IMG/VR virus record: IMGVR_UViG_3300010279_000003
Span: 1 to 44,407 of that record
Length of the DNA stretch: 44,407 nt
DNA from: a virus
Lineage: Duplodnaviria > Heunggongvirae > Uroviricota > Caudoviricetes
Direction: 5' to 3' (one strand)
A model generated the notes under the pieces. The model saw only the letters and a program-made list of their open reading frames with translations. It was not told the origin of the DNA and made no database searches. Shown here piece after piece: positions 1 through 44,407 of the stretch; within the stretch, counting starts at the first letter, position 1; every line of letters begins with the position of its first letter. The translations under genes were made by a program, and so were the position numbers.

Positions 1-123
1 TCATAGACTTCTTCCAGGACGGTAACTCGAACTCCAGTCAGTACCTTATCAACCATGTAACGGTTAAAGGGTGCAGCTTCATTGTAGACCGTAGCCGGTC
101 TCTGTCTGCGGCAATAACCTTAA
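1..123. repeat. Terminal direct repeat, identical to 44285..44407
   Basis: Exact 123-nt identity read directly from both ends of the window. Confidence 0.9.
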
Positions 124-752
124 ACGGTAGTATCCAGGGCATTATTTTTCAGAATAATTTCTTTGATGTTAAGCAGGCAATGGTGTCGGAACTGCCTGAT
201 GGTCGTACCGTACAATTGAAGCGGTTCAACTGGGATAGCAGTAACATCATTGGCGACGATAATACCGGAACCCGTACCGCATTAAATCTGTTTGAGACTC
301 TTCGCGTTTCGAGCATGACAAGATGTAATATAAGTATTCATATGCGGCATCCAAGTTCGGAACTGTATAGCTTCATGTATTTCAGGCCGAACGCTACAAC
401 ATTCAGCGACTGTACCTTTGAGGTATTGCCATATAGTTGGTCTTGCACATCCGGTAATCCTATATTTTTTGACAGTACAGGTGTCCCGGCATCTGGAATG
501 CGCGTCAGGTTTCCTAAACAAATTTCGTTCACATTGTCAGCCGGGGCTAACGTCCAACGCGTTACTGCTTCGGGGAGTTATGCTTGGGTGGCCCGGGCGG
601 ACGCTCTTGACCGCCGTGGTATTTCTGGGCAATTTGACGCTCCTGCATCCTATTCCGGTTCGAGCAATGGAGAATTGGTTGGTTTGGGGTGGCAGCTTGA
701 TGGCGTACAACATACGTATGACCATAACGTTCTTTTGCAAAGTTTTACCTGA
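1..752 (+). CDS. Tailspike, C-terminal part (continues the ORF from 42871..44407 across the linearisation point; codon phase starts at position 3; stop at 750..752)
   Basis: Frame of ORF 180..752 is open back to position 3 with no stop and is in phase with the ORF that runs off the window end; 1..123 duplicates 44285..44407. Confidence 0.75.
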   Translation, partial: IDFFQDGNSNSSQYLINHVTVKGCSFIVDRSRSLSAAITLNGSIQGIIFQNNFFDVKQAMVSELPDGRTVQLKRFNWDSSNIIGDDNTGTRTALNLFETLRVSSMTRCNISIHMRHPSSELYSFMYFRPNATTFSDCTFEVLPYSWSCTSGNPIFFDSTGVPASGMRVRFPKQISFTLSAGANVQRVTASGSYAWVARADALDRRGISGQFDAPASYSGSSNGELVGLGWQLDGVQHTYDHNVLLQSFT

Positions 753-765
753 CAAATAAAAACTA

Positions 766-790
766 AGGCCCCGTTTGGGGCCTTTTCTCT
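766..790. terminator. Bidirectional intrinsic terminator between tailspike (+) and HNH gene (-)
   Basis: Stem AGGCCCC/GGGGCCT, loop GTTT, T-rich tracts on both sides. Confidence 0.6.
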
Positions 791-831
791 ACTCTTCCGA
801 TAGCTTCTCCAGTACAAACGCCAGTTGCGCA

Positions 832-1326
832 TTAGCGGCGTCTCTTGACGCCGTGGTTTTCATGAAATCCGTAAGCAGCTTCTGCGGCTTTACGAACGGC
901 AACCGCCTCTTCTAATGCGCAAAAGAATCCAAGGTTAATGTGTTCGCCGTCAACACGAATAGTTGCGCGCCACTTCGATACATCCTTTCGCCAATACACG
1001 CCGGTGTATCCCGACTTATTATTAGTTAATAGCGCCCTGTTTCTGGAGTTACCTTTATTATTCGTTTTCCTTAAATTCTCTATCCTATCGTCCGCTCTGT
1101 TGTGATTGATGTGGTCTATTTGGTCGCCTTTATTTAATTTATCGGTTGGATTATGCATCTCCCATACGATATGACTAACTTTGTACTTTTTACCCAAACA
1201 GCTAACATATCGGTATCCGTTTTTGTTCACAGAACCCGCAACTATCCCCTCGGGCTTGTTCTTGCAAGGCTTATTAACCCAGTAAAGAACTCCTGAATCG
1301 TACCGGAAAACACTATACCAATTCAT
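832..1326 (-). CDS. HNH homing endonuclease with C-terminal AP2 DNA-binding domain
   Basis: HNH_3-like motif (GDQIDHINHNRADDRIENLR) followed by AP2-like segment (YTGVYWRKDVSKWRATIRVDGEHINLGFF). Confidence 0.75.
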   Translation of the reverse strand: MNWYSVFRYDSGVLYWVNKPCKNKPEGIVAGSVNKNGYRYVSCLGKKYKVSHIVWEMHNPTDKLNKGDQIDHINHNRADDRIENLRKTNNKGNSRNRALLTNNKSGYTGVYWRKDVSKWRATIRVDGEHINLGFFCALEEAVAVRKAAEAAYGFHENHGVKRRR

Positions 1327-1466
1327 TCCACTCCACCCGTTATGATTTCAACAAATATCTGTATCTGAGAGTTTGCACTGTCGAGTTGCTGCCGTAGGCG
1401 TAGAACCTCTTCTTCAAGTTCCTTGATACGTTTTTGCAATGCAGGAATCGGGGCTATGATGTTCAT
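1323..1466 (-). CDS. Small hypothetical protein (~47 aa, coiled-coil-like)
   Basis: Short ORF with ATGA-type overlaps to both neighbours; coordinates approximate. Confidence 0.3.
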   Translation of the reverse strand: MNIIAPIPALQKRIKELEEEVLRLRQQLDSANSQIQIFVEIITGGVE

Positions 1467-2887
1467 TTCTTACCTCGTCTCTTCATGTAATTAAGCAACT
1501 CTTCCTGTACCGATTTCTTCTCGTCTGTACGCGCGGCGACAACCTCGTCCAGCGTATCTTTAGCCACGATGTGGTAGAGAAACACCGGGCGCTCGTGGCC
1601 CGCCTGTTTCTGGCGTACCGGGCCTATGCGCTCAACAACCTGCAAATAGTGCTCAAGGTTCCATCCTTGCGAAATAAACGCCAGATGATGGCCGCCGTCC
1701 TGTAAATTCAAACCATGGCCGGCTGACGCAGGGTGGACGCACAAAATCTCGATTTCGCCCCGGTTCCACGCTTCCATCTGCTTATTACCCTTAGCGCCTT
1801 TGGCAAACGCCTGCGCCTGAGGGAATCGCTTAAGGATACGCTCCAGTTCGTGCTTAAACTGATAGGCCACCAGTAACGGTGCACCCTGTAGCTCCTCAAC
1901 AATGGACTCAAGCGCATCCAGTTTCGTGTCGTGCACTTTCTCCCAGTCTTTCGTTGCTTCGCCGTCCGGTCCTGATACATACACAGCACCAGATGCAATC
2001 TGTAAACACTTCGACGTCTTTGCTGCCGCGTTAGCCGCTTCAACTTCTCCGCTCTCAAGTTCCGCGAATAACTTTTCCTCCATATCGATGTACGCCTGGC
2101 GCGCCTTCTTCGGCAGGTCGATTTCAACAGGGACGATAACGGGCGCTTCGCAGCCAAACCACTCGGCAGCGTCAATCGTGAGACTGATGTCCTTCATCTT
2201 CTGGTGAATTTCATTATCCGCGCCAGGGCGCGCATGATACTCACGTGCCATAGCCGATTTGCCTTTCTGTACTGAGTTAAACCAGCGGTCGGTGAATGCC
2301 GTGTACGACGACCCCAGGCGCTCACCCGCGTCGATAAACCAGTTCTGGCCCCACAAGTCTTTTAGGCCGTTTGGTGACGGTGTGCCTGTAAGGTTAATGA
2401 AACGCTTAACCTTTCCGAACGCCACTTTGCTAAGCGCCTTTGCCCGCTTGCTACCACCTGAACGGCTGCGGAATGATTTTAGTTTCGTGCTTTCATCGGC
2501 GACAATAACCGTAAAAGGCCAGTCGTCTTTGCCGTAGTAGTCAATCAGCCATTCAATAACTTCGTAGTTGGTGCACACCACGTTAGCGTCAGACTCCAGC
2601 GCCGCGATGCGGCGCTTTTCTGAACCGGTGGCATCGACGACACGCAGACACGGGAAACCCCACTTAGTTTGTTCTGAGGGCCATGTGCCGGACGCAACAC
2701 GCAGCGGGGCGAGGATTAACACTCGGTCGTCGTCATTAAGTTGGCCGTTGCGGAACAGTCGGTTAAGCACCCACATCGTTGCGGAACTTTTGCCCGCGCC
2801 CATCGAAGCCCAAATATTACAGCGCGGATGTTGCAACATGAACGAAGTCATGAGCTTCTGGTACTCTCGACGGATAAATTTAGACAT
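1463..2887 (-). CDS. SNF2/DEAD-like superfamily 2 DNA helicase
   Basis: Walker A (GAGKSS) and DESTKLK box; 474 aa. Confidence 0.85.
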   Translation of the reverse strand: MSKFIRREYQKLMTSFMLQHPRCNIWASMGAGKSSATMWVLNRLFRNGQLNDDDRVLILAPLRVASGTWPSEQTKWGFPCLRVVDATGSEKRRIAALESDANVVCTNYEVIEWLIDYYGKDDWPFTVIVADESTKLKSFRSRSGGSKRAKALSKVAFGKVKRFINLTGTPSPNGLKDLWGQNWFIDAGERLGSSYTAFTDRWFNSVQKGKSAMAREYHARPGADNEIHQKMKDISLTIDAAEWFGCEAPVIVPVEIDLPKKARQAYIDMEEKLFAELESGEVEAANAAAKTSKCLQIASGAVYVSGPDGEATKDWEKVHDTKLDALESIVEELQGAPLLVAYQFKHELERILKRFPQAQAFAKGAKGNKQMEAWNRGEIEILCVHPASAGHGLNLQDGGHHLAFISQGWNLEHYLQVVERIGPVRQKQAGHERPVFLYHIVAKDTLDEVVAARTDEKKSVQEELLNYMKRRGKK

Positions 2888-2889
2888 AA

Positions 2890-3084
2890 TTAACCCTTAA
2901 CGTAGAGCACCAGCTCTTTACGCCCGAACGCCGTAACGTTACCAGTTACATCTTCGATAACCAGTTTACCGTTCGACTCGACGAACACCGTATCAACGGC
3001 AACAGGACGACGGGTCTTAACGCTGAAAATCATGTCGCCTGGTACGATGTCACGTGCTGGCTTGCGGTCATATTCGTGTTTCAT
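2890..3084 (-). CDS. Hypothetical protein
   Basis: 64-aa ORF tightly packed between helicase and VRR-NUC genes. Confidence 0.45.
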   Translation of the reverse strand: MKHEYDRKPARDIVPGDMIFSVKTRRPVAVDTVFVESNGKLVIEDVTGNVTAFGRKELVLYVKG

Positions 3085-3114
3085 TTCTCAATTCCTTATA
3101 TTGTTGGTGTGTGA

Positions 3115-3399
3115 TTAACTATAATAGCTCGCTATTAGGTCGTCAACCTGTTTAAACGAACCAACGACAAAAACATTTGCACCACGTTTGCTCATCCGCT
3201 CGTGCTCTCGTAGCTGATGCGGGTCCGGCTTCGTGTTTTCGTCTTTCTTAACCTCGACAAACCAGACTATGCCGCCTGGGAGAATTACCAGCAGGTCAGG
3301 AGCGCCCGCTCTATTTTCGTAGGAAAGTTTACGAACGAGGCCGCCAATGGCCTCGAATTGCTCTTTTGCGTATTTCTGAATCTTGCCTTCCGGTGTCAT
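3115..3399 (-). CDS. VRR-NUC domain nuclease (PD-(D/E)XK fold)
   Basis: 94 aa with PD...EVK motif (APDLLVILPGGIVWFVEVKKDEN). Confidence 0.7.
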   Translation of the reverse strand: MTPEGKIQKYAKEQFEAIGGLVRKLSYENRAGAPDLLVILPGGIVWFVEVKKDENTKPDPHQLREHERMSKRGANVFVVGSFKQVDDLIASYYS

Positions 3400-3679
3400 C
3401 AGTCCGTTACCTTACACAAAACGGCAACACCTAAAAACACGGCTACGATTACCATAATAAAGGTAAGCATTGTCATAATACGCACCCCTCACGTTTCGTT
3501 TGTTCAATACCGCAGCGCGGACAGATTCGACAGTCTTCTTCATAAAACCAGTATATTTTCATTCCAGCACCCACAGATAAATTGCGATGAACATGCCCAA
3601 TACGGCAACCATCATGCCGTATTGACCCTCATGACAGTAGACACCGGCGGCGAATCCCGCCAGTACCGCGATAATCAGT

Positions 3680-5881
3680 TTACTTAGCATAGCGTTTTAA
3701 CTCCGCACCTTCCGCTACAAGAGGGAAACCCTCCGCCCACTCAGGCAGCGAACACATTAATTTTTCCAGTTCAGCCACCGTGTACTCTGGGGCATCTGGA
3801 GTTTCGCACACCAATTCATCGTGTACCGAAAGCACGATGGGGTACCCGCCGCCTTCAACGTTAATCATCGCATACGCAAGTAAATCACGGCACAGCGCCT
3901 GAACAATGTTTTCGCAGGCTTTACCGCCGTGGGTGTACAGGGTAGTCCATTGGCGGGTTAACTGGTTTTCCCCCTGATACTTGATTCGCACATTCGTGTT
4001 TACCCGTCCGTCTTCGTCCGTTTCCTTTGTCACACTAACGCCGATTCCCGGATACGAGAGGATGCGACCTGACGGCAACTCCATGCATAACCACCAACCA
4101 GGAACCTTCCTGCCGGATGAATCAAATTCTACAGTACGCCATATGCGGATAGCCCTTTCCCCATTCCTTCGCAAGTGTGCTCCCGCCCAAAATTCACGAC
4201 CAGGATTACGCACAGCGGCTAAAATTCCGTCTTTAAGGTCACGCCAGAACGCTACTGTTTCAGGGTGTGACTCACGCCACATACGCTTGATTGCGTCGCA
4301 TGTGCGCCACACTTTCTTGTCAAGAATATATGATGGTCGATCGTCCTTTTCCCCTGGATGCGGGGGGCGCTTGGCTTCCTGGATGCGAGCCCATTCATAT
4401 CCTCTCGCGGTGGCTGACCAGATGTGGTCGGGGAATGTACCGTCCATTGTTTTTGCCATCTCAATAAGGTCAAGACCTAAGTTTTTGGCGAACGTAACGA
4501 ACGCTCCTACGCCGCCCTCGTAGCCGAGGCCAAGCTCGCAAGCCTTGCCTATCTGTCTTATTTCCTTGAAGTTTTTCTTAATATCGTCGGGGTCCATGCC
4601 AAACATCTTGCCCGCGGTTACACAGTAAATATCCAGTCCGGCGCGGAACGTATCGAGCGCGGTTTCTTCACCTGCCAGCCACGCAAGCCCGCGGCCTTCA
4701 ACGTTAGAGTAATCGGCGACGACAAACTTACGCCCGGCTTCCGGTATTATGCAGCTACGCACAGTAGATGCCGTTAGTTTGGCTACATCAAAACGGCGAT
4801 GGGCGCGGCCCTTAAGTAACGCCGAAATGCCTTTATCCAGCTCATAATCGTGATAGTAACCGCGTGCCAGGTTCTGCGGCTGGAAGCCTTTACCTGCCCA
4901 TCGCAGAGTACGTTTTGCCCCACCGTACTGCAAGCAACCGCGACGGCGGTCGTCCGAAGAGCGGCCCAGCAGCAGCGGGTTATATTTCGTGGACGCCGTG
5001 GACGCGGCCCCGAGGCGCATTTCGATAATCGTGCGTGCGTCGTCCGGTAAATCATCGTCCGCAAGCAAGTCATTCAGTGTCGACTTCTGCGCGTTGTGAA
5101 TACGGTGCGCAGGCGCAAGTTCACGCAGAATCGGAAGAAAGTCCTTCCCAGTAAGCGAGCAGCCGTGTTTGCGTTGGGCCTCTTCCTGTAACTGCGCTTT
5201 GTGTTTCTCCACGGCTTCAATCGCGGCTTCCGCCAGTGCCACGTCAACCTTAAACCCGCGGTCGTTGATTAACTGGTCCAGTTCCAGTACACGGTCTTCG
5301 AACTCGGAGTTACCCCACCGCGGCAGCTTATGGAAGACTTCACGCATTGCGGTGATGTCACTCACGGCGTATTTGATGAACAGTGCCCACTCGTCCGGGT
5401 GTGTTTCAGCGGTGTAGCGACGGATTTTGTAGTTCTTCGGCGTCGGTTTAGAGAAACGCTGAATCAGCGCCTTGCCTCGTTTGTCTTTCGCGTTGTCTGC
5501 TGACACGCCCAGCACTTCGCACAACGCATCGAGGGAACCCGGCAGCGCGTGACGAAACGCCCAAATCATCGTATCAATGGTGTTGCCTACAGGAATATCA
5601 AAGTCCCAGCAGTGTTTCATGATGAGCCTATCGAACATTGAGCCGTTGTGCCATACCATCTTGATGCGACTGTTCGGCTTAACCAGACGGCGTAGAGCGC
5701 GGTGTAAATCACCCGGCATGTCGCTGCCGTCGGTGCAATCCCATACCTGCACAGGCTCGTCGTCAAAGGCATAGGTACAGATGAGCACTTCGGTTGACGG
5801 GTGTTCGGCGTAAGCGTAGGAGCCGACTTTCTTCAAATCGGCTTCGGAGAATGTTTCAAAGTCCAGGTATAAGTAGCTCAT
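3680..5881 (-). CDS. DNA polymerase, family A, with 3'-5' exonuclease domain
   Basis: Exo motif YLDFETFS; pol motifs DYSNVEGR, RQIGKACELGLGYEGG, VHDELV; start set at ATG 5881 (MSYLYLDFE) with AAGGA RBS rather than the upstream alternative start in the ORF track. Confidence 0.9.
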   Translation of the reverse strand: MSYLYLDFETFSEADLKKVGSYAYAEHPSTEVLICTYAFDDEPVQVWDCTDGSDMPGDLHRALRRLVKPNSRIKMVWHNGSMFDRLIMKHCWDFDIPVGNTIDTMIWAFRHALPGSLDALCEVLGVSADNAKDKRGKALIQRFSKPTPKNYKIRRYTAETHPDEWALFIKYAVSDITAMREVFHKLPRWGNSEFEDRVLELDQLINDRGFKVDVALAEAAIEAVEKHKAQLQEEAQRKHGCSLTGKDFLPILRELAPAHRIHNAQKSTLNDLLADDDLPDDARTIIEMRLGAASTASTKYNPLLLGRSSDDRRRGCLQYGGAKRTLRWAGKGFQPQNLARGYYHDYELDKGISALLKGRAHRRFDVAKLTASTVRSCIIPEAGRKFVVADYSNVEGRGLAWLAGEETALDTFRAGLDIYCVTAGKMFGMDPDDIKKNFKEIRQIGKACELGLGYEGGVGAFVTFAKNLGLDLIEMAKTMDGTFPDHIWSATARGYEWARIQEAKRPPHPGEKDDRPSYILDKKVWRTCDAIKRMWRESHPETVAFWRDLKDGILAAVRNPGREFWAGAHLRRNGERAIRIWRTVEFDSSGRKVPGWWLCMELPSGRILSYPGIGVSVTKETDEDGRVNTNVRIKYQGENQLTRQWTTLYTHGGKACENIVQALCRDLLAYAMINVEGGGYPIVLSVHDELVCETPDAPEYTVAELEKLMCSLPEWAEGFPLVAEGAELKRYAK

Positions 5882-6046
5882 TTCTTTTTCCTTAAATCCA
5901 GTGCCTTCGTTTCGCTTAATCTTATTTTCATACAATCACGACAAATCCACACATGTCTGTACCCGGCGCGGTACTCATCCGCGTACCACGGAAGTGGCTT
6001 CATGTATCGGTATACGTGCTTACAGAAAAACATTATTTTCGACCCT

Positions 6047-6072
6047 TAGTAAAAAGGCCCAATGAAGGGCCT
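6047..6072 (-). terminator. Intrinsic terminator (minus orientation) after the 6093..6725 gene
   Basis: Stem AGGCCC/GGGCCT followed by T-run on the minus strand. Confidence 0.45.
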
Positions 6073-6092
6073 CAGTTAAATTGGTTCAGATA

Positions 6093-6725
6093 TTAACGGC
6101 GACGACGTTCGCGGCGAGGTGCTTCATCTTTTTCATCGTCATCGTCTTCCAGGTCATTGACGCTTGCGGCGACTTTAGAACCACCAAACGCTTTACCTTC
6201 GCCAACATATTTAATTGCCAGCAGGTTAACGCCTAGAACTTTATATTTCTGGCTGAACCAGATTTCAACGCTTACATTAGCTACGCAGCCACTGTAAACC
6301 TGTTCACCTTCAATCTGTTCGCCGTCTACGTTGAAGTCCTGCTCTACCTGAGTCTCACCTTTTTTAGATGTTACAATCAGTGGCTGTTTCTGTGCCTTAG
6401 CTTTGAAGTAGAAGCCTTCCGGGAAGTCTTCAAACGGATTGTCGCGTTCAGCAATATCTTTAATTGCACATTTATCCATGTGCTTACCTTCGCCGTAGTT
6501 GGACTTCATCCACTTCTCGGCAGCGGCTGCGCCTAACGCTTCTTCAACTACAGCGTAGACAGTGTCGTAGAGCGCGTCGATTTGCGCGTGGTCAGACGGC
6601 AGGATTATAGTCGCGCTGTACTGGCCTTTAGTGATGGAGCCATCATCGTTTTCACGGTCTTTTTCGCGTTCGAATACGTTAACCCAGGCAGTGTTTACTT
6701 TACGCAGATTCAGCTTAATACCCAT
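6093..6725 (-). CDS. Hypothetical replication-module protein (possibly DUF2815-like)
   Basis: 210 aa, basic C-terminal tail RRERRRR; family assignment is from memory only. Confidence 0.55.
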   Translation of the reverse strand: MGIKLNLRKVNTAWVNVFEREKDRENDDGSITKGQYSATIILPSDHAQIDALYDTVYAVVEEALGAAAAEKWMKSNYGEGKHMDKCAIKDIAERDNPFEDFPEGFYFKAKAQKQPLIVTSKKGETQVEQDFNVDGEQIEGEQVYSGCVANVSVEIWFSQKYKVLGVNLLAIKYVGEGKAFGGSKVAASVNDLEDDDDEKDEAPRRERRRR

Positions 6726-6781
6726 ATCTCGATTCCTCAGTTTTTAGTTTACTCCGGGAAGCTGCCCGGCCAGTGATTAGA

Positions 6782-6810
6782 ACTATAATAGCCAACTATT
6801 CAGGTGTCAA
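6782..6810 (-). promoter_or_regulatory. Sigma70-like promoter, class A (TTGACA-N17-TATAGT)
   Basis: Read on minus strand; near-identical copy at 8922..8950. Confidence 0.55.
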
Positions 6811-6814
6811 CACT

Positions 6815-8056
6815 TTATTCCAAATCTTCTTCACTAACCTGATTCCACTCAGGCCGTTTGTCGTCTGCCGTTGTGATGCATGGGGCACCTGGTTTACGTG
6901 TGATGAAGTCTTTCAGTTCTTCTTCCGGCACAACTTTAACCGCTTCGGTCGGCGTCATGAGCACTTCTTTAGTCAGCTTGTCGCCGTAGAGTTCTGTTAC
7001 TTTCTCCGCGTCTTTCCACGCACGATTGCCCATCTTACCTTCAACCAGCTTGTACCCAGGAACTTTCTTACCGGAATGCAACGCGGCAGCCATAGCTTTC
7101 TCAACCTTGTCGATGTGCTGGCGCAACAACGGCAACTTCTCGTACTCAGCTACGAGTTCCTCCGGCGTAAGTTCCAGCGCAAAGTCGTCCTCCAGTTCTT
7201 CCGCCAGCACCGCGTTGACGGTTTTTGTACGCGCGGCACACTGTTCAGAGAACCGGCACCACTGACAGCCATCGACCGACGGCTTGAAATCCGACGCTTT
7301 CAGGTTCTTCTTACCGCGGAAATATGCATCTAACGCTAACAGGGCACGTTTCTGTGCAAACTTAGCGAACAGTTCCAGACCTTCAACCGAGATGTCCCAC
7401 TCCGACGCACCGCCAGCGTACGGCTGGAAGATGACCAGACGAACGGTTGTTATGTTATAACGTCTCTTGAGTCGGCGATAAACACCTAGAGCGTAGAGCA
7501 TAAGCTGCTTGTTTTCTTTCGCTTCGACACGATGCCGTCCTGTTTTCAGGTCGCCGATGATAAGCATGTGCCCGTCAGTGTTAGCCAGTTCCTGAACGGC
7601 AACAAGGTCAGCGGTTCCGAACGTCTCAACGCCTTCATACCCAGGATGCAATACCTCAGTAAGATTGACGCGCATTTCCAGCTTGGCGTAAGTTGCTACA
7701 TCGATAATCGGTTTGCAGTAGGCGGTGTACTTTCGCACCTGCTCAATCATGTCCGCCGTAATCAGTACCGCGCCTTTCATCGGGCTGATTAGCGCCTTAA
7801 TCTGGCCTTTACCCTCATCCAGCACGTAAGCACCAACTTCACGCTCTAACGGCAACGCAGTGCCTTTGATGTACTGGTTTAGGTGCATCTCAGCTATCGT
7901 GTGCATGGCGGTACCTAGTACCGCCGCTTTGCCGGATGTGTTAGGAATATCTTTTTCACAGGCCAGCGATGCAGCGCAGCTTAGCCACTTTTTAGCGCCC
8001 GACGGCGACAATAAGGCGTGCACATCATTATTGCCACCGCGTTCTTTTAGAATCAT
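6815..8056 (-). CDS. Cas4/RecB-like PD-(D/E)XK nuclease (DUF2800-like) with C-terminal Cys cluster
   Basis: C-terminal CQWCRFSEQC motif; start set at ATG 8056 (MILKER) overlapping upstream stop; ends ...SEEDLE. Confidence 0.7.
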   Translation of the reverse strand: MILKERGGNNDVHALLSPSGAKKWLSCAASLACEKDIPNTSGKAAVLGTAMHTIAEMHLNQYIKGTALPLEREVGAYVLDEGKGQIKALISPMKGAVLITADMIEQVRKYTAYCKPIIDVATYAKLEMRVNLTEVLHPGYEGVETFGTADLVAVQELANTDGHMLIIGDLKTGRHRVEAKENKQLMLYALGVYRRLKRRYNITTVRLVIFQPYAGGASEWDISVEGLELFAKFAQKRALLALDAYFRGKKNLKASDFKPSVDGCQWCRFSEQCAARTKTVNAVLAEELEDDFALELTPEELVAEYEKLPLLRQHIDKVEKAMAAALHSGKKVPGYKLVEGKMGNRAWKDAEKVTELYGDKLTKEVLMTPTEAVKVVPEEELKDFITRKPGAPCITTADDKRPEWNQVSEEDLE

Positions 8057-8325
8057 GCTCTGTTCTCCCACGGGTCAATTAAATGCCGTGTCTTGTGGTC
8101 GCAATGTAAGGCCCATCCATACATCGACTCGAAGACATAAAAGTCAGGTTTGGCGAATGTCGTGCGCTTAATCTGCGACACATGACGGCCTATATCTTTA
8201 GCCCGCGGTACTTTGCCTAAGTACGCCATCTCTTCCATCTGGTGCGCACCGGACGGCGCACGCAACAGCCACAACGCCTCTGTGTTATCCCGCCTGTCTA
8301 CGGCGCGGTATAGTTGGTAAATCAT
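8053..8325 (-). CDS. Hypothetical protein
   Basis: 90-aa ORF in operon context. Confidence 0.5.
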   Translation of the reverse strand: MIYQLYRAVDRRDNTEALWLLRAPSGAHQMEEMAYLGKVPRAKDIGRHVSQIKRTTFAKPDFYVFESMYGWALHCDHKTRHLIDPWENRA

Positions 8326-8368
8326 AATCCCGACCCTCAGTTAAAGCGGCCCGAAGGCCGCGGGATAG

Positions 8369-8890
8369 TTATTCTTCTTCGAAATACTTGTTCTTGATTG
8401 CTGTCAGGCGTTCCAGGTACTCGGCCAGGTCTTCGTCTTTAATCGCGGCAATCTTCATCTTCTTACCGGTGAACTCTTCCAGCAGTTCGTCAGAATCGTC
8501 GCACGCGGCATCGCTTGGGCCTTCGTTAATCGCATCGTCGATAGCCTGAATCTGGTCGCGCAGAGACTGATAATTGACTTCTTCCTTCTCTTCTTCCGGT
8601 TCTGGCGTCTGCTCCTCTACTTTAGCTTTACGCGGCTTGCGTTTCGGCTTCTCTTCTTCCGCCGGTTTAGTGTCAACGAGGTCTTCACCTTCGACTGGGA
8701 GTTCTTTCGCCTTCTCGACTTCTTCAAGTGCTTTAGCCAGTTCTTTTTTAACTGTCTCCACCCCAGTTACCGCGACGTCAACAGTCAATTCACCTACAGA
8801 TTTATTAGTCGGTTGTTTCACACTGTTCGCAGCAATCAGTTCATGTGCAACTACGAAACGTTCCAGTAATACTAAGAATTTCTCTAACAT
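8369..8890 (-). CDS. Hypothetical Glu/Lys-rich protein
   Basis: 173 aa; first gene downstream of class A promoter at 8922..8950. Confidence 0.55.
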   Translation of the reverse strand: MLEKFLVLLERFVVAHELIAANSVKQPTNKSVGELTVDVAVTGVETVKKELAKALEEVEKAKELPVEGEDLVDTKPAEEEKPKRKPRKAKVEEQTPEPEEEKEEVNYQSLRDQIQAIDDAINEGPSDAACDDSDELLEEFTGKKMKIAAIKDEDLAEYLERLTAIKNKYFEEE

Positions 8891-8921
8891 TATTTATTCT
8901 CCTCTCGTTTGGTATGGGCTA

Positions 8922-8950
8922 ACTATAATAGCGAACTATTCACTTGTCAA
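8922..8950 (-). promoter_or_regulatory. Sigma70-like promoter, class A (TTGACA-N17-TATAGT)
   Basis: Read on minus strand; spacer contains GAATAGTT as in the 6782..6810 copy. Confidence 0.55.
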
Positions 8951-8954
8951 TGGG

Positions 8955-8983
8955 CTTTTCTAAAATAATTAATATGGTACTAT
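8955..8983 (+). promoter_or_regulatory. Candidate promoter for the XRE regulator (extended -10 TGgTACTAT, weak -35)
   Basis: TACTAT at 8978..8983 with TG two bases upstream; lies back-to-back with the minus-strand class A promoter. Confidence 0.35.
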
Positions 8984-9014
8984 TCACATATCAACTGACT
9001 AAGGAGTAATTGAC

Positions 9015-9230
9015 ATGCAACCATCTGAACTAGGCATCCGTGTAGAACAGCGCCGTAAAGAACTCGGCATTTCCCAACGCCGTCTGGCGGTGCTGACCGG
9101 GGTTTCCCAGGGCGCAATTAACCAGCTGGCACTTGGGGTAACCCAGGACGTCCGCCCGGCAACGCTGTTTAAACTGGCGGAAGTGCTGGAGGTAGACGCC
9201 AAGTGGCTGGCGCTAGGTGAAGGGGCTTAA
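9015..9230 (+). CDS. XRE-family helix-turn-helix transcriptional regulator (Cro/CI-like)
   Basis: 71 aa, HTH_3 signature (LGISQRRLAVLTGVSQGAINQL); AAGGAG RBS. Confidence 0.8.
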   Translation: MQPSELGIRVEQRRKELGISQRRLAVLTGVSQGAINQLALGVTQDVRPATLFKLAEVLEVDAKWLALGEGA

Positions 9231-9245
9231 TGCCCCTTTCTTTTT
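9221..9245 (+). terminator. Intrinsic terminator after the XRE gene
   Basis: Stem AGGGGC/GCCCCT, loop TTAAT, T-rich tail. Confidence 0.5.
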
Positions 9246-9247
9246 AC

Positions 9248-11488
9248 CTACTCCAAATCCTCCTCTGTCACCACCAGCATTTCATTTGGTTCGTATATTG
9301 TCTTCGGTCTTAATCTGTCGCCCATCTTTTCCGGTATCCTGTATGTGCCCGGTATAACTTCACCGTTAACATCGCACCCTAGCATCAACTCACCATCTTT
9401 CAGCATCTTCTCGAGATGGTGGTTGGTGATGGCGTGGTCGCCTGAGTTCGCCACTATCTGCCGTTGGGTAAAACCGCGTCCGGTGTCGTCGGCCTGCTGC
9501 AGGTCTTCCAGCGCGGCGAGTATTGATTCCTTACGCCCTTCATCCTTCCCGCGTTTTACAGCATTCTTTACGTTTTCTTTACCTTCTTTCGTCAGCCCTT
9601 CTTCCCGCTCTTTCTCCTCGTCAGTTTTGAACGGCTCGAAGCCCCACGGCATCAGCACAAGTGCCTTATGTGGTTCTGGCAGGTCGAGGTTTACGATTGT
9701 GCCGTATTCCTCTGTGCTACCCAGGAACTCAACCGCACGGTACTCTTTCGGCGGCGGGGCTTCACGGAACTGTACCGACTCCAGCACCATACCAACCGTC
9801 TTCTGTTGAGGCCCGTGCTTAAATTTAGAGTGGTATACATTTATCTGACGGTCTGTTGCGCGTTCAATTGTCAGTTCCACATCGACGCCTGCGTACAGCG
9901 CGCCACTGCCACGGGCTTTCTTTCCACCCTTCGGGGTATGGTGGACGACGCCTACCGCGGCTTTAGTTGTGTCGCGTACTTCTTTCATGATTGCGATAAC
10001 TTTACCCATACCGATTGCCGTTGATGAACTGTTCTCGTCGAACTTATCGATCGTCAGGGCCAGCGTCTGGTTGAGGGTGTCAAACGCAACCATGCCAATA
10101 GGTTCATCCCCCGCAGTTTCGCGCATTAACTTAATCAGGCTTTTCAGTTTTCCGACTTCACCCATGTCGATGACATGTACATAATCTTTACCTTCCTCAC
10201 CATATTTAGCCGCGAGTGCGTCAATACGTGTGCGTGTAGCCGCGCCACCCTCACCGTCGATATAGAAGTGATGGCAACGCTGGGTGTCCGCCCCGGCGAA
10301 CCGGTATCCGGCGGCGCTAAGATACATCATCCCCAGCGTATAGAACGATTTGTATGTGCCCGACTCCCCGACGATATCCCAGATGCAGTCTGACGGCATA
10401 TAACCTTCAACGACGAAATCAGCCTTTACCGGTTCCGGTAGCTCGTCCTCCTCTGAGCCATCATCGTCTTCCAGGTCGTCCAGGCTGCATGAAACAGATT
10501 CACGCGCACCCCATCCGATAGCCTCGGCGACTTCACTGAACGGCAGCCCGGTCGCATCACACGCATACTTCCACACCTCTTTCGGCGACATGCCTTCGGT
10601 TGCCGTAATGTCAGTGTCGTGGATCATGGTTACGTTCGGCGCTTCGTAGCCCTCGCGCGGGAAGCACAGCAGGAAGTCGTCCGGGCGCGGCGTAGGGTCG
10701 CTGTAATTTTCTGCATGTTCCGGCGTAGCTGGCATCTTAAGGCCGCGGGGCGTCATAACACCGCCGTACTCAAACGCCAGTGCCTCAAACGCATCAGTAA
10801 ACGCGGTACGCAGTTCTTCTGGTATCTGGTAGTCAGATGCGCTGCTCACCTCGTAATCCGGGATGCCTTCCAGTAACTCTTCCGGGTCAATCAGGTCGTT
10901 TCGGCGCGACCAGATAACGGTAGAGCCAACCGGCGGCAGGTACATAGGCTGCGACAGAGTGAAACCGCTGCGGTCCGCGCCCATGCCTTTGAAGAAGTGT
11001 TCCAGCAATCCATGGCGAACACGGATGATGTCTCCGCCTTCAACCGGGCGGCCCAGCGGCATGATGACGCGAAAGCGTGGTGACTCATCGGTATGGGATG
11101 CCGTGGTGTAGAGGCACATAGCCAGGCGGCTGCGCTTAACCAGGCGCACAGCTTCCTGATACTCTTCCGGTGTTGCGCTGTCGAAGTCCAGGTACGCCAG
11201 CGACGATTTGCTTACAGACGCGTCGCAGCGATAGAAAAAGCCTTTACGCGCTTGCTTAAAGTCGCCGGTTTCCGGGTCTGTTACGGTGCTGTGTGTAGAG
11301 TCGCACGCAGCGGTGATATACCCGGGCGCGGTCTTAGGGTTAATCCCATCACGAACGGCATCGAGCGGCTGGATTAGCTCTTTCAGGTCGTCCAGTGTTG
11401 CCGTGTGTGTGGTTCTGACGTTTATATCCTTTTTCTCCGCCCGCGCGTTGCGACGTGACCACGAGTAGGATAAAATTACATCGGACAT
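9248..11488 (-). CDS. Primase/helicase (primase-polymerase-like N-terminus plus RecA-like ATPase C-terminal half)
   Basis: 746 aa; Walker A-like GESGTYKS; acidic DFD motif near N-terminus; ends ...TEEDLE. Confidence 0.7.
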   Translation of the reverse strand: MSDVILSYSWSRRNARAEKKDINVRTTHTATLDDLKELIQPLDAVRDGINPKTAPGYITAACDSTHSTVTDPETGDFKQARKGFFYRCDASVSKSSLAYLDFDSATPEEYQEAVRLVKRSRLAMCLYTTASHTDESPRFRVIMPLGRPVEGGDIIRVRHGLLEHFFKGMGADRSGFTLSQPMYLPPVGSTVIWSRRNDLIDPEELLEGIPDYEVSSASDYQIPEELRTAFTDAFEALAFEYGGVMTPRGLKMPATPEHAENYSDPTPRPDDFLLCFPREGYEAPNVTMIHDTDITATEGMSPKEVWKYACDATGLPFSEVAEAIGWGARESVSCSLDDLEDDDGSEEDELPEPVKADFVVEGYMPSDCIWDIVGESGTYKSFYTLGMMYLSAAGYRFAGADTQRCHHFYIDGEGGAATRTRIDALAAKYGEEGKDYVHVIDMGEVGKLKSLIKLMRETAGDEPIGMVAFDTLNQTLALTIDKFDENSSSTAIGMGKVIAIMKEVRDTTKAAVGVVHHTPKGGKKARGSGALYAGVDVELTIERATDRQINVYHSKFKHGPQQKTVGMVLESVQFREAPPPKEYRAVEFLGSTEEYGTIVNLDLPEPHKALVLMPWGFEPFKTDEEKEREEGLTKEGKENVKNAVKRGKDEGRKESILAALEDLQQADDTGRGFTQRQIVANSGDHAITNHHLEKMLKDGELMLGCDVNGEVIPGTYRIPEKMGDRLRPKTIYEPNEMLVVTEEDLE

Positions 11489-11546
11489 GTTGTATTTCCT
11501 TCAGCAAGTAATTTGGCCTCGGCGTTCACCGCGTCGGGGCTTTCTT

Positions 11547-11780
11547 TTATTCCAGGTCTTCTAAAGTAGCTGTCATTCCGCGAACTTCGGCAACAGCACT
11601 ATATTTCCCGCCAACATTTTTCACGACACCAGATTTAACCAGCACCTTCAACGACCCTTCAATAATGGCGGAACTATAGTACTTAAAATAACTACGCCGC
11701 AAGTCCATAACGCTGCACGACCCTTTTTTACGTGTTAGCGAAACGACCGCCGTAAATACCCGCGACTGGAACTCGGTCAT
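11547..11780 (-). CDS. Hypothetical protein
   Basis: 77 aa; ends ...TLEDLE, the same tail as two replication proteins. Confidence 0.5.
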   Translation of the reverse strand: MTEFQSRVFTAVVSLTRKKGSCSVMDLRRSYFKYYSSAIIEGSLKVLVKSGVVKNVGGKYSAVAEVRGMTATLEDLE

Positions 11781-11947
11781 TTCACGTTCTCCTTAATCCA
11801 CGCTTCCACTTTCTCCGGGTCAAACGTACCTGGCTGACGACGGCCCATAATGCGAATACAACAATCCGGGAACTTCCCACTCTTTAACCAGTTATTCAGC
11901 GTGCGACGGGTAACCCCGATGCGCTCAGCTACCTCATTCTGCGTCAT
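11777..11947 (-). CDS. AlpA/excisionase-like HTH DNA-binding protein
   Basis: ~56-aa ORF not in the ORF track (below its length cutoff); motif VAERIGVTRRTLNNWLKSGKFP; first gene after promoter 11980..12008. Confidence 0.5.
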   Translation of the reverse strand: MTQNEVAERIGVTRRTLNNWLKSGKFPDCCIRIMGRRQPGTFDPEKVEAWIKENVK

Positions 11948-11979
11948 TCTCAAACCCCCATTATCAGTTAACGAAACAA

Positions 11980-12008
11980 AGTATACATTGCGAATAATGG
12001 GAAATCAA
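11980..12008 (-). promoter_or_regulatory. Sigma70-like promoter for the minus-strand replication operon (TTGATT-N17-TATACT)
   Basis: Hexamers and 17-nt spacing read on minus strand. Confidence 0.5.
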
Positions 12009-12023
12009 ACATAATTGCACCTA

Positions 12024-12052
12024 TTGACATTATGAAAATCTTCGTTTAAGGT
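12024..12052 (+). promoter_or_regulatory. Candidate promoter (TTGACA-N17-TAAGGT) at the start of a non-coding unit
   Basis: Consensus -35, weak -10; terminator about 250 nt downstream. Confidence 0.3.
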
Positions 12053-12098
12053 GCTTCTATATCTTAGTTACTTTGATTCCTGTTCACCTTGTAAGAAT

Positions 12099-12130
12099 GT
12101 TTAACCCGTGCGTCAAGCAAAGGGTTAAAC
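12099..12130. other. Hairpin, 9-bp perfect stem GTTTAACCC/GGGTTAAAC with 14-nt loop
   Basis: Inverted repeat read directly. Confidence 0.7.
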
Positions 12131-12285
12131 ACAGGCTTACTGAACATAAGAATTATCGTAACTTTCCTTCCTTAGTATCTCCGGTTGCCCTGGGCAAGCT
12201 ATATTCTCATCGACGGCATATCTCTTAAGTATCTGATTTTCTTAAAGTGCCGTAGATTCGCAACCGTAAAAATGTAACGATTATT

Positions 12286-12313
12286 GGGCAGGCTTAAGGC
12301 CTGCCCTTTAGTT
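12286..12313 (+). terminator. Intrinsic terminator (stem GGGCAGGC/GCCTGCCC, then TTTAGTT)
   Basis: 8-bp GC-rich stem with T-rich tail in plus orientation. Confidence 0.5.
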
Positions 12314-12378
12314 ACCAAGTAATAAGAATAAAGGCACAACCTTCCCCGAAGAATCACAACGGCAGCGTAACTATTCTC

Positions 12379-12407
12379 TTGCACACCCCAATATAATAGG
12401 ATACTAT
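12379..12407 (+). promoter_or_regulatory. Sigma70-like promoter, class B (TTGCAC-N17-TACTAT)
   Basis: Spacer ...AATATAATAGGATACTATTCA; same family found six times. Confidence 0.6.
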
Positions 12408-12441
12408 TCACTTATCGAAACGAGACAGAGGAGTGAGGGTT

Positions 12442-12582
12442 ATGTTTAAGAAAGGTCAGTTGGCGAAAAAGAGGATGAATATGGTGTTGTCGCCGTATTT
12501 AGCCTTATACGGAAGAAACATGGTTACGTTCATCACAATAATTTACAGCTCATCGGCAACAATTTTAAATTCAAAGGGGTGA
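12442..12582 (+). CDS. Small hypothetical protein (~46 aa)
   Basis: Short ORF downstream of promoter with GAGG-type RBS. Confidence 0.35.
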   Translation: MFKKGQLAKKRMNMVLSPYLALYGRNMVTFITIIYSSSATILNSKG

Positions 12583-12586
12583 AGTG

Positions 12587-12790
12587 ATGGAAGAATTATT
12601 TGAAGAACTGAAACACCATAGACTGGAGAAAGTGCACTTCCAGGTAAACAGATACGAGGTTGTTTTATTAGACGGCCCGACTATTTCTTCCGGGGTATGC
12701 GAAGACTTGCTAAAAGTTTTACGTGCGCTACGAACGGCATCGAATCATGATGCTCGTGCCGAAGACTCTGAGGGAGGTTGCCGTGAATAA
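12587..12790 (+). CDS. Hypothetical protein
   Basis: ORF track 12584..12790, ATG at 12587. Confidence 0.5.
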   Translation: MEELFEELKHHRLEKVHFQVNRYEVVLLDGPTISSGVCEDLLKVLRALRTASNHDARAEDSEGGCRE

Positions 12791-12844
12791 GTTTGTTTTA
12801 ATCATCAGCGCCGTTTATGTGGTGCACGCGTTGTGGGGGTTGGT

Positions 12845-13000
12845 ATGAGAATCCGTATAACTGACCGCAGGCTTATAGATTTCGGTATCTCGGTAGGTGA
12901 TGTTTTTCTGGCGTTCAGCAGCAACCATTATGGTTTTATGATTGAGTACAAAGGGTCGTTATTGTTCGTGTATCGGGATGAATGCGAGGTTCTGGTATGA
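12845..13000 (+). CDS. Small hypothetical protein (~51 aa)
   Basis: Short ORF with overlapping stop/start to next ORF. Confidence 0.35.
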   Translation: MRIRITDRRLIDFGISVGDVFLAFSSNHYGFMIEYKGSLLFVYRDECEVLV

Positions 13001-13140
13001 GAGAAGCATTCGAACGGTGGGCCATCGTCGAGGGTTTGCCGATCAACAAGGGTTCGAAGAAAGAGTACCTGAACGTTAAGACGCGTCTCGCGTGGCGGGC
13101 GTGGAAAGCTGGTGTGCAAACTGTGATGAATAAGGTGTGA
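12997..13140 (+). CDS. Small hypothetical protein (~47 aa)
   Basis: Short ORF, ATGA overlap with upstream ORF. Confidence 0.35.
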   Translation: MREAFERWAIVEGLPINKGSKKEYLNVKTRLAWRAWKAGVQTVMNKV

Positions 13141-13143
13141 GAT

Positions 13144-13344
13144 ATGGGTAAGTGGATTAAGTGTAGTGAGCAGATGCCTGCTCCTTTCTCTCATGTACTT
13201 GTGACCGACGGGGACGAGGTTGAGATTAAATGGTTAGATGGTGATTTTGATGAGTGGGGTAGTTGGGAAGAATTCAACTCCAACATAGATAACGGGGATA
13301 TAGCGCACTGGAGGAAAGTACCTAAACCGCCGAAACTGGTGTAA
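13144..13344 (+). CDS. Hypothetical protein (DUF551-like)
   Basis: 66 aa; W...MP...HVLVTDG...W...HWRKVPKPP pattern. Confidence 0.5.
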   Translation: MGKWIKCSEQMPAPFSHVLVTDGDEVEIKWLDGDFDEWGSWEEFNSNIDNGDIAHWRKVPKPPKLV

Positions 13345-13503
13345 CAGGTCAATAGGTTACTATTTGGCTTAGTGGCTTACGCTGCTACACAGCAGCGTAC
13401 AACTTTAACCTAGTGTCGTCAAAAAGCGACACTTCTCTAAGACTCTGTTGGGTCAGGAATAAAGTGTCTCCGATTAGCGACATTAAACACTAATAAAATT
13501 TAC

Positions 13504-13532
13504 TTGCACACTGGGATAGAATAGGCTACTAT
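13504..13532 (+). promoter_or_regulatory. Sigma70-like promoter, class B (TTGCAC-N17-TACTAT)
   Basis: Followed by conserved leader AAACGAGAGGAGAGACAGAG then ATG at 13563. Confidence 0.6.
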
Positions 13533-13562
13533 TCATTTACACAAACGAGAGGAGAGACAGAG

Positions 13563-14042
13563 ATGAGTAACAAAAACGAAGTATTCGAGTACCTGATTGG
13601 CCAGTTACGGCAGCAGGTAAATGGCAACCAGTGTGAAGACCTGGCGCACGAGGTGTTGTCACTCAAGAATCAGTTACGTGATGCGTCAGAACATATTAAG
13701 GAGTTGCATAAGGCGTTGGCTACAGCTACAGGTGACGTAGGCGCTTATATAGCAGCAGAGCAATCTGGTTGCCGTAAGGAAGATACTCAGTACAACGCCT
13801 GGAGGCCGCATTATGGTGCACGACAACCTGTGCCGGATGGGACTATGGTATTTATCCGGTATCGCAACGGGGAGGAGCTGAAACACAGTGTAGCAGCAGA
13901 AAAGAGGTTGTGGATTTGGGATGGAACATACGCAGACATAGTGGAATACAAGATTGACACACAGGAATGTGAACATGACTATCGTTTGGTTCTGTGGTGT
14001 AGCGACTTACAGCAGTGCTCTAAATGCGGGGTGATCAAATGA
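13563..14042 (+). CDS. Hypothetical protein with C-terminal Cys cluster
   Basis: 159-aa ORF. Confidence 0.6.
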   Translation: MSNKNEVFEYLIGQLRQQVNGNQCEDLAHEVLSLKNQLRDASEHIKELHKALATATGDVGAYIAAEQSGCRKEDTQYNAWRPHYGARQPVPDGTMVFIRYRNGEELKHSVAAEKRLWIWDGTYADIVEYKIDTQECEHDYRLVLWCSDLQQCSKCGVIK

Positions 14043-14242
14043 CCAGCATATTATTTATCTGGGTATTGTCCGCAGGCCAGATGCAACTAGCGGCATCAGA
14101 AACGTTTTATTCGATGGAGGCGTGCCAGTCAGCGGCACGCGCCGCAGAGAACGCGCACTTTCTGTTTCAGGGTGACAAGCCCAACGACTCAGAGGTACGC
14201 GCTATCTGCTCACCTAAGCGACTTGGTAAACAGGAGAAGTGA
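14039..14242 (+). CDS. Hypothetical small exported protein (N-terminal signal-like segment)
   Basis: Hydrophobic N-terminus ILFIWVLSAGQMQLAA. Confidence 0.5.
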   Translation: MTSILFIWVLSAGQMQLAASETFYSMEACQSAARAAENAHFLFQGDKPNDSEVRAICSPKRLGKQEK

Positions 14243-14244
14243 TT

Positions 14245-14517
14245 ATGGTTCGGAAATATGAGTTAAAAGAAGACTGCGTTAATGGTCATATCGACTTAGA
14301 GGAAGATACAGACGGTGGCTGGGTTCGCTACGAAGACTACAAGGAACTGGATGACAGTTTCCAGGACTACATAACCGCTACTGACATGGAAATCGAGGGG
14401 CTTGTAGCGAGACTGGCAGAAGTAAACGCCGAGTTACAGAAATACAAAGACCAGTTCCCGGATTACGTCGAGTGCGCGAACTGTGGGTCGGTTACACATG
14501 TGGAAGGGGTGGAGTGA
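14245..14517 (+). CDS. Hypothetical protein
   Basis: ORF track 14239..14517; ATG at 14245 after CAGGAGAAG RBS. Confidence 0.5.
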   Translation: MVRKYELKEDCVNGHIDLEEDTDGGWVRYEDYKELDDSFQDYITATDMEIEGLVARLAEVNAELQKYKDQFPDYVECANCGSVTHVEGVE

Positions 14518-14711
14518 TGGTACAGAGGTATGAGGTGGAAAAATGGGGCCTGCCAGAGCCTGAGATGGCTGAGTACGCATACGGCGATTATGTAGAATAC
14601 GACGCTTATCTTAAACTGGAAGCAAAGTTACGTGAATTCGCTGAACAGGTAATGTACGAACCTTGTTCGAAAGTTACAGAAGAAATGGCCCGCGAGATTC
14701 TCGGAATATGA
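14517..14711 (+). CDS. Hypothetical protein
   Basis: ATG at 14517 overlapping upstream stop. Confidence 0.5.
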   Translation: MVQRYEVEKWGLPEPEMAEYAYGDYVEYDAYLKLEAKLREFAEQVMYEPCSKVTEEMAREILGI

Positions 14712-15001
14712 GCCTTGCAACTGACATCCTGAAACGAAGCGGCCTTGCGCCGCTGTCACCGAGAACGAACACCCGAATATACAAGCGCCGCCGTAACGCG
14801 CTGTACCCTGAGATTCAAGCCAGACGCAAAGCCATCCGCGCCTGCGGATTCCAGAGCGGGAAGGCCGTTAATCTAGGCGAGTTTAAGACGAAGGAACGCG
14901 CAGCAATCGCTAATCGGTTATTTAATTACTGGAAATCGCTGGGATATGATGATATTCCGACGAAACCGCAGAGACGACAATACATCTGGAGACATAAATA
15001 A
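14708..15001 (+). CDS. Hypothetical basic protein
   Basis: ATG at 14708 overlapping upstream stop. Confidence 0.5.
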   Translation: MSLATDILKRSGLAPLSPRTNTRIYKRRRNALYPEIQARRKAIRACGFQSGKAVNLGEFKTKERAAIANRLFNYWKSLGYDDIPTKPQRRQYIWRHK

Positions 15002-15076
15002 ACCGTTATTAAGATAATTCCTAACCGTGCTATCCTCCGGTTACTGCATACTTAATACGCACCTGGAGGATTCATC

Positions 15077-15385
15077 TTGGATAAATTTACTGAAACAGTG
15101 ACAGGCTGGCTTCTCGCTGCCGCGCTAGCCGGAGGGGTAATCGGGCTACGACAACACAAAGCCACTATTACTGGTCCTGTCGATGCTCTCTGTTTTCTCT
15201 CCACTGGATTTGCGTGCGCCGTATTTGGTGCACCTCTCGCCGCCCAATGGTTCGGTATCACCGGCGAGCGCGAGATAGCTGGCCTCGGATTTATCATCGC
15301 TGTCCTCTGGATGCCCATCTATTCCCGCCTCTCCGGTATCGTCGCCGGAGAATATATCGCACGTCGAGGAGGCACAGATGAATGA
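15077..15385 (+). CDS. Putative holin (three predicted transmembrane segments)
   Basis: 102 aa, TTG start 8 nt after GGAGGA; immediately upstream of endolysin. Confidence 0.55.
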   Translation: MDKFTETVTGWLLAAALAGGVIGLRQHKATITGPVDALCFLSTGFACAVFGAPLAAQWFGITGEREIAGLGFIIAVLWMPIYSRLSGIVAGEYIARRGGTDE

Positions 15386-15650
15386 GTTATTCTGGTTCGG
15401 TGGTATGCTGGCAATCGGAGGCGCATCGCTGTTTAATGTGTATCACCCCCGCGTGGATGACGGACTATTTGGCCGGGTGCTCTATATCCTGACTGCTATT
15501 GTCTGCGCCGCCGGAGGCATTCACCTGTTACAGGGCAGCATGTCGCCAACGTTGCCGGAGACATTAATCACATTAGTTGCGCTGCGTCAGATTCGACAGG
15601 CGTGGCTGTCATACGGAGGGCATGAGCGTGTCTCGAAATATTTCCGATAA
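15378..15650 (+). CDS. Membrane protein (second holin component or antiholin)
   Basis: 90 aa, two hydrophobic segments, overlaps holin stop and endolysin start. Confidence 0.45.
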   Translation: MNELFWFGGMLAIGGASLFNVYHPRVDDGLFGRVLYILTAIVCAAGGIHLLQGSMSPTLPETLITLVALRQIRQAWLSYGGHERVSKYFR

Positions 15651-16116
15651 TGGCTTACATTTCTGCGCCGCGTTCGAGGGATTCCGCGGAACTGCGTATC
15701 GTGCTACGCCGAATGAGAAGTACCTGACTATTGGGTACGGTCACTATGGGCCGGACGTAACACCAGGTAAGACCATCACCCCTGGCCAAGGCCTCCTGTT
15801 ACTGAATCGCGATATGGCTAAGGCCGTAGCTGCGGTTGATGCAGCAGCACACCATTCGCTGACACAGGCGCAGTTCGACGCCGTGTGTGACCTGGTCTAT
15901 AACGCCGGTGCAGGTGTGATTGCAGCTACTACTGGCACGGGTAAGGCGCTGCGTTCCGGTGATGTTGCGACGCTACGGGCTAAACTGGCGCTGTTTATCA
16001 ACCAGAACGGCAAACCGCTACTCGGCTTGCGCCGCCGTACAGCGGGTCGTCTGGCGCTGTACGACGGTAAACCGTGGCAGGAGGCTGAGGCTATTGGGCG
16101 CGCGGTGAAAGGTTGA
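15622..16116 (+). CDS. Endolysin, lysozyme (GH24-like)
   Basis: FEGFRGTAY and YLTIGYGH motifs; start ATG 15622 inside ORF-track ORF 15577..16116. Confidence 0.85.
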   Translation: MSVSRNISDNGLHFCAAFEGFRGTAYRATPNEKYLTIGYGHYGPDVTPGKTITPGQGLLLLNRDMAKAVAAVDAAAHHSLTQAQFDAVCDLVYNAGAGVIAATTGTGKALRSGDVATLRAKLALFINQNGKPLLGLRRRTAGRLALYDGKPWQEAEAIGRAVKG

Positions 16117-16183
16117 CACCTAAGACTAATCCGACGATACTTAAATCACCTCCTGTTCCATCCCTCTGCTCTCCAGTTTTATC

Positions 16184-16212
16184 CCGGCCCTGACCCAGCC
16201 GGGATTTTTTTT
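16184..16212 (+). terminator. Intrinsic terminator after the lysis genes
   Basis: Stem CCCGGC/GCCGGG followed by T8. Confidence 0.7.
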
Positions 16213-16234
16213 ATCTATTTTCTGCAATGACTAG

Positions 16235-16263
16235 TTGACTACTACCCTAGACCCTATTATATT
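16235..16263 (+). promoter_or_regulatory. Sigma70-like promoter (TTGACT-N17-TATATT)
   Basis: Followed by leader CGACAACGAGAACGGAGTAGAGAAG and ATG at 16297. Confidence 0.55.
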
Positions 16264-16296
16264 TACTCCATCGACAACGAGAACGGAGTAGAGAAG

Positions 16297-16488
16297 ATGA
16301 AAATTACTAAGATTAAGCATACCGATAACTGGGGTGATTTCCTGGAGATAGAGAAGTGCAGGGATGGTTCATTACTTATAACTTGCACCGACGGAGATAG
16401 TGACGAATTATCTAATGTTAATGTGAGCCTCGATGATTTTATGTCTATTGCTGAGCAGGTTATGGCGTTTTATGGAGATGTTAAATGA
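16297..16488 (+). CDS. Hypothetical protein
   Basis: 63-aa ORF with strong RBS. Confidence 0.5.
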   Translation: MKITKIKHTDNWGDFLEIEKCRDGSLLITCTDGDSDELSNVNVSLDDFMSIAEQVMAFYGDVK

Positions 16489-16634
16489 AAATCACAGATA
16501 TCGAAGCATTCAAAGACGCACAATTGATGGCACGCATCGCCGTTAGTAACCTGAGCAAAAGCATCCCAGCGGCCGCGTTCTGGTTCGCTGCGATGCAGAC
16601 ACTGAAAGCAGCTTATGCAGGAGAGAAGAAATGA
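16485..16634 (+). CDS. Small hypothetical protein (~49 aa)
   Basis: ATGA overlap with neighbours. Confidence 0.35.
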   Translation: MKITDIEAFKDAQLMARIAVSNLSKSIPAAAFWFAAMQTLKAAYAGEKK

Positions 16635-16789
16635 GCGAACAAGGTCAAGTAAGCCAACCGTTACGAGTAGGCCGTAAAGTCAGTCACACCCCGTTCCCGA
16701 CACGCGAGGAACTGATGAAACGAAACAGTTTCTCGGGGCCGGACAAGAACAAGTATCTCAATCGCATGTGGGGAGAGCGTAAAGAATGA
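16631..16789 (+). CDS. Small hypothetical protein (~52 aa)
   Basis: ATGA overlap with neighbours. Confidence 0.35.
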   Translation: MSEQGQVSQPLRVGRKVSHTPFPTREELMKRNSFSGPDKNKYLNRMWGERKE

Positions 16790-16974
16790 CTGACCGTGAA
16801 TACGAGAAAGCCTGTGTAGAAGCGGCACTCCGTCCCACCGACAATGGTGAATCGGAGATTGCTTGCCTGGATACTATGATTCAGTACTACGCAAATAAGG
16901 TAGACCGCCTGATGGAGCAACGTCGTGAACTGATTAACCGCTTCAACCTGAACAAAGGTGACACTAATGCCTAA
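16786..16974 (+). CDS. Hypothetical protein
   Basis: 62-aa ORF. Confidence 0.5.
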   Translation: MTDREYEKACVEAALRPTDNGESEIACLDTMIQYYANKVDRLMEQRRELINRFNLNKGDTNA

Positions 16975-17158
16975 AATCACAATCGCATCACTCGAGCGCC
17001 GTATTCTGGTGCTTGAGTCAGAGAAACAGACGTTAGGCGGGCAACTGTCAATTAACGGTGAATTTCAACTGGCGGCGTTTAAGTTGTTGTTGGAAGAACT
17101 GCGTAATAAGGCTTACGAGGAAGAACTGCGCGAACAGTATGAAGGATCAAGGTTGTGA
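16967..17158 (+). CDS. Hypothetical coiled-coil protein
   Basis: ATG 16967 inside ORF-track ORF 16958..17158. Confidence 0.5.
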   Translation: MPKITIASLERRILVLESEKQTLGGQLSINGEFQLAAFKLLLEELRNKAYEEELREQYEGSRL

Positions 17159-17337
17159 AAGCGCCTGAACCGGTAGTAATTGATGGCGTCCTGTGGAAAC
17201 CCTACTCGGTTAACCACATCGACGCCGACGGGAAGAAGTTTAGCTTCTACATTTTTGCAATTAGCCGTGAGCACGCCGCTTGTGTGGTCGATGATATACG
17301 AGAAACGGCGTGGCTTGGCGATGAGGTAGTGGGGTGA
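17155..17337 (+). CDS. Hypothetical protein
   Basis: GTG start overlapping upstream stop. Confidence 0.45.
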   Translation: MKAPEPVVIDGVLWKPYSVNHIDADGKKFSFYIFAISREHAACVVDDIRETAWLGDEVVG

Positions 17338-17339
17338 TT

Positions 17340-17510
17340 ATGTTCAGTGACATCAACGCAGCAATCGAAGAAGCAATATGGCGGCGCTATAACGGCGAGC
17401 AACAGCGGCACTTTTGCCTCGTGCAACGCGGTAACATGATTGCCGTAGTGCAGGACCGGGATAACAAATATCCGAATGCGATGTGGTCAACGAGGAATTT
17501 CTTAGGATGA
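17340..17510 (+). CDS. Small hypothetical protein (~56 aa)
   Basis: Short ORF, ATGA overlap downstream. Confidence 0.35.
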   Translation: MFSDINAAIEEAIWRRYNGEQQRHFCLVQRGNMIAVVQDRDNKYPNAMWSTRNFLG

Positions 17511-17749
17511 TTACCAGCATTCCTAACCTGATTAAAGAATTCGGCACGATGGCGGAGACATGCCGACAAACTGGCCTCAACGAAATGACGATTGCTAAGT
17601 ACAGCAAAGACGTGAAATGTGAGCGCCACGTAATTTATAACAACCGTCTTATGACGCATGTTAAGACAAGCCCGGTGTTATTCACTCGCCGCGGTATCAC
17701 TAAAACTGAGCAACGCATTGCTAAAGAGGAGAACGAATGCGGCTACTAA
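17507..17749 (+). CDS. Hypothetical protein
   Basis: ATG 17507 inside ORF-track ORF 17483..17749. Confidence 0.5.
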   Translation: MITSIPNLIKEFGTMAETCRQTGLNEMTIAKYSKDVKCERHVIYNNRLMTHVKTSPVLFTRRGITKTEQRIAKEENECGY

Positions 17750-17842
17750 TCATCCCTAACGTCTGGGCTATCGCTGTAGCTAACAACCATTACGGCGGCG
17801 ATGGTAAAAGAGCACCACGACACGGCCTGTATAACTGATACA

Positions 17843-17867
17843 AGCCCTCTACGGAGGGCTTTTCTGT
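17843..17867 (+). terminator. Intrinsic terminator at the end of the early plus-strand block
   Basis: Stem AGCCCTC/GAGGGCT, loop TACG, then TTTTCTG. Confidence 0.55.
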
Positions 17868-17959
17868 ACATCCCGCCCAATCCCCTTATATAATCCCTTT
17901 AGACGCGTAGGGCGCGTCTGGTGCGCTCTGATGGTCAGACGCATATGCAAGGGGATTAT

Positions 17960-18505
17960 ATGAAGCTGAAACTCAAGCAGCCATCGCCAGAGGTGGTGCA
18001 AGCTGCACATGAAGAAGCTGTTAGCGCAAACCGTCGCCGTAAACGACCGCGCGGTAAACAGAGCCTTTATCAATCATCCCGTAATTCCGCCGCGTTGTGG
18101 GACCCGGACTATTGCGACGAATTGATTCGTTTCTTCGACCGCACGTCGTGGGAGCTTGTGCCTACCTCCAAAGGCGACGAACGCCCGCTGATTCAGGACA
18201 AACCGCCGTCACTGGCCCGCTTTGCCTTACGCATCGGCGTCACTATCCCGATTATTAAGCTGTGGCTGCGCGAGATTCCCGCATTCGCAGAAGCATGGGA
18301 GACAGCGCAGGCATTGGAAGAGGCATACTTCACTGAGACAGGGGCCGCAGGTATCTCTGCTACGTTTGCCGCTGCGAAACTTGGCCTTGGCAAAGAGAAA
18401 CCAGTTGAATCCGCCGAAGAAACGGCACCGACTGAGATTATTTTCAGTGTTGCGGAGCCTGTAGGTAAAATTGTAACAACGAACATGGGTGAGGTAGAGG
18501 AATGA
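17960..18505 (+). CDS. terS: Putative terminase small subunit
   Basis: Position immediately upstream of terL with overlapping stop/start; basic N-terminal region; ATG 17960 inside ORF-track ORF 17921..18505. Confidence 0.5.
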   Translation: MKLKLKQPSPEVVQAAHEEAVSANRRRKRPRGKQSLYQSSRNSAALWDPDYCDELIRFFDRTSWELVPTSKGDERPLIQDKPPSLARFALRIGVTIPIIKLWLREIPAFAEAWETAQALEEAYFTETGAAGISATFAAAKLGLGKEKPVESAEETAPTEIIFSVAEPVGKIVTTNMGEVEE

Positions 18506-19752
18506 GTATTCAGCTATCCGCGCCGCAGGCACTGTTCCTGAATTGTGACAACAAATACAAGGCCTACGTAGGCGGCTTCGGTAGTGGCAAGACGTTTGTC
18601 GGCTGCCTTGACCTGCTTACGTTTATGCTCAAGCACCCCGGTACGCGCCTGGGCTACTTCGGCCCGACCTATCCCGCCATCCGTGACATCTTCTACCCAA
18701 CATTCGAGGAAGCGGCTAACCTGCTCGGCCTTGATGTGCTGGTTAAATCCGGAGACAAAGAGGTTGTGGTTACTCGCGGTAAGACGGTGCTCGGAACGGT
18801 TATCTGCCGCTCTATGGATAACCCCGGCTCGATTGTGGGTTTCAAAATCGCCGCAGCATGCGTGGATGAGCTCGATGTATTGAGCCGAGAAAAAGCTGAA
18901 CTGGCATGGAACAAAATCGTCGCCCGTATGCGTCTGGTTATCCCTGATGTAACCAACCACATCTCCGTCACCACGACGCCGGAAGGGTTCAAGTTCGTCT
19001 ACGCCAAGTTCAAAGAGAACCCGACACCGAGTTACTCAATGGTGCAGGCTTCCACCCACGAGAACGCGCGATTCCTGCCGCCTGACTACATTAGCTCGCT
19101 GACCGAGACTTACCCAGCGCAACTGATTAACGCGTACCTGAATGGGGAGTTCGTTAACCTGACATCCGGCAGCGTCTACTACGCCTACGACCGACGTAAG
19201 CATCGCAGCAAAGAGACAATCCAACCGGGCGACACGCTGTACATCGGGCAGGACTTCAACGTTACGAAGAACGCCAGCGCCGTGTATGTGCAACGTAAAG
19301 ACGGCTGGCACGCGGTAGCAGAACTGAAGGGCCTGTTCGATACGCCAGATACCGTGCGTGTGATTACCGAGAAGTGGAAGTCGCAAGGCCACCGCATCGT
19401 CGTTTACCCGGACGCCAGCGGCAAGAACCGCAAAACCAACTCGGCGTCAATCTCCGATATCGCCTTACTACAGCAGGCCGGTTTTGATGTTCGCGCTAAA
19501 TCCGCCAACCCACCGGTTAAAGACCGTGTTTTAGCCGTGAATACCGCGCTGGAAAAAGGTAAGCTGTGGGTTAACGACCACTTATGCCCTGAGATAGCGA
19601 AGACACTGGAGCAGCAGGCATATGATGATAACGGAGAGCCTGCTAAAGACGGCGTCATTGACCATATGGCGGATGCTCTCGGCTATCCTGTAGTTTATGA
19701 GATGCCGGTGGTTAAACCAGTAATCAACATCCCGGTGACTTTCGCACTTTAA
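18502..19752 (+). CDS. terL: Terminase large subunit
   Basis: Walker A (YVGGFGSGKTFVG) in N-terminal ATPase region; 416 aa. Confidence 0.85.
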   Translation: MSIQLSAPQALFLNCDNKYKAYVGGFGSGKTFVGCLDLLTFMLKHPGTRLGYFGPTYPAIRDIFYPTFEEAANLLGLDVLVKSGDKEVVVTRGKTVLGTVICRSMDNPGSIVGFKIAAACVDELDVLSREKAELAWNKIVARMRLVIPDVTNHISVTTTPEGFKFVYAKFKENPTPSYSMVQASTHENARFLPPDYISSLTETYPAQLINAYLNGEFVNLTSGSVYYAYDRRKHRSKETIQPGDTLYIGQDFNVTKNASAVYVQRKDGWHAVAELKGLFDTPDTVRVITEKWKSQGHRIVVYPDASGKNRKTNSASISDIALLQQAGFDVRAKSANPPVKDRVLAVNTALEKGKLWVNDHLCPEIAKTLEQQAYDDNGEPAKDGVIDHMADALGYPVVYEMPVVKPVINIPVTFAL

Positions 19753-19764
19753 GAGGATTATTCA

Positions 19765-21234
19765 ATGTTAACTATGAACGGTCAGAATCAGGGTGTTAAG
19801 ACAAAACACCGGGAATGGCTACATCACTTCAATAAATGGCAGAAGGTGCGCCACGCGCTGGAAGGCGACCTCATCCGTTACCTGCGCAATGTCGGGAAGA
19901 ACGAGCCTGACCCGACCTATGCGGCACAGCGCCAGGAAGAATACGAGAACGGCGCTATCTGCTACAACTTCACTAAACGTACCCTGGCGGGGATGGTCGG
20001 CAGTGTTATGTGTAAAGACCCTGAGCAGATTATCCCGCCTGAACTTGAGTACCTGTTACGCAACGCTGACGGTTCAGGTGTCGGGCTATGGCAGCACGCG
20101 CAGGATACGCTAATGGAGATTGATTCGGTGGGCCGCGGCGGGTTGCTGGTTGACGCCCCGGAGACAGCCGCGGCGACAGCGGCGGAACAGAACGCGGGGT
20201 TATTAAACCCGGTCATCGCATTTTATACCGCGGAGAACATCATTAACTGGCGGCTTACCCGCGTCGGTTCAGTTAACCGTGTGACAATGGTCGTGCTGCG
20301 TGAGGTGTTGGAATACTCAGAACCAGGGGAAGAGTTTGAAACAAAAGTCGGTGAACAGTACCGTGTCCTTGACCTGGTTGAGGGCCGCTACCGTCAGCGC
20401 ATTTACCGATTCGATGTCGAAGGTGGCGCACAGGGTGATGTAATCGAAATATTCCCGGAACTCGGCGAACAGTTACGTGGCAAAATCCCGTTCACGTTCA
20501 TTGGGGCGAGCAACAACGATGCGACCATCGACGACGCGCCTTTGCTGCCGTTGGCAGAGCTTAATATCGGGCATTTCCGCAACAGTGCAGACAATGAGGA
20601 GTCCAGCTTTGTTGTAGGGCAACCCACTCTGTTCATCGCCCCGGGCGAGAACATGAGCATGGAACAATGGAAAGAAGCCAACCCACACGGTGTGCGCATG
20701 GGGTCGCGTTCAGGTCATAACATCGGCTACGGCGGCAATGCGTTTCTGGTTCAGGCGGGAGAGAACAACCTTGCTAAGCAGAACATGCTGGATAAAGAGA
20801 ATCAGGCCATCCAGATTGGCGCACAGCTTATCACCCCGACGCAGCAAATCACCGCTGAATCGGCCCGTCTGCAACGCGGCGCTGACACGTCTGTTATGGC
20901 GACAATCGCACGTAACGTAAGCATGGCGTACACCGATGCGTTGCGCTGGGTGGCTGCGATGCTAGGGTTGCGTGAAGGCACAGAGATTGAGTTCAAACTG
21001 AATATGGAGTTCTTCCTGCAACCGATGACCGCTCAGGACCGCGCTCAGTGGATGGCTGATATTAACGCAGGCCTGTTACCGGCTACCGCCTACTACGCGG
21101 CATTGCGTAAGGCGGGTGTAACCGACTGGACTGACGAGGATATTCAGAACGCAATCGAGGATACACCGCTGCCGTTAGGTGCGGTTACTCAGGTGACAGG
21201 CGAGATTCCGCAGGAGCCGCGGCAACAGGAGTAA
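19765..21234 (+). CDS. Portal protein
   Basis: 489 aa immediately after terL, acidic C-terminus; assignment by position and size. Confidence 0.75.
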   Translation: MLTMNGQNQGVKTKHREWLHHFNKWQKVRHALEGDLIRYLRNVGKNEPDPTYAAQRQEEYENGAICYNFTKRTLAGMVGSVMCKDPEQIIPPELEYLLRNADGSGVGLWQHAQDTLMEIDSVGRGGLLVDAPETAAATAAEQNAGLLNPVIAFYTAENIINWRLTRVGSVNRVTMVVLREVLEYSEPGEEFETKVGEQYRVLDLVEGRYRQRIYRFDVEGGAQGDVIEIFPELGEQLRGKIPFTFIGASNNDATIDDAPLLPLAELNIGHFRNSADNEESSFVVGQPTLFIAPGENMSMEQWKEANPHGVRMGSRSGHNIGYGGNAFLVQAGENNLAKQNMLDKENQAIQIGAQLITPTQQITAESARLQRGADTSVMATIARNVSMAYTDALRWVAAMLGLREGTEIEFKLNMEFFLQPMTAQDRAQWMADINAGLLPATAYYAALRKAGVTDWTDEDIQNAIEDTPLPLGAVTQVTGEIPQEPRQQE

Positions 21235-21242
21235 AATAGAAA

Positions 21243-21268
21243 AGCCCCATTACGGGGCTTTATTTTAT
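21243..21268. terminator. Bidirectional intrinsic terminator between portal (+) and 21265..21447 (-)
   Basis: Stem AGCCCC/GGGGCT with T-rich tracts on both sides. Confidence 0.6.
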
Positions 21269-21447
21269 ACATCTCTGCTCGCCAGATAGTCACAGCGAGC
21301 TATGGCTAAGGATAAGCTACGGTATGCGCTATCGGATTTAGCGTGGGTAAACCCAGAAATCATTACGTAATACACCCCTTTATCGTTTAGAACCCAGTAT
21401 TTGCCGTTTTCGTGCATTATGTCTTTTTCTTTGAACATTTTAACCAC
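21265..21447 (-). CDS. Hypothetical protein, orphan minus-strand gene in the late region
   Basis: 60 aa; own class B promoter and RBS. Confidence 0.5.
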   Translation of the reverse strand: MVKMFKEKDIMHENGKYWVLNDKGVYYVMISGFTHAKSDSAYRSLSLAIARCDYLASRDV

Positions 21448-21467
21448 CCCCTGTTTAAGTTATCTGA

Positions 21468-21496
21468 ATAGTACCCTATTATATTGGTGTCTGCAA
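21468..21496 (-). promoter_or_regulatory. Sigma70-like promoter, class B (TTGCAG-N17-TACTAT)
   Basis: Read on minus strand; about 45 bp nearly identical to the copy at 24318..24346. Confidence 0.6.
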
Positions 21497-21540
21497 ATAT
21501 TATTTTTATGCGTTACACTGGCGATACTACGGGAGGGCCT

Positions 21541-22584
21541 ATGAGCTTACTTACATCTCTAATCAGCCACCAAATATGGCTGCAACGCACCGCATCCGGT
21601 GAAGTGAAAGACCTCGCACCGTTCCTTCAGGAGATGCGGGACGAAATCAAACGGCAGGTGCTGTTATTCGGTGACGACGGGCGAAGCACCGCGCGGCTGA
21701 ATAAGCTGTTACGCGACCTTGAAGAAGCACTGACAGGACTTACAGGCGACTGGCAAACAAAGCTGACAGAAGACCTTAAGGAGCTGGCGGCGTATGAGGC
21801 TGAGTGGAATGTGAAGACACTTACGGCTAATGTTAACGCTGAATTTGTTACTCCGACCGCTGAGCAGGTGTGGTCTGCTGCCGTGTTTCAACCGCTGGCG
21901 TTAAATGACAAGCCTGTCGATTTCACCAAGCTGATGGAAGGCTGGGGTGAAACAGAAGTGTCTCGCCTGGTAACCGGCGTTAAGATGGGCTTTGTACAGG
22001 GCCAAACCACACGGCAGATTGTTAAGAATGTCGTAGGCGCTGGTGGGCTGGCAGACATCTCGGAACGAAACGCAGCTACGGTAATACGCACCGCGCTGTC
22101 CCATGTATCGAACGAAGCCCGCAATGAGACGTACCGACAGAATGACGACATCATCGAGAAGTACGAATGGGTGTCAACGCTGGACAGCCGTACCAGTACG
22201 ATTTGCAGAGCCAGAGACGGAATGACGTGGGAAATTGGTAAAGGTCCGATGCCCCCCGCCCATTTTGGATGTCGAAGTACCACTGCACCGGTAATCAGTT
22301 CGGAGTTCGACTTCCTAGATAAAGGTGCAAAACGCGCGGCTAAGGGTGCGGACGGCGGTATGCAGGTAAGCGCAGACACCACCTATTACGAGTTCCTGAA
22401 ACAGCAACCGGCATGGTTCGTGGATGAAGCACTCGGACCTACCCGCGGTGCTATATTCAGGAATAGTGGGATATCCCCAGAGGAATTCCGGGTAATATCC
22501 GTCGACGCTTTTGGTAGACCTTTAACCTTGAAGGAGATGGCGGCGTTAGATAACAGGGTTGCTGAATATCTTAGGTCGGTATAA
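21541..22584 (+). CDS. Head morphogenesis / minor head protein
   Basis: Position after portal; start ATG 21541 with GGAGG RBS inside ORF-track ORF 21484..22584. Confidence 0.6.
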   Translation: MSLLTSLISHQIWLQRTASGEVKDLAPFLQEMRDEIKRQVLLFGDDGRSTARLNKLLRDLEEALTGLTGDWQTKLTEDLKELAAYEAEWNVKTLTANVNAEFVTPTAEQVWSAAVFQPLALNDKPVDFTKLMEGWGETEVSRLVTGVKMGFVQGQTTRQIVKNVVGAGGLADISERNAATVIRTALSHVSNEARNETYRQNDDIIEKYEWVSTLDSRTSTICRARDGMTWEIGKGPMPPAHFGCRSTTAPVISSEFDFLDKGAKRAAKGADGGMQVSADTTYYEFLKQQPAWFVDEALGPTRGAIFRNSGISPEEFRVISVDAFGRPLTLKEMAALDNRVAEYLRSV

Positions 22585-22640
22585 AGTATATCTAGTAGCT
22601 AGCTTTGGTCGGTGAACTACTAAAAATAGAGAAAGAATAT

Positions 22641-22698
22641 AACCCCATGAAGGTATGCCTATCTCTGGCATCGACCAATCTTCATGGGGTTTTCTTAT
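22641..22698 (+). terminator. Long hairpin (12-bp stem AACCCCATGAAG/CTTCATGGGGTT) with T-rich tail
   Basis: Inverted repeat read directly; the ORF-track start at 22655 lies inside it. Confidence 0.45.
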
Positions 22699-22708
22699 AG
22701 GGTTTAAT

Positions 22709-23278
22709 ATGGGAATTGTTTTTGGTGTGGGTATTAACGATGTTTCACCAATAAGTTGCGGAGGGGTGCATATAGCGTCCTACGCCGTATGGAAGAACAT
22801 GTTAAAGAGGTGCTACGACAAGAAATGGCAGCAAAGAAACAGAACTTATATAGGTTGCCGCGTGTCGGACGATTGGTTGGTGTTCAGTAATTTCAAGGTC
22901 TGGTTTGATGATTTTTATGTACCTGGGTGGCAGATAGATAAGGATTTACTTAACCCGGGAAATAAGGTTTACGATGCTTCTAACTGTGTTTTCATCCCTA
23001 AATCCCTCAATACTTTCCTAACAGCCCACGACGCTCTTCGAGGCGAACACCCACTCGGCGTACATTTCCATAAACAAAAGAAAAGATTCATCGCTCAAGT
23101 ATCCGTGGATGGCGTATCTGAACAAATAGGCGCTTACGAAACCGCTCAAGAGGCACACGTAGCATGGTTTCATAGAAAAATTGAATTAGCATATGAATAC
23201 AAAGGTCTTTGCGATAGCATAGACCCACGCCTTTTCGAAGGCGTCTTACGTAAGATTAACTCAATGAAAGAGGTTTAG
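22709..23278 (+). CDS. AP2-domain protein, homing-endonuclease-like
   Basis: C-terminal AP2-like segment (GVHFHKQKKRFIAQVSVDGVSEQIGAYETAQEAHVAW); no clear HNH histidines seen in the N-terminal part. Confidence 0.5.
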   Translation: MGIVFGVGINDVSPISCGGVHIASYAVWKNMLKRCYDKKWQQRNRTYIGCRVSDDWLVFSNFKVWFDDFYVPGWQIDKDLLNPGNKVYDASNCVFIPKSLNTFLTAHDALRGEHPLGVHFHKQKKRFIAQVSVDGVSEQIGAYETAQEAHVAWFHRKIELAYEYKGLCDSIDPRLFEGVLRKINSMKEV

Positions 23279-23281
23279 TTT

Positions 23282-23740
23282 ATGGGCTTTTTTAAAGTAA
23301 CTGATGTGCCGTCGCGTCGCGTAGTCCAGTACGCCCGTGTATCCGGTTCTGGTGAGAACGTAACCTACGTTGAAGATGAAAGTGTACTAGGTACACCTGT
23401 AGACGAGATGCCGTATGCGGACAAGACCGGTATCGCACTCTCTGCTGCTGGTATGCTTTATGAGATTCCGTATCTGGCAGATGCTGGTGATGTGTATTTC
23501 TCTGTGCAACCGAAAGACACCGAGCTGGTCGACGGTAGCGCCACCATCACTGTCGAAGTTAAGGCGGGTAAAGCGCCGTATGTACTGACCTGGTACAAAG
23601 ACGGGAAGGAAGTGGTGAACGCCCCGGAAGAGGCTCTGTCTCTGACTGTTAATGCGGCTGGTGAATACTTCGTTAAAGTTACTGATGCCGATGGTGCGGA
23701 GGCCGTAAGCAAAGCGGCGAAGGTCTCTAAACCAGGATGA
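23282..23740 (+). CDS. Ig-like domain protein (possible capsid decoration)
   Basis: YVLTWYKDGKEV...GEYFVKVTDADG pattern typical of Ig-like domains. Confidence 0.5.
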   Translation: MGFFKVTDVPSRRVVQYARVSGSGENVTYVEDESVLGTPVDEMPYADKTGIALSAAGMLYEIPYLADAGDVYFSVQPKDTELVDGSATITVEVKAGKAPYVLTWYKDGKEVVNAPEEALSLTVNAAGEYFVKVTDADGAEAVSKAAKVSKPG

Positions 23741-23744
23741 TAAA

Positions 23745-23773
23745 AGGCCCCATAATGGGGCCTTAGTTTTATT
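23745..23773. terminator. Bidirectional intrinsic terminator
   Basis: Stem AGGCCCC/GGGGCCT, loop ATAAT, T-rich tail. Confidence 0.6.
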
Positions 23774-24290
23774 TAAATCGCGCAGGCATTAACACCATAA
23801 AGGCCGTGTTTGAAAATTGTATTTTGCATCCTCTGGTTTGGTCCTGGAAATCGAAACGAGCAATTTCATTTTTGTATGCCTTAGAAATCTTGTACGCGTC
23901 TGCCAAATAGCGCAGAGTGAACCCTATACTGTCGACAACACCCGGTGTGATGTGCGCCACGCGTCTCCAGTCAGGAAAGTTTCCTTCTACAACATCTACC
24001 GGAAGTGTACATATAAGCGCACGATTATCGTCATAGAAAGATACACTGCCGTTGTCGTGGTTTACCTCTGCGTAGTTAAATTTAGAAGGCTCTCTCCCTT
24101 TGATGTCTATGAGAGTCCCTTTCTCAACGTTGGTCTTCACATTGTCGCAGAACAATCTATGACTGTCCGTAGACACTATCAATCCTTCAGGGTCTATGTA
24201 AAAAGCGTTCAAATAGTAGCGCACATCATTTTTAGCCCTGCATATTTTCGCCCCTACATACGCAGGGAAAGTAATTACTGTAGTAACCAT
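23769..24290 (-). CDS. Truncated beta sliding clamp (DnaN) homologue: domain II plus the C-terminal half of domain III, no domain I
   Basis: Matches to E. coli DnaN as I recall it: DVRYYLN, TDSHRL (vs TDGHRL), FPDWRRV (vs FPDYRRV), IGF..YL.D, C-terminal VLMPARF (vs VVMPMRL); own promoter and AGGAG RBS. Confidence 0.7.
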   Translation of the reverse strand: MVTTVITFPAYVGAKICRAKNDVRYYLNAFYIDPEGLIVSTDSHRLFCDNVKTNVEKGTLIDIKGREPSKFNYAEVNHDNGSVSFYDDNRALICTLPVDVVEGNFPDWRRVAHITPGVVDSIGFTLRYLADAYKISKAYKNEIARFDFQDQTRGCKIQFSNTAFMVLMPARFK

Positions 24291-24317
24291 TTATCATCTC
24301 CTGTTTAAGTTAACTGA

Positions 24318-24346
24318 ATAGTACCCTATTATATTGGTGTGCGCAA
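24318..24346 (-). promoter_or_regulatory. Sigma70-like promoter, class B (TTGCGC-N17-TACTAT) driving the DnaN-like gene
   Basis: Read on minus strand; conserved leader TTAACTTAAACAGGAG follows. Confidence 0.6.
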
Positions 24347-24399
24347 ACTATTTGTTTATATATTCCAGTTATTCCGCTCAATTGTAAATGTTGGAATAA

Positions 24400-24413
24400 A
24401 CTATTCGAATAGT
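24400..24413. promoter_or_regulatory. Perfect 14-bp palindrome ACTATTCGAATAGT (operator-like)
   Basis: Read directly; built from the ACTATTC element found in the promoter family; abuts TTGACT at 24413. Confidence 0.5.
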
Positions 24414-24441
24414 TGACTTTTCACTAAAAATATGATAAGCT
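24413..24441 (+). promoter_or_regulatory. Candidate promoter (TTGACT-N17-TAAGCT)
   Basis: Consensus -35, weak -10; same TAAG-T type -10 as the candidate at 12024..12052. Confidence 0.35.
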
Positions 24442-24447
24442 CCACCT

Positions 24448-24645
24448 GAGCTTGTGAAGTATGAGCAAGCGACCGCGGCGCGGCAGGTAACGGAGCTGGA
24501 CGTAAGTCCTGAGTGTAGTTACGCTGACGCGTTCGGAAGGGCCATACTCTATTGCTTGTGTAAAAAGTAACTGGTTTACTGAGATTACGCCGTTTCTATG
24601 TTTAAATGATAAGGACTAGCGCCCCGCTTTAAGGCGGGGCTTTAC
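24448..24645 (+). ncRNA. Candidate non-coding transcript or leader (~200 nt) between promoter and terminator
   Basis: No ORF of 60 aa or more in the ORF track; only very short ORFs or a 37-codon GTG frame without convincing RBS. Confidence 0.3.
24621..24645 (+). terminator. Intrinsic terminator upstream of the spanin genes
   Basis: Stem GCCCCGC/GCGGGGC, loop TTTAAG, T-rich tail. Confidence 0.55.
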
Positions 24646-24664
24646 TTATCGAGAAAGGGGAAAC

Positions 24665-25051
24665 ATGAATCTTAAAGCAACTGTCGTAGCCGGAGCATGT
24701 TTCGTCGTCCTAGCCTACGCACACGGCATCTATCAATACCGCAGCGGCTGGGGTGAAGGCCGTGCTAATCTCGTTTCGCAGCAACAGCAGAAAGCACAGG
24801 CTGAGCTGACGAAGAAAACACAACGGCAGCAGCAGGATGAATCAAAGGCCGCCGCCGCTGACAACGAAGGCAAGACGAAATCAGAGGTGATTACCCGTGA
24901 AGTCGTTAAGTACATTAAAACGCCTGGCCGCAGCGTGTGCACTTTCGACGATGCTCGCGTCCTGCTCAAGTCCCACGCCGTTGCCAACGCCAATTCCATC
25001 CCCGGATACGACGATGATGCAGCCGCCGTGCAAACTGGCACCGCCAAGTAG
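24665..25051 (+). CDS. i-spanin (Rz-like)
   Basis: N-terminal transmembrane segment, then charged Q/K/E-rich periplasmic region; 128 aa. Confidence 0.7.
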   Translation: MNLKATVVAGACFVVLAYAHGIYQYRSGWGEGRANLVSQQQQKAQAELTKKTQRQQQDESKAAAADNEGKTKSEVITREVVKYIKTPGRSVCTFDDARVLLKSHAVANANSIPGYDDDAAAVQTGTAK

Positions 25052-25160
25052 CGACGCTGACGAGGATTTAGCTATCGACGTTCAGAACGCCGAATGTGTA
25101 CGGCAACTGAGACTGAAAGTGTTCATGTTGCAGGATTACGTGAGGAATATTCTGGAATAG
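24897..25160 (+). CDS. o-spanin (Rz1-like lipoprotein), overlapping the i-spanin in another frame
   Basis: Lipobox LASC after basic N-region, proline-rich mature part; GTG start 24897 with GAGGTG RBS. Confidence 0.65.
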   Translation: MKSLSTLKRLAAACALSTMLASCSSPTPLPTPIPSPDTTMMQPPCKLAPPSSDADEDLAIDVQNAECVRQLRLKVFMLQDYVRNILE

Positions 25161-25242
25161 TTGCCTTGTATGTTGGAATAATTTATTCTTGACATGTAAA
25201 TCCGGGAGGCCCGGATTCCAACGTCCAGGGGACATACTGACT

Positions 25243-25944
25243 ATGAATCGTTTTTTACACTATCCGTTCCAGGAAGAAGCTGGGGCAGAAGATAAATCTG
25301 GCGGTGGCGACGCTCCAAAAATGTTCACCGCTGAAGAAGTTCAGGCGATGATTGAGAAAGAAGTTGCCGGACTTAAGGCCAATCAGGAAGCATTGCTGGC
25401 GGAGAAGAAAGAAGCCGCCCGTAAAGCAAAAGAGGCCGAAGAGGAACGTCAGCGCGCGCACCAGGAGGCGCTAAAAGCCGCCGGTAAGATGGACGAGTTC
25501 GAAAAGACGATTCGTAGCCAGTATGACCCGGTGTTAGCCGAGAAAGATGGTCGCATAACCAAAATGGCTGAGCGCATCCTCGGCAGCGAACGTAAAGCGG
25601 TGTTAGGCTCTTTCGCAGGTGACTTTATTACCCCGGAAGCAGTAGACATTCTTGCTCCGTTCGTTAAGACTGAGTTCGAAGGTGATGATGTGGTTACTAA
25701 GTTTGTTGGGCCAGACGGCGGTGTAATCACGACTGACCCTGAACAGTTCCGCAAATACCTGCGCGAACACAAAGCGTTTTCGCATTTGATTAAAGCAAAT
25801 GCAGCTTCCGGCGGCGGGGCTTCCGGTGGCAAAGGCGGCGGGGCCGCACCAGCGTTTAAAGACATGAGTGAAGCGGAGCGTTTAGCTCTGTATAAATCGA
25901 ACCCTGCCGAATTTGAACGGCAACTTAAAGCCCTGAGGAAATAA
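25243..25944 (+). CDS. Putative scaffolding protein
   Basis: Charged coiled-coil-like protein immediately upstream of the capsid gene; ATG 25243 inside ORF-track ORF 25189..25944. Confidence 0.55.
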   Translation: MNRFLHYPFQEEAGAEDKSGGGDAPKMFTAEEVQAMIEKEVAGLKANQEALLAEKKEAARKAKEAEEERQRAHQEALKAAGKMDEFEKTIRSQYDPVLAEKDGRITKMAERILGSERKAVLGSFAGDFITPEAVDILAPFVKTEFEGDDVVTKFVGPDGGVITTDPEQFRKYLREHKAFSHLIKANAASGGGASGGKGGGAAPAFKDMSEAERLALYKSNPAEFERQLKALRK

Positions 25945-25946
25945 TA

Positions 25947-26996
25947 ATGGCAATTACCACTATCGGCGATATCGTAACTGGCAACATCCCGGTCCTGGCG
26001 TCTTATATGACCGAGGACCCGGTAGAAAAAACCGCGTTCTTCCAGTCCGGTATTCTTACCCCTACTCCGTACGCCGCCGAGATTGCCCGCGGCCCGTCCA
26101 ACGTCGCTAACATTCCTTTCTGGAAAGCGATTGATACTTCTATCGAGCCTAACTACTCGAACGACGTATACCAGGACATCGCTACCCCGCGTAACGTGCA
26201 AACCGGCGAGATGATGGCGCGCGTTGCATACCTGAACGAAGGTTTTGGCCAGGCGGACCTGACTGTCGAACTGACCAGCCAGAACCCGCTGCAATCCGTA
26301 GCGTCCCGTCTGGATAACTTCTGGCAGCGCCAGGCGCAACGCCGTCTGATCGCTACCGCGCTCGGTCTGTACAATGACAACGTAGCCGCTACCGACGCAT
26401 ACCACGAGCAGAATGACATGGTTGTAGACGTGTCTGCTACTCTGGGCTTCGACGCAGGTGCGTTCATCGACGCCACCCAGACTATGGGTGATGCGCTGAT
26501 GGGCAACGGCGGAGAAGTGCTGGGTGCTATCGCGATGCACAGCTTCGTTTATGCGCAGGCCCGTAAGCAGCAGCTTATTGACTTCATCAAAGACGCCGAC
26601 AACGACACACTGTTCGCCACCTACCAGGGTTACCGCGTGATTGTTGACGACAGCATGACCGTAGTCGGCACCGGCTCTAGCCGTAAGTTCATCTCCATTA
26701 TCTTCGGTAACGGCGCTATCGGTTACGGTGAAGGTTCTCCGTCCAACCCGTTGGAATACGAGCGCGAAGCGTCTCGCGGCAACGGCGGTGGGGTAGAAAC
26801 CCTGTGGACCCGTAAGACCTGGTTGCTGCACCCACTGGGCTACAGCTTTACCAGCGCAGTAATCACCGGTAACGGCACCGAGACCGTCGCACGTTCTGCT
26901 TCATGGCAGGACCTGGCGAACGCCTCCAACTGGAACCGCGTTGTTGAGCGTAAGCATGTACCGATTGCCTTCCTGGTAACTGGTGTCGGTGCTTAA
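25947..26996 (+). CDS. Major capsid protein
   Basis: 349 aa after scaffold gene, followed by a strong terminator; assignment by position and size. Confidence 0.7.
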   Translation: MAITTIGDIVTGNIPVLASYMTEDPVEKTAFFQSGILTPTPYAAEIARGPSNVANIPFWKAIDTSIEPNYSNDVYQDIATPRNVQTGEMMARVAYLNEGFGQADLTVELTSQNPLQSVASRLDNFWQRQAQRRLIATALGLYNDNVAATDAYHEQNDMVVDVSATLGFDAGAFIDATQTMGDALMGNGGEVLGAIAMHSFVYAQARKQQLIDFIKDADNDTLFATYQGYRVIVDDSMTVVGTGSSRKFISIIFGNGAIGYGEGSPSNPLEYEREASRGNGGGVETLWTRKTWLLHPLGYSFTSAVITGNGTETVARSASWQDLANASNWNRVVERKHVPIAFLVTGVGA

Positions 26997-27012
26997 GGTT
27001 AAGCTATAATCG

Positions 27013-27040
27013 AGAGGGACTTCGGTCCCTCTTTTCATTT
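27013..27040 (+). terminator. Intrinsic terminator after the capsid gene
   Basis: Stem AGAGGGAC/GTCCCTCT, loop TTCG, T-rich tail. Confidence 0.7.
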
Positions 27041-27055
27041 ACTAAGAGGTAAATT

Positions 27056-27355
27056 ATGGCTAAGACTGGAAAAGGCTTGCCGCGCAGCCTTCAGAATGTC
27101 GATTTCGGCGACTTTGATATCCCTGTCGCACCTGCTACTACCAGCGTAGTTGGTGGGGTTAAAAAGTCAGCTACTGTGGATGCACCTGCGGCCGTTACCG
27201 CAGCCGCAGGGGAGCAGTCCGCTGCTGAACCGACTAAAGTCGAGTTCGACGCGCTTGTAGCGGAGTACAACAAACTCCTAACCGATGTTACCGCGCTGCG
27301 CACTACCGTAGCGAACCTGTTAACCGCGCTTAAAAACGCAGGAACTGTAAGCTAA
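27056..27355 (+). CDS. Hypothetical head-associated protein
   Basis: 99 aa, Ala-rich; AAGAGG RBS. Confidence 0.5.
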   Translation: MAKTGKGLPRSLQNVDFGDFDIPVAPATTSVVGGVKKSATVDAPAAVTAAAGEQSAAEPTKVEFDALVAEYNKLLTDVTALRTTVANLLTALKNAGTVS

Positions 27356-27367
27356 AGGAGATTAAAA

Positions 27368-27715
27368 ATGGTTGATGTAATTAAACGTCGTATTACCGGT
27401 GTTTCTGATGAAGACTCTGACGGTCAGGTTGAAATCGACATGGCAAACATCTCTCCAGCGTCTTTTTCTACCGCACTGAGCGCCACCACAGCAGTTACAG
27501 CCGGGCAGACTATGACACTGACCGTAGTTGTTACTGGTGGTCTGGAGCCGTATTCCTACCAGTGGTACAAGAACAACAACGCTATCGCCGGGGCAAACGC
27601 GGCTTCCTATGCGAAGGCGTCCACCACTACCGCCGATTCAGGTACGTATAAAGTGGTTGTTCACGACGTGTATGGTAATATTATCTCCAGCAGCACTAAA
27701 GTAACCGTGTCTTAA
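27368..27715 (+). CDS. Ig-like domain protein
   Basis: PYSYQWYKNNNAI...SGTYKVVVHDVYG pattern. Confidence 0.5.
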   Translation: MVDVIKRRITGVSDEDSDGQVEIDMANISPASFSTALSATTAVTAGQTMTLTVVVTGGLEPYSYQWYKNNNAIAGANAASYAKASTTTADSGTYKVVVHDVYGNIISSSTKVTVS

Positions 27716-27751
27716 TACAATGGCCCTTCGGGGCCGTAATAAGGAAAGGTC

Positions 27752-27931
27752 ATGACAGATAATTATGTAATCCGTGAAAAGTACACCCACGTCGATATTG
27801 TCGATGGCCAGGTAATGCCCGTCCGCGGTGTTGTGGAAGCGGATGCGCTGGATGCAGCACAACCGGACAACGAAGAAGCGCACAACAACGGCGGTGGCAC
27901 TAAGCGTCGTCGCCGTAAGTCAGAGGAATAA
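27752..27931 (+). CDS. Small hypothetical protein (~59 aa)
   Basis: Short ORF with AAGGAAAGG RBS. Confidence 0.35.
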   Translation: MTDNYVIREKYTHVDIVDGQVMPVRGVVEADALDAAQPDNEEAHNNGGGTKRRRRKSEE

Positions 27932-27934
27932 TTT

Positions 27935-28447
27935 ATGCCGCTAATCGTGGAAACTGGGGCAATCGTCCCGAATGCCGACAGTTACATTAGTCTGGCTGAC
28001 GCCCGCGCGTTAGCGGCTAATTATGGTCTTGAGTTACCCGCTGACGATACTGCCGCCGAAGTAGCCTTGCGCAACGGCGCTACTTATGTCGGGCTTGTAG
28101 AACCGCAGATGTGTGGTCGTCGTGTATCCGCGGAGCAGTCCCTGGCGTATCCTCGCACTGGTGTAACGTTGAATGGTTTTCCTGTAGCCAATAACGTAAT
28201 CCCTAAACAGGTAATTCTTGCGCAGGTAATCGCCGCTGCTACATATGGTGCCGGTACTGAGGTGCGGGCTAACTCTGATGGGCGTTCCGTGCAGACTGAG
28301 CGTGTCGAGGGTGCGGTAACAGTGACCTACTTCAACAACGGCAGCAGTGGTGCTACGACCGCGATTACCGCTGCAGACGACGCCTTACGCCCGTTACTGT
28401 GCGGTGGTCTTAACAATGGCTTCTCGTTTAATGTGTACCGGGGTTAA
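27935..28447 (+). CDS. Hypothetical structural protein (possible head-tail connector)
   Basis: 170 aa; position in head-to-tail joining region. Confidence 0.45.
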   Translation: MPLIVETGAIVPNADSYISLADARALAANYGLELPADDTAAEVALRNGATYVGLVEPQMCGRRVSAEQSLAYPRTGVTLNGFPVANNVIPKQVILAQVIAAATYGAGTEVRANSDGRSVQTERVEGAVTVTYFNNGSSGATTAITAADDALRPLLCGGLNNGFSFNVYRG

Positions 28448-28449
28448 AA

Positions 28450-29064
28450 ATGGCGAAGACTAAATCTGAGATATTTACCCTTATAGGGCAGGAGTTACCC
28501 GACAACACGACGGGGCTTATCACTCCGGCCAAGCTGCGCGGTGTTCTTACGCAGATGGCTGACTCACCTATTTACGCCACTCCTGGCGTTAAAGAGGTTG
28601 AAGTTCTCCGTGCCGCGTCTACCGTAACACAAGCGCCTACCGCGGTAGATACGGCATTGCAGTTAACTTTCGGTCCCGCGCAGGGTAGCGCATCTGACCC
28701 GGTAATGATTAATGCAGCGGGTCTGGTTACGTTCAACACTGCAGGCAACTACGCCGTTCGCATCAAGTTACAGGCGGGGCGCACTGGAGCGAGCGGGACG
28801 TCCGTCCTGTTATCGCGCATTCTTCTTAACGGCGCACAGTACGCCTCGCCAGCAGCTACTAAACTGGTAAGTGCTGATACTACAATCCCGATTGAATCTC
28901 GCGTCGTTATTAACACAACCGCAGGCCAGACGTTTGCTGTTCAGATTATGCGGGATAGTGCCGGGACCAACTTCGGCGGCGTATATCTGCAAGTTGCTAC
29001 CGTAACCGCATGGGGTACAGCACCATCCGCATTACTGGTTATTTCGAGACTGGAGGCCGCCTGA
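28450..29064 (+). CDS. Hypothetical structural protein
   Basis: 204-aa ORF. Confidence 0.5.
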   Translation: MAKTKSEIFTLIGQELPDNTTGLITPAKLRGVLTQMADSPIYATPGVKEVEVLRAASTVTQAPTAVDTALQLTFGPAQGSASDPVMINAAGLVTFNTAGNYAVRIKLQAGRTGASGTSVLLSRILLNGAQYASPAATKLVSADTTIPIESRVVINTTAGQTFAVQIMRDSAGTNFGGVYLQVATVTAWGTAPSALLVISRLEAA

Positions 29065-29158
29065 TGAATAAGTTCACATGTGGTGTAGTTTTTGGTTTTC
29101 TTACCGCGGTAGTCTTGCACAGTTACGGTGTTCTTTTGACGCTGCAAGAGGTGCTAAA

Positions 29159-29518
29159 ATGAGCACCGCTTTCAGTAAACGTATGCAAGGCGTCGGTACA
29201 CGCCTGCTAACCAAATTCGGTAGCACGGTATCTCTTGTTCGCGCTGGCTCGAAAGTGTGGGATGAAGTTCTCGGTGAGTATGTCCGGTCCGCGGATGAAG
29301 TGCTGCCGTTGAAAGCTGTTCCGGTTCCTGTTAACGCAGGACTGGTGAACGGTACGACGATTCAGGCGGGCGACATGATTGTTAAAGCCGATTGCAGCGT
29401 CGTTCCGAAGATGGAAGACAAGGTACAATTCGGCGGCGAGCAATGGTCTGTCGTAGGTATCGAGAAGAAGATGGTTAACGATGATGTCGTGGCGTATTTT
29501 ATTCAGGTGAGAAAATGA
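29159..29518 (+). CDS. Putative head-tail joining protein
   Basis: ATG 29159 with GAGGTG RBS inside ORF-track ORF 29078..29518. Confidence 0.45.
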   Translation: MSTAFSKRMQGVGTRLLTKFGSTVSLVRAGSKVWDEVLGEYVRSADEVLPLKAVPVPVNAGLVNGTTIQAGDMIVKADCSVVPKMEDKVQFGGEQWSVVGIEKKMVNDDVVAYFIQVRK

Positions 29519-29910
29519 GTTTCGCGCTTGATGTCTCTAAGTTCGTGGAAAAGGCGAAGAAGAATCCTGAGAAGGTGATGCGTCAGGTGTCTATTAAGCT
29601 GTTTTCCGCTATCATAAAGGCGAGTCCGGTAGATACAGGCCGCTTTCGTATGAACTGGATGGCATCTGGCGGTACTCCTGCTTCCGGGGTTACAGATGCT
29701 ACGGATAAATCAGGAAACACGGCAACCGGAAACGCTACGAGTTTCATACTGAAAGCCGCCGACTGGCGCGAGTTCACGCTGACAAATAACCTGCCGTATG
29801 CACAACGGCTGGAGTATGGCTGGTCACAACAGGCTCCCGCCGGGATGGTCAGGACTAACGTGTCTCGCTTCCAGCAACTAATTAACGAAGAAGCCAACAA
29901 GGTGAAATGA
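29515..29910 (+). CDS. Tail completion protein (HK97 gp10-like)
   Basis: PVDTGRFRMNW motif. Confidence 0.55.
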   Translation: MSFALDVSKFVEKAKKNPEKVMRQVSIKLFSAIIKASPVDTGRFRMNWMASGGTPASGVTDATDKSGNTATGNATSFILKAADWREFTLTNNLPYAQRLEYGWSQQAPAGMVRTNVSRFQQLINEEANKVK

Positions 29911-30323
29911 TGGGCTACTTTGAGGACTTAACAAAAGCGTTCGACGTGCCGCTGGTAGCCTTCGGAACCGCCAACGGCATCAAGGTTGCGCTTGAAAACA
30001 TCGACGCGCCGACGTCAACCGATACGCCGTATCTGGCAAGTTACATGTTACTTGCGGATACAGAACAGGCGGATTTGTTCTTCACAGAACAACGCTCAGG
30101 TGTTTATCAGGTCGACATTAACTACGCATCGGTGAAAGGTAGCGCGCCAATCAATAAAATGGCAGACTTACTTAACACGGCATTTAAAGCAGGTAAGTCA
30201 TTTTCACGTAACGACATCTGCGCCGAGGTTCAATCGGTAAGCCTGGGGCCGCTGATTGTAGAAAACGGATGGGCCAAACGACCATTGTCAATTAACTTTA
30301 TTGCATTCACCAAGAGGCTGTAA
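29907..30323 (+). CDS. Putative tail terminator protein
   Basis: 138 aa immediately upstream of major tail gene. Confidence 0.45.
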   Translation: MMGYFEDLTKAFDVPLVAFGTANGIKVALENIDAPTSTDTPYLASYMLLADTEQADLFFTEQRSGVYQVDINYASVKGSAPINKMADLLNTAFKAGKSFSRNDICAEVQSVSLGPLIVENGWAKRPLSINFIAFTKRL

Positions 30324-30325
30324 AT

Positions 30326-31492
30326 ATGGCTACAACTCCTTTTAAGGGCGCGAATACAGCGCAATTCTATGTGGCGGAAGTGACCCCGGGCGTAACCCCA
30401 GACAACCCTGTCTGGTCGCCGCTGCGCAATACGGGCGGTGTTCCTGCGGTAACCCGCGATGCGCTGACCTCCAACGAACTCGACGGCAGCCGAGAAACTA
30501 CATCCATCCGAACCGGCAACAAACAGGTTAGCGGGGAGTACGCCATCGAACTTAGCTCCCGTAGCCAGGATGATTTCCTCGCGGGTGCTATGACTTCTAC
30601 GTGGCAAGTTGGGGTAGAGATTACGGGTGCAGAAATTAAGGTCGCTCCAGCAGGTAAAACATTCACCCGCGCTGCTGGTAGCTTCATTACTGACGGTGTA
30701 GAAGTTGGCGACCTGATTGCGTTCACCGACTTAACCGGCGACAACGCAAAACCGTTTATCGTGACCGAGGTTTCTGCTCTTGTAGTTACGGGTTCTGGCA
30801 TTCAACACACGCTGACAGCAGAGACTGTAACCACCGACGCTAAAACTGGCGATAAACTGGAAACCGGTAACGCGTGTAAGACGTTCTCCATCCTGACATG
30901 GTTCAAAGGACAGTGCGGGAACCCTGACGCGTACATGTTAACCAAAGGCGTGGAAATCTCCGGTTTCACCATTGAACAGGCCGTAAACGCGATGGTGACA
31001 GGCAGCTTCCCGTTCATCGGCCTGAGTCAGGAGATTCTTTCCGGGCCGCCGGCAGGTTCCGACTTCTCTCAGGTCACATTCACTGACGAGCCGTTCTCAT
31101 CCGTAGATGTGTCTGTGTTCGACGGTTCTACGCCGTTGCGTTGCGATACTCTGACCATCACCAACGACAACGGTGCTTCCGCGCAGTTTGAACTTGGCAA
31201 CAGTAGCGTCGCGTTCGTGGAACGCGGCCGCGCAGCTAACACATTCTCCATCTCCGGCAAGCTGTACGACATGGCGATGATTCAGAAGTTTATCAACGAA
31301 CAGCAGGTAGAGATTAACTCTATTCTGGCGGGGGTAAACGGGGCTATGTCTTTCAGTTTGAAACGTGCCGAGTTGACCGCAGTTACGCCAGAGATTGGCG
31401 GGCCTGAGTCAATCACTCAGAGCATAGAAGGACAGTCCACAGGCAATCAATATCAATCTTCTATTGTAATACAGCGTATTAGCTACGCGTAA
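30326..31492 (+). CDS. Major tail protein
   Basis: 388 aa, Thr/Gly-rich, followed by terminator; assignment by position. Confidence 0.6.
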   Translation: MATTPFKGANTAQFYVAEVTPGVTPDNPVWSPLRNTGGVPAVTRDALTSNELDGSRETTSIRTGNKQVSGEYAIELSSRSQDDFLAGAMTSTWQVGVEITGAEIKVAPAGKTFTRAAGSFITDGVEVGDLIAFTDLTGDNAKPFIVTEVSALVVTGSGIQHTLTAETVTTDAKTGDKLETGNACKTFSILTWFKGQCGNPDAYMLTKGVEISGFTIEQAVNAMVTGSFPFIGLSQEILSGPPAGSDFSQVTFTDEPFSSVDVSVFDGSTPLRCDTLTITNDNGASAQFELGNSSVAFVERGRAANTFSISGKLYDMAMIQKFINEQQVEINSILAGVNGAMSFSLKRAELTAVTPEIGGPESITQSIEGQSTGNQYQSSIVIQRISYA

Positions 31493-31496
31493 GGAA

Positions 31497-31523
31497 AAGG
31501 CCCCGAAAGGGGCCTTACTATTT
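31497..31523. terminator. Bidirectional intrinsic terminator
   Basis: Stem AAGGCCCC/GGGGCCTT, loop GAAA; T-rich on the minus side. Confidence 0.6.
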
Positions 31524-31582
31524 ACCGTGGTTCTCGTGGAACCCTAAATCTCTTTCAGCAACTCTCCTCGCAGCAACTGCAT

Positions 31583-32014
31583 CTAGTAGCGTTTTAAAGC
31601 ATCCGATGTGTGTGTTTTTACGTTATTGTTGAATATCTGTGCATACCACAACCTTTCTTTCGCGTTCCAGTAAACCCCGGTTACTCCTGATTTATTATTA
31701 CGCTGTTTTGACATATTTTTATGATTTTCCGCATTGGACTTTTTAGCTAAGTTAAGCGGTCTATTGTTTATTCGGTTATGGTCTAGATGGTCTATTTGAT
31801 CTGACGAGGTTAGCTTATCGTTAGGATTATTTAAGTCCCAAGCTATACGGTGCGCCGCGTGCCATTTACCCCTGAAAAATATCCTTCTATACCCGTCTCG
31901 CTGTACAGTACCTGCCTCCTCTCCAGCCTTAGCCCTCCCAGACCGTGTTACTCTGTTAAATATCCTTCCTGAAATTAAGTCGTATATGAAAAATTCATTC
32001 CAGTCCATAATCAT
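31583..32014 (-). CDS. HNH homing endonuclease with AP2 domain
   Basis: SDQIDHLDHNRINNRPLNL (HNH_3-like) and GVTGVYWNAKERLWYAQI (AP2-like). Confidence 0.75.
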   Translation of the reverse strand: MIMDWNEFFIYDLISGRIFNRVTRSGRAKAGEEAGTVQRDGYRRIFFRGKWHAAHRIAWDLNNPNDKLTSSDQIDHLDHNRINNRPLNLAKKSNAENHKNMSKQRNNKSGVTGVYWNAKERLWYAQIFNNNVKTHTSDALKRY

Positions 32015-32027
32015 CTCCTGTTGCGAT

Positions 32028-32055
32028 AAGGCCCCTTTCGGGGCCTTTTTCTTTA
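32028..32055 (+). terminator. Hairpin with T-tail in plus orientation, inside the minus-strand accessory operon
   Basis: Stem AAGGCCCC/GGGGCCTT, loop TTTC, then TTTCTTT. Confidence 0.45.
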
Positions 32056-32283
32056 CTCATCAATATTATCCCTGTACTCCCGTAACTTCTCCAGACTTTC
32101 AATTGCTTCTGCTAAGTCGGTTCCGGTGTCCTTGTGTCCGCGAAGGCCCATACACAACAGCTTCTTCAATGCGTGCTGTAGCGCCGGGTCCCGGATATCG
32201 AAGGCGCGGAGCACATCATAAACATCTACTGTCATAGTGCTGCCGTGGGTATTTGTCATTGTGCGGTTGTATTTATTTGTCAC
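32053..32283 (-). CDS. Hypothetical protein
   Basis: 76-aa ORF in operon. Confidence 0.5.
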   Translation of the reverse strand: MTNKYNRTMTNTHGSTMTVDVYDVLRAFDIRDPALQHALKKLLCMGLRGHKDTGTDLAEAIESLEKLREYRDNIDE

Positions 32284-32473
32284 TGTTAACTCTCTTAAAT
32301 CGGGCTATGCCTGACTCGTTAATGCTGCCTATTTCAAAGAAGCTGCGATATTTAGGCGAATACATTCTTACGTCGCCGTTCTCTAGGGTGACCCCTTCAT
32401 ATACCGCACCTACTTCGAATCCATTTTTCTCCGCGTACGGACTCACATCGGTGCATTCATACATATCTTTCAT
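32273..32473 (-). CDS. Hypothetical protein
   Basis: 66-aa ORF in operon. Confidence 0.5.
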   Translation of the reverse strand: MKDMYECTDVSPYAEKNGFEVGAVYEGVTLENGDVRMYSPKYRSFFEIGSINESGIARFKRVNSDK

Positions 32474-33600
32474 CCCAGCATCTCCGGTGAAATAGTTAAA
32501 CGTGCGACCTCGCCATATTCGGCGCTATAAGTAATTACGTTTGCACTACGGCCCGACATCCATCCGCCGCGGGAGGCGTAGGCGTCTTTGGCCGCTAAGG
32601 TGCGGTGTTGCTCAACAATCATGTTACGGCTTTCTACAATCTTCTGGTGGTGCAGGTGGCCTACGTGGGCGTAGCTGTAAACACTCTCACCGAACGCTTT
32701 GCGGAACTTGGCAATCATAACCGGTTCAATAGCGTCGAATCGTGCTTTATGCCCGTGATGGAAGAACAGCGTAGTTTTGCCGTGTTGCACCATCTTGTAA
32801 ACATCCGGCGACGTATCGACAATCACTCGGCTGTCGTTTGAGTATAAAACCGTGAACATTTCGGCAAGCCATACGGAGCCGACAGGGTCGTGATTTCCTT
32901 GCACGATAAGCAAGCGAACATTTTTGTGCTTAACCAGCGCCATATCAACGACACGGCGTACCATACGAATCATGTAGCGTACAAGTTTCTGATAGCGGGT
33001 GTCCGCATCAAGAACATGGCGCGACTCTGGCGTAACGGCATCCAGGCTATCGAAGTGCGCGAAGTCTCCTAGCAGATTAATAACACCCGTTCCTGCGTCA
33101 GGCGCTTTCTGGAATGCTGCATCGAACCATCGAGAGAACAGGTCTTCCGCGATTTTCATATCCCAGTCGTCGCCGCTCTCGTCCGCCCATGCCAGCATAC
33201 CGAGATGAAAATCAGATACCGTGTAAAGATTGAGTAGCTTGTCGTCACGTTTGGCGCGTGCCACTTTAACAGGCGCAACGGGGGTAATCTCTGACTTCAT
33301 GCCTTCGATTACGGCCTTCATTAACTCGACCTGACGTTCTGCGTCAGTGTCGGTCTTAACCCATTGCAGTTTAGTGTTGCCGAACTCGTCCACCAGAGAC
33401 GACGTACCTTTAATCTTGTAGCCGTCAGGCACAAGGTGACTAACGTCGCGACCGTGGCCTACACCTTTCTTAGCCAGCTTCGCTTTACGGATACGGATAA
33501 CGCGGTCTGAGATTCCGTACTTACGTGCGATATCAATAATTTTTGTTCCGGCGTTCAATTCTTCCCGTAACTGTTCGTCGGTTATTTTCTTATGAGCCAT
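32470..33600 (-). CDS. HTH-domain protein fused to a calcineurin-like metallophosphoesterase (SbcD/Mre11-like motifs)
   Basis: N-terminal HTH (IIDIARKYGISDRVIRIRKAK); MPP motifs SDFHLG, GDFAHFD, GNHD, GHLHH. Confidence 0.7.
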   Translation of the reverse strand: MAHKKITDEQLREELNAGTKIIDIARKYGISDRVIRIRKAKLAKKGVGHGRDVSHLVPDGYKIKGTSSLVDEFGNTKLQWVKTDTDAERQVELMKAVIEGMKSEITPVAPVKVARAKRDDKLLNLYTVSDFHLGMLAWADESGDDWDMKIAEDLFSRWFDAAFQKAPDAGTGVINLLGDFAHFDSLDAVTPESRHVLDADTRYQKLVRYMIRMVRRVVDMALVKHKNVRLLIVQGNHDPVGSVWLAEMFTVLYSNDSRVIVDTSPDVYKMVQHGKTTLFFHHGHKARFDAIEPVMIAKFRKAFGESVYSYAHVGHLHHQKIVESRNMIVEQHRTLAAKDAYASRGGWMSGRSANVITYSAEYGEVARLTISPEMLG

Positions 33601-33639
33601 GCTTTACTTCCTCGTGTTTAGGATTTGTCCTATACTAGC

Positions 33640-33831
33640 TCACTTCTCTTTGACATTCGAGTTGCACGCCCAGATTAAAATAAATACCCACGGCAGCAGA
33701 ACCCAACCGAGAAACAGATTAGCCATGAATATCGCTAATTTAGCTTTATGGTTGCGCATATGCGCCACGAGAAATGGGATAAAATAAACTAAAACGATAA
33801 TGATTAAGAAGAACATAGTAATACCTGTCAT
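33640..33831 (-). CDS. Small membrane protein resembling the superinfection-immunity (Imm) family
   Basis: AIFMANLFLGW...W...LIWA pattern; family recalled from memory. Confidence 0.55.
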   Translation of the reverse strand: MTGITMFFLIIIVLVYFIPFLVAHMRNHKAKLAIFMANLFLGWVLLPWVFILIWACNSNVKEK

Positions 33832-33872
33832 GGGGTAGCTCCTGTTTGAGTTAACATTGTTGGTGTAAGTGA

Positions 33873-33901
33873 ATAGTATCCTATTATGTTGGGGTGTGCA
33901 A
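33873..33901 (-). promoter_or_regulatory. Sigma70-like promoter, class B (TTGCAC-N17-TACTAT) driving the accessory operon
   Basis: Read on minus strand; spacer ACCCCAACATAATAGGA. Confidence 0.6.
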
Positions 33902-33968
33902 GTAATGTGTTAGAATTATTTTGCGCCTAGTGTCGCACACGAAAAGCGGGTGGTTCCCGTCTGGCGCA

Positions 33969-34001
33969 TTAACCTTAACCTTAACCAGTAACCTCTTAAC
34001 C
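33969..34001. repeat. Tandem TTAACC hexamers (three contiguous plus a fourth copy)
   Basis: TTAACCTTAACCTTAACCAGTAACCTCTTAACC read directly. Confidence 0.7.
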
Positions 34002-34014
34002 AAAGGATTAAAGA

Positions 34015-34431
34015 ATGAAACTTTCTGATTTTTATTACGAAGCTGAGGCAGAAAAAGGCGCCCGTATGCCAATACCACTGAAAGACGGCACCGATTCAGG
34101 GGAGTGGCTGAACGTTGTTTCACCGGAGGCAGACGTTGCCGTTAAAGCTATGAGGGCGTTTACACTTGCGTACCGCGCGGCATTAGGTAAATTGAAACCG
34201 CTTCGTGATAAATGCGAGGAACTGAAAGATTTCTCGGAATACAATATTAAGATGGAAGACGCCGCGACGGACCTTAACCGCCAGTTAGCACTTGAACTGG
34301 TTAACGGTTGGAGTCTCGACGATGAATTTAATAAAGAGAACCTGAACACTCTTTTCTCACAATATAAACGCCTCGCTGAACACGTTGTTGTTTTCCACAA
34401 CGAACAGCTTCACCAATTGCAGGAAAAGTAG
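34015..34431 (+). CDS. Tail assembly chaperone (G-like)
   Basis: 138 aa directly upstream of tape measure gene. Confidence 0.55.
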   Translation: MKLSDFYYEAEAEKGARMPIPLKDGTDSGEWLNVVSPEADVAVKAMRAFTLAYRAALGKLKPLRDKCEELKDFSEYNIKMEDAATDLNRQLALELVNGWSLDDEFNKENLNTLFSQYKRLAEHVVVFHNEQLHQLQEK

Positions 34432-34436
34432 ACGCG

Positions 34437-34796
34437 TTGCTCCAGTTTGCCCGTTGGAACTTCATAACCCGCCACAAACGGCGGGAGTTTGACAGCATTG
34501 CCGACGGACATAAAGCCGCGCTAATTGCTATGGGGGTTATGCAAGACGCGCCGGAAGCAACGCAGGATACCGGGCCAGAATGCCCCCCTGAGCTATTAAC
34601 CACCTTCGAGAAGTACCGGGAAATCAAATTTACCCGCCGAGTGGATGACGACGGCATCAAGATGTACCCGCGCGAACAGTTAAGATGGTCGGATTTAGTG
34701 GCATACAGCACCGTTTCGGGCCAGAATATAGACATGTTTGAATCTGACATCATCATGAGCTTAGACGCTATTTTCGAGGGCAGAAACGATGGCTGA
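34437..34796 (+). CDS. Second tail assembly chaperone ORF (T-like), in the -1 frame relative to the G-like ORF
   Basis: Frame is open from 34380, overlapping the end of the G-like ORF; may be expressed as a frameshift fusion. Confidence 0.45.
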   Translation: MLQFARWNFITRHKRREFDSIADGHKAALIAMGVMQDAPEATQDTGPECPPELLTTFEKYREIKFTRRVDDDGIKMYPREQLRWSDLVAYSTVSGQNIDMFESDIIMSLDAIFEGRNDG

Positions 34797-37128
34797 TGTA
34801 GCTAGTTTAGTTGTAAAAGTATCAGAGCAAGGCGCGAAAGCTACCTCAGACCGTCTTGATAACCTTTCCAAGTCCGCAAAGGTAGCCGGGGCCGCGGTAG
34901 CGGGCCTCGCTTCCATCGTCGCTGCTACCGCGTACAAGGCCGCACAGGAACTGGTAGACTCCCAACGGCAACTGGATAAGATGTCCGCCAGCCTGAAAAC
35001 ACTAACCGGAAGCACGCAGGGGGCAAGACAGGCATTAAGCATCCTGCAAGACTTCGCGCGCGACACTCCGTATGGTCTTGAACAGGCAGTAGAGGGATTC
35101 CGTAAACTTGTGGCGCTTGGTCTTACACCATCAGAAGAAGCGTTGCGCTCCTATGGCAACACTGCCGCTGCTATGGGTAAAGACCTAAATCAGATGATTG
35201 AGGCCGTTGCGGACGCCAGTACGTTTGAATTTGAGCGCCTTAAAGAATTCGGCATCAAGGCTAAGCAGAACAAAGACGATGTTGAATTTACATTCCAGGG
35301 CACTACTACGGTGGTTAAGAAGAGCGCTGCCGATATCGAGCAATACCTGCTCAACATTGGTAACGTAAACTTCGCTGGGGCTATGGCGGACCAGGCTGAC
35401 ACACTTAACGGGGCCATAGCCAGTGCCAGCGACTCATGGTCGCAGTTAAAAATGACACTGGCTACCAGTCTTGATGTTGGTGCGCTCGCCGAACCTATCC
35501 GATACATCGATGATTTAATCCAGGAACTTAACGCACAGGTTGCATCCGGTGAACTTGCCGCAGAGATGCGTATGTGGGGTGACATCGCGTCGGAAGTAGG
35601 AAGCGCGATAGAGATGTCGTTCGACGCGGCATTTGGTTTTGTAGGTGACGCGATAAATGGACTGAATGAACTTTGGGATTTTAGCAGTAAAAGTATCACC
35701 GACAGCGGCGAACAAACGGCGACAACCATCGCGGAATCAGCAGCCGATGCGCTCGATTTCATCGCGGAAGAATTTACCGCGATGGAGCGCTTCTTTGAAG
35801 ATATGGTTAAAGGGGCGCAGGACGCTGGCCGGTTGGTGAAAGCAGCCTTCACACCAGGGGAATCTGTAGACGTAGCAAAAAACATTAACTTCCAGCTAGG
35901 GATGGCACTGGATACTCAGCGCGATGTTGCGGACCTGACCCGTAAAAGTTTCCGCGAACAGGTGGAGGCTCAGCAAAATATCGTCGCGCTTAAACGCGCG
36001 GCATATGACATCGACAAAGAAGCCGCTAAGGAAGAAGGGCTTAGTAAATTTAAGGTAACTGGTACTGGTGTCGGGTCCGAAGATGATAATGCTGGTGCAA
36101 AAGCCGCCAAGAAAGCTGCGGACGCGTTCGAGCGCCAGAAGAAAGCCGCGGAGGATTTCTACTACCAGTCGATTCATCTCAATGACGACGTATTCCAGAA
36201 AATAGAAGCTAATCAGGAGCAACAGTTAACCAAGCTACAAGAGTTTTACGGCAACCAGCTTCTTAGCGACCAGCAATACGAGAACGCCAAAACTCAAATT
36301 ATGCTGGAGGCGGACACCGCACGTCAGGAAGAACTCGCCAAGCGGGAGAAAGAACGGCAGGAGAAGAACCAGAAAGGCGAGGACTTCATGGCTCAGATTA
36401 TGGGCCAGAATGCTGCCGAGCTTGAGCTTCTGGAGATTCAGGAACAACAAAAACTGGACGTTGCTGATAGATACCGTGAACAGAATCTGATTAACGAGGA
36501 GCAGTACCAGGCAGCGGTTAACGCGATAAACGACCAGTACGCATTGAAACGTGCCAACGCTACCGGTAACGCTTTTGGCATGATGGCGGACAACATTAAG
36601 TCATCGCTAGGCGAGGCGTCCTCCGCGTATAAAGCATTCGCTATCGCTCAGGCCACAATAGCCACATACACATCCGCCATCGAGGCTTATAAATCTGCGT
36701 CCGCGATTCCTATTGTTGGTTGGGTGCTTGGTCCTGTGGCCGCGGCGGCAGCAGTAGCAGCAGGTCTGGCTAACATCGGCAAGATTCGTTCGGCCCGTGA
36801 ACAGGGAGGTCAGTTATCTGCGGGGCAGGCTTCCACCATCGCCGAACGCGGTAAACCAGAAGTTATCATGCCTGCTGGTGCATCGCGCGTACGAACTGCG
36901 CAGCAGATGAAAGAAATTATGGGGCAAAATGGGTCTTCTTCTGGCCCATCTAATGTTACCATTGTAAATAACACATCGAGTCAGATTGGCAACGTATCTA
37001 CCGAGCAGGATGACGAAGGCCGTTTGCGCATCATCATAGAAGAGCAGGTGGCTGCCTCTTTGCAGAACAGCAACAGTAAGATTAGCAAGGCCCGCAAGGC
37101 CACAAGAAACGCGCCTGGTTTCAAGTAA
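34789..37128 (+). CDS. Tail tape measure protein
   Basis: 779 aa, Ala/Gln/Glu-rich, hydrophobic segment near C-terminus, follows chaperone pair. Confidence 0.85.
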   Translation: MADVASLVVKVSEQGAKATSDRLDNLSKSAKVAGAAVAGLASIVAATAYKAAQELVDSQRQLDKMSASLKTLTGSTQGARQALSILQDFARDTPYGLEQAVEGFRKLVALGLTPSEEALRSYGNTAAAMGKDLNQMIEAVADASTFEFERLKEFGIKAKQNKDDVEFTFQGTTTVVKKSAADIEQYLLNIGNVNFAGAMADQADTLNGAIASASDSWSQLKMTLATSLDVGALAEPIRYIDDLIQELNAQVASGELAAEMRMWGDIASEVGSAIEMSFDAAFGFVGDAINGLNELWDFSSKSITDSGEQTATTIAESAADALDFIAEEFTAMERFFEDMVKGAQDAGRLVKAAFTPGESVDVAKNINFQLGMALDTQRDVADLTRKSFREQVEAQQNIVALKRAAYDIDKEAAKEEGLSKFKVTGTGVGSEDDNAGAKAAKKAADAFERQKKAAEDFYYQSIHLNDDVFQKIEANQEQQLTKLQEFYGNQLLSDQQYENAKTQIMLEADTARQEELAKREKERQEKNQKGEDFMAQIMGQNAAELELLEIQEQQKLDVADRYREQNLINEEQYQAAVNAINDQYALKRANATGNAFGMMADNIKSSLGEASSAYKAFAIAQATIATYTSAIEAYKSASAIPIVGWVLGPVAAAAAVAAGLANIGKIRSAREQGGQLSAGQASTIAERGKPEVIMPAGASRVRTAQQMKEIMGQNGSSSGPSNVTIVNNTSSQIGNVSTEQDDEGRLRIIIEEQVAASLQNSNSKISKARKATRNAPGFK

Positions 37129-37132
37129 TAAT

Positions 37133-37150
37133 ATGGCCCTTTCGGGCCAT
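37133..37150. other. Hairpin between convergent tape measure and endonuclease genes
   Basis: Stem ATGGCCC/GGGCCAT, loop TTTC. Confidence 0.5.
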
Positions 37151-37153
37151 AAC

Positions 37154-37900
37154 TTACTCGCTGCGTACTTTTCCGTTACATAGCTCCGTGAACTCAGCTA
37201 TTATCTCGCTGTTGGCCACCATCCACTCACTGGCCCCATCAAAGTTGCTTAGCTCCGCCGATACGTGTGTGCGGTGAAAGTATCGCTCTAACATACGGCA
37301 ACGAGCACCATTAGCGTCTTGGTATACACTAAGCACATGGAACTCAAACGGAGTGGAGCGCTCCAGTTGAGCAAGTCGTTGTTTTAACTTGTTAGTAATA
37401 CCTATTTTAAGGTATTTACCACATGCAGAAAGAAGTCCGTAAATGTACCCTGGTTTGTTAGAGTCGTAGCCGTGTCTGGCGCACGACGGACAACCATGCC
37501 TGTGCACTAAAATATTATTAACCCCTGTAGCAAACACCCCGTGGTCATTACATGCGCGTATCGCTTTGGAGTTTTTGTTTAGGTACGCGCCGCCTTCAAA
37601 ACCCACGAACGTATATCGAACATCCGCGGATTTTATTTGCTCAATAACGGCATCTGTATTCTTGCGGTAGGCAGCCGCCGCGGCTTCTCGACTGCATTTC
37701 ATACACCCGTGTCCTCCAGAGATGCTACGGGCTATAGCTGAAAATTCACCGTGGGACGGGCAAATAAGTCTAATCTTGCTAGTCGAGTCAATGTACTCAC
37801 TACCGTCATAACTTGCGGATATTGTGTACTTCCCGCCGTGTTTCTTTAAATCTAACTCGACCATTTTCTTCCGTTCTTCCCAACCAATTTTAACGCTCAT
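37154..37900 (-). CDS. GIY-YIG-related (T5orf172-like) endonuclease-like protein with Cys/His zinc-binding motifs
   Basis: PGYIYGLL...YLKIGIT motif; repeated CPSHGEF and GCPSCARHG motifs. Confidence 0.55.
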   Translation of the reverse strand: MSVKIGWEERKKMVELDLKKHGGKYTISASYDGSEYIDSTSKIRLICPSHGEFSAIARSISGGHGCMKCSREAAAAAYRKNTDAVIEQIKSADVRYTFVGFEGGAYLNKNSKAIRACNDHGVFATGVNNILVHRHGCPSCARHGYDSNKPGYIYGLLSACGKYLKIGITNKLKQRLAQLERSTPFEFHVLSVYQDANGARCRMLERYFHRTHVSAELSNFDGASEWMVANSEIIAEFTELCNGKVRSE

Positions 37901-38033
37901 ACCTACCTCGCTCCTCCTTGTTGTAGTAGCATGCTATTCGACGACGCCCTGTTTGGCAACTTAAACGCGGTGACGCTATGCTTCTCACCATGGTAACATT
38001 GACCTTAACATCCAATCTATCGAGGTTCTAATA

Positions 38034-39431
38034 ATGGGTGACTTTTATTTCCCACGTAGCCTTAAGCCTATCGTATCGAAAGGCTATTCAATGACCAGAC
38101 GCAACAACGTCTGGAGTGTAGATTTAGCTGGCGGCGGGGTGCGTCAGGGCCGTGACACGTACTACGACGTGTTCCCGGTGAGCGTAACCCTGGTTACATC
38201 CGCAATGGGGCGGCAGGCGTTTCTGTCGTTCCTTGAGAAAGTCGATGGTGGTGCTTCAAGTTTCTGGATGGCGCACGACTTCGGCATGGGTATCGAGGAT
38301 TACCAGGTAACCATTACATCCACCATCGCCGAGTCCACCGAAGACGGCATTAACTGGACTATCACTTTCACAGCAACCGCTGAGAAATCGCCGTTCCAGG
38401 ACCAAGAGAACCAGTGCCTGATTAACAATCTTCCAGATTTGTACGGTTGTTACGGGGATTGTCTGGGTAGTTTCCTGAAAATATACGCGAACTACGAAAC
38501 TACGTTCCCGCGCATCTGGAGCAATGAAGGGCCTGCCGGGTATCCACCGATTAACCTTCTGGCGTCGACTCTTGATAGCCGCATTGTTTATAACGGGCGG
38601 CAGGTCTACTACATCAACCGAAACGGCTTTCTTGTGCAGTCCTCAGGCGAATGGCCTCTTACGTTTATTGATGGTGTTGCTGTTGGGCGTGTGCCGCCGG
38701 AAAACACATCGAAAAACGAGATACTACACAACGCCGACCTGACCAACTCCGCGTGGGTTACCACGAGACTATCCGTAACCGCGGCGCAGCAAACCGAAAT
38801 GCTGGGTAATAATTGTTTTAAATTAACCCCAACAACAAATAATTCGTCCCACTATGTGGGCCAATCGCCCGCACTTAAAATCCTGGAAGGGGATGTGTGC
38901 ACATTCAGTGTTATGGCTAAAGCCGACGGATATAAGAATCTTCGCTTAAGAATAGCAAATGATGGGGTATTTGTATCAGATGCGACAATTGACTTGATTG
39001 AGGGGGTTCTTATTGGTGGTGCCGGAAATTCTTCAGTAGAAAATCTTGGACAAGGATGGTTCAGGGTCTCCGAGAGTGTAACGGCGCCAGCAGGGGGGTA
39101 CAACGCCATTAATATGCAGCTTTGGGTTCATGACAATTCGAACTCAACAGCATTTGCTGGTGATGGCGTGAAGGGCGTTCTCGTTTGCGCGCCGCAAAGC
39201 GATTCAATTGGGCGGCCAACATCGCCAATAATCACAGGACCATCGCCCGTTACTCGGTATACTGCAACTGCAAAAGTAGCAATGAACGGCGCAACAAGTA
39301 TCGACATCACCTACTCCGACAGCTCTGCGGTAAACGTTCAGGCTGTTGATGGCTACGCCGCCATACCACGGGCTAATTCAGCGTGGGGGAGTAAATATAT
39401 CACCCGTATTGATTTTAATGTGGACGGTTAA
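38034..39431 (+). CDS. Minor tail protein with C-terminal carbohydrate-binding-like domain
   Basis: 465 aa, first gene after tape measure region; GAGG RBS. Confidence 0.5.
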   Translation: MGDFYFPRSLKPIVSKGYSMTRRNNVWSVDLAGGGVRQGRDTYYDVFPVSVTLVTSAMGRQAFLSFLEKVDGGASSFWMAHDFGMGIEDYQVTITSTIAESTEDGINWTITFTATAEKSPFQDQENQCLINNLPDLYGCYGDCLGSFLKIYANYETTFPRIWSNEGPAGYPPINLLASTLDSRIVYNGRQVYYINRNGFLVQSSGEWPLTFIDGVAVGRVPPENTSKNEILHNADLTNSAWVTTRLSVTAAQQTEMLGNNCFKLTPTTNNSSHYVGQSPALKILEGDVCTFSVMAKADGYKNLRLRIANDGVFVSDATIDLIEGVLIGGAGNSSVENLGQGWFRVSESVTAPAGGYNAINMQLWVHDNSNSTAFAGDGVKGVLVCAPQSDSIGRPTSPIITGPSPVTRYTATAKVAMNGATSIDITYSDSSAVNVQAVDGYAAIPRANSAWGSKYITRIDFNVDG

Positions 39432-39434
39432 TTT

Positions 39435-39950
39435 ATGAGCCAGGAATCTGTAGAAGCCGCCTATCGCCGTAAGCTGGCCTCAAATCCCGACGGCGAGATG
39501 GACTACATCACGTTGCAAATCAGCCACCCGTTGCTGTCGAAGACGTACTATCTTGTTCGAGGGCTACAGGAACTTACGGCAACACTGGAGACAGGCGAAA
39601 CAATCACGTTCGAACCCACCCCGATGGAAGCGTCGGGAGCCGCTAACAACAGTGATATGGACCAGACGACGACGTTTACTCTACCGGATATTCTCAATCA
39701 ACTGGACGATGAGATGGATAAAATCCCGATGAGCAATACCGAGTTGCCGAAATTTGTCTTCCGCCGTTACGTCAGCACCGACCTGTCTTACCCGGCTGAC
39801 GGCCCGGTCGTGTACGAGTTGCAGGCCATTAACCAGGAGAAGGGAGAGTTTTCTGCGGACGTCGGTACACCTATGCTGAACCAACGAAGCACTGGTATAC
39901 TGATGACACCTAAAGAGATACCGTTATTACGCGGCCTGTTGACCACATGA
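39435..39950 (+). CDS. Minor tail protein (L-like)
   Basis: Position in tail tip module. Confidence 0.45.
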   Translation: MSQESVEAAYRRKLASNPDGEMDYITLQISHPLLSKTYYLVRGLQELTATLETGETITFEPTPMEASGAANNSDMDQTTTFTLPDILNQLDDEMDKIPMSNTELPKFVFRRYVSTDLSYPADGPVVYELQAINQEKGEFSADVGTPMLNQRSTGILMTPKEIPLLRGLLTT

Positions 39951-40312
39951 ATATTAACGACTACACGGGCATACCTTACGACTTTCGTAAACGTAATTGC
40001 TGGCATCACGTGCGCATTGTACGGGCGGATGCTGGGTTAGAGACACCGGCGTTCGACGTCACAAGCCCAACGGCAATTAATGAAGCGTTCGACGAAGGCC
40101 ATCGTGACACGAAGGGGCTTACAAAAATTGATAAGCCTGAAAACTTCTGCGCGGTACTTATGGGGTATCGCCGCGGGGGTCGTATCGTGTGGCATGCGGG
40201 AGTTTACTTCGACGGGATGGTTAGCCATTGCGAGCTTGCTTCTCGTCAGGTACGGCTTGACAGGCTGGCGGACCTCAGAGACACGTACACGGAGATTGAA
40301 TTTTGGCGATAA
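39947..40312 (+). CDS. Tail assembly protein (K-like, NlpC/P60-type Cys/His)
   Basis: NCWHHV motif; position in tail tip module. Confidence 0.45.
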   Translation: MNINDYTGIPYDFRKRNCWHHVRIVRADAGLETPAFDVTSPTAINEAFDEGHRDTKGLTKIDKPENFCAVLMGYRRGGRIVWHAGVYFDGMVSHCELASRQVRLDRLADLRDTYTEIEFWR

Positions 40313-42858
40313 TCCTGCACTACACGCGAAACGCTGATGGCGCTTTCGACCGTACAAAACACGTCGGGACGCCGATGGAGTTTGTCGTTAACCGTATCCC
40401 GGACGGCGTGCCGGTGCGCGTCTACCTCGGCGAGATTGGCGATGATACTGATGTAACCGACGACTTCGATGCGCTTAAAGACGAAGACGCCGTGTACCAC
40501 ATTATTGAGGGAGCTGGTAGCGGGGCGCTTGGCGCCGTTAGTAAGGTGTTTGGTTTTATCCTTAAGCCAATCGCTAAGTTGTTCGGCCTGAACATGTCTG
40601 CAAACGCCAACTACACGGCGACTAATAACCAGACAACATCGCCAAATAACAGCCTTACCGACCGCTCAAACAAGCCGCGTCCTTACGAGCGCTCTTATGA
40701 CATCTGCGGGACTGTACAGACAATCCCTAACGACCTTATGCAGACGTATAAGGCGTTCAACTCCACGGGTGCTTTGCTGGAGTATTCGTATTATGACGCT
40801 GGGCGCGGGCATCTGCATATCGAGGCTGATGGCGTCACAGAGGGCGACACCCTGATAAGCGACATCACAGGTTCCTCTGTTGCCATATATGCGCCGTATA
40901 CGTCACCGAACAACACCACATCTCCGCAACTACAAATCGGCGACATCATTGACCAGAAACTCTATGTGACATACTCCAACGACGACGTTGACGGTATTGT
41001 ACTAAAAGCGCCAAACGACATTGGGGCCAACCCAAGCGCTGATGGTACCGCAAAACGTATTTCAAACACCGGCTACATCTATGACCCGTCAGGGGACTCT
41101 GCTTTTTCTGAGTTTCTTAGCGTCGGTGATGTGGCAGTGCTGAGCAACTTTGACGTTGCTGATGTCACTAACCTGAACGGCTTGTTTGAGGTTTTATACG
41201 TTGACGACTTCGAAGTAAGATTATCCGTAAACGGCGCGTCTAACTGGGCAGCGTTGACCAGCGGGCAAACGTACGCCCTAACAGAGCGTTCAGATACGTT
41301 TATCGGCCCTAGCAACACCTATGACGTATCCCTGACAGACTGGTATTACATGGTGCGCGGAGAAGTTGACCGGGTGCTTGCTAACGTTGCCGGGCAGAAC
41401 GGCCTCTACAAATACGACGGCGGCTATAACCGCACCAGCGTAACCGTAGAACTCCAGTACCAGATGATTGACTCTCAGCGTAACCCGTTGAGCGATATTT
41501 ACACGGTACAGGCTACAATTACAGGCAACAATACGGATTACGTCGGTACGTCTATCTACGGGCAGTTGCCTACTGCATCGCGTTTCCGCGCCCGTATGCG
41601 CCGTATAACGAATTTTGATAAGGACTACGACGGAACGGTAAGTGACGAGATAACCTTCATCAACCTGTACGGTCAGTCTCTGGACACCACACCGCACTAC
41701 GGCAACCGAACTACCGTACATTGCGCCCGTAAACAGACTCCGCGGGCTGCGAGTATAGACAACCCGGAACTGCGCATGATCGCTACCGAGATGTGCTACA
41801 AATACCTCGGCAATGGGGTATTCGATACAGTAATGTCGCCAAACACTCAGGCGGTGCAATCACTAATTCGACTGGCCCGCGACCCGGCGGTAGGTAACTT
41901 AGAACTGACAACCGCAAACATGGACAAGTTACTTGCCGTGCAGGAAGAGATTGAATCCTATTTTGGCAGCGAATTAGCGGGACAATTCTGCTACACGTTC
42001 GACGACTACGACACCACGATGCAGGACATCGTTCAGACTATAGCCGAAGCCGTGTTTTGTACTGCGTACCGTAAAGGTGCAGACATTATGCTGCGTTTCG
42101 ACCGTCCGGTTGCAGGGCCTGAAATGGTGTTCACCCACCGCAGTAAAACTACCGGTACAGAGAAATGGACGCGCACATTCAACGATTCTACTACCTACGA
42201 TAGCCTGTCGTTCTCGTACATCGACCCGGATACAAACGTACAGGAAACTATTTATATCCCGGAAGAACTCGGTGCAAACACTGAGGAATACGAATCGAAA
42301 GGCGTGCGCAACTATCAGCAGGCGTACTGGCTGGCGTGGCGTCGCTATCAGCGCAATGCGTTAAGTAAAGTTGTCGTAGAGTTCGAAGCTACCGAAGAGG
42401 GGGCACTCGCTACACCGGGCGGCGTAATCAGTGTCGTTAAAGGCTCGCGTATCGCGCCGCAGGATGGCTATGTTGTTGCCGTTAATGGGCTTACGCTGAC
42501 ACTGTCACAGCCGGTTACGTTTACCCCCGGCGATGACCACTCCATCATCCTCAAGAAGCGCGATGGCTCCGTGCAGAGTATTTCTGTTATCAAAGGAAAC
42601 CACGACCGCGAAGTGATTATGCTCTCCGCGCCGGAGGAAGCAATATACACGGGGAATAGCGCACTAAAAACTGAGTTTTCATTCGGCAACGAAGCAAGGC
42701 ATAATGCACAGAAGATAGTTGTTTCTTCAATCGACCCGGGCGACGACCGCACGGTCAAGATTACAGGCTACAACTATGACGACGGATTCTATAAATACGA
42801 CGGCGTCGCTCCATACGGTAGCGGTTTCTCCGACGGATTCAGCAATGGTTTTAATTAA
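40303..42858 (+). CDS. Tail tip / host specificity protein (J-like)
   Basis: 851 aa, last gene before tailspike; TTG start in ORF track, true start uncertain. Confidence 0.6.
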   Translation: MAIILHYTRNADGAFDRTKHVGTPMEFVVNRIPDGVPVRVYLGEIGDDTDVTDDFDALKDEDAVYHIIEGAGSGALGAVSKVFGFILKPIAKLFGLNMSANANYTATNNQTTSPNNSLTDRSNKPRPYERSYDICGTVQTIPNDLMQTYKAFNSTGALLEYSYYDAGRGHLHIEADGVTEGDTLISDITGSSVAIYAPYTSPNNTTSPQLQIGDIIDQKLYVTYSNDDVDGIVLKAPNDIGANPSADGTAKRISNTGYIYDPSGDSAFSEFLSVGDVAVLSNFDVADVTNLNGLFEVLYVDDFEVRLSVNGASNWAALTSGQTYALTERSDTFIGPSNTYDVSLTDWYYMVRGEVDRVLANVAGQNGLYKYDGGYNRTSVTVELQYQMIDSQRNPLSDIYTVQATITGNNTDYVGTSIYGQLPTASRFRARMRRITNFDKDYDGTVSDEITFINLYGQSLDTTPHYGNRTTVHCARKQTPRAASIDNPELRMIATEMCYKYLGNGVFDTVMSPNTQAVQSLIRLARDPAVGNLELTTANMDKLLAVQEEIESYFGSELAGQFCYTFDDYDTTMQDIVQTIAEAVFCTAYRKGADIMLRFDRPVAGPEMVFTHRSKTTGTEKWTRTFNDSTTYDSLSFSYIDPDTNVQETIYIPEELGANTEEYESKGVRNYQQAYWLAWRRYQRNALSKVVVEFEATEEGALATPGGVISVVKGSRIAPQDGYVVAVNGLTLTLSQPVTFTPGDDHSIILKKRDGSVQSISVIKGNHDREVIMLSAPEEAIYTGNSALKTEFSFGNEARHNAQKIVVSSIDPGDDRTVKITGYNYDDGFYKYDGVAPYGSGFSDGFSNGFN

Positions 42859-42870
42859 AGAGGACTCTAT

Positions 42871-44407
42871 ATGTCAAGCGGATGCGGTGACGTTTTAAGC
42901 CTGGCGGATTTACAGACCGCCAAGAAACACCAGATTTTTGAAGCTGAAGTTATCACCGGTAAATCTGGTGGGGTTGCTGGCGGCGCTGATATTGATTACG
43001 CTACCAACCAAGTTACTGGTCAGGTGCAAAAGACACTCCCTGCGGTTCTTAAAAGCATTGGTTTTGCCGTGGCTGATTTTAGTTTCGATTCTGGGGGTAC
43101 TCTTGCATCCGGGGACGAGGACAAGATAGTGCTCTGGCCGTTGCCGGGTGGCGATGGTCAGTACTACTCCTGGACTGGTGCGTATCCTAAGATTGTTCCC
43201 GCATCCTCGTCCCCGACAACAGGATGGAAACTTATAGACGGCTCTGCATTACGAATCGACTTGTCCGAATTTAGCGGGGCTTCTCTGGTCGGGTACTCGT
43301 ACGACGGCAGCCTAAGCACCACAAAAAGAACGGTTGCTGATAAATTAGACGATATGGTCAGCCTTTGGGATTTTCACTGCGATTCATCCGGAGATGTAAT
43401 TCAGCCAGGGGTTAGCGTTGACAGTCGTCAGTATCTACAAGCAGCTATAGACTACCTGAACGCAAACGGAGGCGGCACACTACATATACCGGAAGGTGCA
43501 TGGTATCTTAACAGCCTCAGTACAGGGGCGGTATCAGGACACAGTGGAATTATACAGCTTAAAAGTAATGTTAACATTAAGATAGACGGTACTATTAAAG
43601 TAGGGTCTGCTTTGGCCTCCTCGTCATTTAAGGTGTTTGTAGGCTTTGATAATGGTGACCCTGCAAGCTCCGGTAATCTCGATAATTGCCATATTTATGG
43701 CAACGGTACGATAGACTTTGGTAGCTATGACTTTGGTGCGACATCACAGTTACGCAACGGTATCGCTTTTGGTCGCAGCTACAACTGCTCAGTAACAGGT
43801 ATTACTTTCCAGAACGGTGATGTTACTTGGGGTGTTACCCTTGGCTGGAATGGGTATGGGTCTAATTGTAAGGTATCTAACTGTAAGTTTATTAATTTGA
43901 TACAGAGTGCTAACAATGCTGACCACAGTACCGTATATGTTAACTGTCCTTTCAGTGGTGTAGATAACTGCATATTCCGTGCGGTGAGTTCAAGGGCGCA
44001 AGTTATAGCGTGTTCGGTGGAACTACATCAACATGATACTTGGTACAGAGATTCAATTATCTCTGGATACACACGCGGCTGTTATGTGGCTTTGCATGGG
44101 GCAGAATCTGCGGGAGCGGGCACATACCTGTACAATGCTGTTGTGTCAGGGGTAATTGGTGCTATTTCCGGGCAAGCAGTAATTTTAGCCGCCGGTCCGG
44201 ATTCAACAACCACTACCCACATTAACGGGGTGTCTATCGAGAACTGTCGATTTACCGCCGGTAGTCAGGCAGGTATGTGCAGCTTCATAGACTTCTTCCA
44301 GGACGGTAACTCGAACTCCAGTCAGTACCTTATCAACCATGTAACGGTTAAAGGGTGCAGCTTCATTGTAGACCGTAGCCGGTCTCTGTCTGCGGCAATA
44401 ACCTTAA
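42871..44407 (+). CDS. Tailspike, N-terminal part with right-handed beta-helix (pectate-lyase-like depolymerase); continues at 1..752
   Basis: ATG 42871 after GAGGA RBS; repeated NCxF/NG turns (NCHIYGNG, NCSVTGITFQNG, NCKVSNCKF); frame is open to the window end. Confidence 0.8.
   Translation, partial: MSSGCGDVLSLADLQTAKKHQIFEAEVITGKSGGVAGGADIDYATNQVTGQVQKTLPAVLKSIGFAVADFSFDSGGTLASGDEDKIVLWPLPGGDGQYYSWTGAYPKIVPASSSPTTGWKLIDGSALRIDLSEFSGASLVGYSYDGSLSTTKRTVADKLDDMVSLWDFHCDSSGDVIQPGVSVDSRQYLQAAIDYLNANGGGTLHIPEGAWYLNSLSTGAVSGHSGIIQLKSNVNIKIDGTIKVGSALASSSFKVFVGFDNGDPASSGNLDNCHIYGNGTIDFGSYDFGATSQLRNGIAFGRSYNCSVTGITFQNGDVTWGVTLGWNGYGSNCKVSNCKFINLIQSANNADHSTVYVNCPFSGVDNCIFRAVSSRAQVIACSVELHQHDTWYRDSIISGYTRGCYVALHGAESAGAGTYLYNAVVSGVIGAISGQAVILAAGPDSTTTTHINGVSIENCRFTAGSQAGMCSFIDFFQDGNSNSSQYLINHVTVKGCSFIVDRSRSLSAAITL
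44285..44407. repeat. Terminal direct repeat, identical to 1..123
   Basis: Exact identity read directly. Confidence 0.9.

Follow-up and report, generated by a model that had tools for sequence, protein, structure and literature searches.

The stretch of DNA analysed here, referred to as the window, is 44,407 nucleotides long and represents essentially the whole genome of a Kagunavirus (Guernseyvirinae), a lytic phage of E. coli. All of its large open reading frames (ORFs) were matched by synteny to known replication or structural genes. Neither an integrase nor a full-length CI-type repressor was found in annotated relatives, and the phage appears to be strictly lytic. The original prediction had proposed a conserved promoter with six copies in the late region. 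Five of these are exact copies of TTGC(A/G)(C/G)-N17-TACTATTCA at the expected places, against none in 100 dinucleotide-preserving shuffles; the sixth, a presumed variant at 16235, lacks the shared spacer and is a generic TTGACT-N17-TATATT promoter of another class. The five exact copies (class A), the putative operators within them and the genes that they precede are as follows.

12379..12410, plus strand: class A promoter with -35 box TTGCAC, a 17-bp spacer and -10 box TACTAT (12402-12407)
12395-12408: putative operator AATAGGATACTATT, overlapping the -10 box of the 12379 promoter
From 12442 (first start), plus strand: small ORFs under the 12379 promoter
13504..13535, plus strand: class A promoter, putative operator AATAGGCTACTATT at 13520-13533
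13563-14042, then small genes, holins and endolysin, plus strand: genes under the 13504 promoter
21465..21496, minus strand: class A promoter, putative operator at 21467-21480
21265-21447, minus strand: 60-aa gene under the 21496 promoter, ending at a bidirectional terminator (21241-21261)
24315..24346, minus strand: class A promoter, putative operator at 24317-24330
23769-24290, minus strand: 173-aa gene under the 24346 promoter, ending at a bidirectional terminator (23744-23764)
33870..33901, minus strand: class A promoter, putative operator at 33872-33885
33831-31583, minus strand: accessory operon under the 33901 promoter, with a superinfection-immunity protein, a metallophosphoesterase and small ORFs; terminator at 31498-31520

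With TTGCAC, a 17-bp spacer and TACTAT, the class A motif can readily be interpreted as a promoter of the sigma-70 type, although its hexamers agree with the consensus at a moderate 7 of 12 positions and a generic promoter scan misses them. As had been predicted, every copy lies just upstream of a gene, with a start codon and Shine-Dalgarno sequence 25-45 nt downstream. The leader TTAACTyAAACAGGRG, likewise predicted for the three minus-strand copies, is exact in two of them and has a single mismatch in the third (0.1 expected). These three copies (21496, 24346 and 33901) also head independent transcription units among the head and tail genes, in line with the original prediction: each is a complete cassette of promoter, genes and bidirectional terminator, as read from the sequence, and lies antisense within the head and tail operons. 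The GC content of the cassettes is 0.40-0.47, compared to 0.51-0.57 outside. Their presence is sporadic and their contents vary; the 60-aa gene is missing in Ivi and K1ind1, Jerseyvirus has an amidase gene at that place, and the cargo downstream of the conserved promoter and leader differs among IMG/VR relatives. The 'DnaN-like' label attached to one gene is weak, as the Pfam DNA_pol3_beta_2 match reaches 17 bits where the cutoff is 27, and the best PHROG family is annotated as RusA-like resolvase.

This organization resembles that of morons, reportedly described by Hendrix and colleagues as independent promoter-gene-terminator units within lambdoid late operons. Like morons, the three minus-strand units sit between late genes with a promoter and terminator of their own, are lower in GC than their neighbours (an atypical base composition) and vary in presence and cargo. 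Unlike morons, they run against the direction of the late operons and share one phage-wide promoter/operator type with essential replication genes. As the phage is lytic, expression from a prophage is irrelevant to these moron-like units.

The family turned out to be larger than originally listed. What is conserved as the class A 'spacer' is the palindrome AATAG-N4-CTATT, of which the window contains nine exact copies and four with one mismatch, where 1.0 copy with at most one mismatch is expected. The additional copies, and a fourth antisense cassette, are listed below.

3118..3146, minus strand: class B promoter TTGACG-N17-TATAGT with putative operator AATAGCGAGCTATT (3123-3136) within the spacer; nuclease and helicase genes downstream
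6782..6810, minus strand: class B promoter TTGACA-N17-TATAGT with putative operator 6787-6800 within the spacer; genes for ssDNA-binding protein and DNA polymerase downstream
8922..8950, minus strand: class B promoter TTGACA-N17-TATAGT with putative operator 8927-8940 within the spacer; oriented away from the XRE gene (see below) and serving 8369-8890 (minus strand) and the exonuclease gene
8971..8984, plus strand: one-mismatch putative operator AATATGGTACTATT, covering the extended -10 element (TGgTACTAT, 8975-8983) of the XRE gene promoter; centre-to-centre distance to the 8927 operator 44 bp
13351..13364, no strand assigned: orphan exact putative operator AATAGGTTACTATT, lacking a usable -35 box; the 13520 operator follows 169 bp downstream
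16230..16263, plus strand: class C promoter TTGACT-N17-TATATT with a degenerate palindrome ACTAGTTGACTACT overlapping the -35 box, followed by small genes, terminase and portal
24408..24441, plus strand: class C promoter TTGACT-N17-TAAGCT with a one-mismatch palindrome AATAGTTGACTTTT over the -35 box, followed by an ORF-less stretch up to a terminator (24621-24640) just before the spanin, scaffold and capsid genes
37925..37959, minus strand: variant promoter TTGCCA-N17-TAGCAT with a one-mismatch palindrome at 37925-37938
37154-37900, minus strand: fourth antisense cassette, encoding a protein with T5orf172/MUG113 and CapR domains, with the 37959 promoter

The class B promoters (3146, 6810 and 8950), all in the replication module, are strong, sharing 10-11 of 12 hexamer positions with the consensus, and like those of class A they show the sigma-70 layout of hexamers 16-18 bp apart, with a gene and its Shine-Dalgarno sequence 25-45 nt downstream. 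The palindrome is the sole element that the two classes have in common. It lies over the -10 box in class A, within the spacer in class B and, as a degenerate copy, over the -35 box in class C, and its asymmetric flanks are oriented oppositely to transcription in class A compared to class B. In Kagunavirus the putative operator extends to TGAATAG-N4-CTATTAT.

A comparison of five orthologous promoters between Kagunavirus and Jerseyvirus separates the palindrome from its surroundings. The half-sites are identical at 49 of 50 positions, whereas the central four bases agree at 4 of 20, which is chance level, and the flanks at 61 of 120 (51%; Fisher tests, P = 3e-11 and 1e-10). Variation within Kagunavirus shows a similar contrast, with 0.2 variant states for each half-site position and 2.0 for each central one. 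Between the -35 box and the palindrome there are 4, 7 or 10 nt, varying in 3-bp steps by promoter and genus, and a 3-bp deletion in the immunity promoter of Jerseyvirus has shifted the -10 box, TACTAT becoming TATTAT, with the palindrome retained. The element thus combines conserved inverted half-sites and a free centre with overlap of the promoter core. The sites clearly exceed chance, and these patterns demonstrate at sequence level that the half-sites, unlike the central four bases, are under selection, and that the operator is independent of the hexamers. Conserved half-sites, a free centre and 3-bp shifts fit an operator for a dimeric helix-turn-helix protein that is separate from the promoter. 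The repeated promoter is real, yet its conserved spacer, originally regarded as part of the promoter itself, would be a separable, putative 14-bp palindromic repressor-binding site carried by about a dozen host-type promoters.

These comparisons also bear on the possibility that the palindrome is not bound at all, and that the conserved spacer is just the trace of a mobile promoter cassette that was recently duplicated or spread by gene conversion. Such an origin would account for the near identity of the class A copies across 32 nt, including the non-palindromic spacer bases (ACACCCCAATAT), and for the promoter and leader being kept at junctions where relatives carry different cargo, as expected of recombination boundaries. 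We nevertheless consider it quite improbable: class B promoters, otherwise unlike class A, contain the palindrome too, its sequence stays constant while its offset to the -35 and -10 boxes varies, and it persists across genera in which the flanks and centre have diverged to the extent given above. A similar arrangement is said to exist in the PeSL promoter cassettes of T4-type phages (a description attributed to Arbiol et al., 2010). As in PeSL, a near-identical promoter and leader bracket variable small-gene cargo, with conserved edges where relatives differ; unlike PeSL, the conserved part has no stem-loop and its core is a putative protein-binding palindrome. Recombination at these sites may have occurred.

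The element itself has been listed before. The PHIRE 'phage-specific promoters' of the kagunaviruses fBC-Eco01 and Golestan, with published consensus tgAATAGTa-ccTATTat-T, are the same element, and their seven sites lie at homologous genome positions, three of them on the reverse strand in the structural region. In the fBC-Eco01 paper (PMC9825357, text and Table S2) identical 20-mers appear under the name 'Phage RNAP promoter', numbered PP1-PP7. Both papers credit a phage RNA polymerase, and leave the palindrome, the -35/-10 boxes, the class B promoters and the link to XRE unmentioned. Because the motif was already listed for a sister phage, our advance is a refinement and not a discovery. That the elements serve an RNA polymerase encoded or modified by the phage seems to us extremely unlikely, despite this published listing: PHIRE detects repeated words only, and the repeats lie within canonical -35/17-bp/-10 frames, three of which are the strong class B frames. 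Moreover, an RNA polymerase gene is annotated in none of Ivi, K1ind1, Ent3 and the other relatives, nor do the assignments of the window's large ORFs leave room for one. Since these phages have no RNA polymerase gene, the 'phage RNA polymerase promoter' label is not credible.

We then considered which protein might bind the palindrome. The two candidates encoded in the window are as follows.

9015..9230, plus strand: XRE/HTH_3 protein of 71 aa, a stand-alone gene with a terminator at 9219-9239
11777..11947, minus strand: HTH_17 (excisionase-like) protein of 56 aa, the alternative candidate
12008-11980, minus strand: promoter of the HTH_17 gene, without a palindrome

The XRE protein has an HTH_3 domain (2.3e-12), and its closest solved structures are 434 Cro and 434 repressor (E ~1e-5). 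This small DNA-binding protein is encoded beside operator sites, which lie 44 and 88 nt upstream of its start codon. Across six XRE lineages (39-100% identity) the XRE start codon is preceded by an AWTAS-N4-STAWT site at a distance of 42-50 nt, and in five of the six a second such site occurs in the divergent promoter. Cornellvirus has five such sites (0.2-0.5 expected) and keeps the class B architecture while the HTH_17 protein is missing; in Klebsiella phage VLCpiS11a the sole intergenic site with at most one mismatch is that on the XRE promoter. XRE, whose own promoter and divergent promoter each bear a site, is favoured as the most likely binder of the putative operator.

The same regulon could instead be governed by the HTH_17 protein, an excisionase/MerR-like protein made from an operator-free promoter, and XRE would simply be among its targets. 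Between Kagunavirus and Jerseyvirus HTH_17 keeps 88% identity, compared to 48% for XRE, and its helix-turn-helix hardly varies, which matches the invariant half-sites. All 443 records matching HTH_17 are Kagunavirus- or Jerseyvirus-like by organism name, and the Cornellvirus and VLCpiS11a genomes examined lack both HTH_17 and the strict AATAG-N4-CTATT family. In addition, one of the four genes expressed earliest in phage K1B4 encodes a helix-turn-helix protein, although equating it with HTH_17 is a guess. On the other hand, the operator-in-promoter architecture persists in Cornellvirus without HTH_17, and the positionally fixed sites of the six lineages go with the XRE gene. Small excisionase-like proteins usually target direct repeats and seldom 14-bp palindromes. 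Altogether, we regard HTH_17 as a clearly less likely binder. The recognition helix of XRE reads QGAINQ in Kagunavirus and QSLITH in Jerseyvirus and the half-sites are identical nonetheless, whereas Jerseyvirus and Cornellvirus have more similar helices but different half-sites; without clean co-variation of helix and half-site, this evidence on XRE binding is mixed. The palindrome may instead be bound by a host factor.

The reading that we favour, by a little better than an even chance, is that one phage repressor, most probably XRE, controls all of these promoters, which are of the sigma-70 type. The repeated element would then be a host sigma-70 promoter with a built-in 14-bp operator AATAG-N4-CTATT, on which a dimeric phage helix-turn-helix protein would block RNA polymerase. 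If bound protein blocks transcription, the sites define one negatively controlled regulon, which would take in the small-gene and lysis units read rightward, all three promoters of the replication genes and the moron-like antisense cassettes, three or four in number. A plausible purpose is that repression would silence the antisense promoters when rightward late transcription traverses the cassettes. In this scheme we infer that the promoters fire, that binding represses, which protein binds and when it acts.

Bound protein could also work as a two-way switch, closing the leftward cassette promoter while permitting or activating an overlapping weak rightward late promoter (e.g. TTAAGT-N16-TATTAT), which resembles the action of protein p4 of phage phi29. 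The three minus-strand class A sites do mark the exact points at which the plus-strand late operons, having met a bidirectional terminator, must either begin anew or be read through. The window's sites also show weak hexamers in the rightward direction, and the palindrome of the Jerseyvirus immunity region lies between back-to-back promoters (TTGACG-N17-TATTAA and TTGCAT-N17-TATTAT). However, these hexamers are of low quality and differ from site to site, the start codon for head morphogenesis is less than ~20 nt from the putative rightward start and has no Shine-Dalgarno sequence, and a protein on the palindrome would occlude leftward and rightward promoters alike. As late expression has another route, through class C promoters and possibly antitermination, we think such a switch unlikely.

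The sharing of one regulatory element by the cassettes, the 12379 and 13504 units and the replication-gene promoters points to their co-regulation, which can fairly be inferred from the sequence. The 'early' timing originally assigned to these units is unproven. The 13504 unit continues into the holin and endolysin genes, and no terminator-like site was found on the plus strand before them. Time-course RNA-seq of the relative K1B4 (PMC12645636), with coarse gene-level time classes and sampling that spans several infection rounds, gives four earliest genes and places the superinfection-immunity gene instead with DNA polymerase and methylases. If the spacer is a separable operator, the promoters would be switched, which is more than merely 'early'.

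The 14-bp operators of 434 Cro and repressor and the P22 C2 operator have the same overall geometry, with a centre that is not contacted. As in 434 Cro/OR and P22 C2, a small HTH_3 protein is present here, and as in lambdoid Cro/CI systems the 14-bp putative operator has two conserved half-sites and an unconstrained centre, overlaps promoter cores and occurs twice in the divergent promoter region beside the regulator gene. Unlike in those systems, the phage is apparently strictly lytic, about a dozen operators are spread genome-wide instead of forming one or two clusters, and the regulator gene is a stand-alone unit converging on the primase gene, with its binding predicted. A bolder and less probable extension is that one Cro-like protein runs the whole temporal programme of this siphovirus, and that the palindrome-bearing promoter cassette is a portable boundary for swapping cargo in the structural module. 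If true, the dozen operators would differ in affinity, the promoters of replication genes and cassettes having perfect sites and those leading into late genes degenerate ones, and the antisense moron promoters would be silenced just when late transcription must cross them.

Megablast matched positions 12000-34000 of the window to Kagunavirus phages such as fEg-Eco19 and Ivi (~90% identity), and the gene order of the 44.4-kb window is the full Kagunavirus order:

Roughly 800-11950, leftward: replication module
12440-16120, rightward: small genes and lysis genes
Rightward, broken up by short minus-strand units: packaging, head and tail genes

The original prediction described six copies of a promoter family with a conserved spacer. 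We found five exact matches to TTGCRS-N17-TACTATTCA in the window (12379 and 13504 on the plus strand; 21496, 24346 and 33901 on the minus strand), compared with none in dinucleotide-preserving shuffles. The observation was thus correct for five of the six sites, because the spacer at 16235 is not the shared one and the promoter there is of ordinary type, TTGACT-N17-TATATT. Each exact copy does lie just upstream of a gene start, with a Shine-Dalgarno sequence and ATG within 25-45 nt, and the leader TTAACTyAAACAGGRG was recovered at all three minus-strand copies, at one of them with one mismatched base. The feature is genuine and not due to chance; the interpretation placed on it was correct only in part.

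The commonest palindrome in the window was AATAG-N4-CTATT, with nine exact and four one-mismatch copies against 1.0 expected at up to one mismatch (palindrome counts, Markov simulations). Its sites fall into the following groups:

12379 and 13504 (plus), 21496, 24346 and 33901 (minus): class A promoters, palindrome overlapping the -10 box TACTAT
3146, 6810 and 8950 (minus): class B promoters of the replication module, near-consensus TTGACA-N17-TATAGT, palindrome filling the spacer
8971: promoter of the gene for an XRE protein, palindrome over the extended -10 box
13351-13364: orphan palindrome, exact, without a promoter
16235 and 24413 (rightward): class C promoters leading toward late genes, degenerate palindrome over the -35 box TTGACT
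37959: palindrome-bearing promoter of a fourth antisense cassette

Beyond the palindrome and the bases directly flanking it (TG...AT), classes A and B have nothing in common, and the orientation of these flanks relative to transcription is reversed between the two. A TATAAT in the class A spacer was considered as the true -10 box and rejected, since no position varies more among relatives than its first T, and it has no correctly spaced -35. The orphan site, on the upstream side of the 13520 operator at a distance of 169 bp and beside hairpins at 13381-13400 and 13411-13485, is kept in some relatives, Jerseyvirus among them, and may assist looping as an auxiliary site. At the 16235 promoter the degenerate palindrome that covers the -35 box (16230-16243; also in the sequences L002 at 30470 and L001 at 3776) reads ACTAGTTGACTACT, and AATAGTTGACTAGT in Jerseyvirus, both of which we take to resemble the core of the trp operator of E. 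coli, ACTAGTTAACTAGT.

The same sequence also ranked first among the palindromes of Ivi (7 copies), K1ind1 (5), Jersey (4) and Ent3 (4). Five orthologous promoters compared between Kagunavirus and Jerseyvirus gave these counts of identical positions:

Half-sites: 49 of 50
Central four bases: 4 of 20
Flanks: 61 of 120

Fisher tests separated the half-sites from the centre (P = 3e-11) and from the flanks (P = 1e-10). An IMG/VR scan with TGAATAGNNNNCTATTATA returned chance matches mixed with Kagunavirus-like contigs; the distribution was uninformative, and the scan supplied orthologous Kagunavirus fragments in which variant states per position numbered 0.2 in half-sites, 2.0 in the centre and 1.65 in flanks. 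Between the -35 box and the palindrome lie 4, 7 or 10 nt, varying by promoter and genus, and in the immunity promoter of Jerseyvirus the loss of 3 bp changed the -10 box from TACTAT to TATTAT with the palindrome retained. The palindrome might have been a promoter spacer or a relic of recent duplication, but both readings are disfavoured because conserved half-sites, a free centre and a shifting position are unlike what either would show. Judged from these alignments, the pattern is the signature of a predicted operator for a dimeric DNA-binding protein that would leave the centre uncontacted.

We considered two phage proteins as candidate binders, the XRE protein (71 aa, 9015-9230, plus strand) and an HTH_17 protein (56 aa, 11777-11947, minus strand). 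The former carries an HTH_3 domain, and its closest solved structures are 434 Cro and 434 repressor, whose 14-bp operators have the same design of half-sites and free centre. The gene forms a unit by itself, closed by a terminator of its own; its promoter and the divergent promoter carry one palindrome each, at a distance of 44 bp. In six XRE lineages (IMG/VR and GenBank; 39-100% identity) AWTAS-N4-STAWT stands 42-50 nt upstream of the XRE start codon, with a second site in the divergent promoter in five of the six, and across these lineages the half-site drifts from AATAG through ATTAG/AATAC to AATAC. The HTH_17 protein is 88% identical between Kagunavirus and Jerseyvirus, against 48% for XRE; the 443 phage records that match it have organism names of Kagunavirus or Jerseyvirus type, and both it and the strict palindrome family were absent from the Cornellvirus and VLCpiS11a genomes examined. 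Cornellvirus nevertheless retains, without HTH_17, the architecture TTGACA-N4-ATTAG-N4-GTATT-ATAGT (5 sites versus 0.2-0.5 expected), a family detected only after the half-site was relaxed to AWTAS; a direct-repeat scan of the Cornellvirus SE1 found no promoter family. There (PhiSTP1 14353-17001 and SE1 4112-7002, compared with 9015-11953 of the window) XRE heads the primase operon and the HTH_17 gene is absent, whereas Kagunavirus and Jerseyvirus carry the primase block in inverted orientation with HTH_17 as its first gene, so that XRE is left on its own as a one-gene unit convergent with primase. Because Cornellvirus keeps the architecture without HTH_17, and because sites are fixed upstream of XRE, we favour XRE over HTH_17 as the putative operator-binding protein. 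Two comparisons are discordant with XRE: its recognition helices differ between Kagunavirus and Jerseyvirus while the half-sites are identical, and the Jerseyvirus and Cornellvirus helices are alike while the half-sites differ. The host factors ArgR, TrpR, OxyR and Fur presumably do not fit the palindrome in spacing or half-site sequence. Old promoter studies of phage MB78, possibly a relative, reportedly include one describing a 'phage-specific factor'.

For all three minus-strand units headed by class A promoters the terminator is a GC-rich, bidirectional hairpin, which serves the preceding plus-strand operon as well:

21241-21261, 23744-23764 and 31498-31520: bidirectional terminators of the minus-strand units

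These three hairpins end convergent units, since T-runs flank them on both sides, as read on both strands. With 766-784, 6055-6072 and 32028-32047 they make up a near-identical family, AAGGCCCC-N4-GGGGCCTT. GC content of the units is 0.40-0.47 versus 0.51-0.57 in their surroundings, and among relatives promoter and leader are constant while the cargo varies. The units thus resemble morons, differing in their antisense placement and in residing in a lytic phage genome. Sharing of the predicted operator with the replication promoters implies that the cassettes would be under joint control with them, and the antisense promoters would need silencing once late transcription reads through the cassettes. 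The 'DnaN-like' label given to one cargo gene (23769-24290, minus strand) is weak, its Pfam DNA_pol3_beta_2 score of 17 bits lying below the cutoff of 27; the strongest PHROG match of its product (2e-35) is a family annotated as RusA-like Holliday junction resolvase. The original prediction missed the fourth antisense cassette (37154-37959, minus strand), between tape-measure and tail genes, which encodes a 248-aa product with T5orf172/MUG113 and CapR domains behind the promoter TTGCCA-N17-TAGCAT, with one mismatch in the palindrome. The gene is absent at this position in Ivi and K1ind1, and its promoter region has no orthologue in the relatives' loci compared.

The minus-strand leader, TTAACTTAAACAGGAG, lies at 24298-24313, 21448-21463 and 33839-33854 (all minus strand) ahead of a Shine-Dalgarno sequence, and we take it to be similar to TTAACTTTA, the 'epsilon' translational enhancer of T7 gene 10. 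Promoters 12379, 13504, 8950 and 16235 are followed by a leader of a second type, AAACGAGAGGAG. Two putative transcription units lack an ORF: 12025-12306 (TTGACA-N17-TAAGGT, terminator 12286-12306) and 24413-24640 (TTGACT-N17-TAAGCT, terminator 24621-24640), the latter just before the spanin, scaffold and capsid genes. Both could be small RNA genes, and 24413-24640 could by analogy be a leader like lambda PR'-tR', the target of an antiterminator. Rfam gave no family matches anywhere in the window, these two units included.

The early timing that had been proposed for the class A units is not established. Nothing resembling a plus-strand terminator was detected between the 13504 unit and the holin and endolysin genes, into which it extends, and the operator-free promoters at 12008 (minus) and 12025 (plus) are better immediate-early candidates. 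The only kagunavirus time-course RNA-seq, that of K1B4 (PMC12645636; 5-120 min sampled, 30-min latent period), reported four early genes, one of them a helix-turn-helix gene, and grouped the superinfection-immunity gene with DNA polymerase and methylases. This grouping is consistent with joint regulation of the class A and class B promoters and says little on order.

The motif itself is already in print. The fBC-Eco01 paper (PMC9825357) lists seven PHIRE 'Phage RNAP promoters' (consensus tgAATAGTa-ccTATTat-T) at homologous positions, three of them on the reverse strand in the structural region, and classes the 24413-type promoter as a host promoter; the Golestan paper likewise lists seven PHIRE promoters. 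Attribution to a phage RNA polymerase is untenable because these genomes have no gene for one. Both papers are silent on the palindrome, on the -35/-10 frames, on class B promoters and on the connection with XRE. The family is best described as sigma-70 promoters with a conserved putative operator, a candidate phage-wide regulon that would include moron-like antisense cassettes. Such control would combine Cro-type repressor-operator regulation with morons, both known systems, and the advance is incremental, with no new principle. Guernseyvirinae (Kagunavirus, Jerseyvirus) are among the phages most frequently proposed for therapy and biocontrol of E. coli K1 and Salmonella, and to our knowledge their gene regulation has been uncharacterised to date. 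Reading the palindrome as an operator within sigma-70 promoters singles out two small candidate regulators, would offer phage engineers a promoter/operator module that is compact and portable, and yields a testable regulon map of co-controlled genes, including the superinfection-immunity and other accessory cassettes.

Follow-up and report, generated by a model that had tools for sequence, protein, structure and literature searches.

The window analyzed here (the whole stretch of DNA, 44,407 nucleotides) is a Kagunavirus-type (Guernseyvirinae) siphophage genome, that of a coliphage, and it appears to encode a standard three-step lysis system for a Gram-negative host whose genes lie at two separate sites (probability about 0.9). 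The holins and the endolysin form one cluster, and the spanin pair is found 8.5 kb downstream, among the head genes. This split is real but already known: it is not peculiar to the window and represents a published, subfamily-wide organization.

Lysis genes at two sites

All five lysis genes were recovered by ORF calling at the following coordinates:

15077..15385, + strand: holin I, 102 aa, phrog_2359 (holin), E 4e-29
15378..15650, + strand: holin II, the probable antiholin partner, 90 aa, phrog_2508 (holin), E 2.5e-32
15622..16116, + strand: soluble GH24 (T4-lysozyme-type) endolysin, Pfam Phage_lysozyme PF00959, E 7e-27
24665..25051, + strand: i-spanin of the Jersey family, predicted type II inner-membrane protein, 128 aa, PHROG Rz-like spanin phrog_2536, E 2e-54
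24897..25160, + strand: o-spanin, predicted outer-membrane lipoprotein, 87-aa precursor, phrog_5672, E 5e-30, and also phrog_1267

Holin I starts with a TTG codon preceded by a GGAGGA Shine-Dalgarno sequence and has three predicted transmembrane segments (hydrophobic stretches 7-26, 35-56, and 65-86); its counterpart in phage Ivi is annotated as “putative class I holin.” Holin II, which overlaps holin I by 8 nt, has two predicted transmembrane segments (4-21 and 28-52). Both proteins are small, contain at least two such segments each, belong to PHROG holin families, and are encoded directly upstream of the endolysin, as befits a holin/antiholin pair, the name given to their equivalents in Schulenberg (PMC6763661). 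The endolysin scores 94.6 bits against PF00959 (gathering cut-off, 22.3) and also matches the endolysin family phrog_7/33703. Its start is probably ATG 15622, with the open frame extending back to TTG 15577. No hydrophobic segment was found in a scan of its N terminus, so that it has neither a SAR nor a signal sequence.

The initial annotation had placed a holin, a second membrane protein, and a GH24 endolysin at 15077..16116, and an Rz-like protein with an overlapping Rz1-like lipoprotein some 8.5 kb away, between head genes. The ORFs, the Pfam and PHROG matches, and the properties of the spanin pair described below bear out this assignment. From the endolysin stop codon to the i-spanin start codon, the ORF coordinates give 8,548 nt, a gap that is occupied by small ORFs, terminase, portal, and head genes. 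According to Pfam and PHROG, the spanin pair is preceded by MuF-like, HNH, and Hoc-like/clamp-like genes and followed by the scaffold and major capsid genes. A contiguous lambda-type cassette, in which the holin, endolysin, and spanin genes adjoin one another and form a single transcription unit, is thus absent from the window.

The spanin pair

The proteins encoded at 24665-25160 very probably constitute a two-component spanin of the Jersey family that would act in the envelope, an assignment based on sequence features and gene context. The i-spanin has a single N-terminal transmembrane segment (residues 1-23), which is its only hydrophobic segment (maximum Kyte-Doolittle-15 value, 2.17). Homologs were found in 518 phage records, many of them labeled as spanins; by tblastn, the AG11 protein is 64% identical and that of Sciku, annotated with reference to the K1G spanins, 93%. 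The single-sequence AlphaFold2 model, of low confidence (mean pLDDT, 57), contains helices at residues 3-84 and 94-107; the periplasmic domain of Jersey-family i-spanins has been described as two helices joined by a linker (PMC6139136).

The o-spanin gene starts with GTG 24897, preceded by a GAGGTGA Shine-Dalgarno sequence. It begins within the i-spanin gene, in the +1 frame at an offset of 232 nt, and runs past the i-spanin stop codon, which results in an overlapped architecture with 155 nt in common. The lipobox LAS|C places the lipidated residue at Cys23, with Ser and no Asp at position +2, consistent with sorting to the outer membrane. The mature form of 65 aa is Pro-rich, with 8 Pro in its first 25 residues. 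Cysteines that could form intermolecular disulfides in the periplasm are present in both partners: Cys92 of the i-spanin is invariant in 5/5 aligned homologs, down to 30% identity, and Cys45 and Cys67 of the o-spanin are likewise invariant.

The same arrangement is found in the Jersey family, whose members include Jersey, SETP3, AG11, K1G, K1H, K1ind1-3, and others (Kongari et al. 2018, PMC6139136). These spanins are homologous to those of the window and have the N-terminal transmembrane segment, the lipobox, the reported conserved o-spanin Cys45/Cys67, an overlap that in phage Jersey is likewise 155 bp, and the same slot between Hoc-like and scaffold genes. There is no difference of substance; the window adds an HNH endonuclease gene and a clamp-like gene in neighboring slots, which are variable among members.

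Predicted transcription units

Promoters and terminators were called computationally, and promoter use is predicted from these calls. The elements and genes that delimit the units are as follows:

16181..16212, + strand: intrinsic terminator at the end of the holin-endolysin unit (GC-rich stem of 8 bp, loop of 9 nt, T8), read directly from the sequence
16235..16263, + strand: predicted sigma-70-like promoter of the small-ORF/terminase/portal unit (TTGACT-17-TATATT, 10/12, a consensus match only)
23744..23764, both strands: terminator acting in both directions, between the converging Hoc-like (+) and clamp-like (-) genes, from the terminator scan
24413..24441, + strand: predicted extended -10 promoter for the spanin/scaffold/capsid unit (alignment A1)
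25243..26996, + strand: scaffold (25243-25944, phrog_206) and major capsid (25947-26996) genes, so annotated in relatives
27012..27033, + strand: strong intrinsic terminator at the end of the spanin-scaffold-capsid unit

Three intrinsic terminators, at 16181-16212, 21241-21261, and 23744-23764, are located between the endolysin and the spanins. The first of these (fold, -13.8 kcal/mol; z, -3.6) was missed by the automated scan because its loop exceeds 8 nt. Its 3' arm and T-run were found in 21 Kagunavirus-type loci and are located downstream of the endolysin in Ivi and L009, the two that were checked. The strong terminators nearest to the spanin pair are 23744-23764 upstream (fold z, -3.4) and 27012-27033 after the capsid gene (-15.5 kcal/mol; z, -4.1); in Sciku, terminators are annotated at the site equivalent to the former and at the same place as the latter.

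The spanin promoter consists of a -35 element TTGACT (24413-24418), a 17-bp spacer, and a TG-extended -10 element TAAGCT (24436-24441). The pattern T[TAG]GACT-17-TGnTA[AC][GC]CT is kept across genera, in the window, Ivi, Sciku, AG11, and phiEap-2. The spanins had been credited with their own upstream promoter and terminator elements. The promoter part of that claim stands, but the terminator-like hairpin (24621-24640) falls between the promoter and the i-spanin ATG, and no intrinsic terminator was found between the o-spanin and scaffold genes. A transcript common to the spanin, scaffold, and major capsid genes is therefore probable, and the spanin pair looks like the beginning of the scaffold/capsid unit rather than an autonomous one. 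The only transcriptome paper for this phage group is too coarse to bear on this point and does not name the spanins.

Conserved noncoding elements around the spanins

The regions on either side of the spanin pair contain four further elements:

24393..24406, no strand assigned: first copy of the palindrome GGAATAAACTATTC, directly upstream of the spanin promoter
24448..24664, + strand: predicted structured 5' leader of ~215 nt, with the invariant block CGGAAGGGCC at 24534-24543
24608..24650, + strand: long stem-loop in two parts, 15 nt before the ATG of the i-spanin gene
25175..25214, + strand: second palindrome copy GGAATAATTTATTC, TTGACA, and the invariant hairpin CCGGGAGGCCCGG, all in the spacer between the o-spanin and scaffold genes (alignment A2)

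The conserved palindrome thus lies on both sides of the spanin pair. The 15-bp form GGAATAA-W-TTATTC(C) was found only in these flanking positions, and the first copy occupies the same position in Kagunavirus, Jerseyvirus, and phiEap-2-like loci. The hairpin at 25175..25214 has no T-tail of a terminator. No conserved ORF and no match to an Rfam family were found in the leader. Five lineages that diverge in sequence retain the structure of the stem-loop at the end of the leader (z, -2.4 to -4.8), whose inner, terminator-like stem spans 24621-24640. Compensatory changes (C-G, A-T, T-A) were observed within Kagunavirus; in the phiEap-2-type phages, the equivalent lacks the U tract. In the reports on Escherichia phages Schulenberg (PMC6763661), fBC-Eco01 (PMC9825357), Ivi, and Sciku, there is no comment on the promoter, the palindrome, or the leader hairpin near the spanins.

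A tentative suggestion, which we consider rather doubtful, is that the palindromes, the extended -10 promoter, and the leader together act as a cis-regulatory module, not described before, which would control when or how much of the spanins (and capsid) is made, independently of the holin-endolysin unit. The flanks of its terminal covarying stem-loop can enclose the i-spanin Shine-Dalgarno sequence. Possible workings include an operator for a phage late regulator, combined with either a site for RNase III-type processing or a hairpin for translational attenuation. The two palindrome copies could also be a mark left by the event through which the spanin cassette came to lie before the scaffold gene.

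Conservation of the split and alternative explanations

The spanin pair is located between MuF/Hoc and scaffold genes in 70/70 Guernseyvirinae-type loci surveyed, and relatives annotate it as i-/o-spanin. Wherever the GH24 endolysin was located (32/32 loci), it ends 6,173-9,118 nt upstream of the spanins (median, 8,055). Six distant Guernseyvirinae-type loci with a full upstream flank have no match to the endolysin of the window and probably carry a different endolysin type. The separation of spanins from endolysin has been stated explicitly for Schulenberg (PMC6763661) and fBC-Eco01 (PMC9825357).

It is improbable that the pair at 24665-25160 is envelope cargo of the head module with no role in lysis, such as a superinfection-exclusion or receptor-masking lipoprotein with a membrane partner, in which case the outer membrane would be disrupted by something else or would not need to be disrupted. 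The slot does also hold mobile or cargo genes (the HNH endonuclease and the reverse-strand clamp-like gene), and in AG11 an amidase occupies a neighboring cargo slot, between portal and MuF. Moreover, Pfam and NCBIfam models match neither spanin and neither holin, and the literature searched yielded no published complementation or localization test of the Jersey spanin family. However, homologs of both proteins (36-41% identity), in the same overlapped architecture, directly follow a holin and a SAR-endolysin in 16 lambdoid-type loci, and the occurrence of such distant homologs in contiguous holin-endolysin-spanin cassettes supports the spanin function. The combination of transmembrane segment, lipobox, Pro-rich region, and conserved Cys residues is the signature of spanins, the retention of the pair in every one of the surveyed loci likewise speaks against cargo, and the window offers no alternative spanin candidate.

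The last point rests on a scan of the whole 44-kb window, with every nested start codon on both strands, in which the o-spanin was the one credible lipoprotein ORF; two further lipobox hits are antisense ORFs, one of them inside the portal gene. The earlier view of a single spanin pair agrees with this result, and a search of 16117..16296 and the endolysin neighborhood for an embedded spanin, proposed in the same annotation, found none: the 16117-16296 gap contains the terminator and the promoter and no ORF. A second disruptor of the outer membrane next to the endolysin, either a unimolecular spanin or a disruptin-like cationic peptide encoded by the small ORFs at 16297-17900, would make the distant pair redundant, and we regard its existence as very unlikely. 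Approximately 10 small ORFs of unassigned function follow the endolysin, and disruptin-type peptides, having no lipobox, would escape lipobox scans. On the other hand, no lipobox ORF was found in 15000-18000 even under relaxed criteria, and no unimolecular spanin of the T1 gp11 type (lipobox plus C-terminal transmembrane segment) was found in the window or near the endolysin. Around the endolysin in 32 relatives, lipobox-type hits are confined to in-frame internal starts within holin II and one nonconserved alternative-frame ORF. A strong terminator and a new promoter part the endolysin from the small ORFs, and ORF 16297-16488 has no PHROG match.

That the separation is an artifact of the window opening or of an assembly mis-join, the genes being adjacent in the real genome, is hardly credible: such genomes are deposited with differing start points, and fPoEco01 as circular, but 32 independent loci and deposited genomes have the same order at comparable spacing, the terminase, portal, and MuF genes intervening, and the opposite way around the circle measures ~36 kb.

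Comparison with other lysis systems

The lambda S-R-Rz/Rz1 system comprises the same three functional classes, with the o-spanin gene also read in the +1 frame relative to the i-spanin gene, and distant homologs of the window's spanins are found upstream of terminase in contiguous cassettes of the lambda kind. In lambda, however, a single late transcript carries the four genes contiguously and Rz1 is entirely embedded, whereas in the window the spanin genes are overlapped, 8.5 kb away, and in a separate terminator-bounded unit; these spanins have no detectable sequence similarity to the Pfam families of lambda Rz/Rz1. A precedent for spanins encoded away from holin (t) and endolysin (e) is T4 pseT.3/pseT.2 (PMC6139136, Fig. 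8 legend), although in T4 the spanin genes are of the “separated” architecture, their products are from a different sequence family, and the holin and endolysin genes are themselves apart, while those of the window are together. Yersinia phage vB_YenS_P400 encodes a homologous i-spanin (30% identity) in its head-gene region, downstream of a head-assembly gene and an HNH gene and with a pol III beta-like gene nearby. Its cassette is not split: an endolysin of unrelated type, with flanking small genes, is located directly upstream of the spanin.

A proposed lysis pathway

In the favored three-step reading, the holin/antiholin-type pair and the soluble GH24 endolysin would be expressed from a compact cluster ending at its own terminator, and the spanins as the first genes of the terminator-bounded unit that includes scaffold and major capsid. 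During morphogenesis, the inner-membrane i-spanin and the outer-membrane o-spanin lipoprotein would build up as disulfide-linked complexes spanning the periplasm, inert as long as the peptidoglycan is intact. Upon holin triggering, the endolysin would escape and degrade the wall, whereupon the spanins would disrupt or fuse the outer membrane. Since spanins would be harmless until the wall is gone, they would need only late synthesis and no cotranscription with holin and endolysin, so that the unlinked arrangement would be tolerated and would have been inherited by the whole subfamily.

Position and identity of the lysis genes

The lysis genes of this phage fall into two groups, a holin-endolysin cluster and an i-/o-spanin pair that begins 8,548 nt after the endolysin stop codon. 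ORFs with matching PHROG and Pfam families confirm the holin, the second membrane protein, the GH24 endolysin, and the spanins where the initial annotation had placed them, and the measured gap agrees with the separation of about 8.5 kb that it reported. Its description of the spanins as lying among head genes also holds, with MuF-like and Hoc-like genes on one side and the scaffold and capsid genes on the other. The interval between the endolysin and i-spanin genes carries small ORFs and the genes for the terminase, portal, MuF-like protein, HNH endonuclease, and Hoc-like protein, as well as a reverse-strand clamp-like gene.

Lysis genes and associated regulatory elements (window positions)
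15077-15385, holin I: 102 aa, three hydrophobic segments; PHROG holin family, E 4e-29
15378-15650, holin II: 90 aa, two hydrophobic segments; PHROG holin family, E 2.5e-32
ORF ending at 16116 (probable start ATG 15622), endolysin: Pfam Phage_lysozyme PF00959, 94.6 bits versus a cutoff of 22.3
16181-16212, intrinsic terminator directly 3' of the endolysin gene: 8-bp stem, 9-nt loop, T8; fold z -3.6
16235-16263, predicted promoter downstream of that terminator: TTGACT-17-TATATT
24413-24441, + strand, predicted spanin promoter: -35 TTGACT (24413-24418), 17-bp spacer, TG-n-TAAGCT (24436-24441)
24665-25051, i-spanin: 128 aa, sole hydrophobic segment at residues 1-23; PHROG "Rz-like spanin," E 2e-54
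24897-25160, o-spanin: GTG start behind GAGGTGA, +1 frame relative to the i-spanin gene
27012-27033, terminator after the capsid gene, the next one past the spanins; agrees with the annotation of the relative Sciku

Megablast of the 15000-26000 region matched 487 phage records, nearly all of them Escherichia or Salmonella siphophages of the Guernseyvirinae (Kagunavirus and Jerseyvirus), the best at 83-89% cover and 89-92% identity, and the first 25 kb showed the same pattern of relatives. These matches, together with an i-spanin whose sequence Escherichia phage vB_EcoS_fPoEco01 shares at 100% identity, mark the genome as one of the Kagunavirus type.

The o-spanin gene overlaps the i-spanin gene by 155 nt and extends beyond its stop codon; its product carries a lipobox (LAS|C, Cys23), has Ser in the +2 position, and would mature to a Pro-rich protein of 65 aa. 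Across the homologues compared, the i-spanin invariably has Cys92, and the o-spanin Cys45 and Cys67. The endolysin is predicted to be a soluble, holin-dependent GH24 enzyme because it lacks an N-terminal hydrophobic segment. Neither the holins nor the spanins were matched by Pfam or NCBIfam; PHROG families alone recognize them.

Two neighboring genes deserve mention. Between the MuF-like and Hoc-like genes is a free-standing gene for an HNH homing endonuclease (22655-23278; phrog_953, E 3e-79). Phage fPoEco01 has it too, and Ivi and Sciku lack it there, the kind of presence/absence polymorphism that homing endonucleases typically show. On the minus strand, positions 23769-24290 encode a truncated sliding-clamp-like (DNA polymerase III beta-like) protein within the head module, whereas Sciku has its clamp-like gene between the portal and MuF genes and AG11 has an amidase gene in that slot.

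Search for a second spanin pair

The spanin pair had been called the only recognizable one, and two scans support this. A lipoprotein-signal scan of all nested starts on both strands of the whole window picked up the o-spanin plus two antisense ORFs, of which one lies within the portal gene, and a relaxed lipobox scan of positions 15000-18000 found nothing. The gap at 16117-16296, which had been proposed as a place to look for embedded spanin ORFs, is ORF-free and regulatory, with the terminator followed by the promoter. The same relaxed scan, applied around the endolysin gene in 32 relatives, gave hits in 19 loci and, as a positive control, recovered the o-spanin in 32/32. Among the hits near the endolysin, in-frame internal starts within the second transmembrane segment of holin II were rejected as spanins, as was a stray 37-aa lipobox ORF in one IMG/VR relative (L066). 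Four relatives (L009, L014, L030, and L041) have a 126-aa ORF that runs across the holin I and II genes in an alternative frame; its product begins MKSL(V/A)W…LFSGC and includes a lipobox-like signal. Missing from the window and from most loci, this ORF is probably spurious and was likewise rejected.

Predicted transcription units and regulatory elements

The terminator at 16181-16212 escaped the pattern scan owing to its 9-nt loop and was seen by direct reading. Its 3' arm and T-run recur in 21 related loci, and both loci checked (Ivi and L009) carry them 3' of the endolysin gene. Such a strong terminator predicts that the holin-endolysin cluster closes a transcription unit.

The initial annotation had credited the spanin pair with its own promoter and terminator, of which only the former stood. 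The promoter, whose function is predicted, is located beyond the bidirectional terminator at 23744-23764 and the reverse-strand clamp-like gene. It was missed by the consensus scan, as its -10 hexamer TAAGCT fits only 3/6 positions, and was revealed by alignment, with Kagunavirus, Jerseyvirus, and phiEap-2 all preserving the pattern T[TAG]GACT-17-TGnTA[AC][GC]CT. Pattern scan, alignment, and folding found no terminator between the o-spanin and scaffold genes. From these elements we infer three transcription units: one that includes both holin genes and the endolysin gene and ends at the terminator at 16212; a second from the promoter at 16235 through the small ORFs, terminase, portal (with a terminator at 21241-21261), MuF, HNH, and Hoc genes to the terminator at 23764; and a third from the promoter at 24413 through the leader, spanin, scaffold, and capsid genes to the terminator at 27033. 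With the units as predicted, the promoter of the spanins is of a type found lineage-wide and would also serve the major head genes. Expressed as part of the capsid unit, the spanins would accumulate as periplasm-spanning complexes, as suggested by established spanin biology (PMC6139136), would be inert while the murein is intact, and would come into play only once the holin has triggered and the endolysin has been released. Since they would be inert until the murein is attacked, linkage to the holin and endolysin genes would be dispensable. In the transcriptome of vB_Eco_K1B4, the lysozyme, MuF, and capsid genes share a single "middle" class that takes in 42/57 genes, and the spanins are unmentioned (PMC12645636); these data cannot resolve spanin timing or test the predicted units.

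A bipartite stem-loop occupies 24608-24650, with 15 nt between it and the i-spanin ATG; the terminator-like hairpin returned by the scan (24621-24640) is its inner part. Five lineages that differ in sequence all have this structure (z -2.4 to -4.8), and compensatory changes occur within Kagunavirus. Because the phiEap-2-type phages lack a U tract after it, it is not a canonical terminator and may instead be a processing, stability, or translational-attenuation element. Its flanks, GUUUC/GAAAC in Kagunavirus and GUAU/AUAC in Jerseyvirus, could enclose the Shine-Dalgarno sequence.

Upstream of the i-spanin gene, a predicted leader of ∼215 nt (24448-24664) is conserved across genera and has an invariant CGGAAGGGCC block (24534-24543) and several GNRA-type hairpins. 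The hairpin and leader were assessed by per-lineage folds with shuffles, as sequence divergence between the lineages made alignment-based folding (MAFFT with RNAalifold) unsuitable; neither approach yielded a shared fold for the 5' leader domain or a common leader fold. No window match reached Rfam gathering thresholds, the leader giving only noise at E of ∼1-10. A conserved small protein encoded in the leader was rejected, as the ORF frame and length vary by lineage and phiEap-2 has no ORF across the invariant block. The idea that promoter, leader, and hairpin are a relic of the lambdoid pR'-6S-tR' late region had no sequence support; blastn-short and nhmmer searches with the leader against 17 contiguous-cassette loci returned no matches.

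The spanin pair is also flanked by the only two copies in the window of the near-palindrome GGAATAA-W-TTATTC(C) (24393-24406 and 25175-25188), each inside a 12-nt direct repeat, ATGTTGGAATAA, adjoining TTGAC (repeats at 24388-24406 and 25170-25188). A similar hit at 27925 was discarded as a stop/start gene junction; those at 15379 and 7944 each differ at two positions and lack TTGAC. Most loci in which i-spanin identity reaches about 53% (Kagunavirus, Jerseyvirus, and phiEap-2-like) keep copies at both flanking positions, and a third copy lies just after the o-spanin gene in lineages with an extra gene before the scaffold gene. The palindrome could serve a late regulator as its operator, or it could mark where a cassette was once inserted. 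The 82-nt o-spanin/scaffold spacer (25161-25242) is better conserved across genera than the flanking coding sequence and contains two invariant elements, the hairpin CCGGGnGGCCCGG (25202-25214) and, surrounding the Shine-Dalgarno sequence of the scaffold gene, the block GTCCAGGGGACATA(C/T)TGA. Within this locus, some residual novelty attaches only to the palindrome, spacer, and leader features.

Spanin genes in related phages

An alignment of five i-spanin homologues was used to fetch 80 IMG/VR loci, and marker proteins were mapped on 87 loci. In all 70 Guernseyvirinae-type loci, the i-/o-spanin pair lies between the MuF/Hoc and scaffold genes. Wherever the GH24 endolysin gene was located (32/32 loci), it precedes the terminase gene and ends 6,173-9,118 nt (median, 8,055) upstream of the spanins. 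Six distant Guernseyvirinae-type loci (L063, L067, L068, L069, L071, and L072) have no match to the GH24 endolysin or holins of the window in the full 10-kb upstream flank and presumably use a different endolysin/holin type or position. In more distant lineages of the Guernseyvirinae type (L050, L052, L054-L060, L062, L064-L067, and L069), 900-1,650 nt rather than about 580 nt separate the i-spanin start from the scaffold start downstream, implying that an extra gene has been inserted between the spanins and the scaffold gene.

Homologues with 36-41% identity and the same overlapped architecture were found in 16 loci, including Klebsiella phage Kp4856-1, directly after holin and SAR-endolysin genes (upstream of the terminase gene in Kp4856-1); elsewhere, then, this spanin family is the third component of ordinary contiguous lysis cassettes. 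Yersinia phage P400 differs in having a 30%-identical i-spanin in the head-gene region together with an unrelated endolysin, adjoining an HNH gene, and a polymerase III beta-like gene near this cassette. As the P400 endolysin is not homologous to that of the window, there is no evidence of whole-cassette exchange. The family has three settings: within contiguous lambdoid cassettes, in the head-module cassette of P400, and on its own among head genes. Judging from these gene orders, its genes evidently move as an independent module.

The initial observation is correct but ordinary, since both the spanin family and the layout are already published or annotated in relatives. As defined by Kongari et al. 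2018 (PMC6139136), the "Jersey" i-/o-spanin family comprises 27 phages, including K1G, K1H, K1ind1-3, SETP3, and AG11; its architecture is overlapped, by 155 bp in Jersey itself, and Cys45 and Cys67 do not vary. The T4 spanin genes also lie away from the T4 holin and endolysin genes (PMC6139136). The Sciku record cites K1G entries named "overlapping inner/outer membrane spanin," and all five lysis genes are annotated alike in the Ivi record.

Implications

The split layout is textbook Guernseyvirinae organization with a classical precedent in T4, and its discovery value is small. Its practical side concerns Kagunavirus and Jerseyvirus therapeutic candidates, in which annotators and engineers should seek spanins among the head genes, not by the endolysin gene; removing or relocating the 15.0-16.1 kb "lysis cassette" leaves some lysis functions behind. 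The conserved regulatory architecture offers a way to study what balances spanin dosage against that of the very abundant scaffold and capsid proteins, which a predicted shared unit also encodes. The survey adds a small evolutionary point, namely, that spanin genes appear to travel independently.

Follow-up and report, generated by a model that had tools for sequence, protein, structure and literature searches.

The terminase and the portal protein are required in small, fixed amounts. To our knowledge, how virulent siphophages without an RNA polymerase of their own set the level of terminase and portal is largely unknown. The sites recognised by terminases, such as cosB of lambda and pacL of SPP1, are found adjoining the small terminase gene, terS. 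The 5' untranslated region of E. coli ompA, in which the hairpins hp1 and hp2 are followed by the ribosome-binding site, is said to act as an mRNA stabiliser, as reported by Emory, Bouvet and Belasco in 1992. Sequestration of the type found in gene e of phage T4 was reportedly described by McPheeters et al. in 1986. In T4, the initiation regions of the genes e, soc, 49 and I-TevI are sequestered in long transcripts, and a late promoter is contained in the 5' arm of the sequestering structure (PMC3014915). The put RNAs of phage HK022 are cis-acting antiterminators of about 70 nucleotides, containing long bulged stems and a triplex (PMC9378689). Antitermination of the put type depends on the zinc-binding domain of the RNA polymerase beta-prime subunit and carries transcription past distant terminators.

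In our study, the DNA analysed (the window, 44,407 nucleotides) was found to be a complete Kagunavirus genome. The small terminase subunit gene terS is present at 17960..18505 on the + strand and matched PHROG 3064 ('terminase') with E = 3.5e-72. On its 3' side it is adjoined by terL, which contains the Pfam domains Terminase_6N and Terminase_6C and whose start at 18502 is overlapped by the terS stop codon. The terS-terL-portal operon is 3.3 kb long and is closed by its own terminator at 21241, and the gene blocks beyond 21241 are driven by their own promoters. A lysozyme gene was identified upstream of the terS region. The upstream block consists of lysis and accessory genes on the + strand. 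The region in front of terS may be the junction of two transcription units in this virulent Kagunavirus, a view to which we give about an even chance, jointly with the whole of the explanation developed below. An earlier note on this DNA had pointed to a terminator, a TATAAT, a hairpin and an inverted repeat upstream of terS, and all of these elements were recovered at the same coordinates.

The region was compared among relatives belonging to Kagunavirus, Jerseyvirus, the phiEap-2, PSDA-2, St162 and TS33 types, Dhillonvirus and metagenomic lineages. The relatives become alike abruptly at the terminator stem, and the genes 5' of the terminator differ in a mosaic manner. No prophage relatives were found in bacterial genomes, and the pattern scan of metagenomes returned chance matches for the most part and few new variants. 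Nothing usable was found in the literature on transcription starts or pac sites of Guernseyvirinae and Dhillonvirus, the sole RNA-seq paper found being too coarse. Judged by sequence comparison, the layout of a terminator, a host-type promoter and a two-hairpin leader is common to several genera of related phages.

The putative intrinsic terminator was found at 17842..17867 (+). In the DNA it consists of the stem AAGCCCTC / GAGGGCTT at 17842-17861, the loop TACG and the tail TTTTCTGT, which correspond in the RNA to the stem AAGCCCUC / GAGGGCUU, the loop UACG and the tail UUUUCUGU. The stem contains 8 bp, 5 of them G-C, and the U-run of the tail is interrupted; because of this interruption, the terminator is absent from the list of the simple scanner. 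Better tails were present in relatives, for example TTCTTTTTG and TTTTTTGTG. The stem was 92.7% paired in the relatives, with two compensated pairs, of which one changed from U-A to G-C in 7 sequences and the other from C-G to A-U in the relative L261. As predicted from its sequence and pairing, the terminator ends the upstream + strand gene block.

Directly after the terminator, a -10 hexamer TATAAT (17889..17894, +) was found, which is perfect and was identified by the scanner and by its conservation in the relatives. The -35-like hexamer TGTACA (17865..17870, +) matches at 4/6 positions, lies 18 nt 5' of the -10 and overlaps the end of the terminator T-tract. The -10 is followed by the pyrimidine-rich discriminator CCCTTT (17895..17900, +); this precedes the predicted start and complements AAGGGG, the Shine-Dalgarno (SD) sequence of terS. 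The number of promoter-like matches in the region was that expected from shuffled sequences, and TATAAT alone is without significance; it becomes credible because it is conserved. The -10 was kept in about 12 lineages, as TATAAT in most and as TACAAT in Jerseyvirus and L329-L331, and the next nucleotide was always C. In Kagunavirus and Jerseyvirus the spacers were both 18 nt long and differed at most positions. The other lineages contained TTGCCT, TTGCCA or TTGCTA at the -35 with a 17-nt spacer, or else an extended -10 of the form TGnTATAAT. In several lineages the discriminator was found to track the SD, CCT being present with AGG, CTCCT with AGGAG (PSDA-2) and CCTG with CAGG, and in L348 the discriminator CCTGA was matched by TCAGG in the SD region. 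No further copies of TGTACA-N18-TANAAT were found in the genome.

The comparison supports a predicted sigma-70-type promoter that would drive the terS operon. Transcription is predicted to start at A17901 +/- 1 nt, at the base of the first hairpin; the start was placed there because this hairpin always begins 6-8 nt after the -10, in all lineages. The earlier statement that a good -35 was missing holds insofar as TGTACA is weak and the -10 of the window carries no TG extension, whereas the scanner lists TGTACA-18-TATAAT as a promoter with 10/12 matches and the hexamer shows no variation in either Kagunavirus or Jerseyvirus. Similarly, the late promoter proposed in that note is backed as a promoter by the -10, which is invariant but for one T/C change, the fixed distance to the first hairpin and the spacer length, but no sign of 'late' was found.

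The first 44 nt of the predicted transcript contain two hairpins, separated by the single nucleotide G17920. Hairpin 1 (HP1; 17901..17919, +), which was found by folding and has the predicted start at its base, reads AGACGCG(U) AGG (G)CGCGUCU and contains a stem of 8 bp. Hairpin 2 (HP2; 17921..17944, +), found by folding and covariation, contains a stem of 10 bp made up of GUGCG, a bulged C, UCUGA, the loop UGG, UCAGA and CGCAU. Only HP1 had been described before, at its correct position of 17901-17919, and HP2 at 17921-17944 had been overlooked. Together the hairpins fold with -23.1 kcal/mol (z = -3.5), and 0/200 shuffles were as good.

Both hairpins were found to be conserved as pairings. 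In the alignment of the two, 91.7% of cells were paired and 9/18 pairs were changed on both sides; the covariation score was reached by 0/500 shuffles, and slid controls were only 21-52% paired. From an unfitted alignment, RNAalifold recovered HP1 and the inner stem of HP2, with 7/12 pairs compensated. HP1 was 99.1% paired in close relatives, as in the variants AGACGCU / GGUGUCU (Jerseyvirus) and AGAUGCG / CGCGUCU (phiEap-2), and every one-sided change gave a G.U pair on the sense strand. The HP1 stem was replaced by a different sequence in Dhillonvirus, L331 and L355. The inner stem of HP2 covaries, with C-G, A-U and G-C at one pair and U-A, C-G and G-C at another. The sense fold was more stable than the antisense fold in 28/28 variants; the hairpins therefore appear to act as RNA. 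The covariance model found exactly one copy of the leader in 91/92 sources, and no extra hairpin copies were found within the phage genome. The search of Rfam with the whole window gave no match at the gathering score, and at E up to 10 the segment 17780-18040 gave chance-level matches only. The leader is an undescribed conserved motif that has no Rfam entry. It is conserved as a sense-strand RNA leader of the terS operon, as judged from the aligned sequences, and it may have a regulatory role.

A riboswitch-like switch was also considered, in which an alternative hairpin, CGCGUCUG (17913-17920) / CAGACGC (17936-17942), would compete with HP1 and HP2. This alternative hairpin was found, by eye, to be broken in Jerseyvirus and phiEap-2-like sequences, and the switch was rejected.

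The loops of the leader raise the question of a more specific role. Across very divergent phages there is hardly any change in the loop GGG of HP1 or in the apex GA-UGG-UC of HP2, and the 5'-side bulge of HP2 is also kept, all while the stems change. The leader may thus be a specific regulatory RNA whose loops are recognised, either in put-like antitermination or anti-pausing, for which RNA polymerase would be modified, or as a translational repressor or autoregulator by which terminase and portal output would be set low and fixed; we consider this reading rather unlikely. Besides the kept loops and bulge, it is favoured by the position of two hairpins one nt apart directly after the promoter, which resembles the layout of putL (PMC9378689). 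The leader remains nearly unchanged where TerS identity is only about 25%, which would suggest that the partner is a factor of the host or else a conserved one of the phage. The other promoters of the phage share a spacer palindrome that is absent from the terS promoter, which would suggest a separate control class. The same reading is opposed by the size and shape of the leader, which is 44 nt long with short regular stems as against about 70 nt, bulged stems and a triplex in put, by the lack of an Rfam match, by its single copy per genome and by the fact that no candidate binding protein was identified. Antitermination would also be needless in an operon of 3.3 kb that has its own terminator and is followed by separately promoted blocks. 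A put-like antiterminator was rejected for its misfit in size and shape and for the short operon with independent downstream promoters. For the CsrA-type GGA loops and for complementarity to the 16S rRNA 3' end, no convincing match was seen by eye.

In its widest form, the regulatory reading would make the leader a new cis-acting class of phage RNA, present in the packaging operons of Guernseyvirinae, Dhillonvirus and related siphophages and combined with a three-way-junction switch of the ribosome-binding site. The loops would then be read by RNA polymerase, the ribosome or a conserved phage protein, which would determine when terminase and portal are expressed, or in what amount. We regard this wider proposal as doubtful.

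Since HP1 is a perfect palindrome over the predicted start site, it might also serve as a DNA operator, with a 7-bp inverted repeat and a 5-bp centre spanning +1 to +19, where a dimeric repressor would block the promoter early. Operator control does exist in this genome, as the spacer palindrome in the other promoters of the phage indicates. Among the relatives, however, the half-sites drift asymmetrically while the RNA pairing is kept, the stem sequence is wholly replaced in Dhillonvirus, L331 and L355, and a second genome copy is absent. An operator is hence highly improbable.

The earlier note had further related the region to packaging initiation, and the conserved block could accordingly be a pac or cos-like DNA site that is bound or cut by the terminase. 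Its place next to terS is the typical one, as in lambda and SPP1, and HP1 forms a 19-bp palindrome. For Jerseyviruses, headful packaging has been reported, with a pac site of unknown position as its probable starting point (PMC10783031). In addition, 11/12 positions of the phage Chi cohesive end (GGTGCGCAGAGC) are found again in HP1 of PSDA-2/St162 (GGTGCGCAGGGC) and in that of TS33 (GATGCGCAGAGC). HP1 of the window, however, matches the Chi end at only 8/12 positions, and 12-mers with <=1 mismatch turn up by chance at a rate of about one per 0.45 Mb; the likeness is probably a coincidence. The substitutions keep the pairing via G.U on one strand only, which is unexpected for a site in duplex DNA. 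Neither repeated binding boxes nor a second copy were found, and the element was hardly altered while TerS diverged to about 25% identity. The fixed ends of phiEap-2 were reported about 5.7 kb away from the element (PMC4913238), and PhageTerm found no termini in fBC-Eco01, the TerS of which is identical to that of the window. A packaging site is thus very unlikely, and the link to packaging initiation was left unsupported by hairpins that behave as sense RNA, occur in single copy and are unmoved by the divergence of TerS. Database records that begin close to terS do so mostly at its annotated (long) start, so that they are uninformative on packaging ends.

The start codon of terS bears on the extent of the leader. 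The true start is ATG 17960, which is preceded at a distance of 5 nt by the Shine-Dalgarno sequence AAGGGG (17949..17954, +). Many records use the in-frame starts GTG 17921 or ATG 17945. These were rejected because most phiEap-2-like sequences contain a +1 indel that disrupts this frame, and because every difference between Kagunavirus and Jerseyvirus over 17921-17959 alters the encoded residue. The upstream start codon also sits in the HP2 stem and is without a Shine-Dalgarno sequence. With this assignment, the terS start codon would be corrected for many database records.

In RNA that begins upstream of the promoter, the hairpins are enclosed by a predicted long-range helix. The 5' arm, UUAUAUAAUCCCUUU (17886..17900, +), was found in the minimum-energy (MFE) and centroid folds and contains the -10 and the discriminator, and the 3' arm, AAGGGGAUUAUAUGA (17949..17963, +), contains the SD and the AUG in the predicted pairing. 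In the folds of 17868-17990, the helix is 15 bp long, includes two G.U pairs and takes in AAGGGG as well as the complete AUG. The -10 (17889-17894) thus lies inside the 5' arm, and the arm ends one nt before the predicted start. The inverted repeat that had been noted earlier, ATATAATCCC (17888-17897) / GGGATTATAT (17952-17961), is present, and ATG 17960-17962 overlaps its second arm; the arms as written are unequal, however, and the helix in the RNA reaches 15 bp. The spacer segment AAUCCCCUU (17879..17887, +) forms a second complement of the SD region AAGGGGAUU (17949-17957) and, in the commonest Kagunavirus variant, is the segment that pairs with the SD in the minimum-energy fold.

The read-through RNA folds with -42.8 kcal/mol (z = -2.7) and the promoter transcript with -30 kcal/mol. 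The mean in silico probability of the SD being unpaired was 0.54 in the promoter transcript versus 0.19 in the read-through RNA, and in all lineages tested the mean accessibility of SD and AUG fell from 0.52-0.71 to 0.19-0.49 in the read-through RNA. The long-range duplex (-17 kcal/mol) was matched by about 0.2% of the 24-nt windows of the genome (p ~0.002). The upstream complementarity of the terS initiation region was -20.3 kcal/mol, and the best of the other control genes reached -18.5. Cognate pairs of arm and initiation region were stronger than non-cognate pairs (permutation p = 0.003), a test in which three Kagunavirus representatives share one arm, so that the lineages are not independent.

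The pairing varied in strength among the relatives. The window, L021 and L034 paired strongly, the commonest Kagunavirus variant (p = 0.015-0.05) and typical Jerseyvirus (p ~0.1) were marginal, and in L279, L334, L330, L331 and L354 (p = 0.56-0.9) the pairing was weak or absent. In the phiEap-2-like phages, the -35 region and codons 3-7 form an additional helix (p = 0.003). Burial of the SD and the AUG by the helix in read-through RNA only is suggested by these predicted folds, and it is merely suggestive because the conservation is patchy. The translational control proposed in the earlier note is plausible, as the SD and the AUG would be sequestered in transcripts started upstream, but the pairing is strong in some relatives only.

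The long inverted repeat may equally have no function of its own, selection acting only on promoter, hairpins and ribosome-binding site, a reading that comes close to an even chance. By composition, a TA-rich -10 followed by a pyrimidine discriminator will often complement a purine SD and an AT-rich spacer. The pairing lies at background in many relatives, the commonest Kagunavirus variant contains an internal U.C mismatch and the recombinant L129 pairs poorly. When a search over about 100 nt upstream is allowed for, the p of the duplex in the window weakens to roughly 0.02-0.05. On the other hand, the helix of the window is 15 bp long and ends exactly at the predicted start site. Compensated changes were found in Jerseyvirus (C-G to U-A) and in L034 (U-A to C-G), the changes in L021 preserve pairing through G.U, the discriminator follows the SD in PSDA-2 and L348, and the extra helix of the phiEap-2-like phages is independent; all of these would be unexpected if the repeat were functionless.

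The explanation that we favour combines the terminator, the promoter, a stabilising leader and the occlusion of read-through RNA, and as one explanation it is about evenly balanced in our judgement. First, the terminator at 17842-17867 would halt transcription coming from the lysis and accessory block. Second, a host sigma-70-type promoter, packed against the terminator, would start the terS-terL-portal mRNA at about A17901. Third, the first 44 nt would fold as HP1 and HP2 and cap the 5' end against 5'-end-dependent decay, while the SD and the AUG are left open; the 5' stem-loop of ompA serves as the model for this step. Fourth, RNA that has leaked through the terminator would form a three-way junction closed by the 15-bp helix, in which the terS initiation region is hidden; such RNA is expected to fold shut because the -10 and the discriminator are complementary to the SD, the spacer and the AUG. 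The promoter's own transcript would be without the 5' arm and so be translatable, following the logic of T4 gene e.

A few observations run against parts of this explanation. A generic 5' stabiliser needs no set loop sequence, yet the loops of HP1 and HP2 are nearly invariant, which hints at specific recognition that the favoured explanation does not account for. As regards insulation, the terminator precedes the helix, so that the flux of read-through RNA may be small. The upstream block of lysis genes is also not obviously earlier in the infection cycle.

The terminator, the promoter, the two-hairpin leader and the ribosome-binding site would together form a compact module that is widely conserved and easily mutated. 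The module is present in phages already in therapy use and in the BASEL collection, and its leader adds a candidate RNA motif that is missing from Rfam. If the occlusion of read-through RNA is true, the principle of T4 gene e would be extended to a sigma-70 promoter and to an unrelated phage group; if it is false, the region remains an ordinary promoter and leader of a packaging operon.

In comparison with the known systems, the conserved non-coding block lies directly 5' of the small terminase gene, as cosB and pacL do. It differs from them in its sense-RNA substitution pattern, its single copy, the absence of repeated boxes and its insensitivity to the divergence of TerS. Like put, it has two stem-loops that are separated by a minimal spacer, follow a sigma-70 promoter directly and would act in cis on a phage operon. 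Unlike put, it is 44 nt long with regular stems and no triplex, the features of put being taken here from their published description; a sequence relation could not be shown, and the operon is short with self-promoted units downstream.

The resemblance to ompA lies in a hairpin placed at the predicted 5' end or within one nt of it, if transcription starts 7 nt after the -10, and in the second hairpin and single-stranded ribosome-binding site that follow. The leader here, at about 59 nt (17901 to the ATG at 17960), is much shorter than that of ompA. Unlike in a generic stabiliser of the ompA type, the loops are conserved in sequence, and the 5' end is a predicted one.

As in T4 gene e, the predicted helix would bury the SD and the AUG solely in RNA started upstream, and because the -10 forms part of the 5' arm, the gene's own transcript, with its start as we infer it, would be without that arm. 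The promoter here is of the sigma-70 type, whereas that of T4 is of the gp55 type (TATAAATA). In place of the simple local hairpin of T4, the helix is long-range, encloses two hairpins and forms a three-way junction. Further differences from gene e are the terminator in front of the helix, terS as the gene that would be regulated and the patchy conservation of the pairing, and the structure here is a prediction from folding.

The region upstream of terS was found to be a real, well-conserved regulatory module, most of which is of an ordinary kind (terminator, promoter and 5′ leader). The window is one complete Kagunavirus genome (Guernseyvirinae); since nucleotides 1–123 and 44285–44407 were identical, it represents one phage genome of 44,284 bp, circularly closed or permuted, with an assembly overlap. 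The gene downstream of the region encoded the small terminase (PHROG 3064, E = 3.5e-72), identical to TerS of phage fBC-Eco01. It was followed by terL (Pfam Terminase_6N and Terminase_6C) and a large ORF (19765–21234) taken to be a putative portal gene by gene order alone, and the block was closed by a bidirectional terminator at 21241. A lysozyme gene, a NinH-like gene and small ORFs were located upstream on the same strand. A 33-codon ORF, MRLLIIPNVWAIAVANNHYGGDGKRAPRHGLYN (17737–17838, plus strand; PHROG 32259), contained a strong Shine-Dalgarno sequence and ended 4 nt before the terminator. Many phages of Kagunavirus and of Jerseyvirus carry it ahead of the module, other genes being present instead in some relatives; a diverged ORF resembling it was seen by eye before the terminator of a phiEap-2-like contig (L353).

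All elements that an earlier note had read from the sequence were found in place. The terminator hairpin AAGCCCTC-TACG-GAGGGCTT with its tail TTTTCTGT (17842–17867) was followed by a perfect TATAAT (17889–17894) and by hairpin 1 (HP1; AGACGCG-TAGGG-CGCGTCT, 17901–17919). The TATAAT had been described as lacking a good -35, but a TGTACA at 17865–17870 was overlooked; with its 18-nt spacer the promoter was scored 10/12 by the scanner. Also overlooked was a second hairpin (HP2, 17921–17944), found by folding one nucleotide after HP1 and composed of GUGCG, a bulged C, UCUGA, the loop UGG, UCAGA and CGCAU. The inverted repeat ATATAATCCC / GGGATTATAT (17888–17897 and 17952–17961), whose second arm overlaps the ATG at 17960, was present as described but longer: as RNA it formed 15 continuous pairs (17886–17900 with 17949–17963), covering the Shine-Dalgarno AAGGGG and the entire AUG.

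The region was gathered from IMG/VR, GenBank phages and metagenomes. Among phages with different upstream genes, similarity started exactly at the terminator stem, whose pairing was preserved by compensated changes. The sequence TTTTCTGTACA was invariant across Kagunavirus and Jerseyvirus, whereas most positions of the 18-nt spacer had diverged between them with its length unchanged, and the -10 was TATAAT or TACAAT. More distant lineages retained the -10 followed by C (TATAAT; TACAAT in the three relatives L329–L331) with a different upstream half: the phiEap-2, PSDA-2, St162, TS33, L348 and L354 types contained TTGCCT, TTGCCA or TTGCTA at 17 nt, and Dhillonvirus and the relative L355 an extended -10 (TGnTATAAT). 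HP1 was separated from the -10 by 6–8 nt in all lineages, and the transcript is therefore predicted to start at the foot of HP1. The retained -10, spacer length and HP1 distance are what a genuine sigma-70 promoter would be expected to show and bear out the promoter reading at the level of sequence; we infer that the promoter would be active and that transcription would start at about 17901. The records of several Dhillonvirus isolates (L341–L344) have their position 1 at the TATAAT of the terS promoter or one base before it.

The true start of terS is the ATG at 17960. Many database records place it at an in-frame GTG/ATG (equivalents of 17921 or 17945), and this was rejected. A +1 indel destroyed the upstream reading frame in most phiEap-2-like sequences, and all differences between Kagunavirus and Jerseyvirus within 17921–17959 altered the encoded residue; the extension is thus non-coding. 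The upstream in-frame start codon lay within the HP2 stem, without a Shine-Dalgarno sequence. Several GenBank records have their position 1 exactly at this codon.

The leader is a structured RNA of the sense strand. Together, HP1 and HP2 folded with -23.1 kcal/mol (z = -3.5; 0 of 200 shuffles as good), and among 43 close relatives pairing was 99.1% in HP1 and 96.7% in HP2, the one-sided changes in HP1 all yielding G.U. Applied to 33 diverse leaders in a plain MAFFT alignment, RNAalifold recovered HP1 and the HP2 inner stem, 7 of the 12 pairs being compensated. A covariance model built on the 33-leader alignment gave a single match in each of 91 of the 92 sources; in the window it matched only 17894–17962. 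In its alignment 91.7% of cells were paired (slid controls, 21–52%), the covariation score was reached by none of 500 shuffles, and 9 of 18 pairs had changed on both sides, a count that is too low because the Dhillonvirus HP1 was shifted by one column; by eye this HP1 (AGAUGGC AGG GCCGUCU) is a perfect stem. The sense fold was better than the antisense in all 28 distinct variants (mean -19.6 vs -15.2 kcal/mol). A promoter followed by a sense-strand RNA leader is, in our judgement, a highly probable anatomy. The two-hairpin motif, common to several phage genera, is new; Rfam gave no match to the leader or the region.

The RNA-type substitutions, the single copy and the indifference of the leader to TerS divergence argue against the conserved block being a packaging site, one of the possibilities raised in the earlier note, and so do the reported location of the phiEap-2 ends elsewhere and the reported lack of termini in fBC-Eco01. 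HP1 as a DNA operator is argued against by its half-sites, which drifted asymmetrically. The HP1 of PSDA-2 and St162 (GGTGCGCAGGGC) and of TS33 (GATGCGCAGAGC) agreed with the 12-nt Chi phage cohesive end, GGTGCGCAGAGC, in 11 of 12 nucleotides (523–534 in L278 and L279 and 522–533 in L277, three relatives' sequences); for window 17902–17913 the agreement was 8 of 12. By chance, a match this close (one mismatch or none) is expected about once in 0.45 Mb, and the flanks of the Chi cos site were unlike the leader, so the likeness is probably a coincidence.

A rival reading is specific recognition of the leader, in a put-like or translational-operator role. The stems varied freely, but the loop of HP1 (GGG), the apex of HP2 (GA-UGG-UC) and a 5′-side bulge hardly changed; these invariant loops are the main loose end and favour such a role. 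Against it, put RNA is a much larger and less regular element, and the short operon is followed by late blocks with promoters of their own. Minus-strand ORFs (21265–21447, 23769–24290, 31583–32014 and 32470–33600) break up the plus-strand morphogenesis region, and terminator-like hairpins adjoin the first three (21241–21261, scored in both orientations, and 23744 and 32028, plus strand), so that the late region consists of several units, each with its own promoter. A promoter family with the common spacer palindrome TGAATAGTAnCCTATTATATTGG was present on the plus strand at 21465–21487, 24315–24337 and 33870–33892, each just before a late-gene block and with a poor -35, and on the minus strand at 12388–12410, 8921–8950, 6781–6810 and 3117–3146, where the -35 was TTGACA (8950, 6810), TTGACG (3146) or a poor TCGATA (12418). 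The palindrome resembles an operator or activator site common to these promoters; in a published note the sequence is described as a phage-polymerase promoter (PMC9825357). No such palindrome was present in the promoter of terS.

Translational control, also raised in the earlier note, is plausible from the predicted folds, with patchy conservation of the pairing. In RNA from 17901 the ribosome-binding site was mostly open in the predicted fold, whereas in RNA begun upstream the 15-bp helix closed a three-way junction (-42.8 vs -30 kcal/mol), and in this read-through RNA the Shine-Dalgarno and AUG were less often unpaired (mean probability 0.19, down from 0.54). Minimum-energy folds of read-through RNA from the other lineages tested likewise had the Shine-Dalgarno paired to bases upstream of the start. 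A duplex as good as that of the window occurred in about 0.2% of genome windows, and the upstream complementarity of terS was -20.3 kcal/mol against a best of -18.5 among the other control genes scanned; the window's own significance weakened to roughly 0.02–0.05 once a search over about 100 nt was allowed for. Jerseyvirus contained compensated pairs (C-G to U-A, and U-A to C-G in the relative L034), the relative L021 one G.U-preserving change, and in PSDA-2 and L348 the discriminator tracked the Shine-Dalgarno sequence. Cognate arm/initiation-region pairs exceeded non-cognate pairs (p = 0.003), and in phiEap-2-like phages the -35 region paired with codons 3–7 of terS in an extra helix (p = 0.003). 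Against this, the commonest Kagunavirus variant carried a U.C mismatch and had a marginal duplex (p = 0.015–0.05), the typical Jerseyvirus duplex gave p of about 0.1, and pairing above background was absent in five lineages tested. Because evidence for selection on the helix is offset by evidence against it, occlusion of the terS initiation region is suggestive only. In phiEap-2 (L124) the -35 region GCCTTTGTCAAT (about 1470–1482) is complementary to terS codons 3–7, ATTGGCAAGGC (1584–1595); the resulting 11 bp extend the read-through hairpin, which reaches about -45 kcal/mol; the same stretch is complementary in the PSDA-2 and St162 types.

In the mechanism proposed, the terminator would close the upstream transcription unit and the sigma-70 promoter would start the terS-terL-portal mRNA at the HP1 base. 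HP1 and HP2 would form a 5′-terminal structured leader, shielding the mRNA and holding the initiation region open, and the long-range helix would silence translation of leak-through RNA. We give the mechanism as a whole an even chance; the stabiliser role is tentative, somewhat short of that, and occlusion by the helix is possible to a similar degree. The same occlusion geometry as in the terS region is found in the T4 genes e, soc, 49 and I-TevI (PMC3014915). The likeness is one of geometry, the terS occlusion itself being predicted from folds, and an occlusion of the T4 type with a sigma-70 promoter at its centre would be new.

What the first reader, a model, noticed from the sequence alone, without database searches (positions are those of the whole stretch)
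21265..21496. Orphan 60-aa minus-strand gene between portal and head morphogenesis genes
It has its own class B promoter nearly identical over about 45 bp to the one driving the DnaN-like gene, and the same leader. Its function is unknown; the shared control suggests co-expression with the DnaN-like protein.
Basis: seen in the sequence. Interest (0 to 1): 0.35.

Follow-up and report, generated by a model that had tools for sequence, protein, structure and literature searches.

The report
Swappable early-promoter gene cassette in phage
The small reverse-strand gene is a real, self-contained accessory cassette (its own promoter, a 57-residue protein and a terminator) that related phages move between marked slots in their head-gene region; its protein belongs to a widespread phage family whose function nobody has studied.

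Summary
A minus-strand gene lies between the portal and MuF-type head-morphogenesis genes of a Kagunavirus-like phage. Its promoter and leader match those of the DnaN-like gene over about 49 nt with 3 mismatches.

Three corrections:
- The protein is probably 57 aa (ATG at 21438), not 60.
- It is not an orphan. It matches PHROG 20712, which includes the first early gene of phage SP6, and has 536 clusters at 50% identity.
- The 32-nt promoter occurs four times in the window, including at the head of the early operon.

Comparison with relatives shows a classic moron: promoter, leader, ORF and hairpin terminator. The slot is empty in about 70% of sampled relatives and holds at least 8 different cargo genes in others. 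The 57-aa and DnaN-like cassettes swap between two slots, with homology ending at the promoter and the hairpin. They assort independently, so shared control reflects slot architecture, not a functional partnership.

The protein is under purifying selection (dN/dS 0.06–0.23) and folds confidently into four β-strands plus a helix, with no known structural or family match. It sometimes neighbours ArdA, ArdC, Ocr-like genes or orphan methyltransferases. An early anti-defence or host-directed role is my best guess, at about 35%.

The parts
21468..21496 (-). Sigma-70-type promoter of the cassette: -35 TTGCAG (21496-21491), a 17-nt conserved spacer containing TATAAT, and -10 TACTAT (21473-21468). A short palindrome AATAG-N4-CTATT overlaps the -10.
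   Evidence: Read from the sequence. The 32-nt motif occurs 4 times in the window against 0 expected. An exact 23-mer core is present in 43 IMG/VR Kagunavirus-like stretches. No phage RNA polymerase was found among the large proteins of the window. Promoter activity itself was not tested.
21439..21467 (-). Short unstructured leader (TCAGATAACTTAAACAGGGGGTGGTTAAA) with Shine-Dalgarno AGGGGG 8 nt before the ATG. Its 5' part (..TTAAACAGG) is shared with the DnaN-like gene and with other cargo genes in relatives.
   Evidence: It folds no better than shuffled sequence (z=+0.76). No Rfam match.
21265..21438 (-). Coding sequence of the 57-aa protein MFKEKDIMHENGKYWVLNDKGVYYVMISGFTHAKSDSAYRSLSLAIARCDYLASRDV (PHROG 20712; homologue of SP6 gp1). 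An alternative GTG start at 21447 would give 60 aa.
   Evidence: dN/dS is 0.06-0.23. AlphaFold2 mean pLDDT is 89, with four beta-strands and a C-terminal helix.
21230..21261 (.). Bidirectional intrinsic terminator: hairpin AAAGCCCCGTAATGGGGCTTT (21241-21261) followed by a U-run on the minus strand. It ends the cassette and also sits just after the portal stop codon.
   Evidence: Folding energy is -15.4 kcal/mol, z=-3.35. Homology between cassettes in different slots ends at this hairpin.
23744..24346 (-). Sister cassette in slot B (after the Hoc-like gene): promoter 24315-24346, DnaN-like CDS 23769-24290, hairpin terminator 23744-23764.
   Evidence: It is 96.8% identical over 627 bp to the slot-A cassette of phage fBC-Eco01, and the flanks are unrelated.
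12379..12410 (+). Third copy of the promoter motif, at the head of the rightward early operon (first ORF ATG at 12442).
33870..33901 (-). Fourth copy of the promoter motif (1 mismatch). It drives a 63-aa superinfection-immunity-like membrane protein (33640-33831) and a 376-aa repair-exonuclease-like protein.
   Evidence: PHROG 1039 and PHROG 704.

Best explanation
The feature is a moron-type accessory cassette in a virulent Kagunavirus-like siphophage. It consists of a host sigma-70 promoter (TTGCAG-17-TACTAT), a leader of about 22 nt, a 57-aa ORF and an intrinsic hairpin terminator. It is inserted antisense in the otherwise minimal portal|MuF intergenic slot.

The promoter is one of four near-identical copies in the genome. 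One copy heads the early operon, so the gene is most probably transcribed by host RNA polymerase with the early genes (inferred).

The repeated promoter/leader on the 5' side and the GCCCC-loop-GGGGC hairpin on the 3' side act as portable boundaries. Comparison with relatives shows that whole promoter-to-hairpin units, including this one and the DnaN-like one, have been exchanged between slot A (portal|MuF) and slot B (after the Hoc-like gene), or replaced by other cargo (shown). The exchange presumably happens by short-homology recombination during co-infection, possibly using the phage's own Gp2.5-like annealing protein and exonuclease (inferred).

The cargo is a small, soluble, near-neutral protein of four beta-strands plus a helix. 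It belongs to a large uncharacterised family found in early or accessory regions of many proteobacterial phages, prophages and some plasmids. It has no conserved partner gene and no invariant catalytic residues. I take it to act alone, early in infection, by binding a conserved host or defence component. An anti-restriction or anti-defence role is the single most likely function at about 35%. That functional step is inference only.
For: Cassette anatomy.

Slot behaviour:
- The empty slot in phage Golestan holds only a hairpin between the portal stop and the MuF ATG.
- In a spread sample of 30 relatives in which both flanks matched, 22 were empty (match length 955-976 bp) and 8 were occupied.
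- At least 8 distinct cargo genes sit behind the slot-A promoter and at least 7 behind the slot-B promoter.

Exchange:
- The window's slot-A 57-aa cassette aligns with the slot-B cassette of IMGVR_UViG_3300045988_039442 over 268 bp, from just upstream of the -35 to the hairpin, and no further.
- The DnaN-like cassette is in slot B here and in slot A in fBC-Eco01: 627 bp at 96.8% identity, with unrelated flanks.
- Window slot A and fBC-Eco01 slot A share the MuF flank, the promoter and the leader up to ..TTAAACAGG, then diverge.

Host promoter: the large proteins of the window matched replication and repair families, with no RNA polymerase among them.

Early context elsewhere:
- The SP6 homologue is the first gene of the host-RNA-polymerase-transcribed early region, upstream of an Ocr-like gene.
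- The homologue in FSL SP-031 is also an antisense cassette. It has a consensus TTGACA-17-TAATAT promoter, a similar leader and a near-identical terminator.

Real protein: dN/dS 0.06-0.23, pLDDT 89, 536 clusters at 50% identity and 668 at 90%.

Anti-defence hints:
- ArdA is adjacent in L054 and L107.
- An ArdC-N protein, a DUF3560 protein and an N6-adenine methyltransferase sit immediately upstream in L051.
- One homologue is fused to an NPPF-motif methyltransferase.
- A plasmid copy lies near DUF3560 and Fic genes.
- Orphan methyltransferases and anti-restriction genes cluster in anti-defence islands (PMC11541004).
- Kagunaviruses are reported to be highly sensitive to restriction-modification systems (PMC11990801).
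Against: - No transcript, transcription start site or promoter activity was measured.
- The -35 matches only 3 of 6 consensus positions. The invariant spacer, which itself contains TATAAT, is not explained by a plain sigma-70 promoter. It could be an operator or a second -10 element.
- The recombination mechanism is inferred from breakpoints, not observed.
- Association with anti-restriction genes is sporadic: about 4 of roughly 60 contexts, with no recurrent neighbour (largest neighbour cluster 6 of 56 loci).
- The protein has a net charge of about +1, so it is not an acidic DNA mimic like Ocr or ArdA.
- No match in Pfam, NCBIfam, PADLOC or PDB sequences.
- No significant Foldseek match to a solved structure (best E=0.18).
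- No occurrence in the supplementary files of one large accessory-gene screen.
Confidence: 0.7

Rival explanations
1. The 57-aa protein is a small sequence-specific DNA-binding or transcription-regulator module of the AP2/integrase-N-terminal type (beta-sheet packed on a helix). It would tune phage or host transcription or replication, perhaps at the conserved promoter motif itself.
For: - The predicted fold is four beta-strands plus a C-terminal helix.
- Weak Foldseek matches to an AP2 domain (7et4, 36 columns at 1.6 A, probability 0.69) and to HNH/homing-endonuclease and integrase entries in BFVD.
- A weak match to a PHROG labelled transcriptional regulator (E=0.089).
- The domain occurs N-terminal to an N6-adenine DNA methyltransferase and to zinc-ribbon segments.
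- It is often found near Cro/CI-like and replication genes.
Against: - All structural and profile matches are below significance (PDB E of 0.18 or worse).
- Net charge is about +1, with few conserved basic residues.
- The family spans phages with unrelated promoters and hosts, which argues against a phage-specific operator.
- The cassette is absent from most Kagunaviruses that keep the promoter motif.
Confidence: 0.15
2. The cassette encodes a function against competing phages or for self-protection (superinfection exclusion or inter-phage competition), like the Imm-like cargo behind the fourth promoter copy, rather than an anti-host-defence factor.
For: - The same promoter class drives a superinfection-immunity-like protein (PHROG 1039).
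- Morons often carry exclusion genes (established knowledge).
- The gene is also found in prophages.
Against: - The protein has no membrane segment or signal peptide, read directly from the sequence.
- It is the first early gene of virulent SP6 and sits in early regions of virulent Webervirus phages.
- No PADLOC match.
Confidence: 0.1
3. The ORF is incidental. The element would act mainly as RNA or DNA, for example as an antisense transcription unit or terminator module that insulates or times the portal-to-MuF late transcript.
For: - The antisense position inside the late operon.
- The bidirectional terminator.
- Convergent transcription could interfere with late read-through (inference).
Against: - Strong purifying selection on the protein (dN/dS 0.06-0.23).
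- The protein family is conserved in hundreds of unrelated contexts.
- Most relatives do without the cassette and keep only the hairpin.
- No Rfam match and an unstructured leader.
Confidence: 0.03

Closest known systems
Morons of lambdoid phages (Hendrix/Juhala concept: promoter + gene + terminator inserted between two genes that are adjacent in relatives)
   Same: - An independent unit with its own promoter-like element and intrinsic terminator.
- It is inserted between portal and MuF, which are adjacent in most relatives.
- It is dispensable and variable, and flanked by conserved late genes.
   Different: - The host phage is virulent, so there is no expression from a prophage.
- The promoter is not unique to the cassette. 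It is a copy of the phage's own repeated early-promoter motif.
- The cassette is antisense to the operon that carries it.
PeSL (promoter-early stem-loop) mobile regulatory cassettes of T4-type phages (Arbiol et al. 2010, PMC2839356; Comeau et al. 2014, PMC4122927)
   Same: - Repeated sigma-70-like early promoters and stem-loop terminators bracket small non-essential ORFs.
- Differences between close relatives map to these motifs, implying shuffling by recombination between them.
   Different: - In PeSLs the stem-loop is part of one composite motif, lying within or beside the promoter. Here promoter and hairpin are the two separate ends of a single-gene unit.
- There are 3-4 copies per 44-kb genome, and two of the slots lie among the head genes rather than in dedicated hyperplastic regions.
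- Mini-circles were not examined.
PHROG 20712 / SP6 gene 1 (gp0.2) family of small phage proteins
   Same: - Full-length profile match (E=2.3e-26).
- 70% identity to SP6 gp1.
- Same length and predicted fold as FSL SP-031 S4TSY7 (TM-score 0.94).
   Different: Nothing distinguishes it from the family. The family itself has no assigned function, no Pfam entry and no solved structure.
Early anti-restriction proteins (Ocr, ArdA, ArdC) and anti-defence islands of plasmid leading regions (PMC11541004)
   Same: - Small, expressed first on entry (inferred), and carried by phages, prophages and plasmids.
- Sometimes adjacent to ArdA, ArdC-N, Ocr-like genes or orphan methyltransferases.
   Different: - No sequence or fold similarity to any of them.
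- Not acidic.
- No experimental evidence.

Membership tests
Moron (independent accessory transcription unit) | Own promoter immediately upstream of the gene | tested here: met
   TTGCAG-17-TACTAT at 21496-21468. It is one of four near-identical copies against 0 expected. This is sequence evidence only; activity was not measured.
Moron (independent accessory transcription unit) | Own factor-independent terminator immediately downstream | tested here: met
   Hairpin at 21241-21261 followed by a U-run; -15.4 kcal/mol, z=-3.35.
Moron (independent accessory transcription unit) | Inserted between genes that are adjacent in close relatives | tested here: met
   In Golestan, portal and MuF are separated only by a hairpin. 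22 of 30 sampled relatives have the short form.
Moron (independent accessory transcription unit) | Transcribed independently of the surrounding operon | not testable with these tools
   Needs RNA-seq or 5'-RACE.
T4-type PeSL cassette | Composite motif in which the stem-loop lies within or directly beside the early promoter | tested here: not met
   Only a 5-bp palindrome (AATAG-N4-CTATT) overlaps the -10. The stable hairpin is about 210 nt away, at the 3' end of the ORF.
T4-type PeSL cassette | Repeated motif that marks the breakpoints of ORF gain, loss or replacement between close relatives | tested here: met
   Breakpoints fall at the promoter/leader and at the hairpin. Cargo is diverse behind a conserved motif.
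T4-type PeSL cassette | Formation of mini-circles by recombination between motifs | not testable with these tools
   Needs PCR or sequencing of infected-cell DNA.
PHROG 20712 (SP6 gp1-like small proteins) | Full-length significant match to the family profile | tested here: met
   E=2.3e-26, residues 1-54 against profile positions 2-56 of 60. tblastn 70% identity to SP6 gene 1.
Known anti-restriction families (ArdA, Ocr, ArdB/KlcA, ArdC) | Profile or fold match to the family | tested here: not met
   No Pfam or NCBIfam hit. No PDB sequence hit. Foldseek against PDB gave a best E of 0.18 to unrelated folds.
Known anti-restriction families (ArdA, Ocr, ArdB/KlcA, ArdC) | Strongly acidic DNA-mimic composition (Ocr, ArdA) | tested here: not met
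   8 Lys/Arg against 7 Asp/Glu, net about +1 (read from the sequence).
AP2/integrase-type DNA-binding domain | Three-stranded sheet packed on a C-terminal helix, with a significant structural match | tested here: inconclusive
   The topology is similar, but the best AP2 match has E=1.5 and probability 0.69 over 36 columns.
Functional pair with the DnaN-like protein | Co-occurrence of the two genes across genomes | tested here: not met
   Among 9 genomes whose fetched stretches carry either gene, only this window has both. For L001, L003, L004, L017 and L030 the stretch covers both slots.

The most novel reading that the evidence does not exclude
Two linked claims.

1. The SP6-gp1/PHROG 20712 family is a new, broadly distributed immediate-early anti-restriction or anti-defence protein, possibly acting on or with N6-adenine methyltransferase/restriction complexes.

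2. The invariant 32-nt early-promoter motif of Kagunaviruses, together with the hairpin, works as a dedicated recombination landing pad. It would let these restriction-sensitive phages swap counter-defence cargo between genomes and between slots, as a siphophage counterpart of T4 PeSLs.
Probability: 0.2. Interest if true: 0.6.

Novelty: new member of a known kind. Interest (0 to 1): 0.33.

Why it matters
If the reading is right, Kagunaviruses offer a compact and tractable system. These are 41-44 kb phages that are already used as synthetic-biology chassis and are now part of the BASEL collection.

Accessory genes sit in two or three defined slots marked by promoter and terminator. This gives a simple rule for finding candidate counter-defence or takeover genes: whatever follows the 32-nt motif. 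It also gives natural insertion sites for engineering.

The 57-aa protein is a good first target. It is tiny, confidently folded, conserved from SP6 to Bordetella and Ralstonia phages and to plasmids, and wholly uncharacterised.

As it stands, however, this is an ordinary moron carrying a protein of unknown function.

Tried and rejected
Searches for a known function that found nothing:
- Pfam, NCBIfam and PADLOC scans of the 57-aa protein: no family.
- Profile search of PDB sequences: nothing even at E of 10 or below.
- Foldseek against PDB: no match at E of 0.001 or below. The top hits (a toxin-antitoxin module, profilins) look like chance.
- Foldseek against BFVD: only uncharacterised family members.
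- Full-text searches for the PHROG identifier and for a signature peptide, and a search of the supplementary files of one accessory-gene screen: nothing.

Domain fusions: of 10 longer homologues scanned, one carries an N6-adenine methyltransferase and one a zinc-ribbon (Stc1/DUF6510) domain; the other 8 have no known domain.

Neighbour clustering over 59 loci found no recurrent partner, so an operon-partner or toxin-antitoxin model was dropped.

RNA-element ideas were dropped: no Rfam hits and no tRNA genes in the window, and the leader is unstructured.

Phage-RNA-polymerase promoter: the fBC-Eco01 paper assigns this motif to a 'phage-encoded RNA polymerase'. I rejected that because the large proteins of the window matched replication and repair families and none is an RNA polymerase.

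The perfect TATAAT inside the spacer was considered as the -10. It has no conserved -35 at 16-18 nt in any of the four copies, so TACTAT with TTGCnn at 17 nt was preferred. This is read from the sequence and remains unresolved.

Full report
**What the window is.**
- The 1.2 kb around the finding is 85-92% identical to many Escherichia phages of genus Kagunavirus (Guernseyvirinae).
- Upstream lies a 489-aa portal gene (19765-21234). Downstream lies a MuF/SPP1-gp7-type head-morphogenesis gene whose real start is the ATG at 21541.
- The large proteins of the window matched a DNA polymerase, a helicase-primase, a helicase, exonucleases and a Gp2.5-like single-strand-binding/annealing protein. None is an RNA polymerase.

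**Check of the observation.**
- The minus-strand ORF ends at 21265.
- The mechanical ORF call starts at the GTG at 21447 (60 aa). All close homologues are 57 aa and start MFKEKD. The ATG at 21438 lies 8 nt after AGGGGG, and relatives have AGGAGG at that position. I take 57 aa as correct.
- The promoter and leader similarity to the DnaN-like gene is real. A 27-mer is identical at 21464-21490(-) and 24314-24340(-), with none expected by chance. The aligned core of 49 nt has 3 mismatches.
- A 32-nt version of the motif (TTGCnnnCnCCAATATAATAGGrTACTATTCA) occurs four times: 12379-12410(+), 21465-21496(-), 24315-24346(-) and 33870-33901(-).
- The first copy heads the rightward early operon. The last drives a superinfection-immunity-like 63-aa membrane protein and an SbcD-like exonuclease.
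- Both minus-strand cassettes in the head region end in similar bidirectional hairpins, with folding energies of -15.4 and -15.8 kcal/mol.

**What kind of promoter.**
- With no phage RNA polymerase found, the element must be read by host RNA polymerase.
- The arrangement that is conserved in all copies is TTGCnn, 17 nt, TACTAT.
- The spacer is invariant and itself contains a perfect TATAAT. A 5-bp palindrome (AATAG-N4-CTATT) overlaps the -10.
- Plain sigma-70 recognition does not explain that degree of conservation. It may reflect an operator, a second -10, or homogenisation by recombination. This is left open.
- The fBC-Eco01 genome paper found the same repeat with PHIRE (seven copies) and attributed it to a phage RNA polymerase (PMC9825357). 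I do not think the gene content supports that.

**The cassette is a moron in a variable slot.**
- In phage Golestan the portal stop and the MuF start are separated only by a hairpin.
- In an evenly spaced sample of the 178 matching GenBank phages, both flanks matched in 30 records. Of these, 22 have the short, empty form (955-976 bp) and 8 carry inserts of various sizes.
- I fetched every IMG/VR stretch that contains the 23-nt promoter core (43 stretches) and read what follows it. The upstream flanks define four sites.
  - Slot A (portal|MuF) carries at least 8 different cargo genes across the 10 other loci read there: the 57-aa gene, the DnaN-like gene, and ORFs of 52, 61, 71, 93, 94 and 106 aa.
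  - Slot B (after the Hoc-like gene) carries at least 7.
  - Slot C carries mostly the Imm-like gene or a secreted 108-aa protein.
  - Site E is the early operon.

**The cassettes move as units.**
- The 57-aa gene is in slot A here and in two metagenomic contigs. It is in slot B in IMGVR_UViG_3300045988_039442. The two versions align over 268 bp, from just upstream of the -35 to the hairpin, and no further.
- The DnaN-like gene is in slot B here and in slot A in fBC-Eco01: 627 bp at 96.8% identity from promoter to hairpin, with unrelated flanks.
- Window slot A and fBC-Eco01 slot A share the MuF flank, the promoter and the leader up to ..TTAAACAGG, then diverge.
- The two genes are not a pair. 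Among nine genomes with either gene, only this window has both.
- No isolate phage in the GenBank collection has a close copy of the 57-aa gene. The best match is 72% identity, in Klebsiella Webervirus phages. It is therefore a rare cargo among Kagunaviruses.

**The protein.**
- It matches PHROG 20712 (unknown function) end to end, E=2.3e-26.
- It has no Pfam, NCBIfam, PADLOC or PDB-sequence match.
- Homologues include:
  - the first early gene of Salmonella phage SP6, in the same host-transcribed region as an Ocr-like gene;
  - genes in the small-ORF left end of Klebsiella Webervirus genomes;
  - an antisense cassette in Cornellvirus FSL SP-031, with a consensus sigma-70 promoter, a similar leader and a nearly identical terminator;
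  - genes in Bordetella BPP-1, Ralstonia, Yersinia and Variovorax phages.
- An exhaustive profile search finds 536 clusters at 50% identity. A second search finds 668 clusters at 90% identity; the 120 listed are all unnamed or 'hypothetical'.
- Among four Kagunavirus copies dN/dS is 0.06-0.23.
- AlphaFold2 gives a confident model (pLDDT 89) of four beta-strands and a C-terminal helix.
- Foldseek finds no significant solved structure and only uncharacterised viral relatives.
- Across the wider family only I7 and A45 are invariant, and mainly core residues are nearly so. This argues for a binding module rather than an enzyme.
- Net charge is about +1, so it is neither a DNA mimic nor an obviously basic DNA binder.

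**Context as a clue to function.**
- Clustering the neighbours in 59 loci shows no recurrent partner. The largest neighbour family occurs in 6 of 56 loci. The gene stands alone among small early or accessory ORFs, or near replication and repressor genes.
- In Rhizobiales prophages it lies between the terminase and the integrase/regulator end.
- In a minority of contexts it adjoins anti-restriction genes:
  - ArdA in an Agrobacterium prophage and a related viral contig;
  - an ArdC-N protein, a DUF3560 protein and an N6-adenine methyltransferase in a Phycisphaerales element;
  - DUF3560 and Fic genes on a Burkholderia plasmid;
  - one homologue fused to an NPPF-motif methyltransferase.
- Orphan methyltransferases and anti-restriction genes are hallmarks of anti-defence islands (PMC11541004). 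Kagunaviruses are reported to be highly sensitive to restriction-modification systems (PMC11990801).
- This makes an early anti-defence role the most attractive single hypothesis. The association is sporadic, and I put it at about one in three. DNA binding or regulation, and inter-phage exclusion, remain live alternatives.

**Comparison with known systems.**
- The unit meets the sequence-level definition of a moron: its own promoter, its own terminator, inserted between genes that are adjacent in relatives, and dispensable.
- In behaviour it resembles the PeSL cassettes of T4-type phages, where repeated early promoters and stem-loops mediate modular shuffling of small ORFs (PMC2839356).
- It is not a PeSL in the strict sense, because promoter and hairpin are separate ends of a single-gene unit rather than one composite motif.
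- The protein is a plain member of an existing but uncharacterised family.

**Verdict.** The interpretation needs re-framing: this is a cassette slot, not a two-gene regulon, and the gene is not an orphan. It is a new member of a known kind and of modest interest. Its main value is as a pointer to defined cargo slots in Kagunaviruses and to a small, widespread, unstudied early protein.

Noticed in passing
window 33640-33901 (-) and 32470-33600 (-): A fourth copy of the promoter motif (1 mismatch) drives a 63-aa superinfection-immunity-like membrane protein (PHROG 1039), followed by a 376-aa SbcD/Mre11-like repair exonuclease. In relatives the same slot instead carries a secreted 108-aa protein or a 97-aa protein.
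   Followed up: partly
window 23769-24290 (-): The 173-aa 'DnaN-like' cargo matches beta-clamp models only weakly and only over about one domain: Pfam DNA_pol3_beta_2 E=0.007, and TIGR00663 E=3.7e-4 over model positions 146-247. Its best PHROG (3007) is labelled 'RusA-like resolvase', while GenBank records call it a sliding clamp or DNA polymerase III. The annotation is inconsistent and its function is open.
   Followed up: partly
window 22655-23278 (+); also 31583-32014 (-) and 832-1326 (-): Three HNH homing-endonuclease-like genes. The 207-aa one sits between the MuF and Hoc-like genes, where the related contigs L003 and L004 have the two genes directly adjacent. It is likely a recent homing insertion.
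   Followed up: partly
window 12442-12588 (+): The first ORF of the early operon looks frameshifted. Its N-terminus (MFKKGQLAKK..) is in one frame, while the conserved C-terminus (..EDEYGVVAVFSLIRKKHGYVHHNNLQLIGNNFKFKGVK) is in another. Relatives encode a single 60-89 aa protein. This is either an indel or pseudogene, or an assembly error.
   Followed up: partly
window 21468-21490 (-), and the other three motif copies: The 17-nt promoter spacer is invariant, contains a perfect TATAAT, and includes a palindrome (AATAG-N4-CTATT) that overlaps the -10. A sigma-70 promoter does not need this much conservation. It may be an operator or a recombination target.
   Followed up: no
57-aa protein residues 40 and 43 (window about 21310-21321, -): Among copies that are 86-98% identical, almost all amino-acid variation falls on two positions (R/S/A/G at residue 40; S/C/Y/D at residue 43). 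These lie at the strand-to-helix loop, which is also where more distant homologues carry a 4-residue insertion. This may be an interaction surface under diversifying pressure.
   Followed up: no
L050 (Salmonella phage FSL SP-031) 4686-5540: In this Cornellvirus, the slot after the Hoc-like gene carries an antisense gene annotated as phosphoadenosine phosphosulfate reductase. The antisense-cassette architecture therefore extends across Guernseyvirinae, with quite different cargo.
   Followed up: no
PMC9825357 (fBC-Eco01 genome paper) compared with window gene content: The paper assigns the repeated motif (tgAATAGTa-ccTATTat-T) to a 'phage-encoded RNA polymerase'. No RNA polymerase gene was detected among the large proteins of this closely related genome.
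   Followed up: partly

Follow-up and report, generated by a model that had tools for sequence, protein, structure and literature searches.

The window, by which we mean the whole stretch of 44,407 nucleotides that was analysed, is the genome of a Kagunavirus (Guernseyvirinae), and the region around the gene discussed here (23000-25000) is 97.8% identical to Escherichia phage vB_EcoS_fPoEco01; the host of the phage is E. coli. Amid the head, lysis and spanin genes, and far from the replication module, there is an antisense gene whose product is a truncated homolog of the bacterial beta sliding clamp, DnaN. The features of the locus, together with the phage polymerase gene, are the following:

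23769..24290, minus strand: coding sequence of the truncated beta-clamp homolog, 173 aa, with ATG start, stop codon within the coordinates
24298..24302, minus strand: Shine-Dalgarno sequence AGGAG, 7 nt 5' of the ATG, read directly from the sequence
24328..24333, minus strand: candidate own promoter with a perfect -10 hexamer TATAAT, A/T-rich upstream, no convincing -35
23744..23764, no strand assigned: G+C-rich hairpin with T-runs on both sides, putative shared terminator of the clamp-like gene and the convergent head-decoration gene
23764..24359, no strand assigned: accessory cassette, about 596 bp long, that comprises the ORF, the Shine-Dalgarno sequence and the -10 hexamer, delimited by pairwise alignment with phage K1ind3
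3680..5935, minus strand: PolA (family A DNA polymerase), part of the replication set of the window

On the plus strand the terminator site reads AAGGCCCCATAATGGGGCCTT and is followed by a T-run, on the minus strand the same hairpin is followed by TTTTAT; as judged from these letters, the hairpin at 23744-23764 can stop transcription of the clamp-like gene as well as that of the convergent head-decoration gene. With its -10 hexamer, Shine-Dalgarno sequence and terminator the clamp-like gene appears to be a transcription unit of its own, and it is probably expressed early in infection. An earlier note on this DNA had assigned to the gene its own early-type promoter. The perfect TATAAT is in line with this assignment, but there is no good -35 element, and a consensus promoter scan made no call at the hexamer (24333..24328). 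In phage fBC-Eco01 a promoter feature is annotated at the clamp-like gene. An Rfam scan of the conserved intergenic region upstream of the gene gave no match. The other 173-aa ORF of the window (8369..8890, minus strand) is unrelated to the clamp-like protein. Comparison with the ortholog of phage XY2 yielded a dN/dS of 0.18, and comparison with the Cornellvirus W5 ortholog, where synonymous sites were saturated (pS 0.85), a pN of 0.235. The low dN/dS and the pN far below pS indicate that the clamp-like gene is expressed as a protein and is under purifying selection.

The sequence agrees with the one given in the earlier note, where the relationship to DnaN had been proposed on the basis of five motif matches. 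All five were recovered when HMMER was used to align the protein to E. coli DnaN structures:

DVRYYLN, DnaN 150-156
TDSHRL (TDGHRL in DnaN), DnaN 172-177
FPDWRRV (FPDYRRV in DnaN), DnaN 241-247
IGFTLRYL (IGFNVSYV in DnaN), DnaN 317-324
VLMPARF (VVMPMRL in DnaN), DnaN 360-366

In the HMMER alignment residues 16-116 of the query correspond to DnaN 144-252, and residues 117-171 to DnaN 312-365; across the alignments DnaN is covered at 125-252 and 312-366. Taken alone, the query matched DnaN with an E value of 2.8e-4 in a search of all PDB sequences, it gave a partial match to Pfam PF02767 (query 16-58; 17.1 bits, below the 27-bit cut-off), and with 19.5 bits against a cut-off of 137.65 bits it did not reach the curated DnaN threshold of NCBIfam TIGR00663. 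A profile made from 136 family members found E. coli DnaN with an E value of 1e-30, and this profile search, together with the reproduced motifs, places the homology on firm ground. Among 1.84 billion representatives an exhaustive phmmer search detected 437 clusters (50% identity) at E <= 1e-3, and the length is 165-215 aa in nearly all of the 150 clusters listed of these 437. The family consensus reads AKxDVRYYLNG..VATDGHxL..IDGxFPDxxRVxP..IGFNxxYL..MPxR, and most members end, like DnaN, 1-3 residues past MPxR. According to precomputed Pfam assignments the short members contain PF02767 only, whereas true DnaNs contain PF00712, PF02767 and PF02768. Among phage protein families the query matched phrog_3007 over its full length (E 2e-35, query 13-172 to profile 12-186 of 190) and phrog_947, labelled 'DNA polymerase processivity factor', over part of the profile (E 1.6e-8, 148-245 of 368). 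There was no match to the defence and counter-defence models of PADLOC-DB at E <= 1. Neither the profile search nor a Pfam scan of the longer relatives revealed domain fusions that would hint at function; these searches found full-length clamps only, and the remaining long relatives have low-complexity tails.

The AlphaFold2 model of the monomer, calculated with the family alignment, has a pLDDT of 97 and a pTM of 0.92. Its elements follow the order beta-alpha-beta-beta-beta (3-50), beta-[no helix]-beta-beta-beta (59-101) and alpha-beta-beta-beta (126-167), and it displays the DNA-clamp fold built of beta-alpha-beta-beta-beta repeats. The predicted architecture is that of DnaN domain II minus its second channel-lining helix, joined to the C-terminal beta-alpha-beta-beta-beta half of domain III. 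The best structural matches of the model are all sliding clamps, and 158-160 of its residues superpose on DnaN at 2.4-2.7 A, the sequence identity with the E. coli protein being 27%. The three-domain layout of the ~366-aa DnaN was not found: the query has 173 aa and lacks domain I. Besides domain I, DnaN ~253-311 is absent from the alignment, that is the first half of domain III including I272 and L273, which are dimer-interface residues of DnaN (PMC11139829). Thus both segments from which domains I and III form the head-to-tail dimer interface are missing, as had been claimed. When the whole window was searched with full-length DnaN by tblastn, the only match was the clamp-like ORF (E 5e-4), and no domain I-like coding sequence was detected anywhere in the window. 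A frameshift or assembly error hiding a full-length clamp, which had been named as a possible source of the truncation, is ruled out by the tblastn result, the conserved length of the family and the clean boundaries of the cassette. In the light of the clamp-domain topology, reportedly described by Kong et al. in 1992, and of the positions of the pocket residues, the retained units are those whose sheets meet at the boundary of domains II and III, where the partner-binding pocket is located, while the deleted unit (DnaN ~253-311) bears the sheet and the I272/L273 pair of the ring-closing interface.

In DnaN, subsite I of the partner-binding pocket is made up of R152, L155, T172, G174, H175, R176, L177, P242, R246, V247, V360 and M362, and subsite II of H175, N320, Y323, V344, M362, P363, M364 and R365 (PMC11139829). 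The E. coli DnaN reference sequence used for the comparison was verified by its length and by the presence of all 18 pocket residues at the published positions. Every one of the 18 maps to a retained segment and none to a deleted one, and the query is identical to DnaN at 14 of the 18 pocket positions and at 28 of the 132 other positions (Fisher p 4e-6), an enrichment which is in part expected for any DnaN homolog, since conservation of the pocket is general to DnaN. These counts bear out the claim that the cleft-forming segments have been kept. The four substitutions in the query are G174S, N320T, V344C and M364A. Over the family the E. coli residue occurs with a frequency of 73% in the pocket columns (median 86%) and 22% in the other columns (median 12%), a difference in conservation with a Mann-Whitney p of 3e-9, so that the pocket columns rank as the best conserved in the family. 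Eight columns of the family are nearly invariant; they correspond to DnaN R152, Y154, L155, T172, G174, P242, Y323 and M362, and seven of them are pocket residues. The pocket residues are the most conserved part of DnaN generally, and thus they anchor the alignment. In an AlphaFold2 run with a tethered RQLDLF peptide the peptide was left unplaced (pLDDT 31), and so was the scrambled control (pLDDT 38); this docking run gives no support for motif binding by the model, yet it is no strong negative.

To model two copies of the protein together we used a tandem AlphaFold2 construct consisting of copy 1, a 30-residue Gly/Ser linker, copy 2 and a tail with the scrambled and the true motif. The paired alignment had 28 rows, and 85 of the 430 residues belonged to the disordered linker or tail. 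The run gave a pTM of 0.78 with pLDDT above 90 in both copies; since a pTM of about 0.4-0.45 would be expected for two independent 173-residue bodies, the copies are predicted as one rigid body. Relative to the monomer model, new symmetric strands appeared at 121-125 (SIGFT) and the strand at 143-148 was lengthened. The C-terminal repeat of domain III begins with SIGFT as its first strand. In a clamp domain this first strand normally joins the sheet of the other repeat, and in the monomer model it is partnerless. The tandem model suggests that the orphan half-domains of the two copies come together across a two-fold axis and so restore one whole clamp domain; the resulting II-III*-II' arc would be as large as a single DnaN protomer, and as many as 202 residues of the model superpose on one DnaN chain. 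The C-terminal unit of the family aligns to both halves of DnaN domain III (253-302 and 313-366), which means that the halves are homologous repeats and makes such a pairing plausible. It must be noted that the dimer comes from a single linked-chain run with a 28-row alignment and a covalent linker, and that AlphaFold2 may merely complete a fold it has learned; we regard the dimer model as a lead. The earlier note had described a protein reduced to the cleft, probably unable to form a ring. The loss of the DnaN ring-closing interface agrees with this description, but according to the linked-dimer model the protein may be more than a simple monomer, and some form of ring is conceivable. The pI of the query is 8.3 and the family median is 7.7, compared with 5.6 for the equivalent segment of DnaN, and family-specific conserved Lys/Arg residues occur at positions 20, 134 and 137, on or next to the two retained helices. 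This near-neutral to basic charge leaves room for some direct contact with DNA.

The distribution of the gene is that of an accessory element. In the Kagunavirus K1ind3 the cassette of ~596 bp (window ~23764-24359) is replaced, with clean boundaries, by 14 nt, and no homolog of the clamp-like protein was detected in the whole K1ind3 genome (tblastn at E <= 10, HMM at E <= 1). As K1ind3 manages without the gene although its PolA is 89% identical to that of the window phage, the gene must be dispensable or optional. The replication set of the window consists of PolA, an AAA_25-domain protein, an SNF2 helicase, a DUF2800 nuclease and an Enc34-type SSB; the AAA_25-domain protein is annotated as helicase-primase in K1ind3. 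No clamp-loader gene was seen among the replication ORFs of the window that were scanned, and no clamp-binding motif was found at the termini of the phage PolA, helicases and primase. A few internal matches to the motif were encountered in phage proteins; these were chance-like and fell in structural proteins.

Homologs of the same size are present in 222 phage records. Dhillonvirus Bas14, a phage with a PolA, again carries the gene in antisense orientation between the spanin and capsid genes, while in Swiduovirus swi2, Klebsiella phage 6991 and Vibrio phage pYD38-A it is part of a small operon, after a gene for a ParB-like HTH protein. Swi2 encodes primase, helicase, RecE and RecT, and has no annotated DNA polymerase. 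In lambdoid-type contigs the gene is found in the nin region, after NinB and RusA. A homolog on a Salmonella plasmid belongs to a prophage-like element, with an XRE regulator on one side and xis/int on the other; the other plasmid matches listed are mostly chromid dnaN genes, along with four short-form matches on other plasmids. The recombination-gene neighbourhood in temperate relatives is a weak hint at control of repair or recombination. The presence of the gene across phages with differing replication strategies makes a function tied to a single phage polymerase unlikely. A function aimed at something common to all the hosts fits better, and the obvious candidates are host proteins that recognise the conserved pocket.

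[quoted passage not shown] The analysis established homology, fold, architecture and pocket conservation, as well as the dispensability of the gene and its spread over phages of different replication strategies; the binding of peptides, the identity of the clients, a decoy effect, the existence of the dimer and the way its two pockets face are inferences. The reading we favour, to which we would give somewhat less than an even chance, is that of a soluble pocket protein which works independently of a clamp loader, binds host clamp-binding motifs, probably as a two-fold homodimer, and competes for or redirects the clients of the clamp. Such a phage derivative of the beta clamp, one and a half domains in size, would expose a host-type pocket without being a loadable ring. 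As a soluble protein it could bind the clamp-binding motifs of the host with no need for a clamp loader, and early in infection it would compete for, or redirect, the clients of the host clamp; replication control in the host, translesion synthesis or mismatch repair would be the processes likely to be affected. The protein would not be an obligatory part of the phage replisome. The acting form would probably be a two-fold symmetric homodimer, modelled as a three-domain arc with two pockets. It is a possible but doubtful extension of this proposal that the paired half-domains do rebuild a clamp domain, giving a three-domain arc whose two pockets we place on opposite faces, and maybe a ring of 4 x 1.5 domains, in which case the protein would represent a new class of phage effectors capturing or bridging motif-carrying host proteins.

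If the protein were a simple decoy for Pol III alpha, it would be detrimental to those phages that rely on host Pol III, such as swi2 and the lambdoid phages. Because titration of Pol III alpha would be harmful to Pol III-dependent phages, either other clients are relevant or the protein recruits rather than sequesters, thus Hda, the translesion polymerases, MutS/MutL or delta are more attractive client candidates, unless recruitment is the mode of action. The Mu protein MuC contacts the clamp by way of its clamp-binding motifs; its overexpression is lethal and upsets Hda-dependent control, which shows that interference with client binding by the clamp alters the control of replication initiation (PMC12867686). 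This lethality indicates that the cell is sensitive to disturbance of the clamp-client hub.

Some features of the protein would also suit a direct role in DNA synthesis. It may be a loader-independent DNA tether or processivity factor similar to UL44/UL42, in which a dimeric arc binds DNA by its helix-lined concave face without encircling it, and the pocket holds a host or phage polymerase. We consider this unlikely, although the clamp fold with a predicted arc-forming dimer, the near-neutral to basic charge (pI 8.3 in the query and 7.7 as median, against 5.6 in the DnaN segment), the conserved Lys/Arg residues 20, 134 and 137 at the retained helices and the name sliding clamp chosen by GenBank annotators are compatible with it. 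The gene is dispensable in K1ind3 despite the 89%-identical PolA, the termini of PolA and the helicases lack a clamp-binding motif, the protein has only two of the three channel helices to be expected, the net charge is just +2, and the arc geometry is a prediction. A dedicated adaptor or processivity subunit of the phage's own family A polymerase, a role which the earlier note had offered as an alternative to the decoy, is improbable. It would be in keeping with the PolA genes of the window phage (3680..5935, minus strand) and of Dhillonvirus, which also bears the gene, but K1ind3 has nearly the same PolA and no homolog, the family is present both in lambdoid-type contigs and in swi2, a phage that lacks an annotated polymerase, no clamp-binding motif was found in PolA, and the gene lies outside the replication module. 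Quite improbable is a true ring clamp, in which four subunits of 1.5 domains each would form a six-domain ring of D2 symmetry from two dimers joined via the free edge of domain II. The predicted dimer does rebuild a clamp domain, with up to 202 residues superposing on one DnaN chain, and the ring is geometrically conceivable given the pseudo-two-fold axes that clamp rings are said to have within and between their domains (reportedly from Kong et al. 1992). However, the helix of the second half of domain II is missing, so that such a ring would have 8 channel helices instead of 12, the scanned replication ORFs of the window include no clamp-loader gene, and the clamp-like gene is dispensable.

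The two remaining explanations can be set aside with more assurance. It is very improbable that the gene is a functionless remnant of a decaying full-length phage clamp gene, or an artefact of assembly or frameshift. Full-length phage clamps of ~330 aa do exist among the distant relatives (P0122, P0156), but the length is conserved over the family (437 clusters, 165-215 aa in nearly all of the 150 listed), dN/dS is 0.18, the model is compact (pLDDT 97), the window contains no domain I-like coding sequence and the cassette is cleanly delimited. A RusA-like Holliday junction resolvase, as the protein is called by the phrog_3007 label and in many Pharokka-annotated genomes, can for practical purposes be dismissed. 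The phrog_3007 match is strong (E 2e-35) and the label recurs in many records; against it, no match to PF05866 was obtained even at E <= 10, the clamp fold and the structural matches, all of them sliding clamps, contradict it, and the lambdoid contigs have a separate, real RusA gene a few genes upstream. That neighbouring gene may be the source of the RusA-like label.

The annotation of the family is inconsistent. In the 222 phage records the protein is labelled 'sliding clamp / DNA polymerase III beta subunit', 'RusA-like Holliday junction resolvase' or 'hypothetical protein'; GenBank labels include 'DNA polymerase III sliding clamp' and 'beta clamp domain-containing protein', and one genome paper simply names the protein beta clamp (PMC9825357). 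The label 'sliding clamp' overstates what the protein is, and the RusA-like label is wrong. In the literature that was searched in full text we found no account of a truncated phage clamp architecture, of selective retention of the pocket, or of an experiment. The earlier note had claimed that no phage protein of this architecture has been described; this holds for the architecture in the literature searched, but the homology to DnaN was already expressed in GenBank names.

The pocket of the beta clamp is a hub coordinating bacterial polymerases, the clamp loader, Hda and mismatch repair, and it is a target of antibiotics, too. If the reading of a soluble pocket protein is true, the evolution of a widespread pocket-only copy would amount to a new phage tool against the host, it would offer a ready-made reagent for trapping clamp clients in vivo, and, as a natural experiment, it would separate the parts of a clamp required for binding partners from those required for forming a ring. 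Should the predicted half-domain pairing prove real, the clamp fold would have a new principle of assembly, besides the 2 x 3 and 3 x 2 rings and the C-clamps of herpesviruses. The clamp-like protein should therefore be of interest to the replication field as well as to the phage-host field.

It is instructive to compare the phage protein with clamps and clamp-directed proteins known from other systems. Domain II and the C-terminal half of domain III are folded as in E. coli DnaN (PDB 1MMI, 2POL, 6E8E), 14 of the 18 pocket residues are the same, and the chain likewise ends with MPxR and 1-2 further residues. The phage protein differs from DnaN in having 173 aa instead of 366, in lacking domain I, the ~253-311 segment and the second helix of domain II, in being mildly basic where DnaN is acidic, and in being encoded by an optional phage gene. 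The full-length phage beta clamps (phrog_947; P0122 and P0156, 324-337 aa) are homologous and have the conserved motifs in common with it, but they are about twice as long and have kept the sequence on either side of the central domain. A natural precedent for a shortened clamp is beta*, a UV-induced shorter product of E. coli dnaN of ~26 kDa, which Skaliter, Paz-Elizur and Livneh (J Biol Chem 1996) are said to have described as an alternative clamp. Like the phage protein, beta* is a beta shortened at its N-terminus, starting near the beginning of domain II, with the pocket kept; unlike the phage protein, which has in addition lost half of domain III and one helix, it has domains II and III whole.

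The processivity factors of herpesviruses, HCMV UL44, HSV UL42, KSHV PF-8 and EBV BMRF1, have the clamp fold without forming a closed ring. They consist of two complete domains per subunit, have no sequence similarity to the phage protein, use another pocket, and are essential polymerase subunits, whereas the phage clamp-like gene is optional. The combination typical of UL44 and UL42, two complete domains per subunit and a basic DNA-binding face, was not found in the phage protein. Other phage proteins act on the clamp itself: Gp168 of Twort binds in the channel of the host clamp (PMC8565349, PDB 7EVP), and MuC of phage Mu carries clamp-binding motifs (PMC12867686). What these proteins have in common with the clamp-like protein is that they target the interaction hub of the host clamp; Gp168 and MuC do so by binding the clamp, whereas the protein described here imitates its pocket and would bind the clients.

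The clamp-fold family to which the 173-aa truncated DnaN homolog belongs carries in PHROGs (phrog_3007) the label 'RusA-like Holliday junction resolvase', and this label has been propagated into Pharokka-annotated genomes and is found in many phage records (e.g. NC_054649 gp73 and PQ429079). The clamp-like protein bears no similarity to RusA. In lambdoid contigs a genuine RusA gene lies a few genes upstream of the clamp-like gene (4887-5219 in the lambdoid-type locus L009).

A minority of the family members (P0089, P0116, P0117, P0140, P0097, P0162 and others) extend 12-35 aa beyond the terminal MPxR, the near-terminal motif shared with DnaN; the window's protein has no such tail. The tails have a recurring motif, hydrophobic-x-x-[F/W]-hydrophobic (LPDFM, LPAFM, LPAWV, DLSWL, WPRLF), possibly a self-binding or clamp-binding peptide.

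A small antisense operon inside the head-gene region of Swiduovirus- and Roufvirus-type phages ends with the clamp-like gene. The first gene of this operon encodes a 271-aa ParB/KorB-type HTH protein, with the following entries:

L006 (phage swi2, gp77), 16090-16899: ParB/KorB-type HTH operon entry
L002 (another locus with the clamp-like gene), 4636-5451: ParB/KorB-type HTH operon entry
L003 (likewise), 2241-3056: ParB/KorB-type HTH operon entry

Three further ORFs of the window deserve mention:

22655-23278, plus strand: 207-aa ORF between the head-morphogenesis and head-decoration genes
37154-37900, minus strand: 248-aa ORF with T5orf172/MUG113 (GIY-YIG-like) and CapR domains
8369-8890, minus strand: second ORF of exactly 173 aa, in the replication module

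The 207-aa ORF looks like a mobile endonuclease insertion. It is found in the window phage, fPoEco01, fFiEco02, Schulenburg and K1ind3, a Kagunavirus relative without the clamp-like gene, and is absent from Ivi, Snoke and others, whose matches begin at query position 266 or 283; 'putative HNH endonuclease' is one of the features annotated under the match in close relatives. The 248-aa ORF, antisense and flanked by the tape-measure and distal tail genes, is probably a further homing-endonuclease-type insert. The second 173-aa ORF had no match in Pfam, and its kinship with the clamp-like protein was rejected, the two being unrelated (BLASTP E 11).

The intergenic region at 24361-24664 (plus strand) is almost 100% identical with K1ind3, whereas the identity of the flanking genes is about 90%. 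It contains:

24413-24418, plus strand: -35-like TTGACT, followed by a 17-nt spacer and TAAGCT
24621-24640, plus strand: terminator closing a structured stretch that spans some 190 nt

TAAGCT is -10-like and carries a TG extended -10; the structured stretch lies downstream of it (MFE -71.9 kcal/mol, z -2.07), and the terminator is directly 5' of the spanin start (24665). There was no match for the region in Rfam. The region resembles a late leader of the lambda pR'/tR' type or a small RNA.

Follow-up and report, generated by a model that had tools for sequence, protein, structure and literature searches.

A covariation-supported structured RNA between a conserved promoter and the spanin genes of Kagunavirus and Jerseyvirus phages

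Results

Layout of the locus

The DNA analyzed here (the window) is a stretch of 44,407 nt, IMG/VR record IMGVR_UViG_3300010279_000003, and is a Kagunavirus genome (Guernseyvirinae). On its plus strand, a strong terminator detected by terminator scan (23744-23764) closes the upstream operon. Further downstream are the spanin genes Rz (24665-25051, plus strand) and Rz1 (24897-25160, plus strand), the latter overlapping Rz and carrying the lipobox LASC, both assigned from the ORF list and the annotation of relatives. They are followed by the scaffold gene and then by the major capsid gene (MCP). Between the terminator and Rz lie a minus-strand gene of 173 aa (23769..24290) and, to its right, the interval studied here, which we call the P1 cassette after its promoter. 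The 381 bases around the cassette are 95-99% identical in 156 deposited phage genomes, with 181 matching records overall; the best whole-genome relatives of the window show only ~90% identity.

The 173-aa gene is beta-clamp-like by annotation of relatives, and its slot is variable, being occupied in other phages by an adenine methyltransferase or a 67-aa hypothetical protein, or empty. In Jerseyvirus, the interval lies directly 3' of a Hoc-like head-decoration gene and its terminator. In the GenBank record of the Salmonella phage demigod, a minus-strand tRNA-Ser (L035:1433-1510) is annotated immediately before the cassette, overlapping the Hoc-like gene at its end; no tRNA genes were found in the window by ARAGORN. 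A motif of ~35 nt, CTTGCACACCCCAAyATAATAGGATACTATTCA, is present in five copies in the window, at 12378-12414 and 13503-13550 on the plus strand and at 21465-21496, 24311-24346, and 33866-33902 on the minus strand. It resembles a set of phage promoters that share a conserved spacer (-35 TTGCAC, 17 nt, -10 TACTAT), one copy of which would drive the minus-strand gene adjoining the cassette.

A conserved extended -10 promoter

Promoter P1 (24413..24441, plus strand) consists of the -35 hexamer TTGACT (24413-24418), a 17-nt spacer, and the -10 hexamer TAAGCT (24436-24441), exactly where an earlier sequence-only reading of this DNA had placed them. A TG at 24433-34 gives an extended -10 element (TGaTAAGCT). 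By sequence criteria, P1 thus has the features of a sigma-70 extended -10 promoter, namely a -35 hexamer, a spacing of 16-18 nt, TGn, and the A2 and T6 of the -10 hexamer. P1 is missing from the output of our consensus scanner, since TAAGCT agrees with TATAAT at no more than three of six positions.

In an alignment of 47 different leaders drawn from IMG/VR and GenBank, the -35 element reads T[T/A/G]GACT. Kagunavirus, Jerseyvirus, and one further clade (clade C; L071, L079, L080, L082) all retain TGnTA..CT and a spacing of exactly 17 nt, while their spacer sequences are wholly different. The same elements and spacing are also kept in paralogues of the cassette in the early region. This is the conservation pattern that a functional sigma-70 extended -10 promoter would leave, and the transcript is predicted to start at ~24448.

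Repeats shared by two late promoters

Upstream of P1 there is a cluster of TATTCC/GGAATA repeats (24361..24411), delimited by pentamer counting and comparison: TATTCC at 24361-66 and 24370-75, GGAATA at 24393-98, TATTC at 24402-06, and GAATA at 24407-11. It is a candidate operator and forms the left boundary of the conserved cassette; in many relatives the similarity starts exactly at the position of 24361. Within the 44 kb, this region and 25144-25188 are the only two with at least four TATTC/GAATA pentamers per 80 nt, and GGAATA-N3-TATTC occurs exactly twice in the window. The arrangement TATTCC-N3-TATTCC (24361-75) plus GGAATA-N3-TATTC (24393-24406) is kept in Kagunavirus, Jerseyvirus, and clade C. 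An ArgR box was also considered for GGAATA-N3-TATTC, but its half-site spacing is off by one relative to the box consensus.

The sequence-only reading had stressed a perfect 14-bp palindrome, ACTATTCGAATAGT (24400-24413), abutting TTGACT. The palindrome is present, with one T (24413) common to both elements, yet the emphasis on it did not hold up. The window contains two perfect 14-bp palindromes, compared with 2.5 +/- 1.5 in shuffled sequences, that is, the chance level. Its left half is part of the conserved GGAATA-N3-TATTC repeat, and its right half, GAATAGT, is specific to Kagunavirus; Jerseyvirus and clade C have AAAAAGT there. What is conserved upstream of P1 is the set of TATTCC/GGAATA repeats. 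The right half also resembles GGAATAG, which abuts the -35 element of a second promoter, P2.

P2 lies ahead of the scaffold gene (TTGCCT at 25161-66, N17, TATTCT at 25184-89) and, together with a 5' hairpin, occupies 25144..25218 on the plus strand. It carries the P1-type GGAATA/TATTC repeats, which here overlap its spacer and -10 element. The P2 transcript would start with the hairpin AATCCGGG-AGG-CCCGGATT, which covaries across clades; P2 is conserved in Kagunavirus, Jerseyvirus, and clade C with compensatory changes in this hairpin. The repeats at P1 probably bind a regulator and, because such clusters are found at both promoters and nowhere else in the 44 kb, P1 and P2 probably share it.

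A covarying two-hairpin RNA at the start of the leader

The first 96 nt of the predicted transcript (24448..24543, plus strand) form a structured RNA core. We derived its consensus structure with RNAalifold from 12 Kagunavirus variants and built a covariance model (R1) from their alignment. The core consists of a 5' hairpin, SL1 (24450-24470), and a long irregular hairpin, SL2 (24473-24536), with the apical element GGAC-GTAA-GTCC (24498-24509), followed by the invariant GGAAGGG (24535-24541). R1 recognizes a single copy in the window (117 bits) and gives 68 matches in related loci, Jerseyvirus included at E ~1e-5.

Covariance and structure analysis across related phages, the check named in the sequence-only reading, yielded a conserved fold. 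In 24 distinct sequences, 97.6% of the alignment cells at paired positions form standard pairs, compared with 27-42% in slid controls, and 13 of the 28 pairs change on both sides. In 500 shuffles, the values found for the covariation score, the paired fraction, and the numbers of double changes were never reached. These covariation counts come from an alignment fitted to the model (A4); the MAFFT-only alignment (A3) already has four double-change pairs. One position of SL2 is C-G, U-A, or A-U depending on the lineage, and the SL1 stem is GCTTG/CAAGC in Kagunavirus versus ACGCT/AGCGT in Jerseyvirus. The single-sequence minimum free energy structure of the core coincides with the covariation structure (-37.6 kcal/mol, z -2.24), whereas the minus strand folds less well (-27.9 kcal/mol). 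Conserved G.U pairs tie the fold to the plus strand. Invariant across genera are the internal-loop and flanking segments ACCGCGG, AG.GUA, and UUCGGAAGGG. These results support the core as a new structured RNA family backed by covariation.

Several other structural interpretations were discarded. A single long hairpin spanning the whole leader is at odds with the uncompensated variation of its 3' arm CATACT and with the covariation of SL1 by itself. A boxA/nut-like reading of ACTCTATTG fails, since its CTC core varies (ACTC, AGTC, AGGC, ATTC). We found no conserved alternative pairing of the antiterminator/terminator kind; a 7-nt match present in Jerseyvirus has no counterpart in Kagunavirus. 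The best complementary matches of the RNA within the phage genome are 12 nt long, which is the chance level. On the opposite strand, the scanner marked a promoter-like site, TTCACA-18-CATATT (24429-24458), antisense within P1 and SL1; it may be a chance occurrence, given that a repeat-type promoter is already available to the minus-strand gene.

The small ORF is not conserved

As the sequence-only reading had it, there is no ORF of at least 60 aa in the interval and no good ribosome-binding site: the longest plus-strand ORF encodes 38 aa (24454..24570) from a GTG start and has no Shine-Dalgarno (SD) sequence. Most Kagunaviruses have one extra G in GGCGCGGGCAGG relative to the window. Due to this 1-nt indel, the start and N-terminal frame of the ORF differ, and in most relatives it begins at an ATG seven nt downstream of the GTG of the window, at window position 24461, instead of at the GTG itself.

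That reading had listed a micropeptide among three options for the product, and ORFs of 36-39 aa are in fact annotated as hypothetical proteins in many relatives, including Bas70, fEg-Eco19, and Jersey; those of the Jersey type constitute PHROG 14923, and the short stretch AFGRA.LYC is in frame in both Kagunavirus and Jerseyvirus. However, the Kagunavirus and Jerseyvirus peptides are alike only over 12 aa encoded by the invariant RNA segment GCGTTCGGAAGGGCC. Further 1-nt indels truncate or re-frame the ORF in L006, L007, and L053, so that the frame shifts even among near-identical relatives, and model scores remain high in the frameshifted variants. The changes at one variable codon, CTC to GTC, GGC, or TTC (L to V, G, or F), are all non-synonymous, and the ATG of the relatives sits in the SL1 loop. 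A translated micropeptide as the functional product is thus the least credible of all the explanations weighed in this study. A conserved, translated small ORF that explains the region was not found, as neither frame nor start is conserved and an RBS is lacking. The other two options, a small RNA and a leader, stand: the fold covaries, and the segment is the only possible 5' leader of Rz/Rz1.

Linker, 3' hairpin, and read-through into the spanin genes

The core is followed by an AU-rich linker of 77 nt (24544..24620, plus strand), which is predicted to be unstructured (fold z +0.96). The segment 24544-24664, comprising the linker, the following hairpin, and the SD of Rz, shows 96-100% identity among Kagunavirus loci that share only 83-96% identity in their MCP genes. 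The linker motifs CTRAGATT.CGCCGT and ATGTTTA are common to Jerseyvirus as well.

At 24621..24650 (plus strand), scan and folding detected a GC-rich hairpin, GCCCCGCT/GGCGGGGC, with 8 bp and the loop TTAA (24621-24640), followed by CTTTACTTAT. It is the first-ranked plus-strand terminator-like site in the 20-30 kb region and folds with -17.2 kcal/mol (z -3.4). In the window, its eight pairs plus CTTTACTTAT satisfy the intrinsic-terminator rule of the scanner. The stem has undergone three independent compensatory changes (GCCCTGC/GCAGGGC, GCCCGGC/GCCGGGC in Jersey, and GCCCGAC/GTCGGGC), and the loop varies. The T-rich tract is modest in the window (CTTTACTTAT), weak in Jerseyvirus (TTAGCGTAT), and absent in clade C. 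A long U tail of the kind found in Hfq-dependent sRNAs is absent. We also compared the stem CCCCGC/GCGGGG with the CRISPR I-E repeat. Mimicry of this repeat was dismissed, since the flanking sequences do not match and the stem is altered in Jerseyvirus and L003.

Only 24 nt separate the hairpin from the ATG of Rz, and they contain no promoter. Since upstream plus-strand transcription is stopped at 23744, Rz/Rz1 must be transcribed by read-through from P1, and a terminator at the hairpin is leaky by necessity. The intrinsic terminator that the sequence-only reading had placed at 24621..24645 is therefore retained as a hairpin with a T-rich tail, but not as an efficient stop. The hairpin may be either a leaky intrinsic terminator or a 3'-end/stability hairpin. 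With the weak U-tract of Jerseyvirus and its absence in clade C, some clades may lack a discrete short RNA.

The cassette is exchanged and duplicated as a unit

The cassette is more conserved than its surroundings, with 92-100% identity compared with 76-97% for the flanking Rz, scaffold, and capsid genes. Three IMG/VR contigs of Salmonella phages, 2595698663, 2706796610, and 2974591975 (L077, L091, and L103), have a Kagunavirus-type cassette (96-98%) within Jersey-type flanks (Rz 77%, scaffold 82%, capsid 83%). This arrangement indicates that the cassette has been exchanged between lineages as one unit by recombination.

Many Kagunaviruses contain a second copy, in which the core promoter and SL1-SL2 (57-99 bits) are followed by a divergent linker and a separate GC hairpin; it is present, for example, in L008, L017, L028, L129, Esher4, and Snoke, with loci such as L017:1575-1850 and L226:1250-1500. 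It keeps only promoter, RNA, and hairpin, without the TATTCC repeats, and sits between a minus-strand HTH gene and a separate promoter of the early plus-strand genes. As a complete unit upstream of that promoter, the early copy can hardly have any output but RNA. It is missing from the window, Bas70, and Jersey, which have the late copy only, and is therefore dispensable. All Kagunaviruses and Jerseyviruses carry the late copy, always in the same place. At the position of the relatives' early copy, the window has an unrelated segment (12150-12348) with the hairpin GGGCAGGC-TTAA-GGCCTGCCC (12288-12310).

The leaders of clade C were not recovered by the covariance models, and their homology is established by manual comparison only. 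In a fourth clade (L085, L088, L094), a different, strong consensus promoter is found upstream of Rz, and the leaders start with two hairpins, of which the apical one is GGGCC-GTAA-GGCC. A second model, R2, gives 10-17 bits at the equivalent position (L085:1403-1484, L088:1402-1475, L094:1280-1359). Weak matches at exactly the equivalent place suggest that the leader architecture predates detectable sequence similarity.

Rfam 15 gave no match over the whole window at gathering thresholds, and at E <= 10 the best match within 24300-24700 was wcaG, with 16 bits against a threshold of 42. Among the matches listed in a loose pattern scan of viral contigs, 79 loci were screened with R1, and the true hits all belonged to Guernseyvirinae; the matches listed in a similar scan of genome contigs are from unrelated phyla. 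No similarity was found in 5,426 E. coli genomes. We found no description of this RNA in the literature, and an RNA-seq paper on a Kagunavirus (vB_Eco_K1B4, PMC12645636) does not treat intergenic regions or intergenic RNA.

Discussion

A possible dual-output RNA cassette

We tentatively favor, as a possible rather than an established account, that the interval is a self-contained non-coding cassette with a dual output, which serves as a small-RNA gene and at the same time as a leader that attenuates the spanin genes, and that its product is RNA and not a peptide. In this scheme, host sigma-70 RNA polymerase would start at P1, which is flanked by the putative regulator-binding TATTCC/GGAATA repeats. 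The 96-nt RNA with SL1, SL2, and GGAAGGG would be transcribed first, followed by the conserved, unstructured AU-rich stretch. At the hairpin 24621-24640, some polymerases would terminate, or the transcript would be trimmed back, to leave a stable RNA of ~195 nt as the main product. Other polymerases would read through and supply the only available mRNA for Rz/Rz1. The RNA core may work by binding a protein, and the transcribing polymerase is one candidate partner.

In layout, the closest known system is the PR'-6S RNA-tR' unit of lambda, and in placement and shape it is HK022 put; we could assign the cassette to neither. Like the lambda unit, it has a sigma-70-type promoter, a predicted non-coding RNA of ~195-200 nt ending in a terminator-like hairpin, and lysis and head genes that need read-through, and the order P1, ~195-nt leader, hairpin with T-rich tail, Rz/Rz1, scaffold, and MCP fits a lambda-type late unit. 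The differences are considerable. In lambda, Q normally lies just upstream, whereas here a Hoc-like gene or a minus-strand moron does, and no Q is annotated in relatives; only the spanins follow the cassette, with holin and endolysin elsewhere; the phage is virulent; its relatives have a second, early-region copy; and the RNA has a strong, covarying structure and no sequence relative among the Rfam families. The short transcript of the PR'-6S-tR' late unit of Stx phages is described in PMC7547250 as a regulatory sRNA, StxS.

HK022 put RNA is ~70 nt long, forms two stem-loops directly after PL, and acts in cis on the transcribing polymerase through the beta' zinc-binding domain, suppressing downstream terminators (PMC9378689). 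Both putL/putR and the present RNA are promoter-proximal two-stem-loop RNAs at the 5' end of transcripts, heading one or two operons and followed by terminators or terminator-like hairpins. However, the core here is 96 nt rather than ~70 nt, lacks covariance-model similarity to put, and belongs to another phage family. The cassette also resembles phage morons and small RNAs in having its own promoter and terminator-like hairpin, in lying beside a variable moron slot, and in being exchanged and duplicated, but its cargo is RNA instead of a protein gene, and the late copy is universal at a fixed position instead of sporadic. Stabilizer hairpins of the ompA type and the R sites of T7, which are cleaved by RNase III, place a 5'-end hairpin or a long interrupted duplex in an untranslated leader. 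The cassette is similar in both respects, although its loop and linker are conserved far beyond the needs of such elements.

Alternative explanations

The strongest competitor, which we nevertheless consider rather unlikely, is cis antitermination resembling that of put, in which the nascent SL1-SL2 would bind its own polymerase and make it resist the hairpin at 24621 and later terminators (27012-27033), so that transcripts from P1 extend into the spanin and head genes. Only a few nt lie between the predicted start site and the beginning of the RNA, core promoter and RNA are co-conserved, and the two-stem-loop architecture recalls put (PMC9378689), as does the second copy that heads the early plus-strand operon in many relatives, reminiscent of putL and putR. 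Terminator-like hairpins follow both copies, Rz/Rz1 need read-through, and no antitermination or Q protein is present in the annotation of Bas70 or Jersey. Against this, R1 run without filters on HK022 27600-30100, which includes PL/putL and PR/putR, gave at best 3.6 bits (E 3.2), not at put, and Rfam offers no match; the 3' hairpin is maintained by compensatory changes though it would be overridden; the early copy precedes an independent promoter and is absent in many members including the window; and P2 is located only ~0.5 kb downstream.

Less likely again is that the segment is purely an mRNA stability or processing leader whose RNA has no function of its own, SL1 shielding the transcript from 5'-end-dependent decay, SL2 serving as an RNase III-type site, and the 3' hairpin stabilizing ends. 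A conserved 5' hairpin with covariation is likewise found at the head of the P2 transcripts, the 3' hairpin has only a weak U-tract in Jerseyvirus and none in clade C, and SL2 is a long interrupted duplex of ~20 bp with a shape like that of the T7 RNase III sites. Generic stability elements, however, need neither loop and flanking nucleotides that are invariant across genera nor a linker conserved at 96-100%, and the cassette is also found away from a directly attached coding region. A DNA-level element, such as an operator array or a packaging or replication site with an incidental RNA structure, is highly improbable. The highly non-random restriction of the TATTCC/GGAATA cluster to P1 and P2 speaks in its favor, but the repeats precede the start site and are missing from the early-region paralogues that have promoter and RNA, the conserved G.U pairs make the fold strand-specific, and the promoter is co-conserved with the fold.

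A doubtful further reading, which we rate below both antitermination and the stability leader, is that the cassette is an 'RNA moron', an abundant, horizontally exchanged structured RNA acting in trans on a host or phage protein such as RNA polymerase, an RNA chaperone or nuclease, or a defense component. The contacts would then be made by the invariant internal loop of SL2, by GGAAGGG, and by the single-stranded, conserved linker.

Implications

Kagunavirus and Jerseyvirus are among the phages most often isolated for therapy and biocontrol of E. coli and Salmonella. About 180 deposited genomes carry the cassette nearly unchanged, and ~240 more have a partial, Jersey-type match (~72% identity). 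Existing annotations give either a hypothetical protein of 36-63 aa or a blank at this place, and the covariation-supported RNA corrects them. The cassette is a defined and experimentally tractable element, for example in the BASEL phages Bas70-76 on E. coli K-12, and it bears on the layout of late and lysis transcription in virulent siphoviruses for which no antiterminator is known. Should RNA polymerase or another protein be the target of the RNA, it would represent a new mechanism-bearing RNA family; and if the trans-acting 'RNA moron' reading is true, it would be a new class of phage RNA for host takeover or anti-defense.
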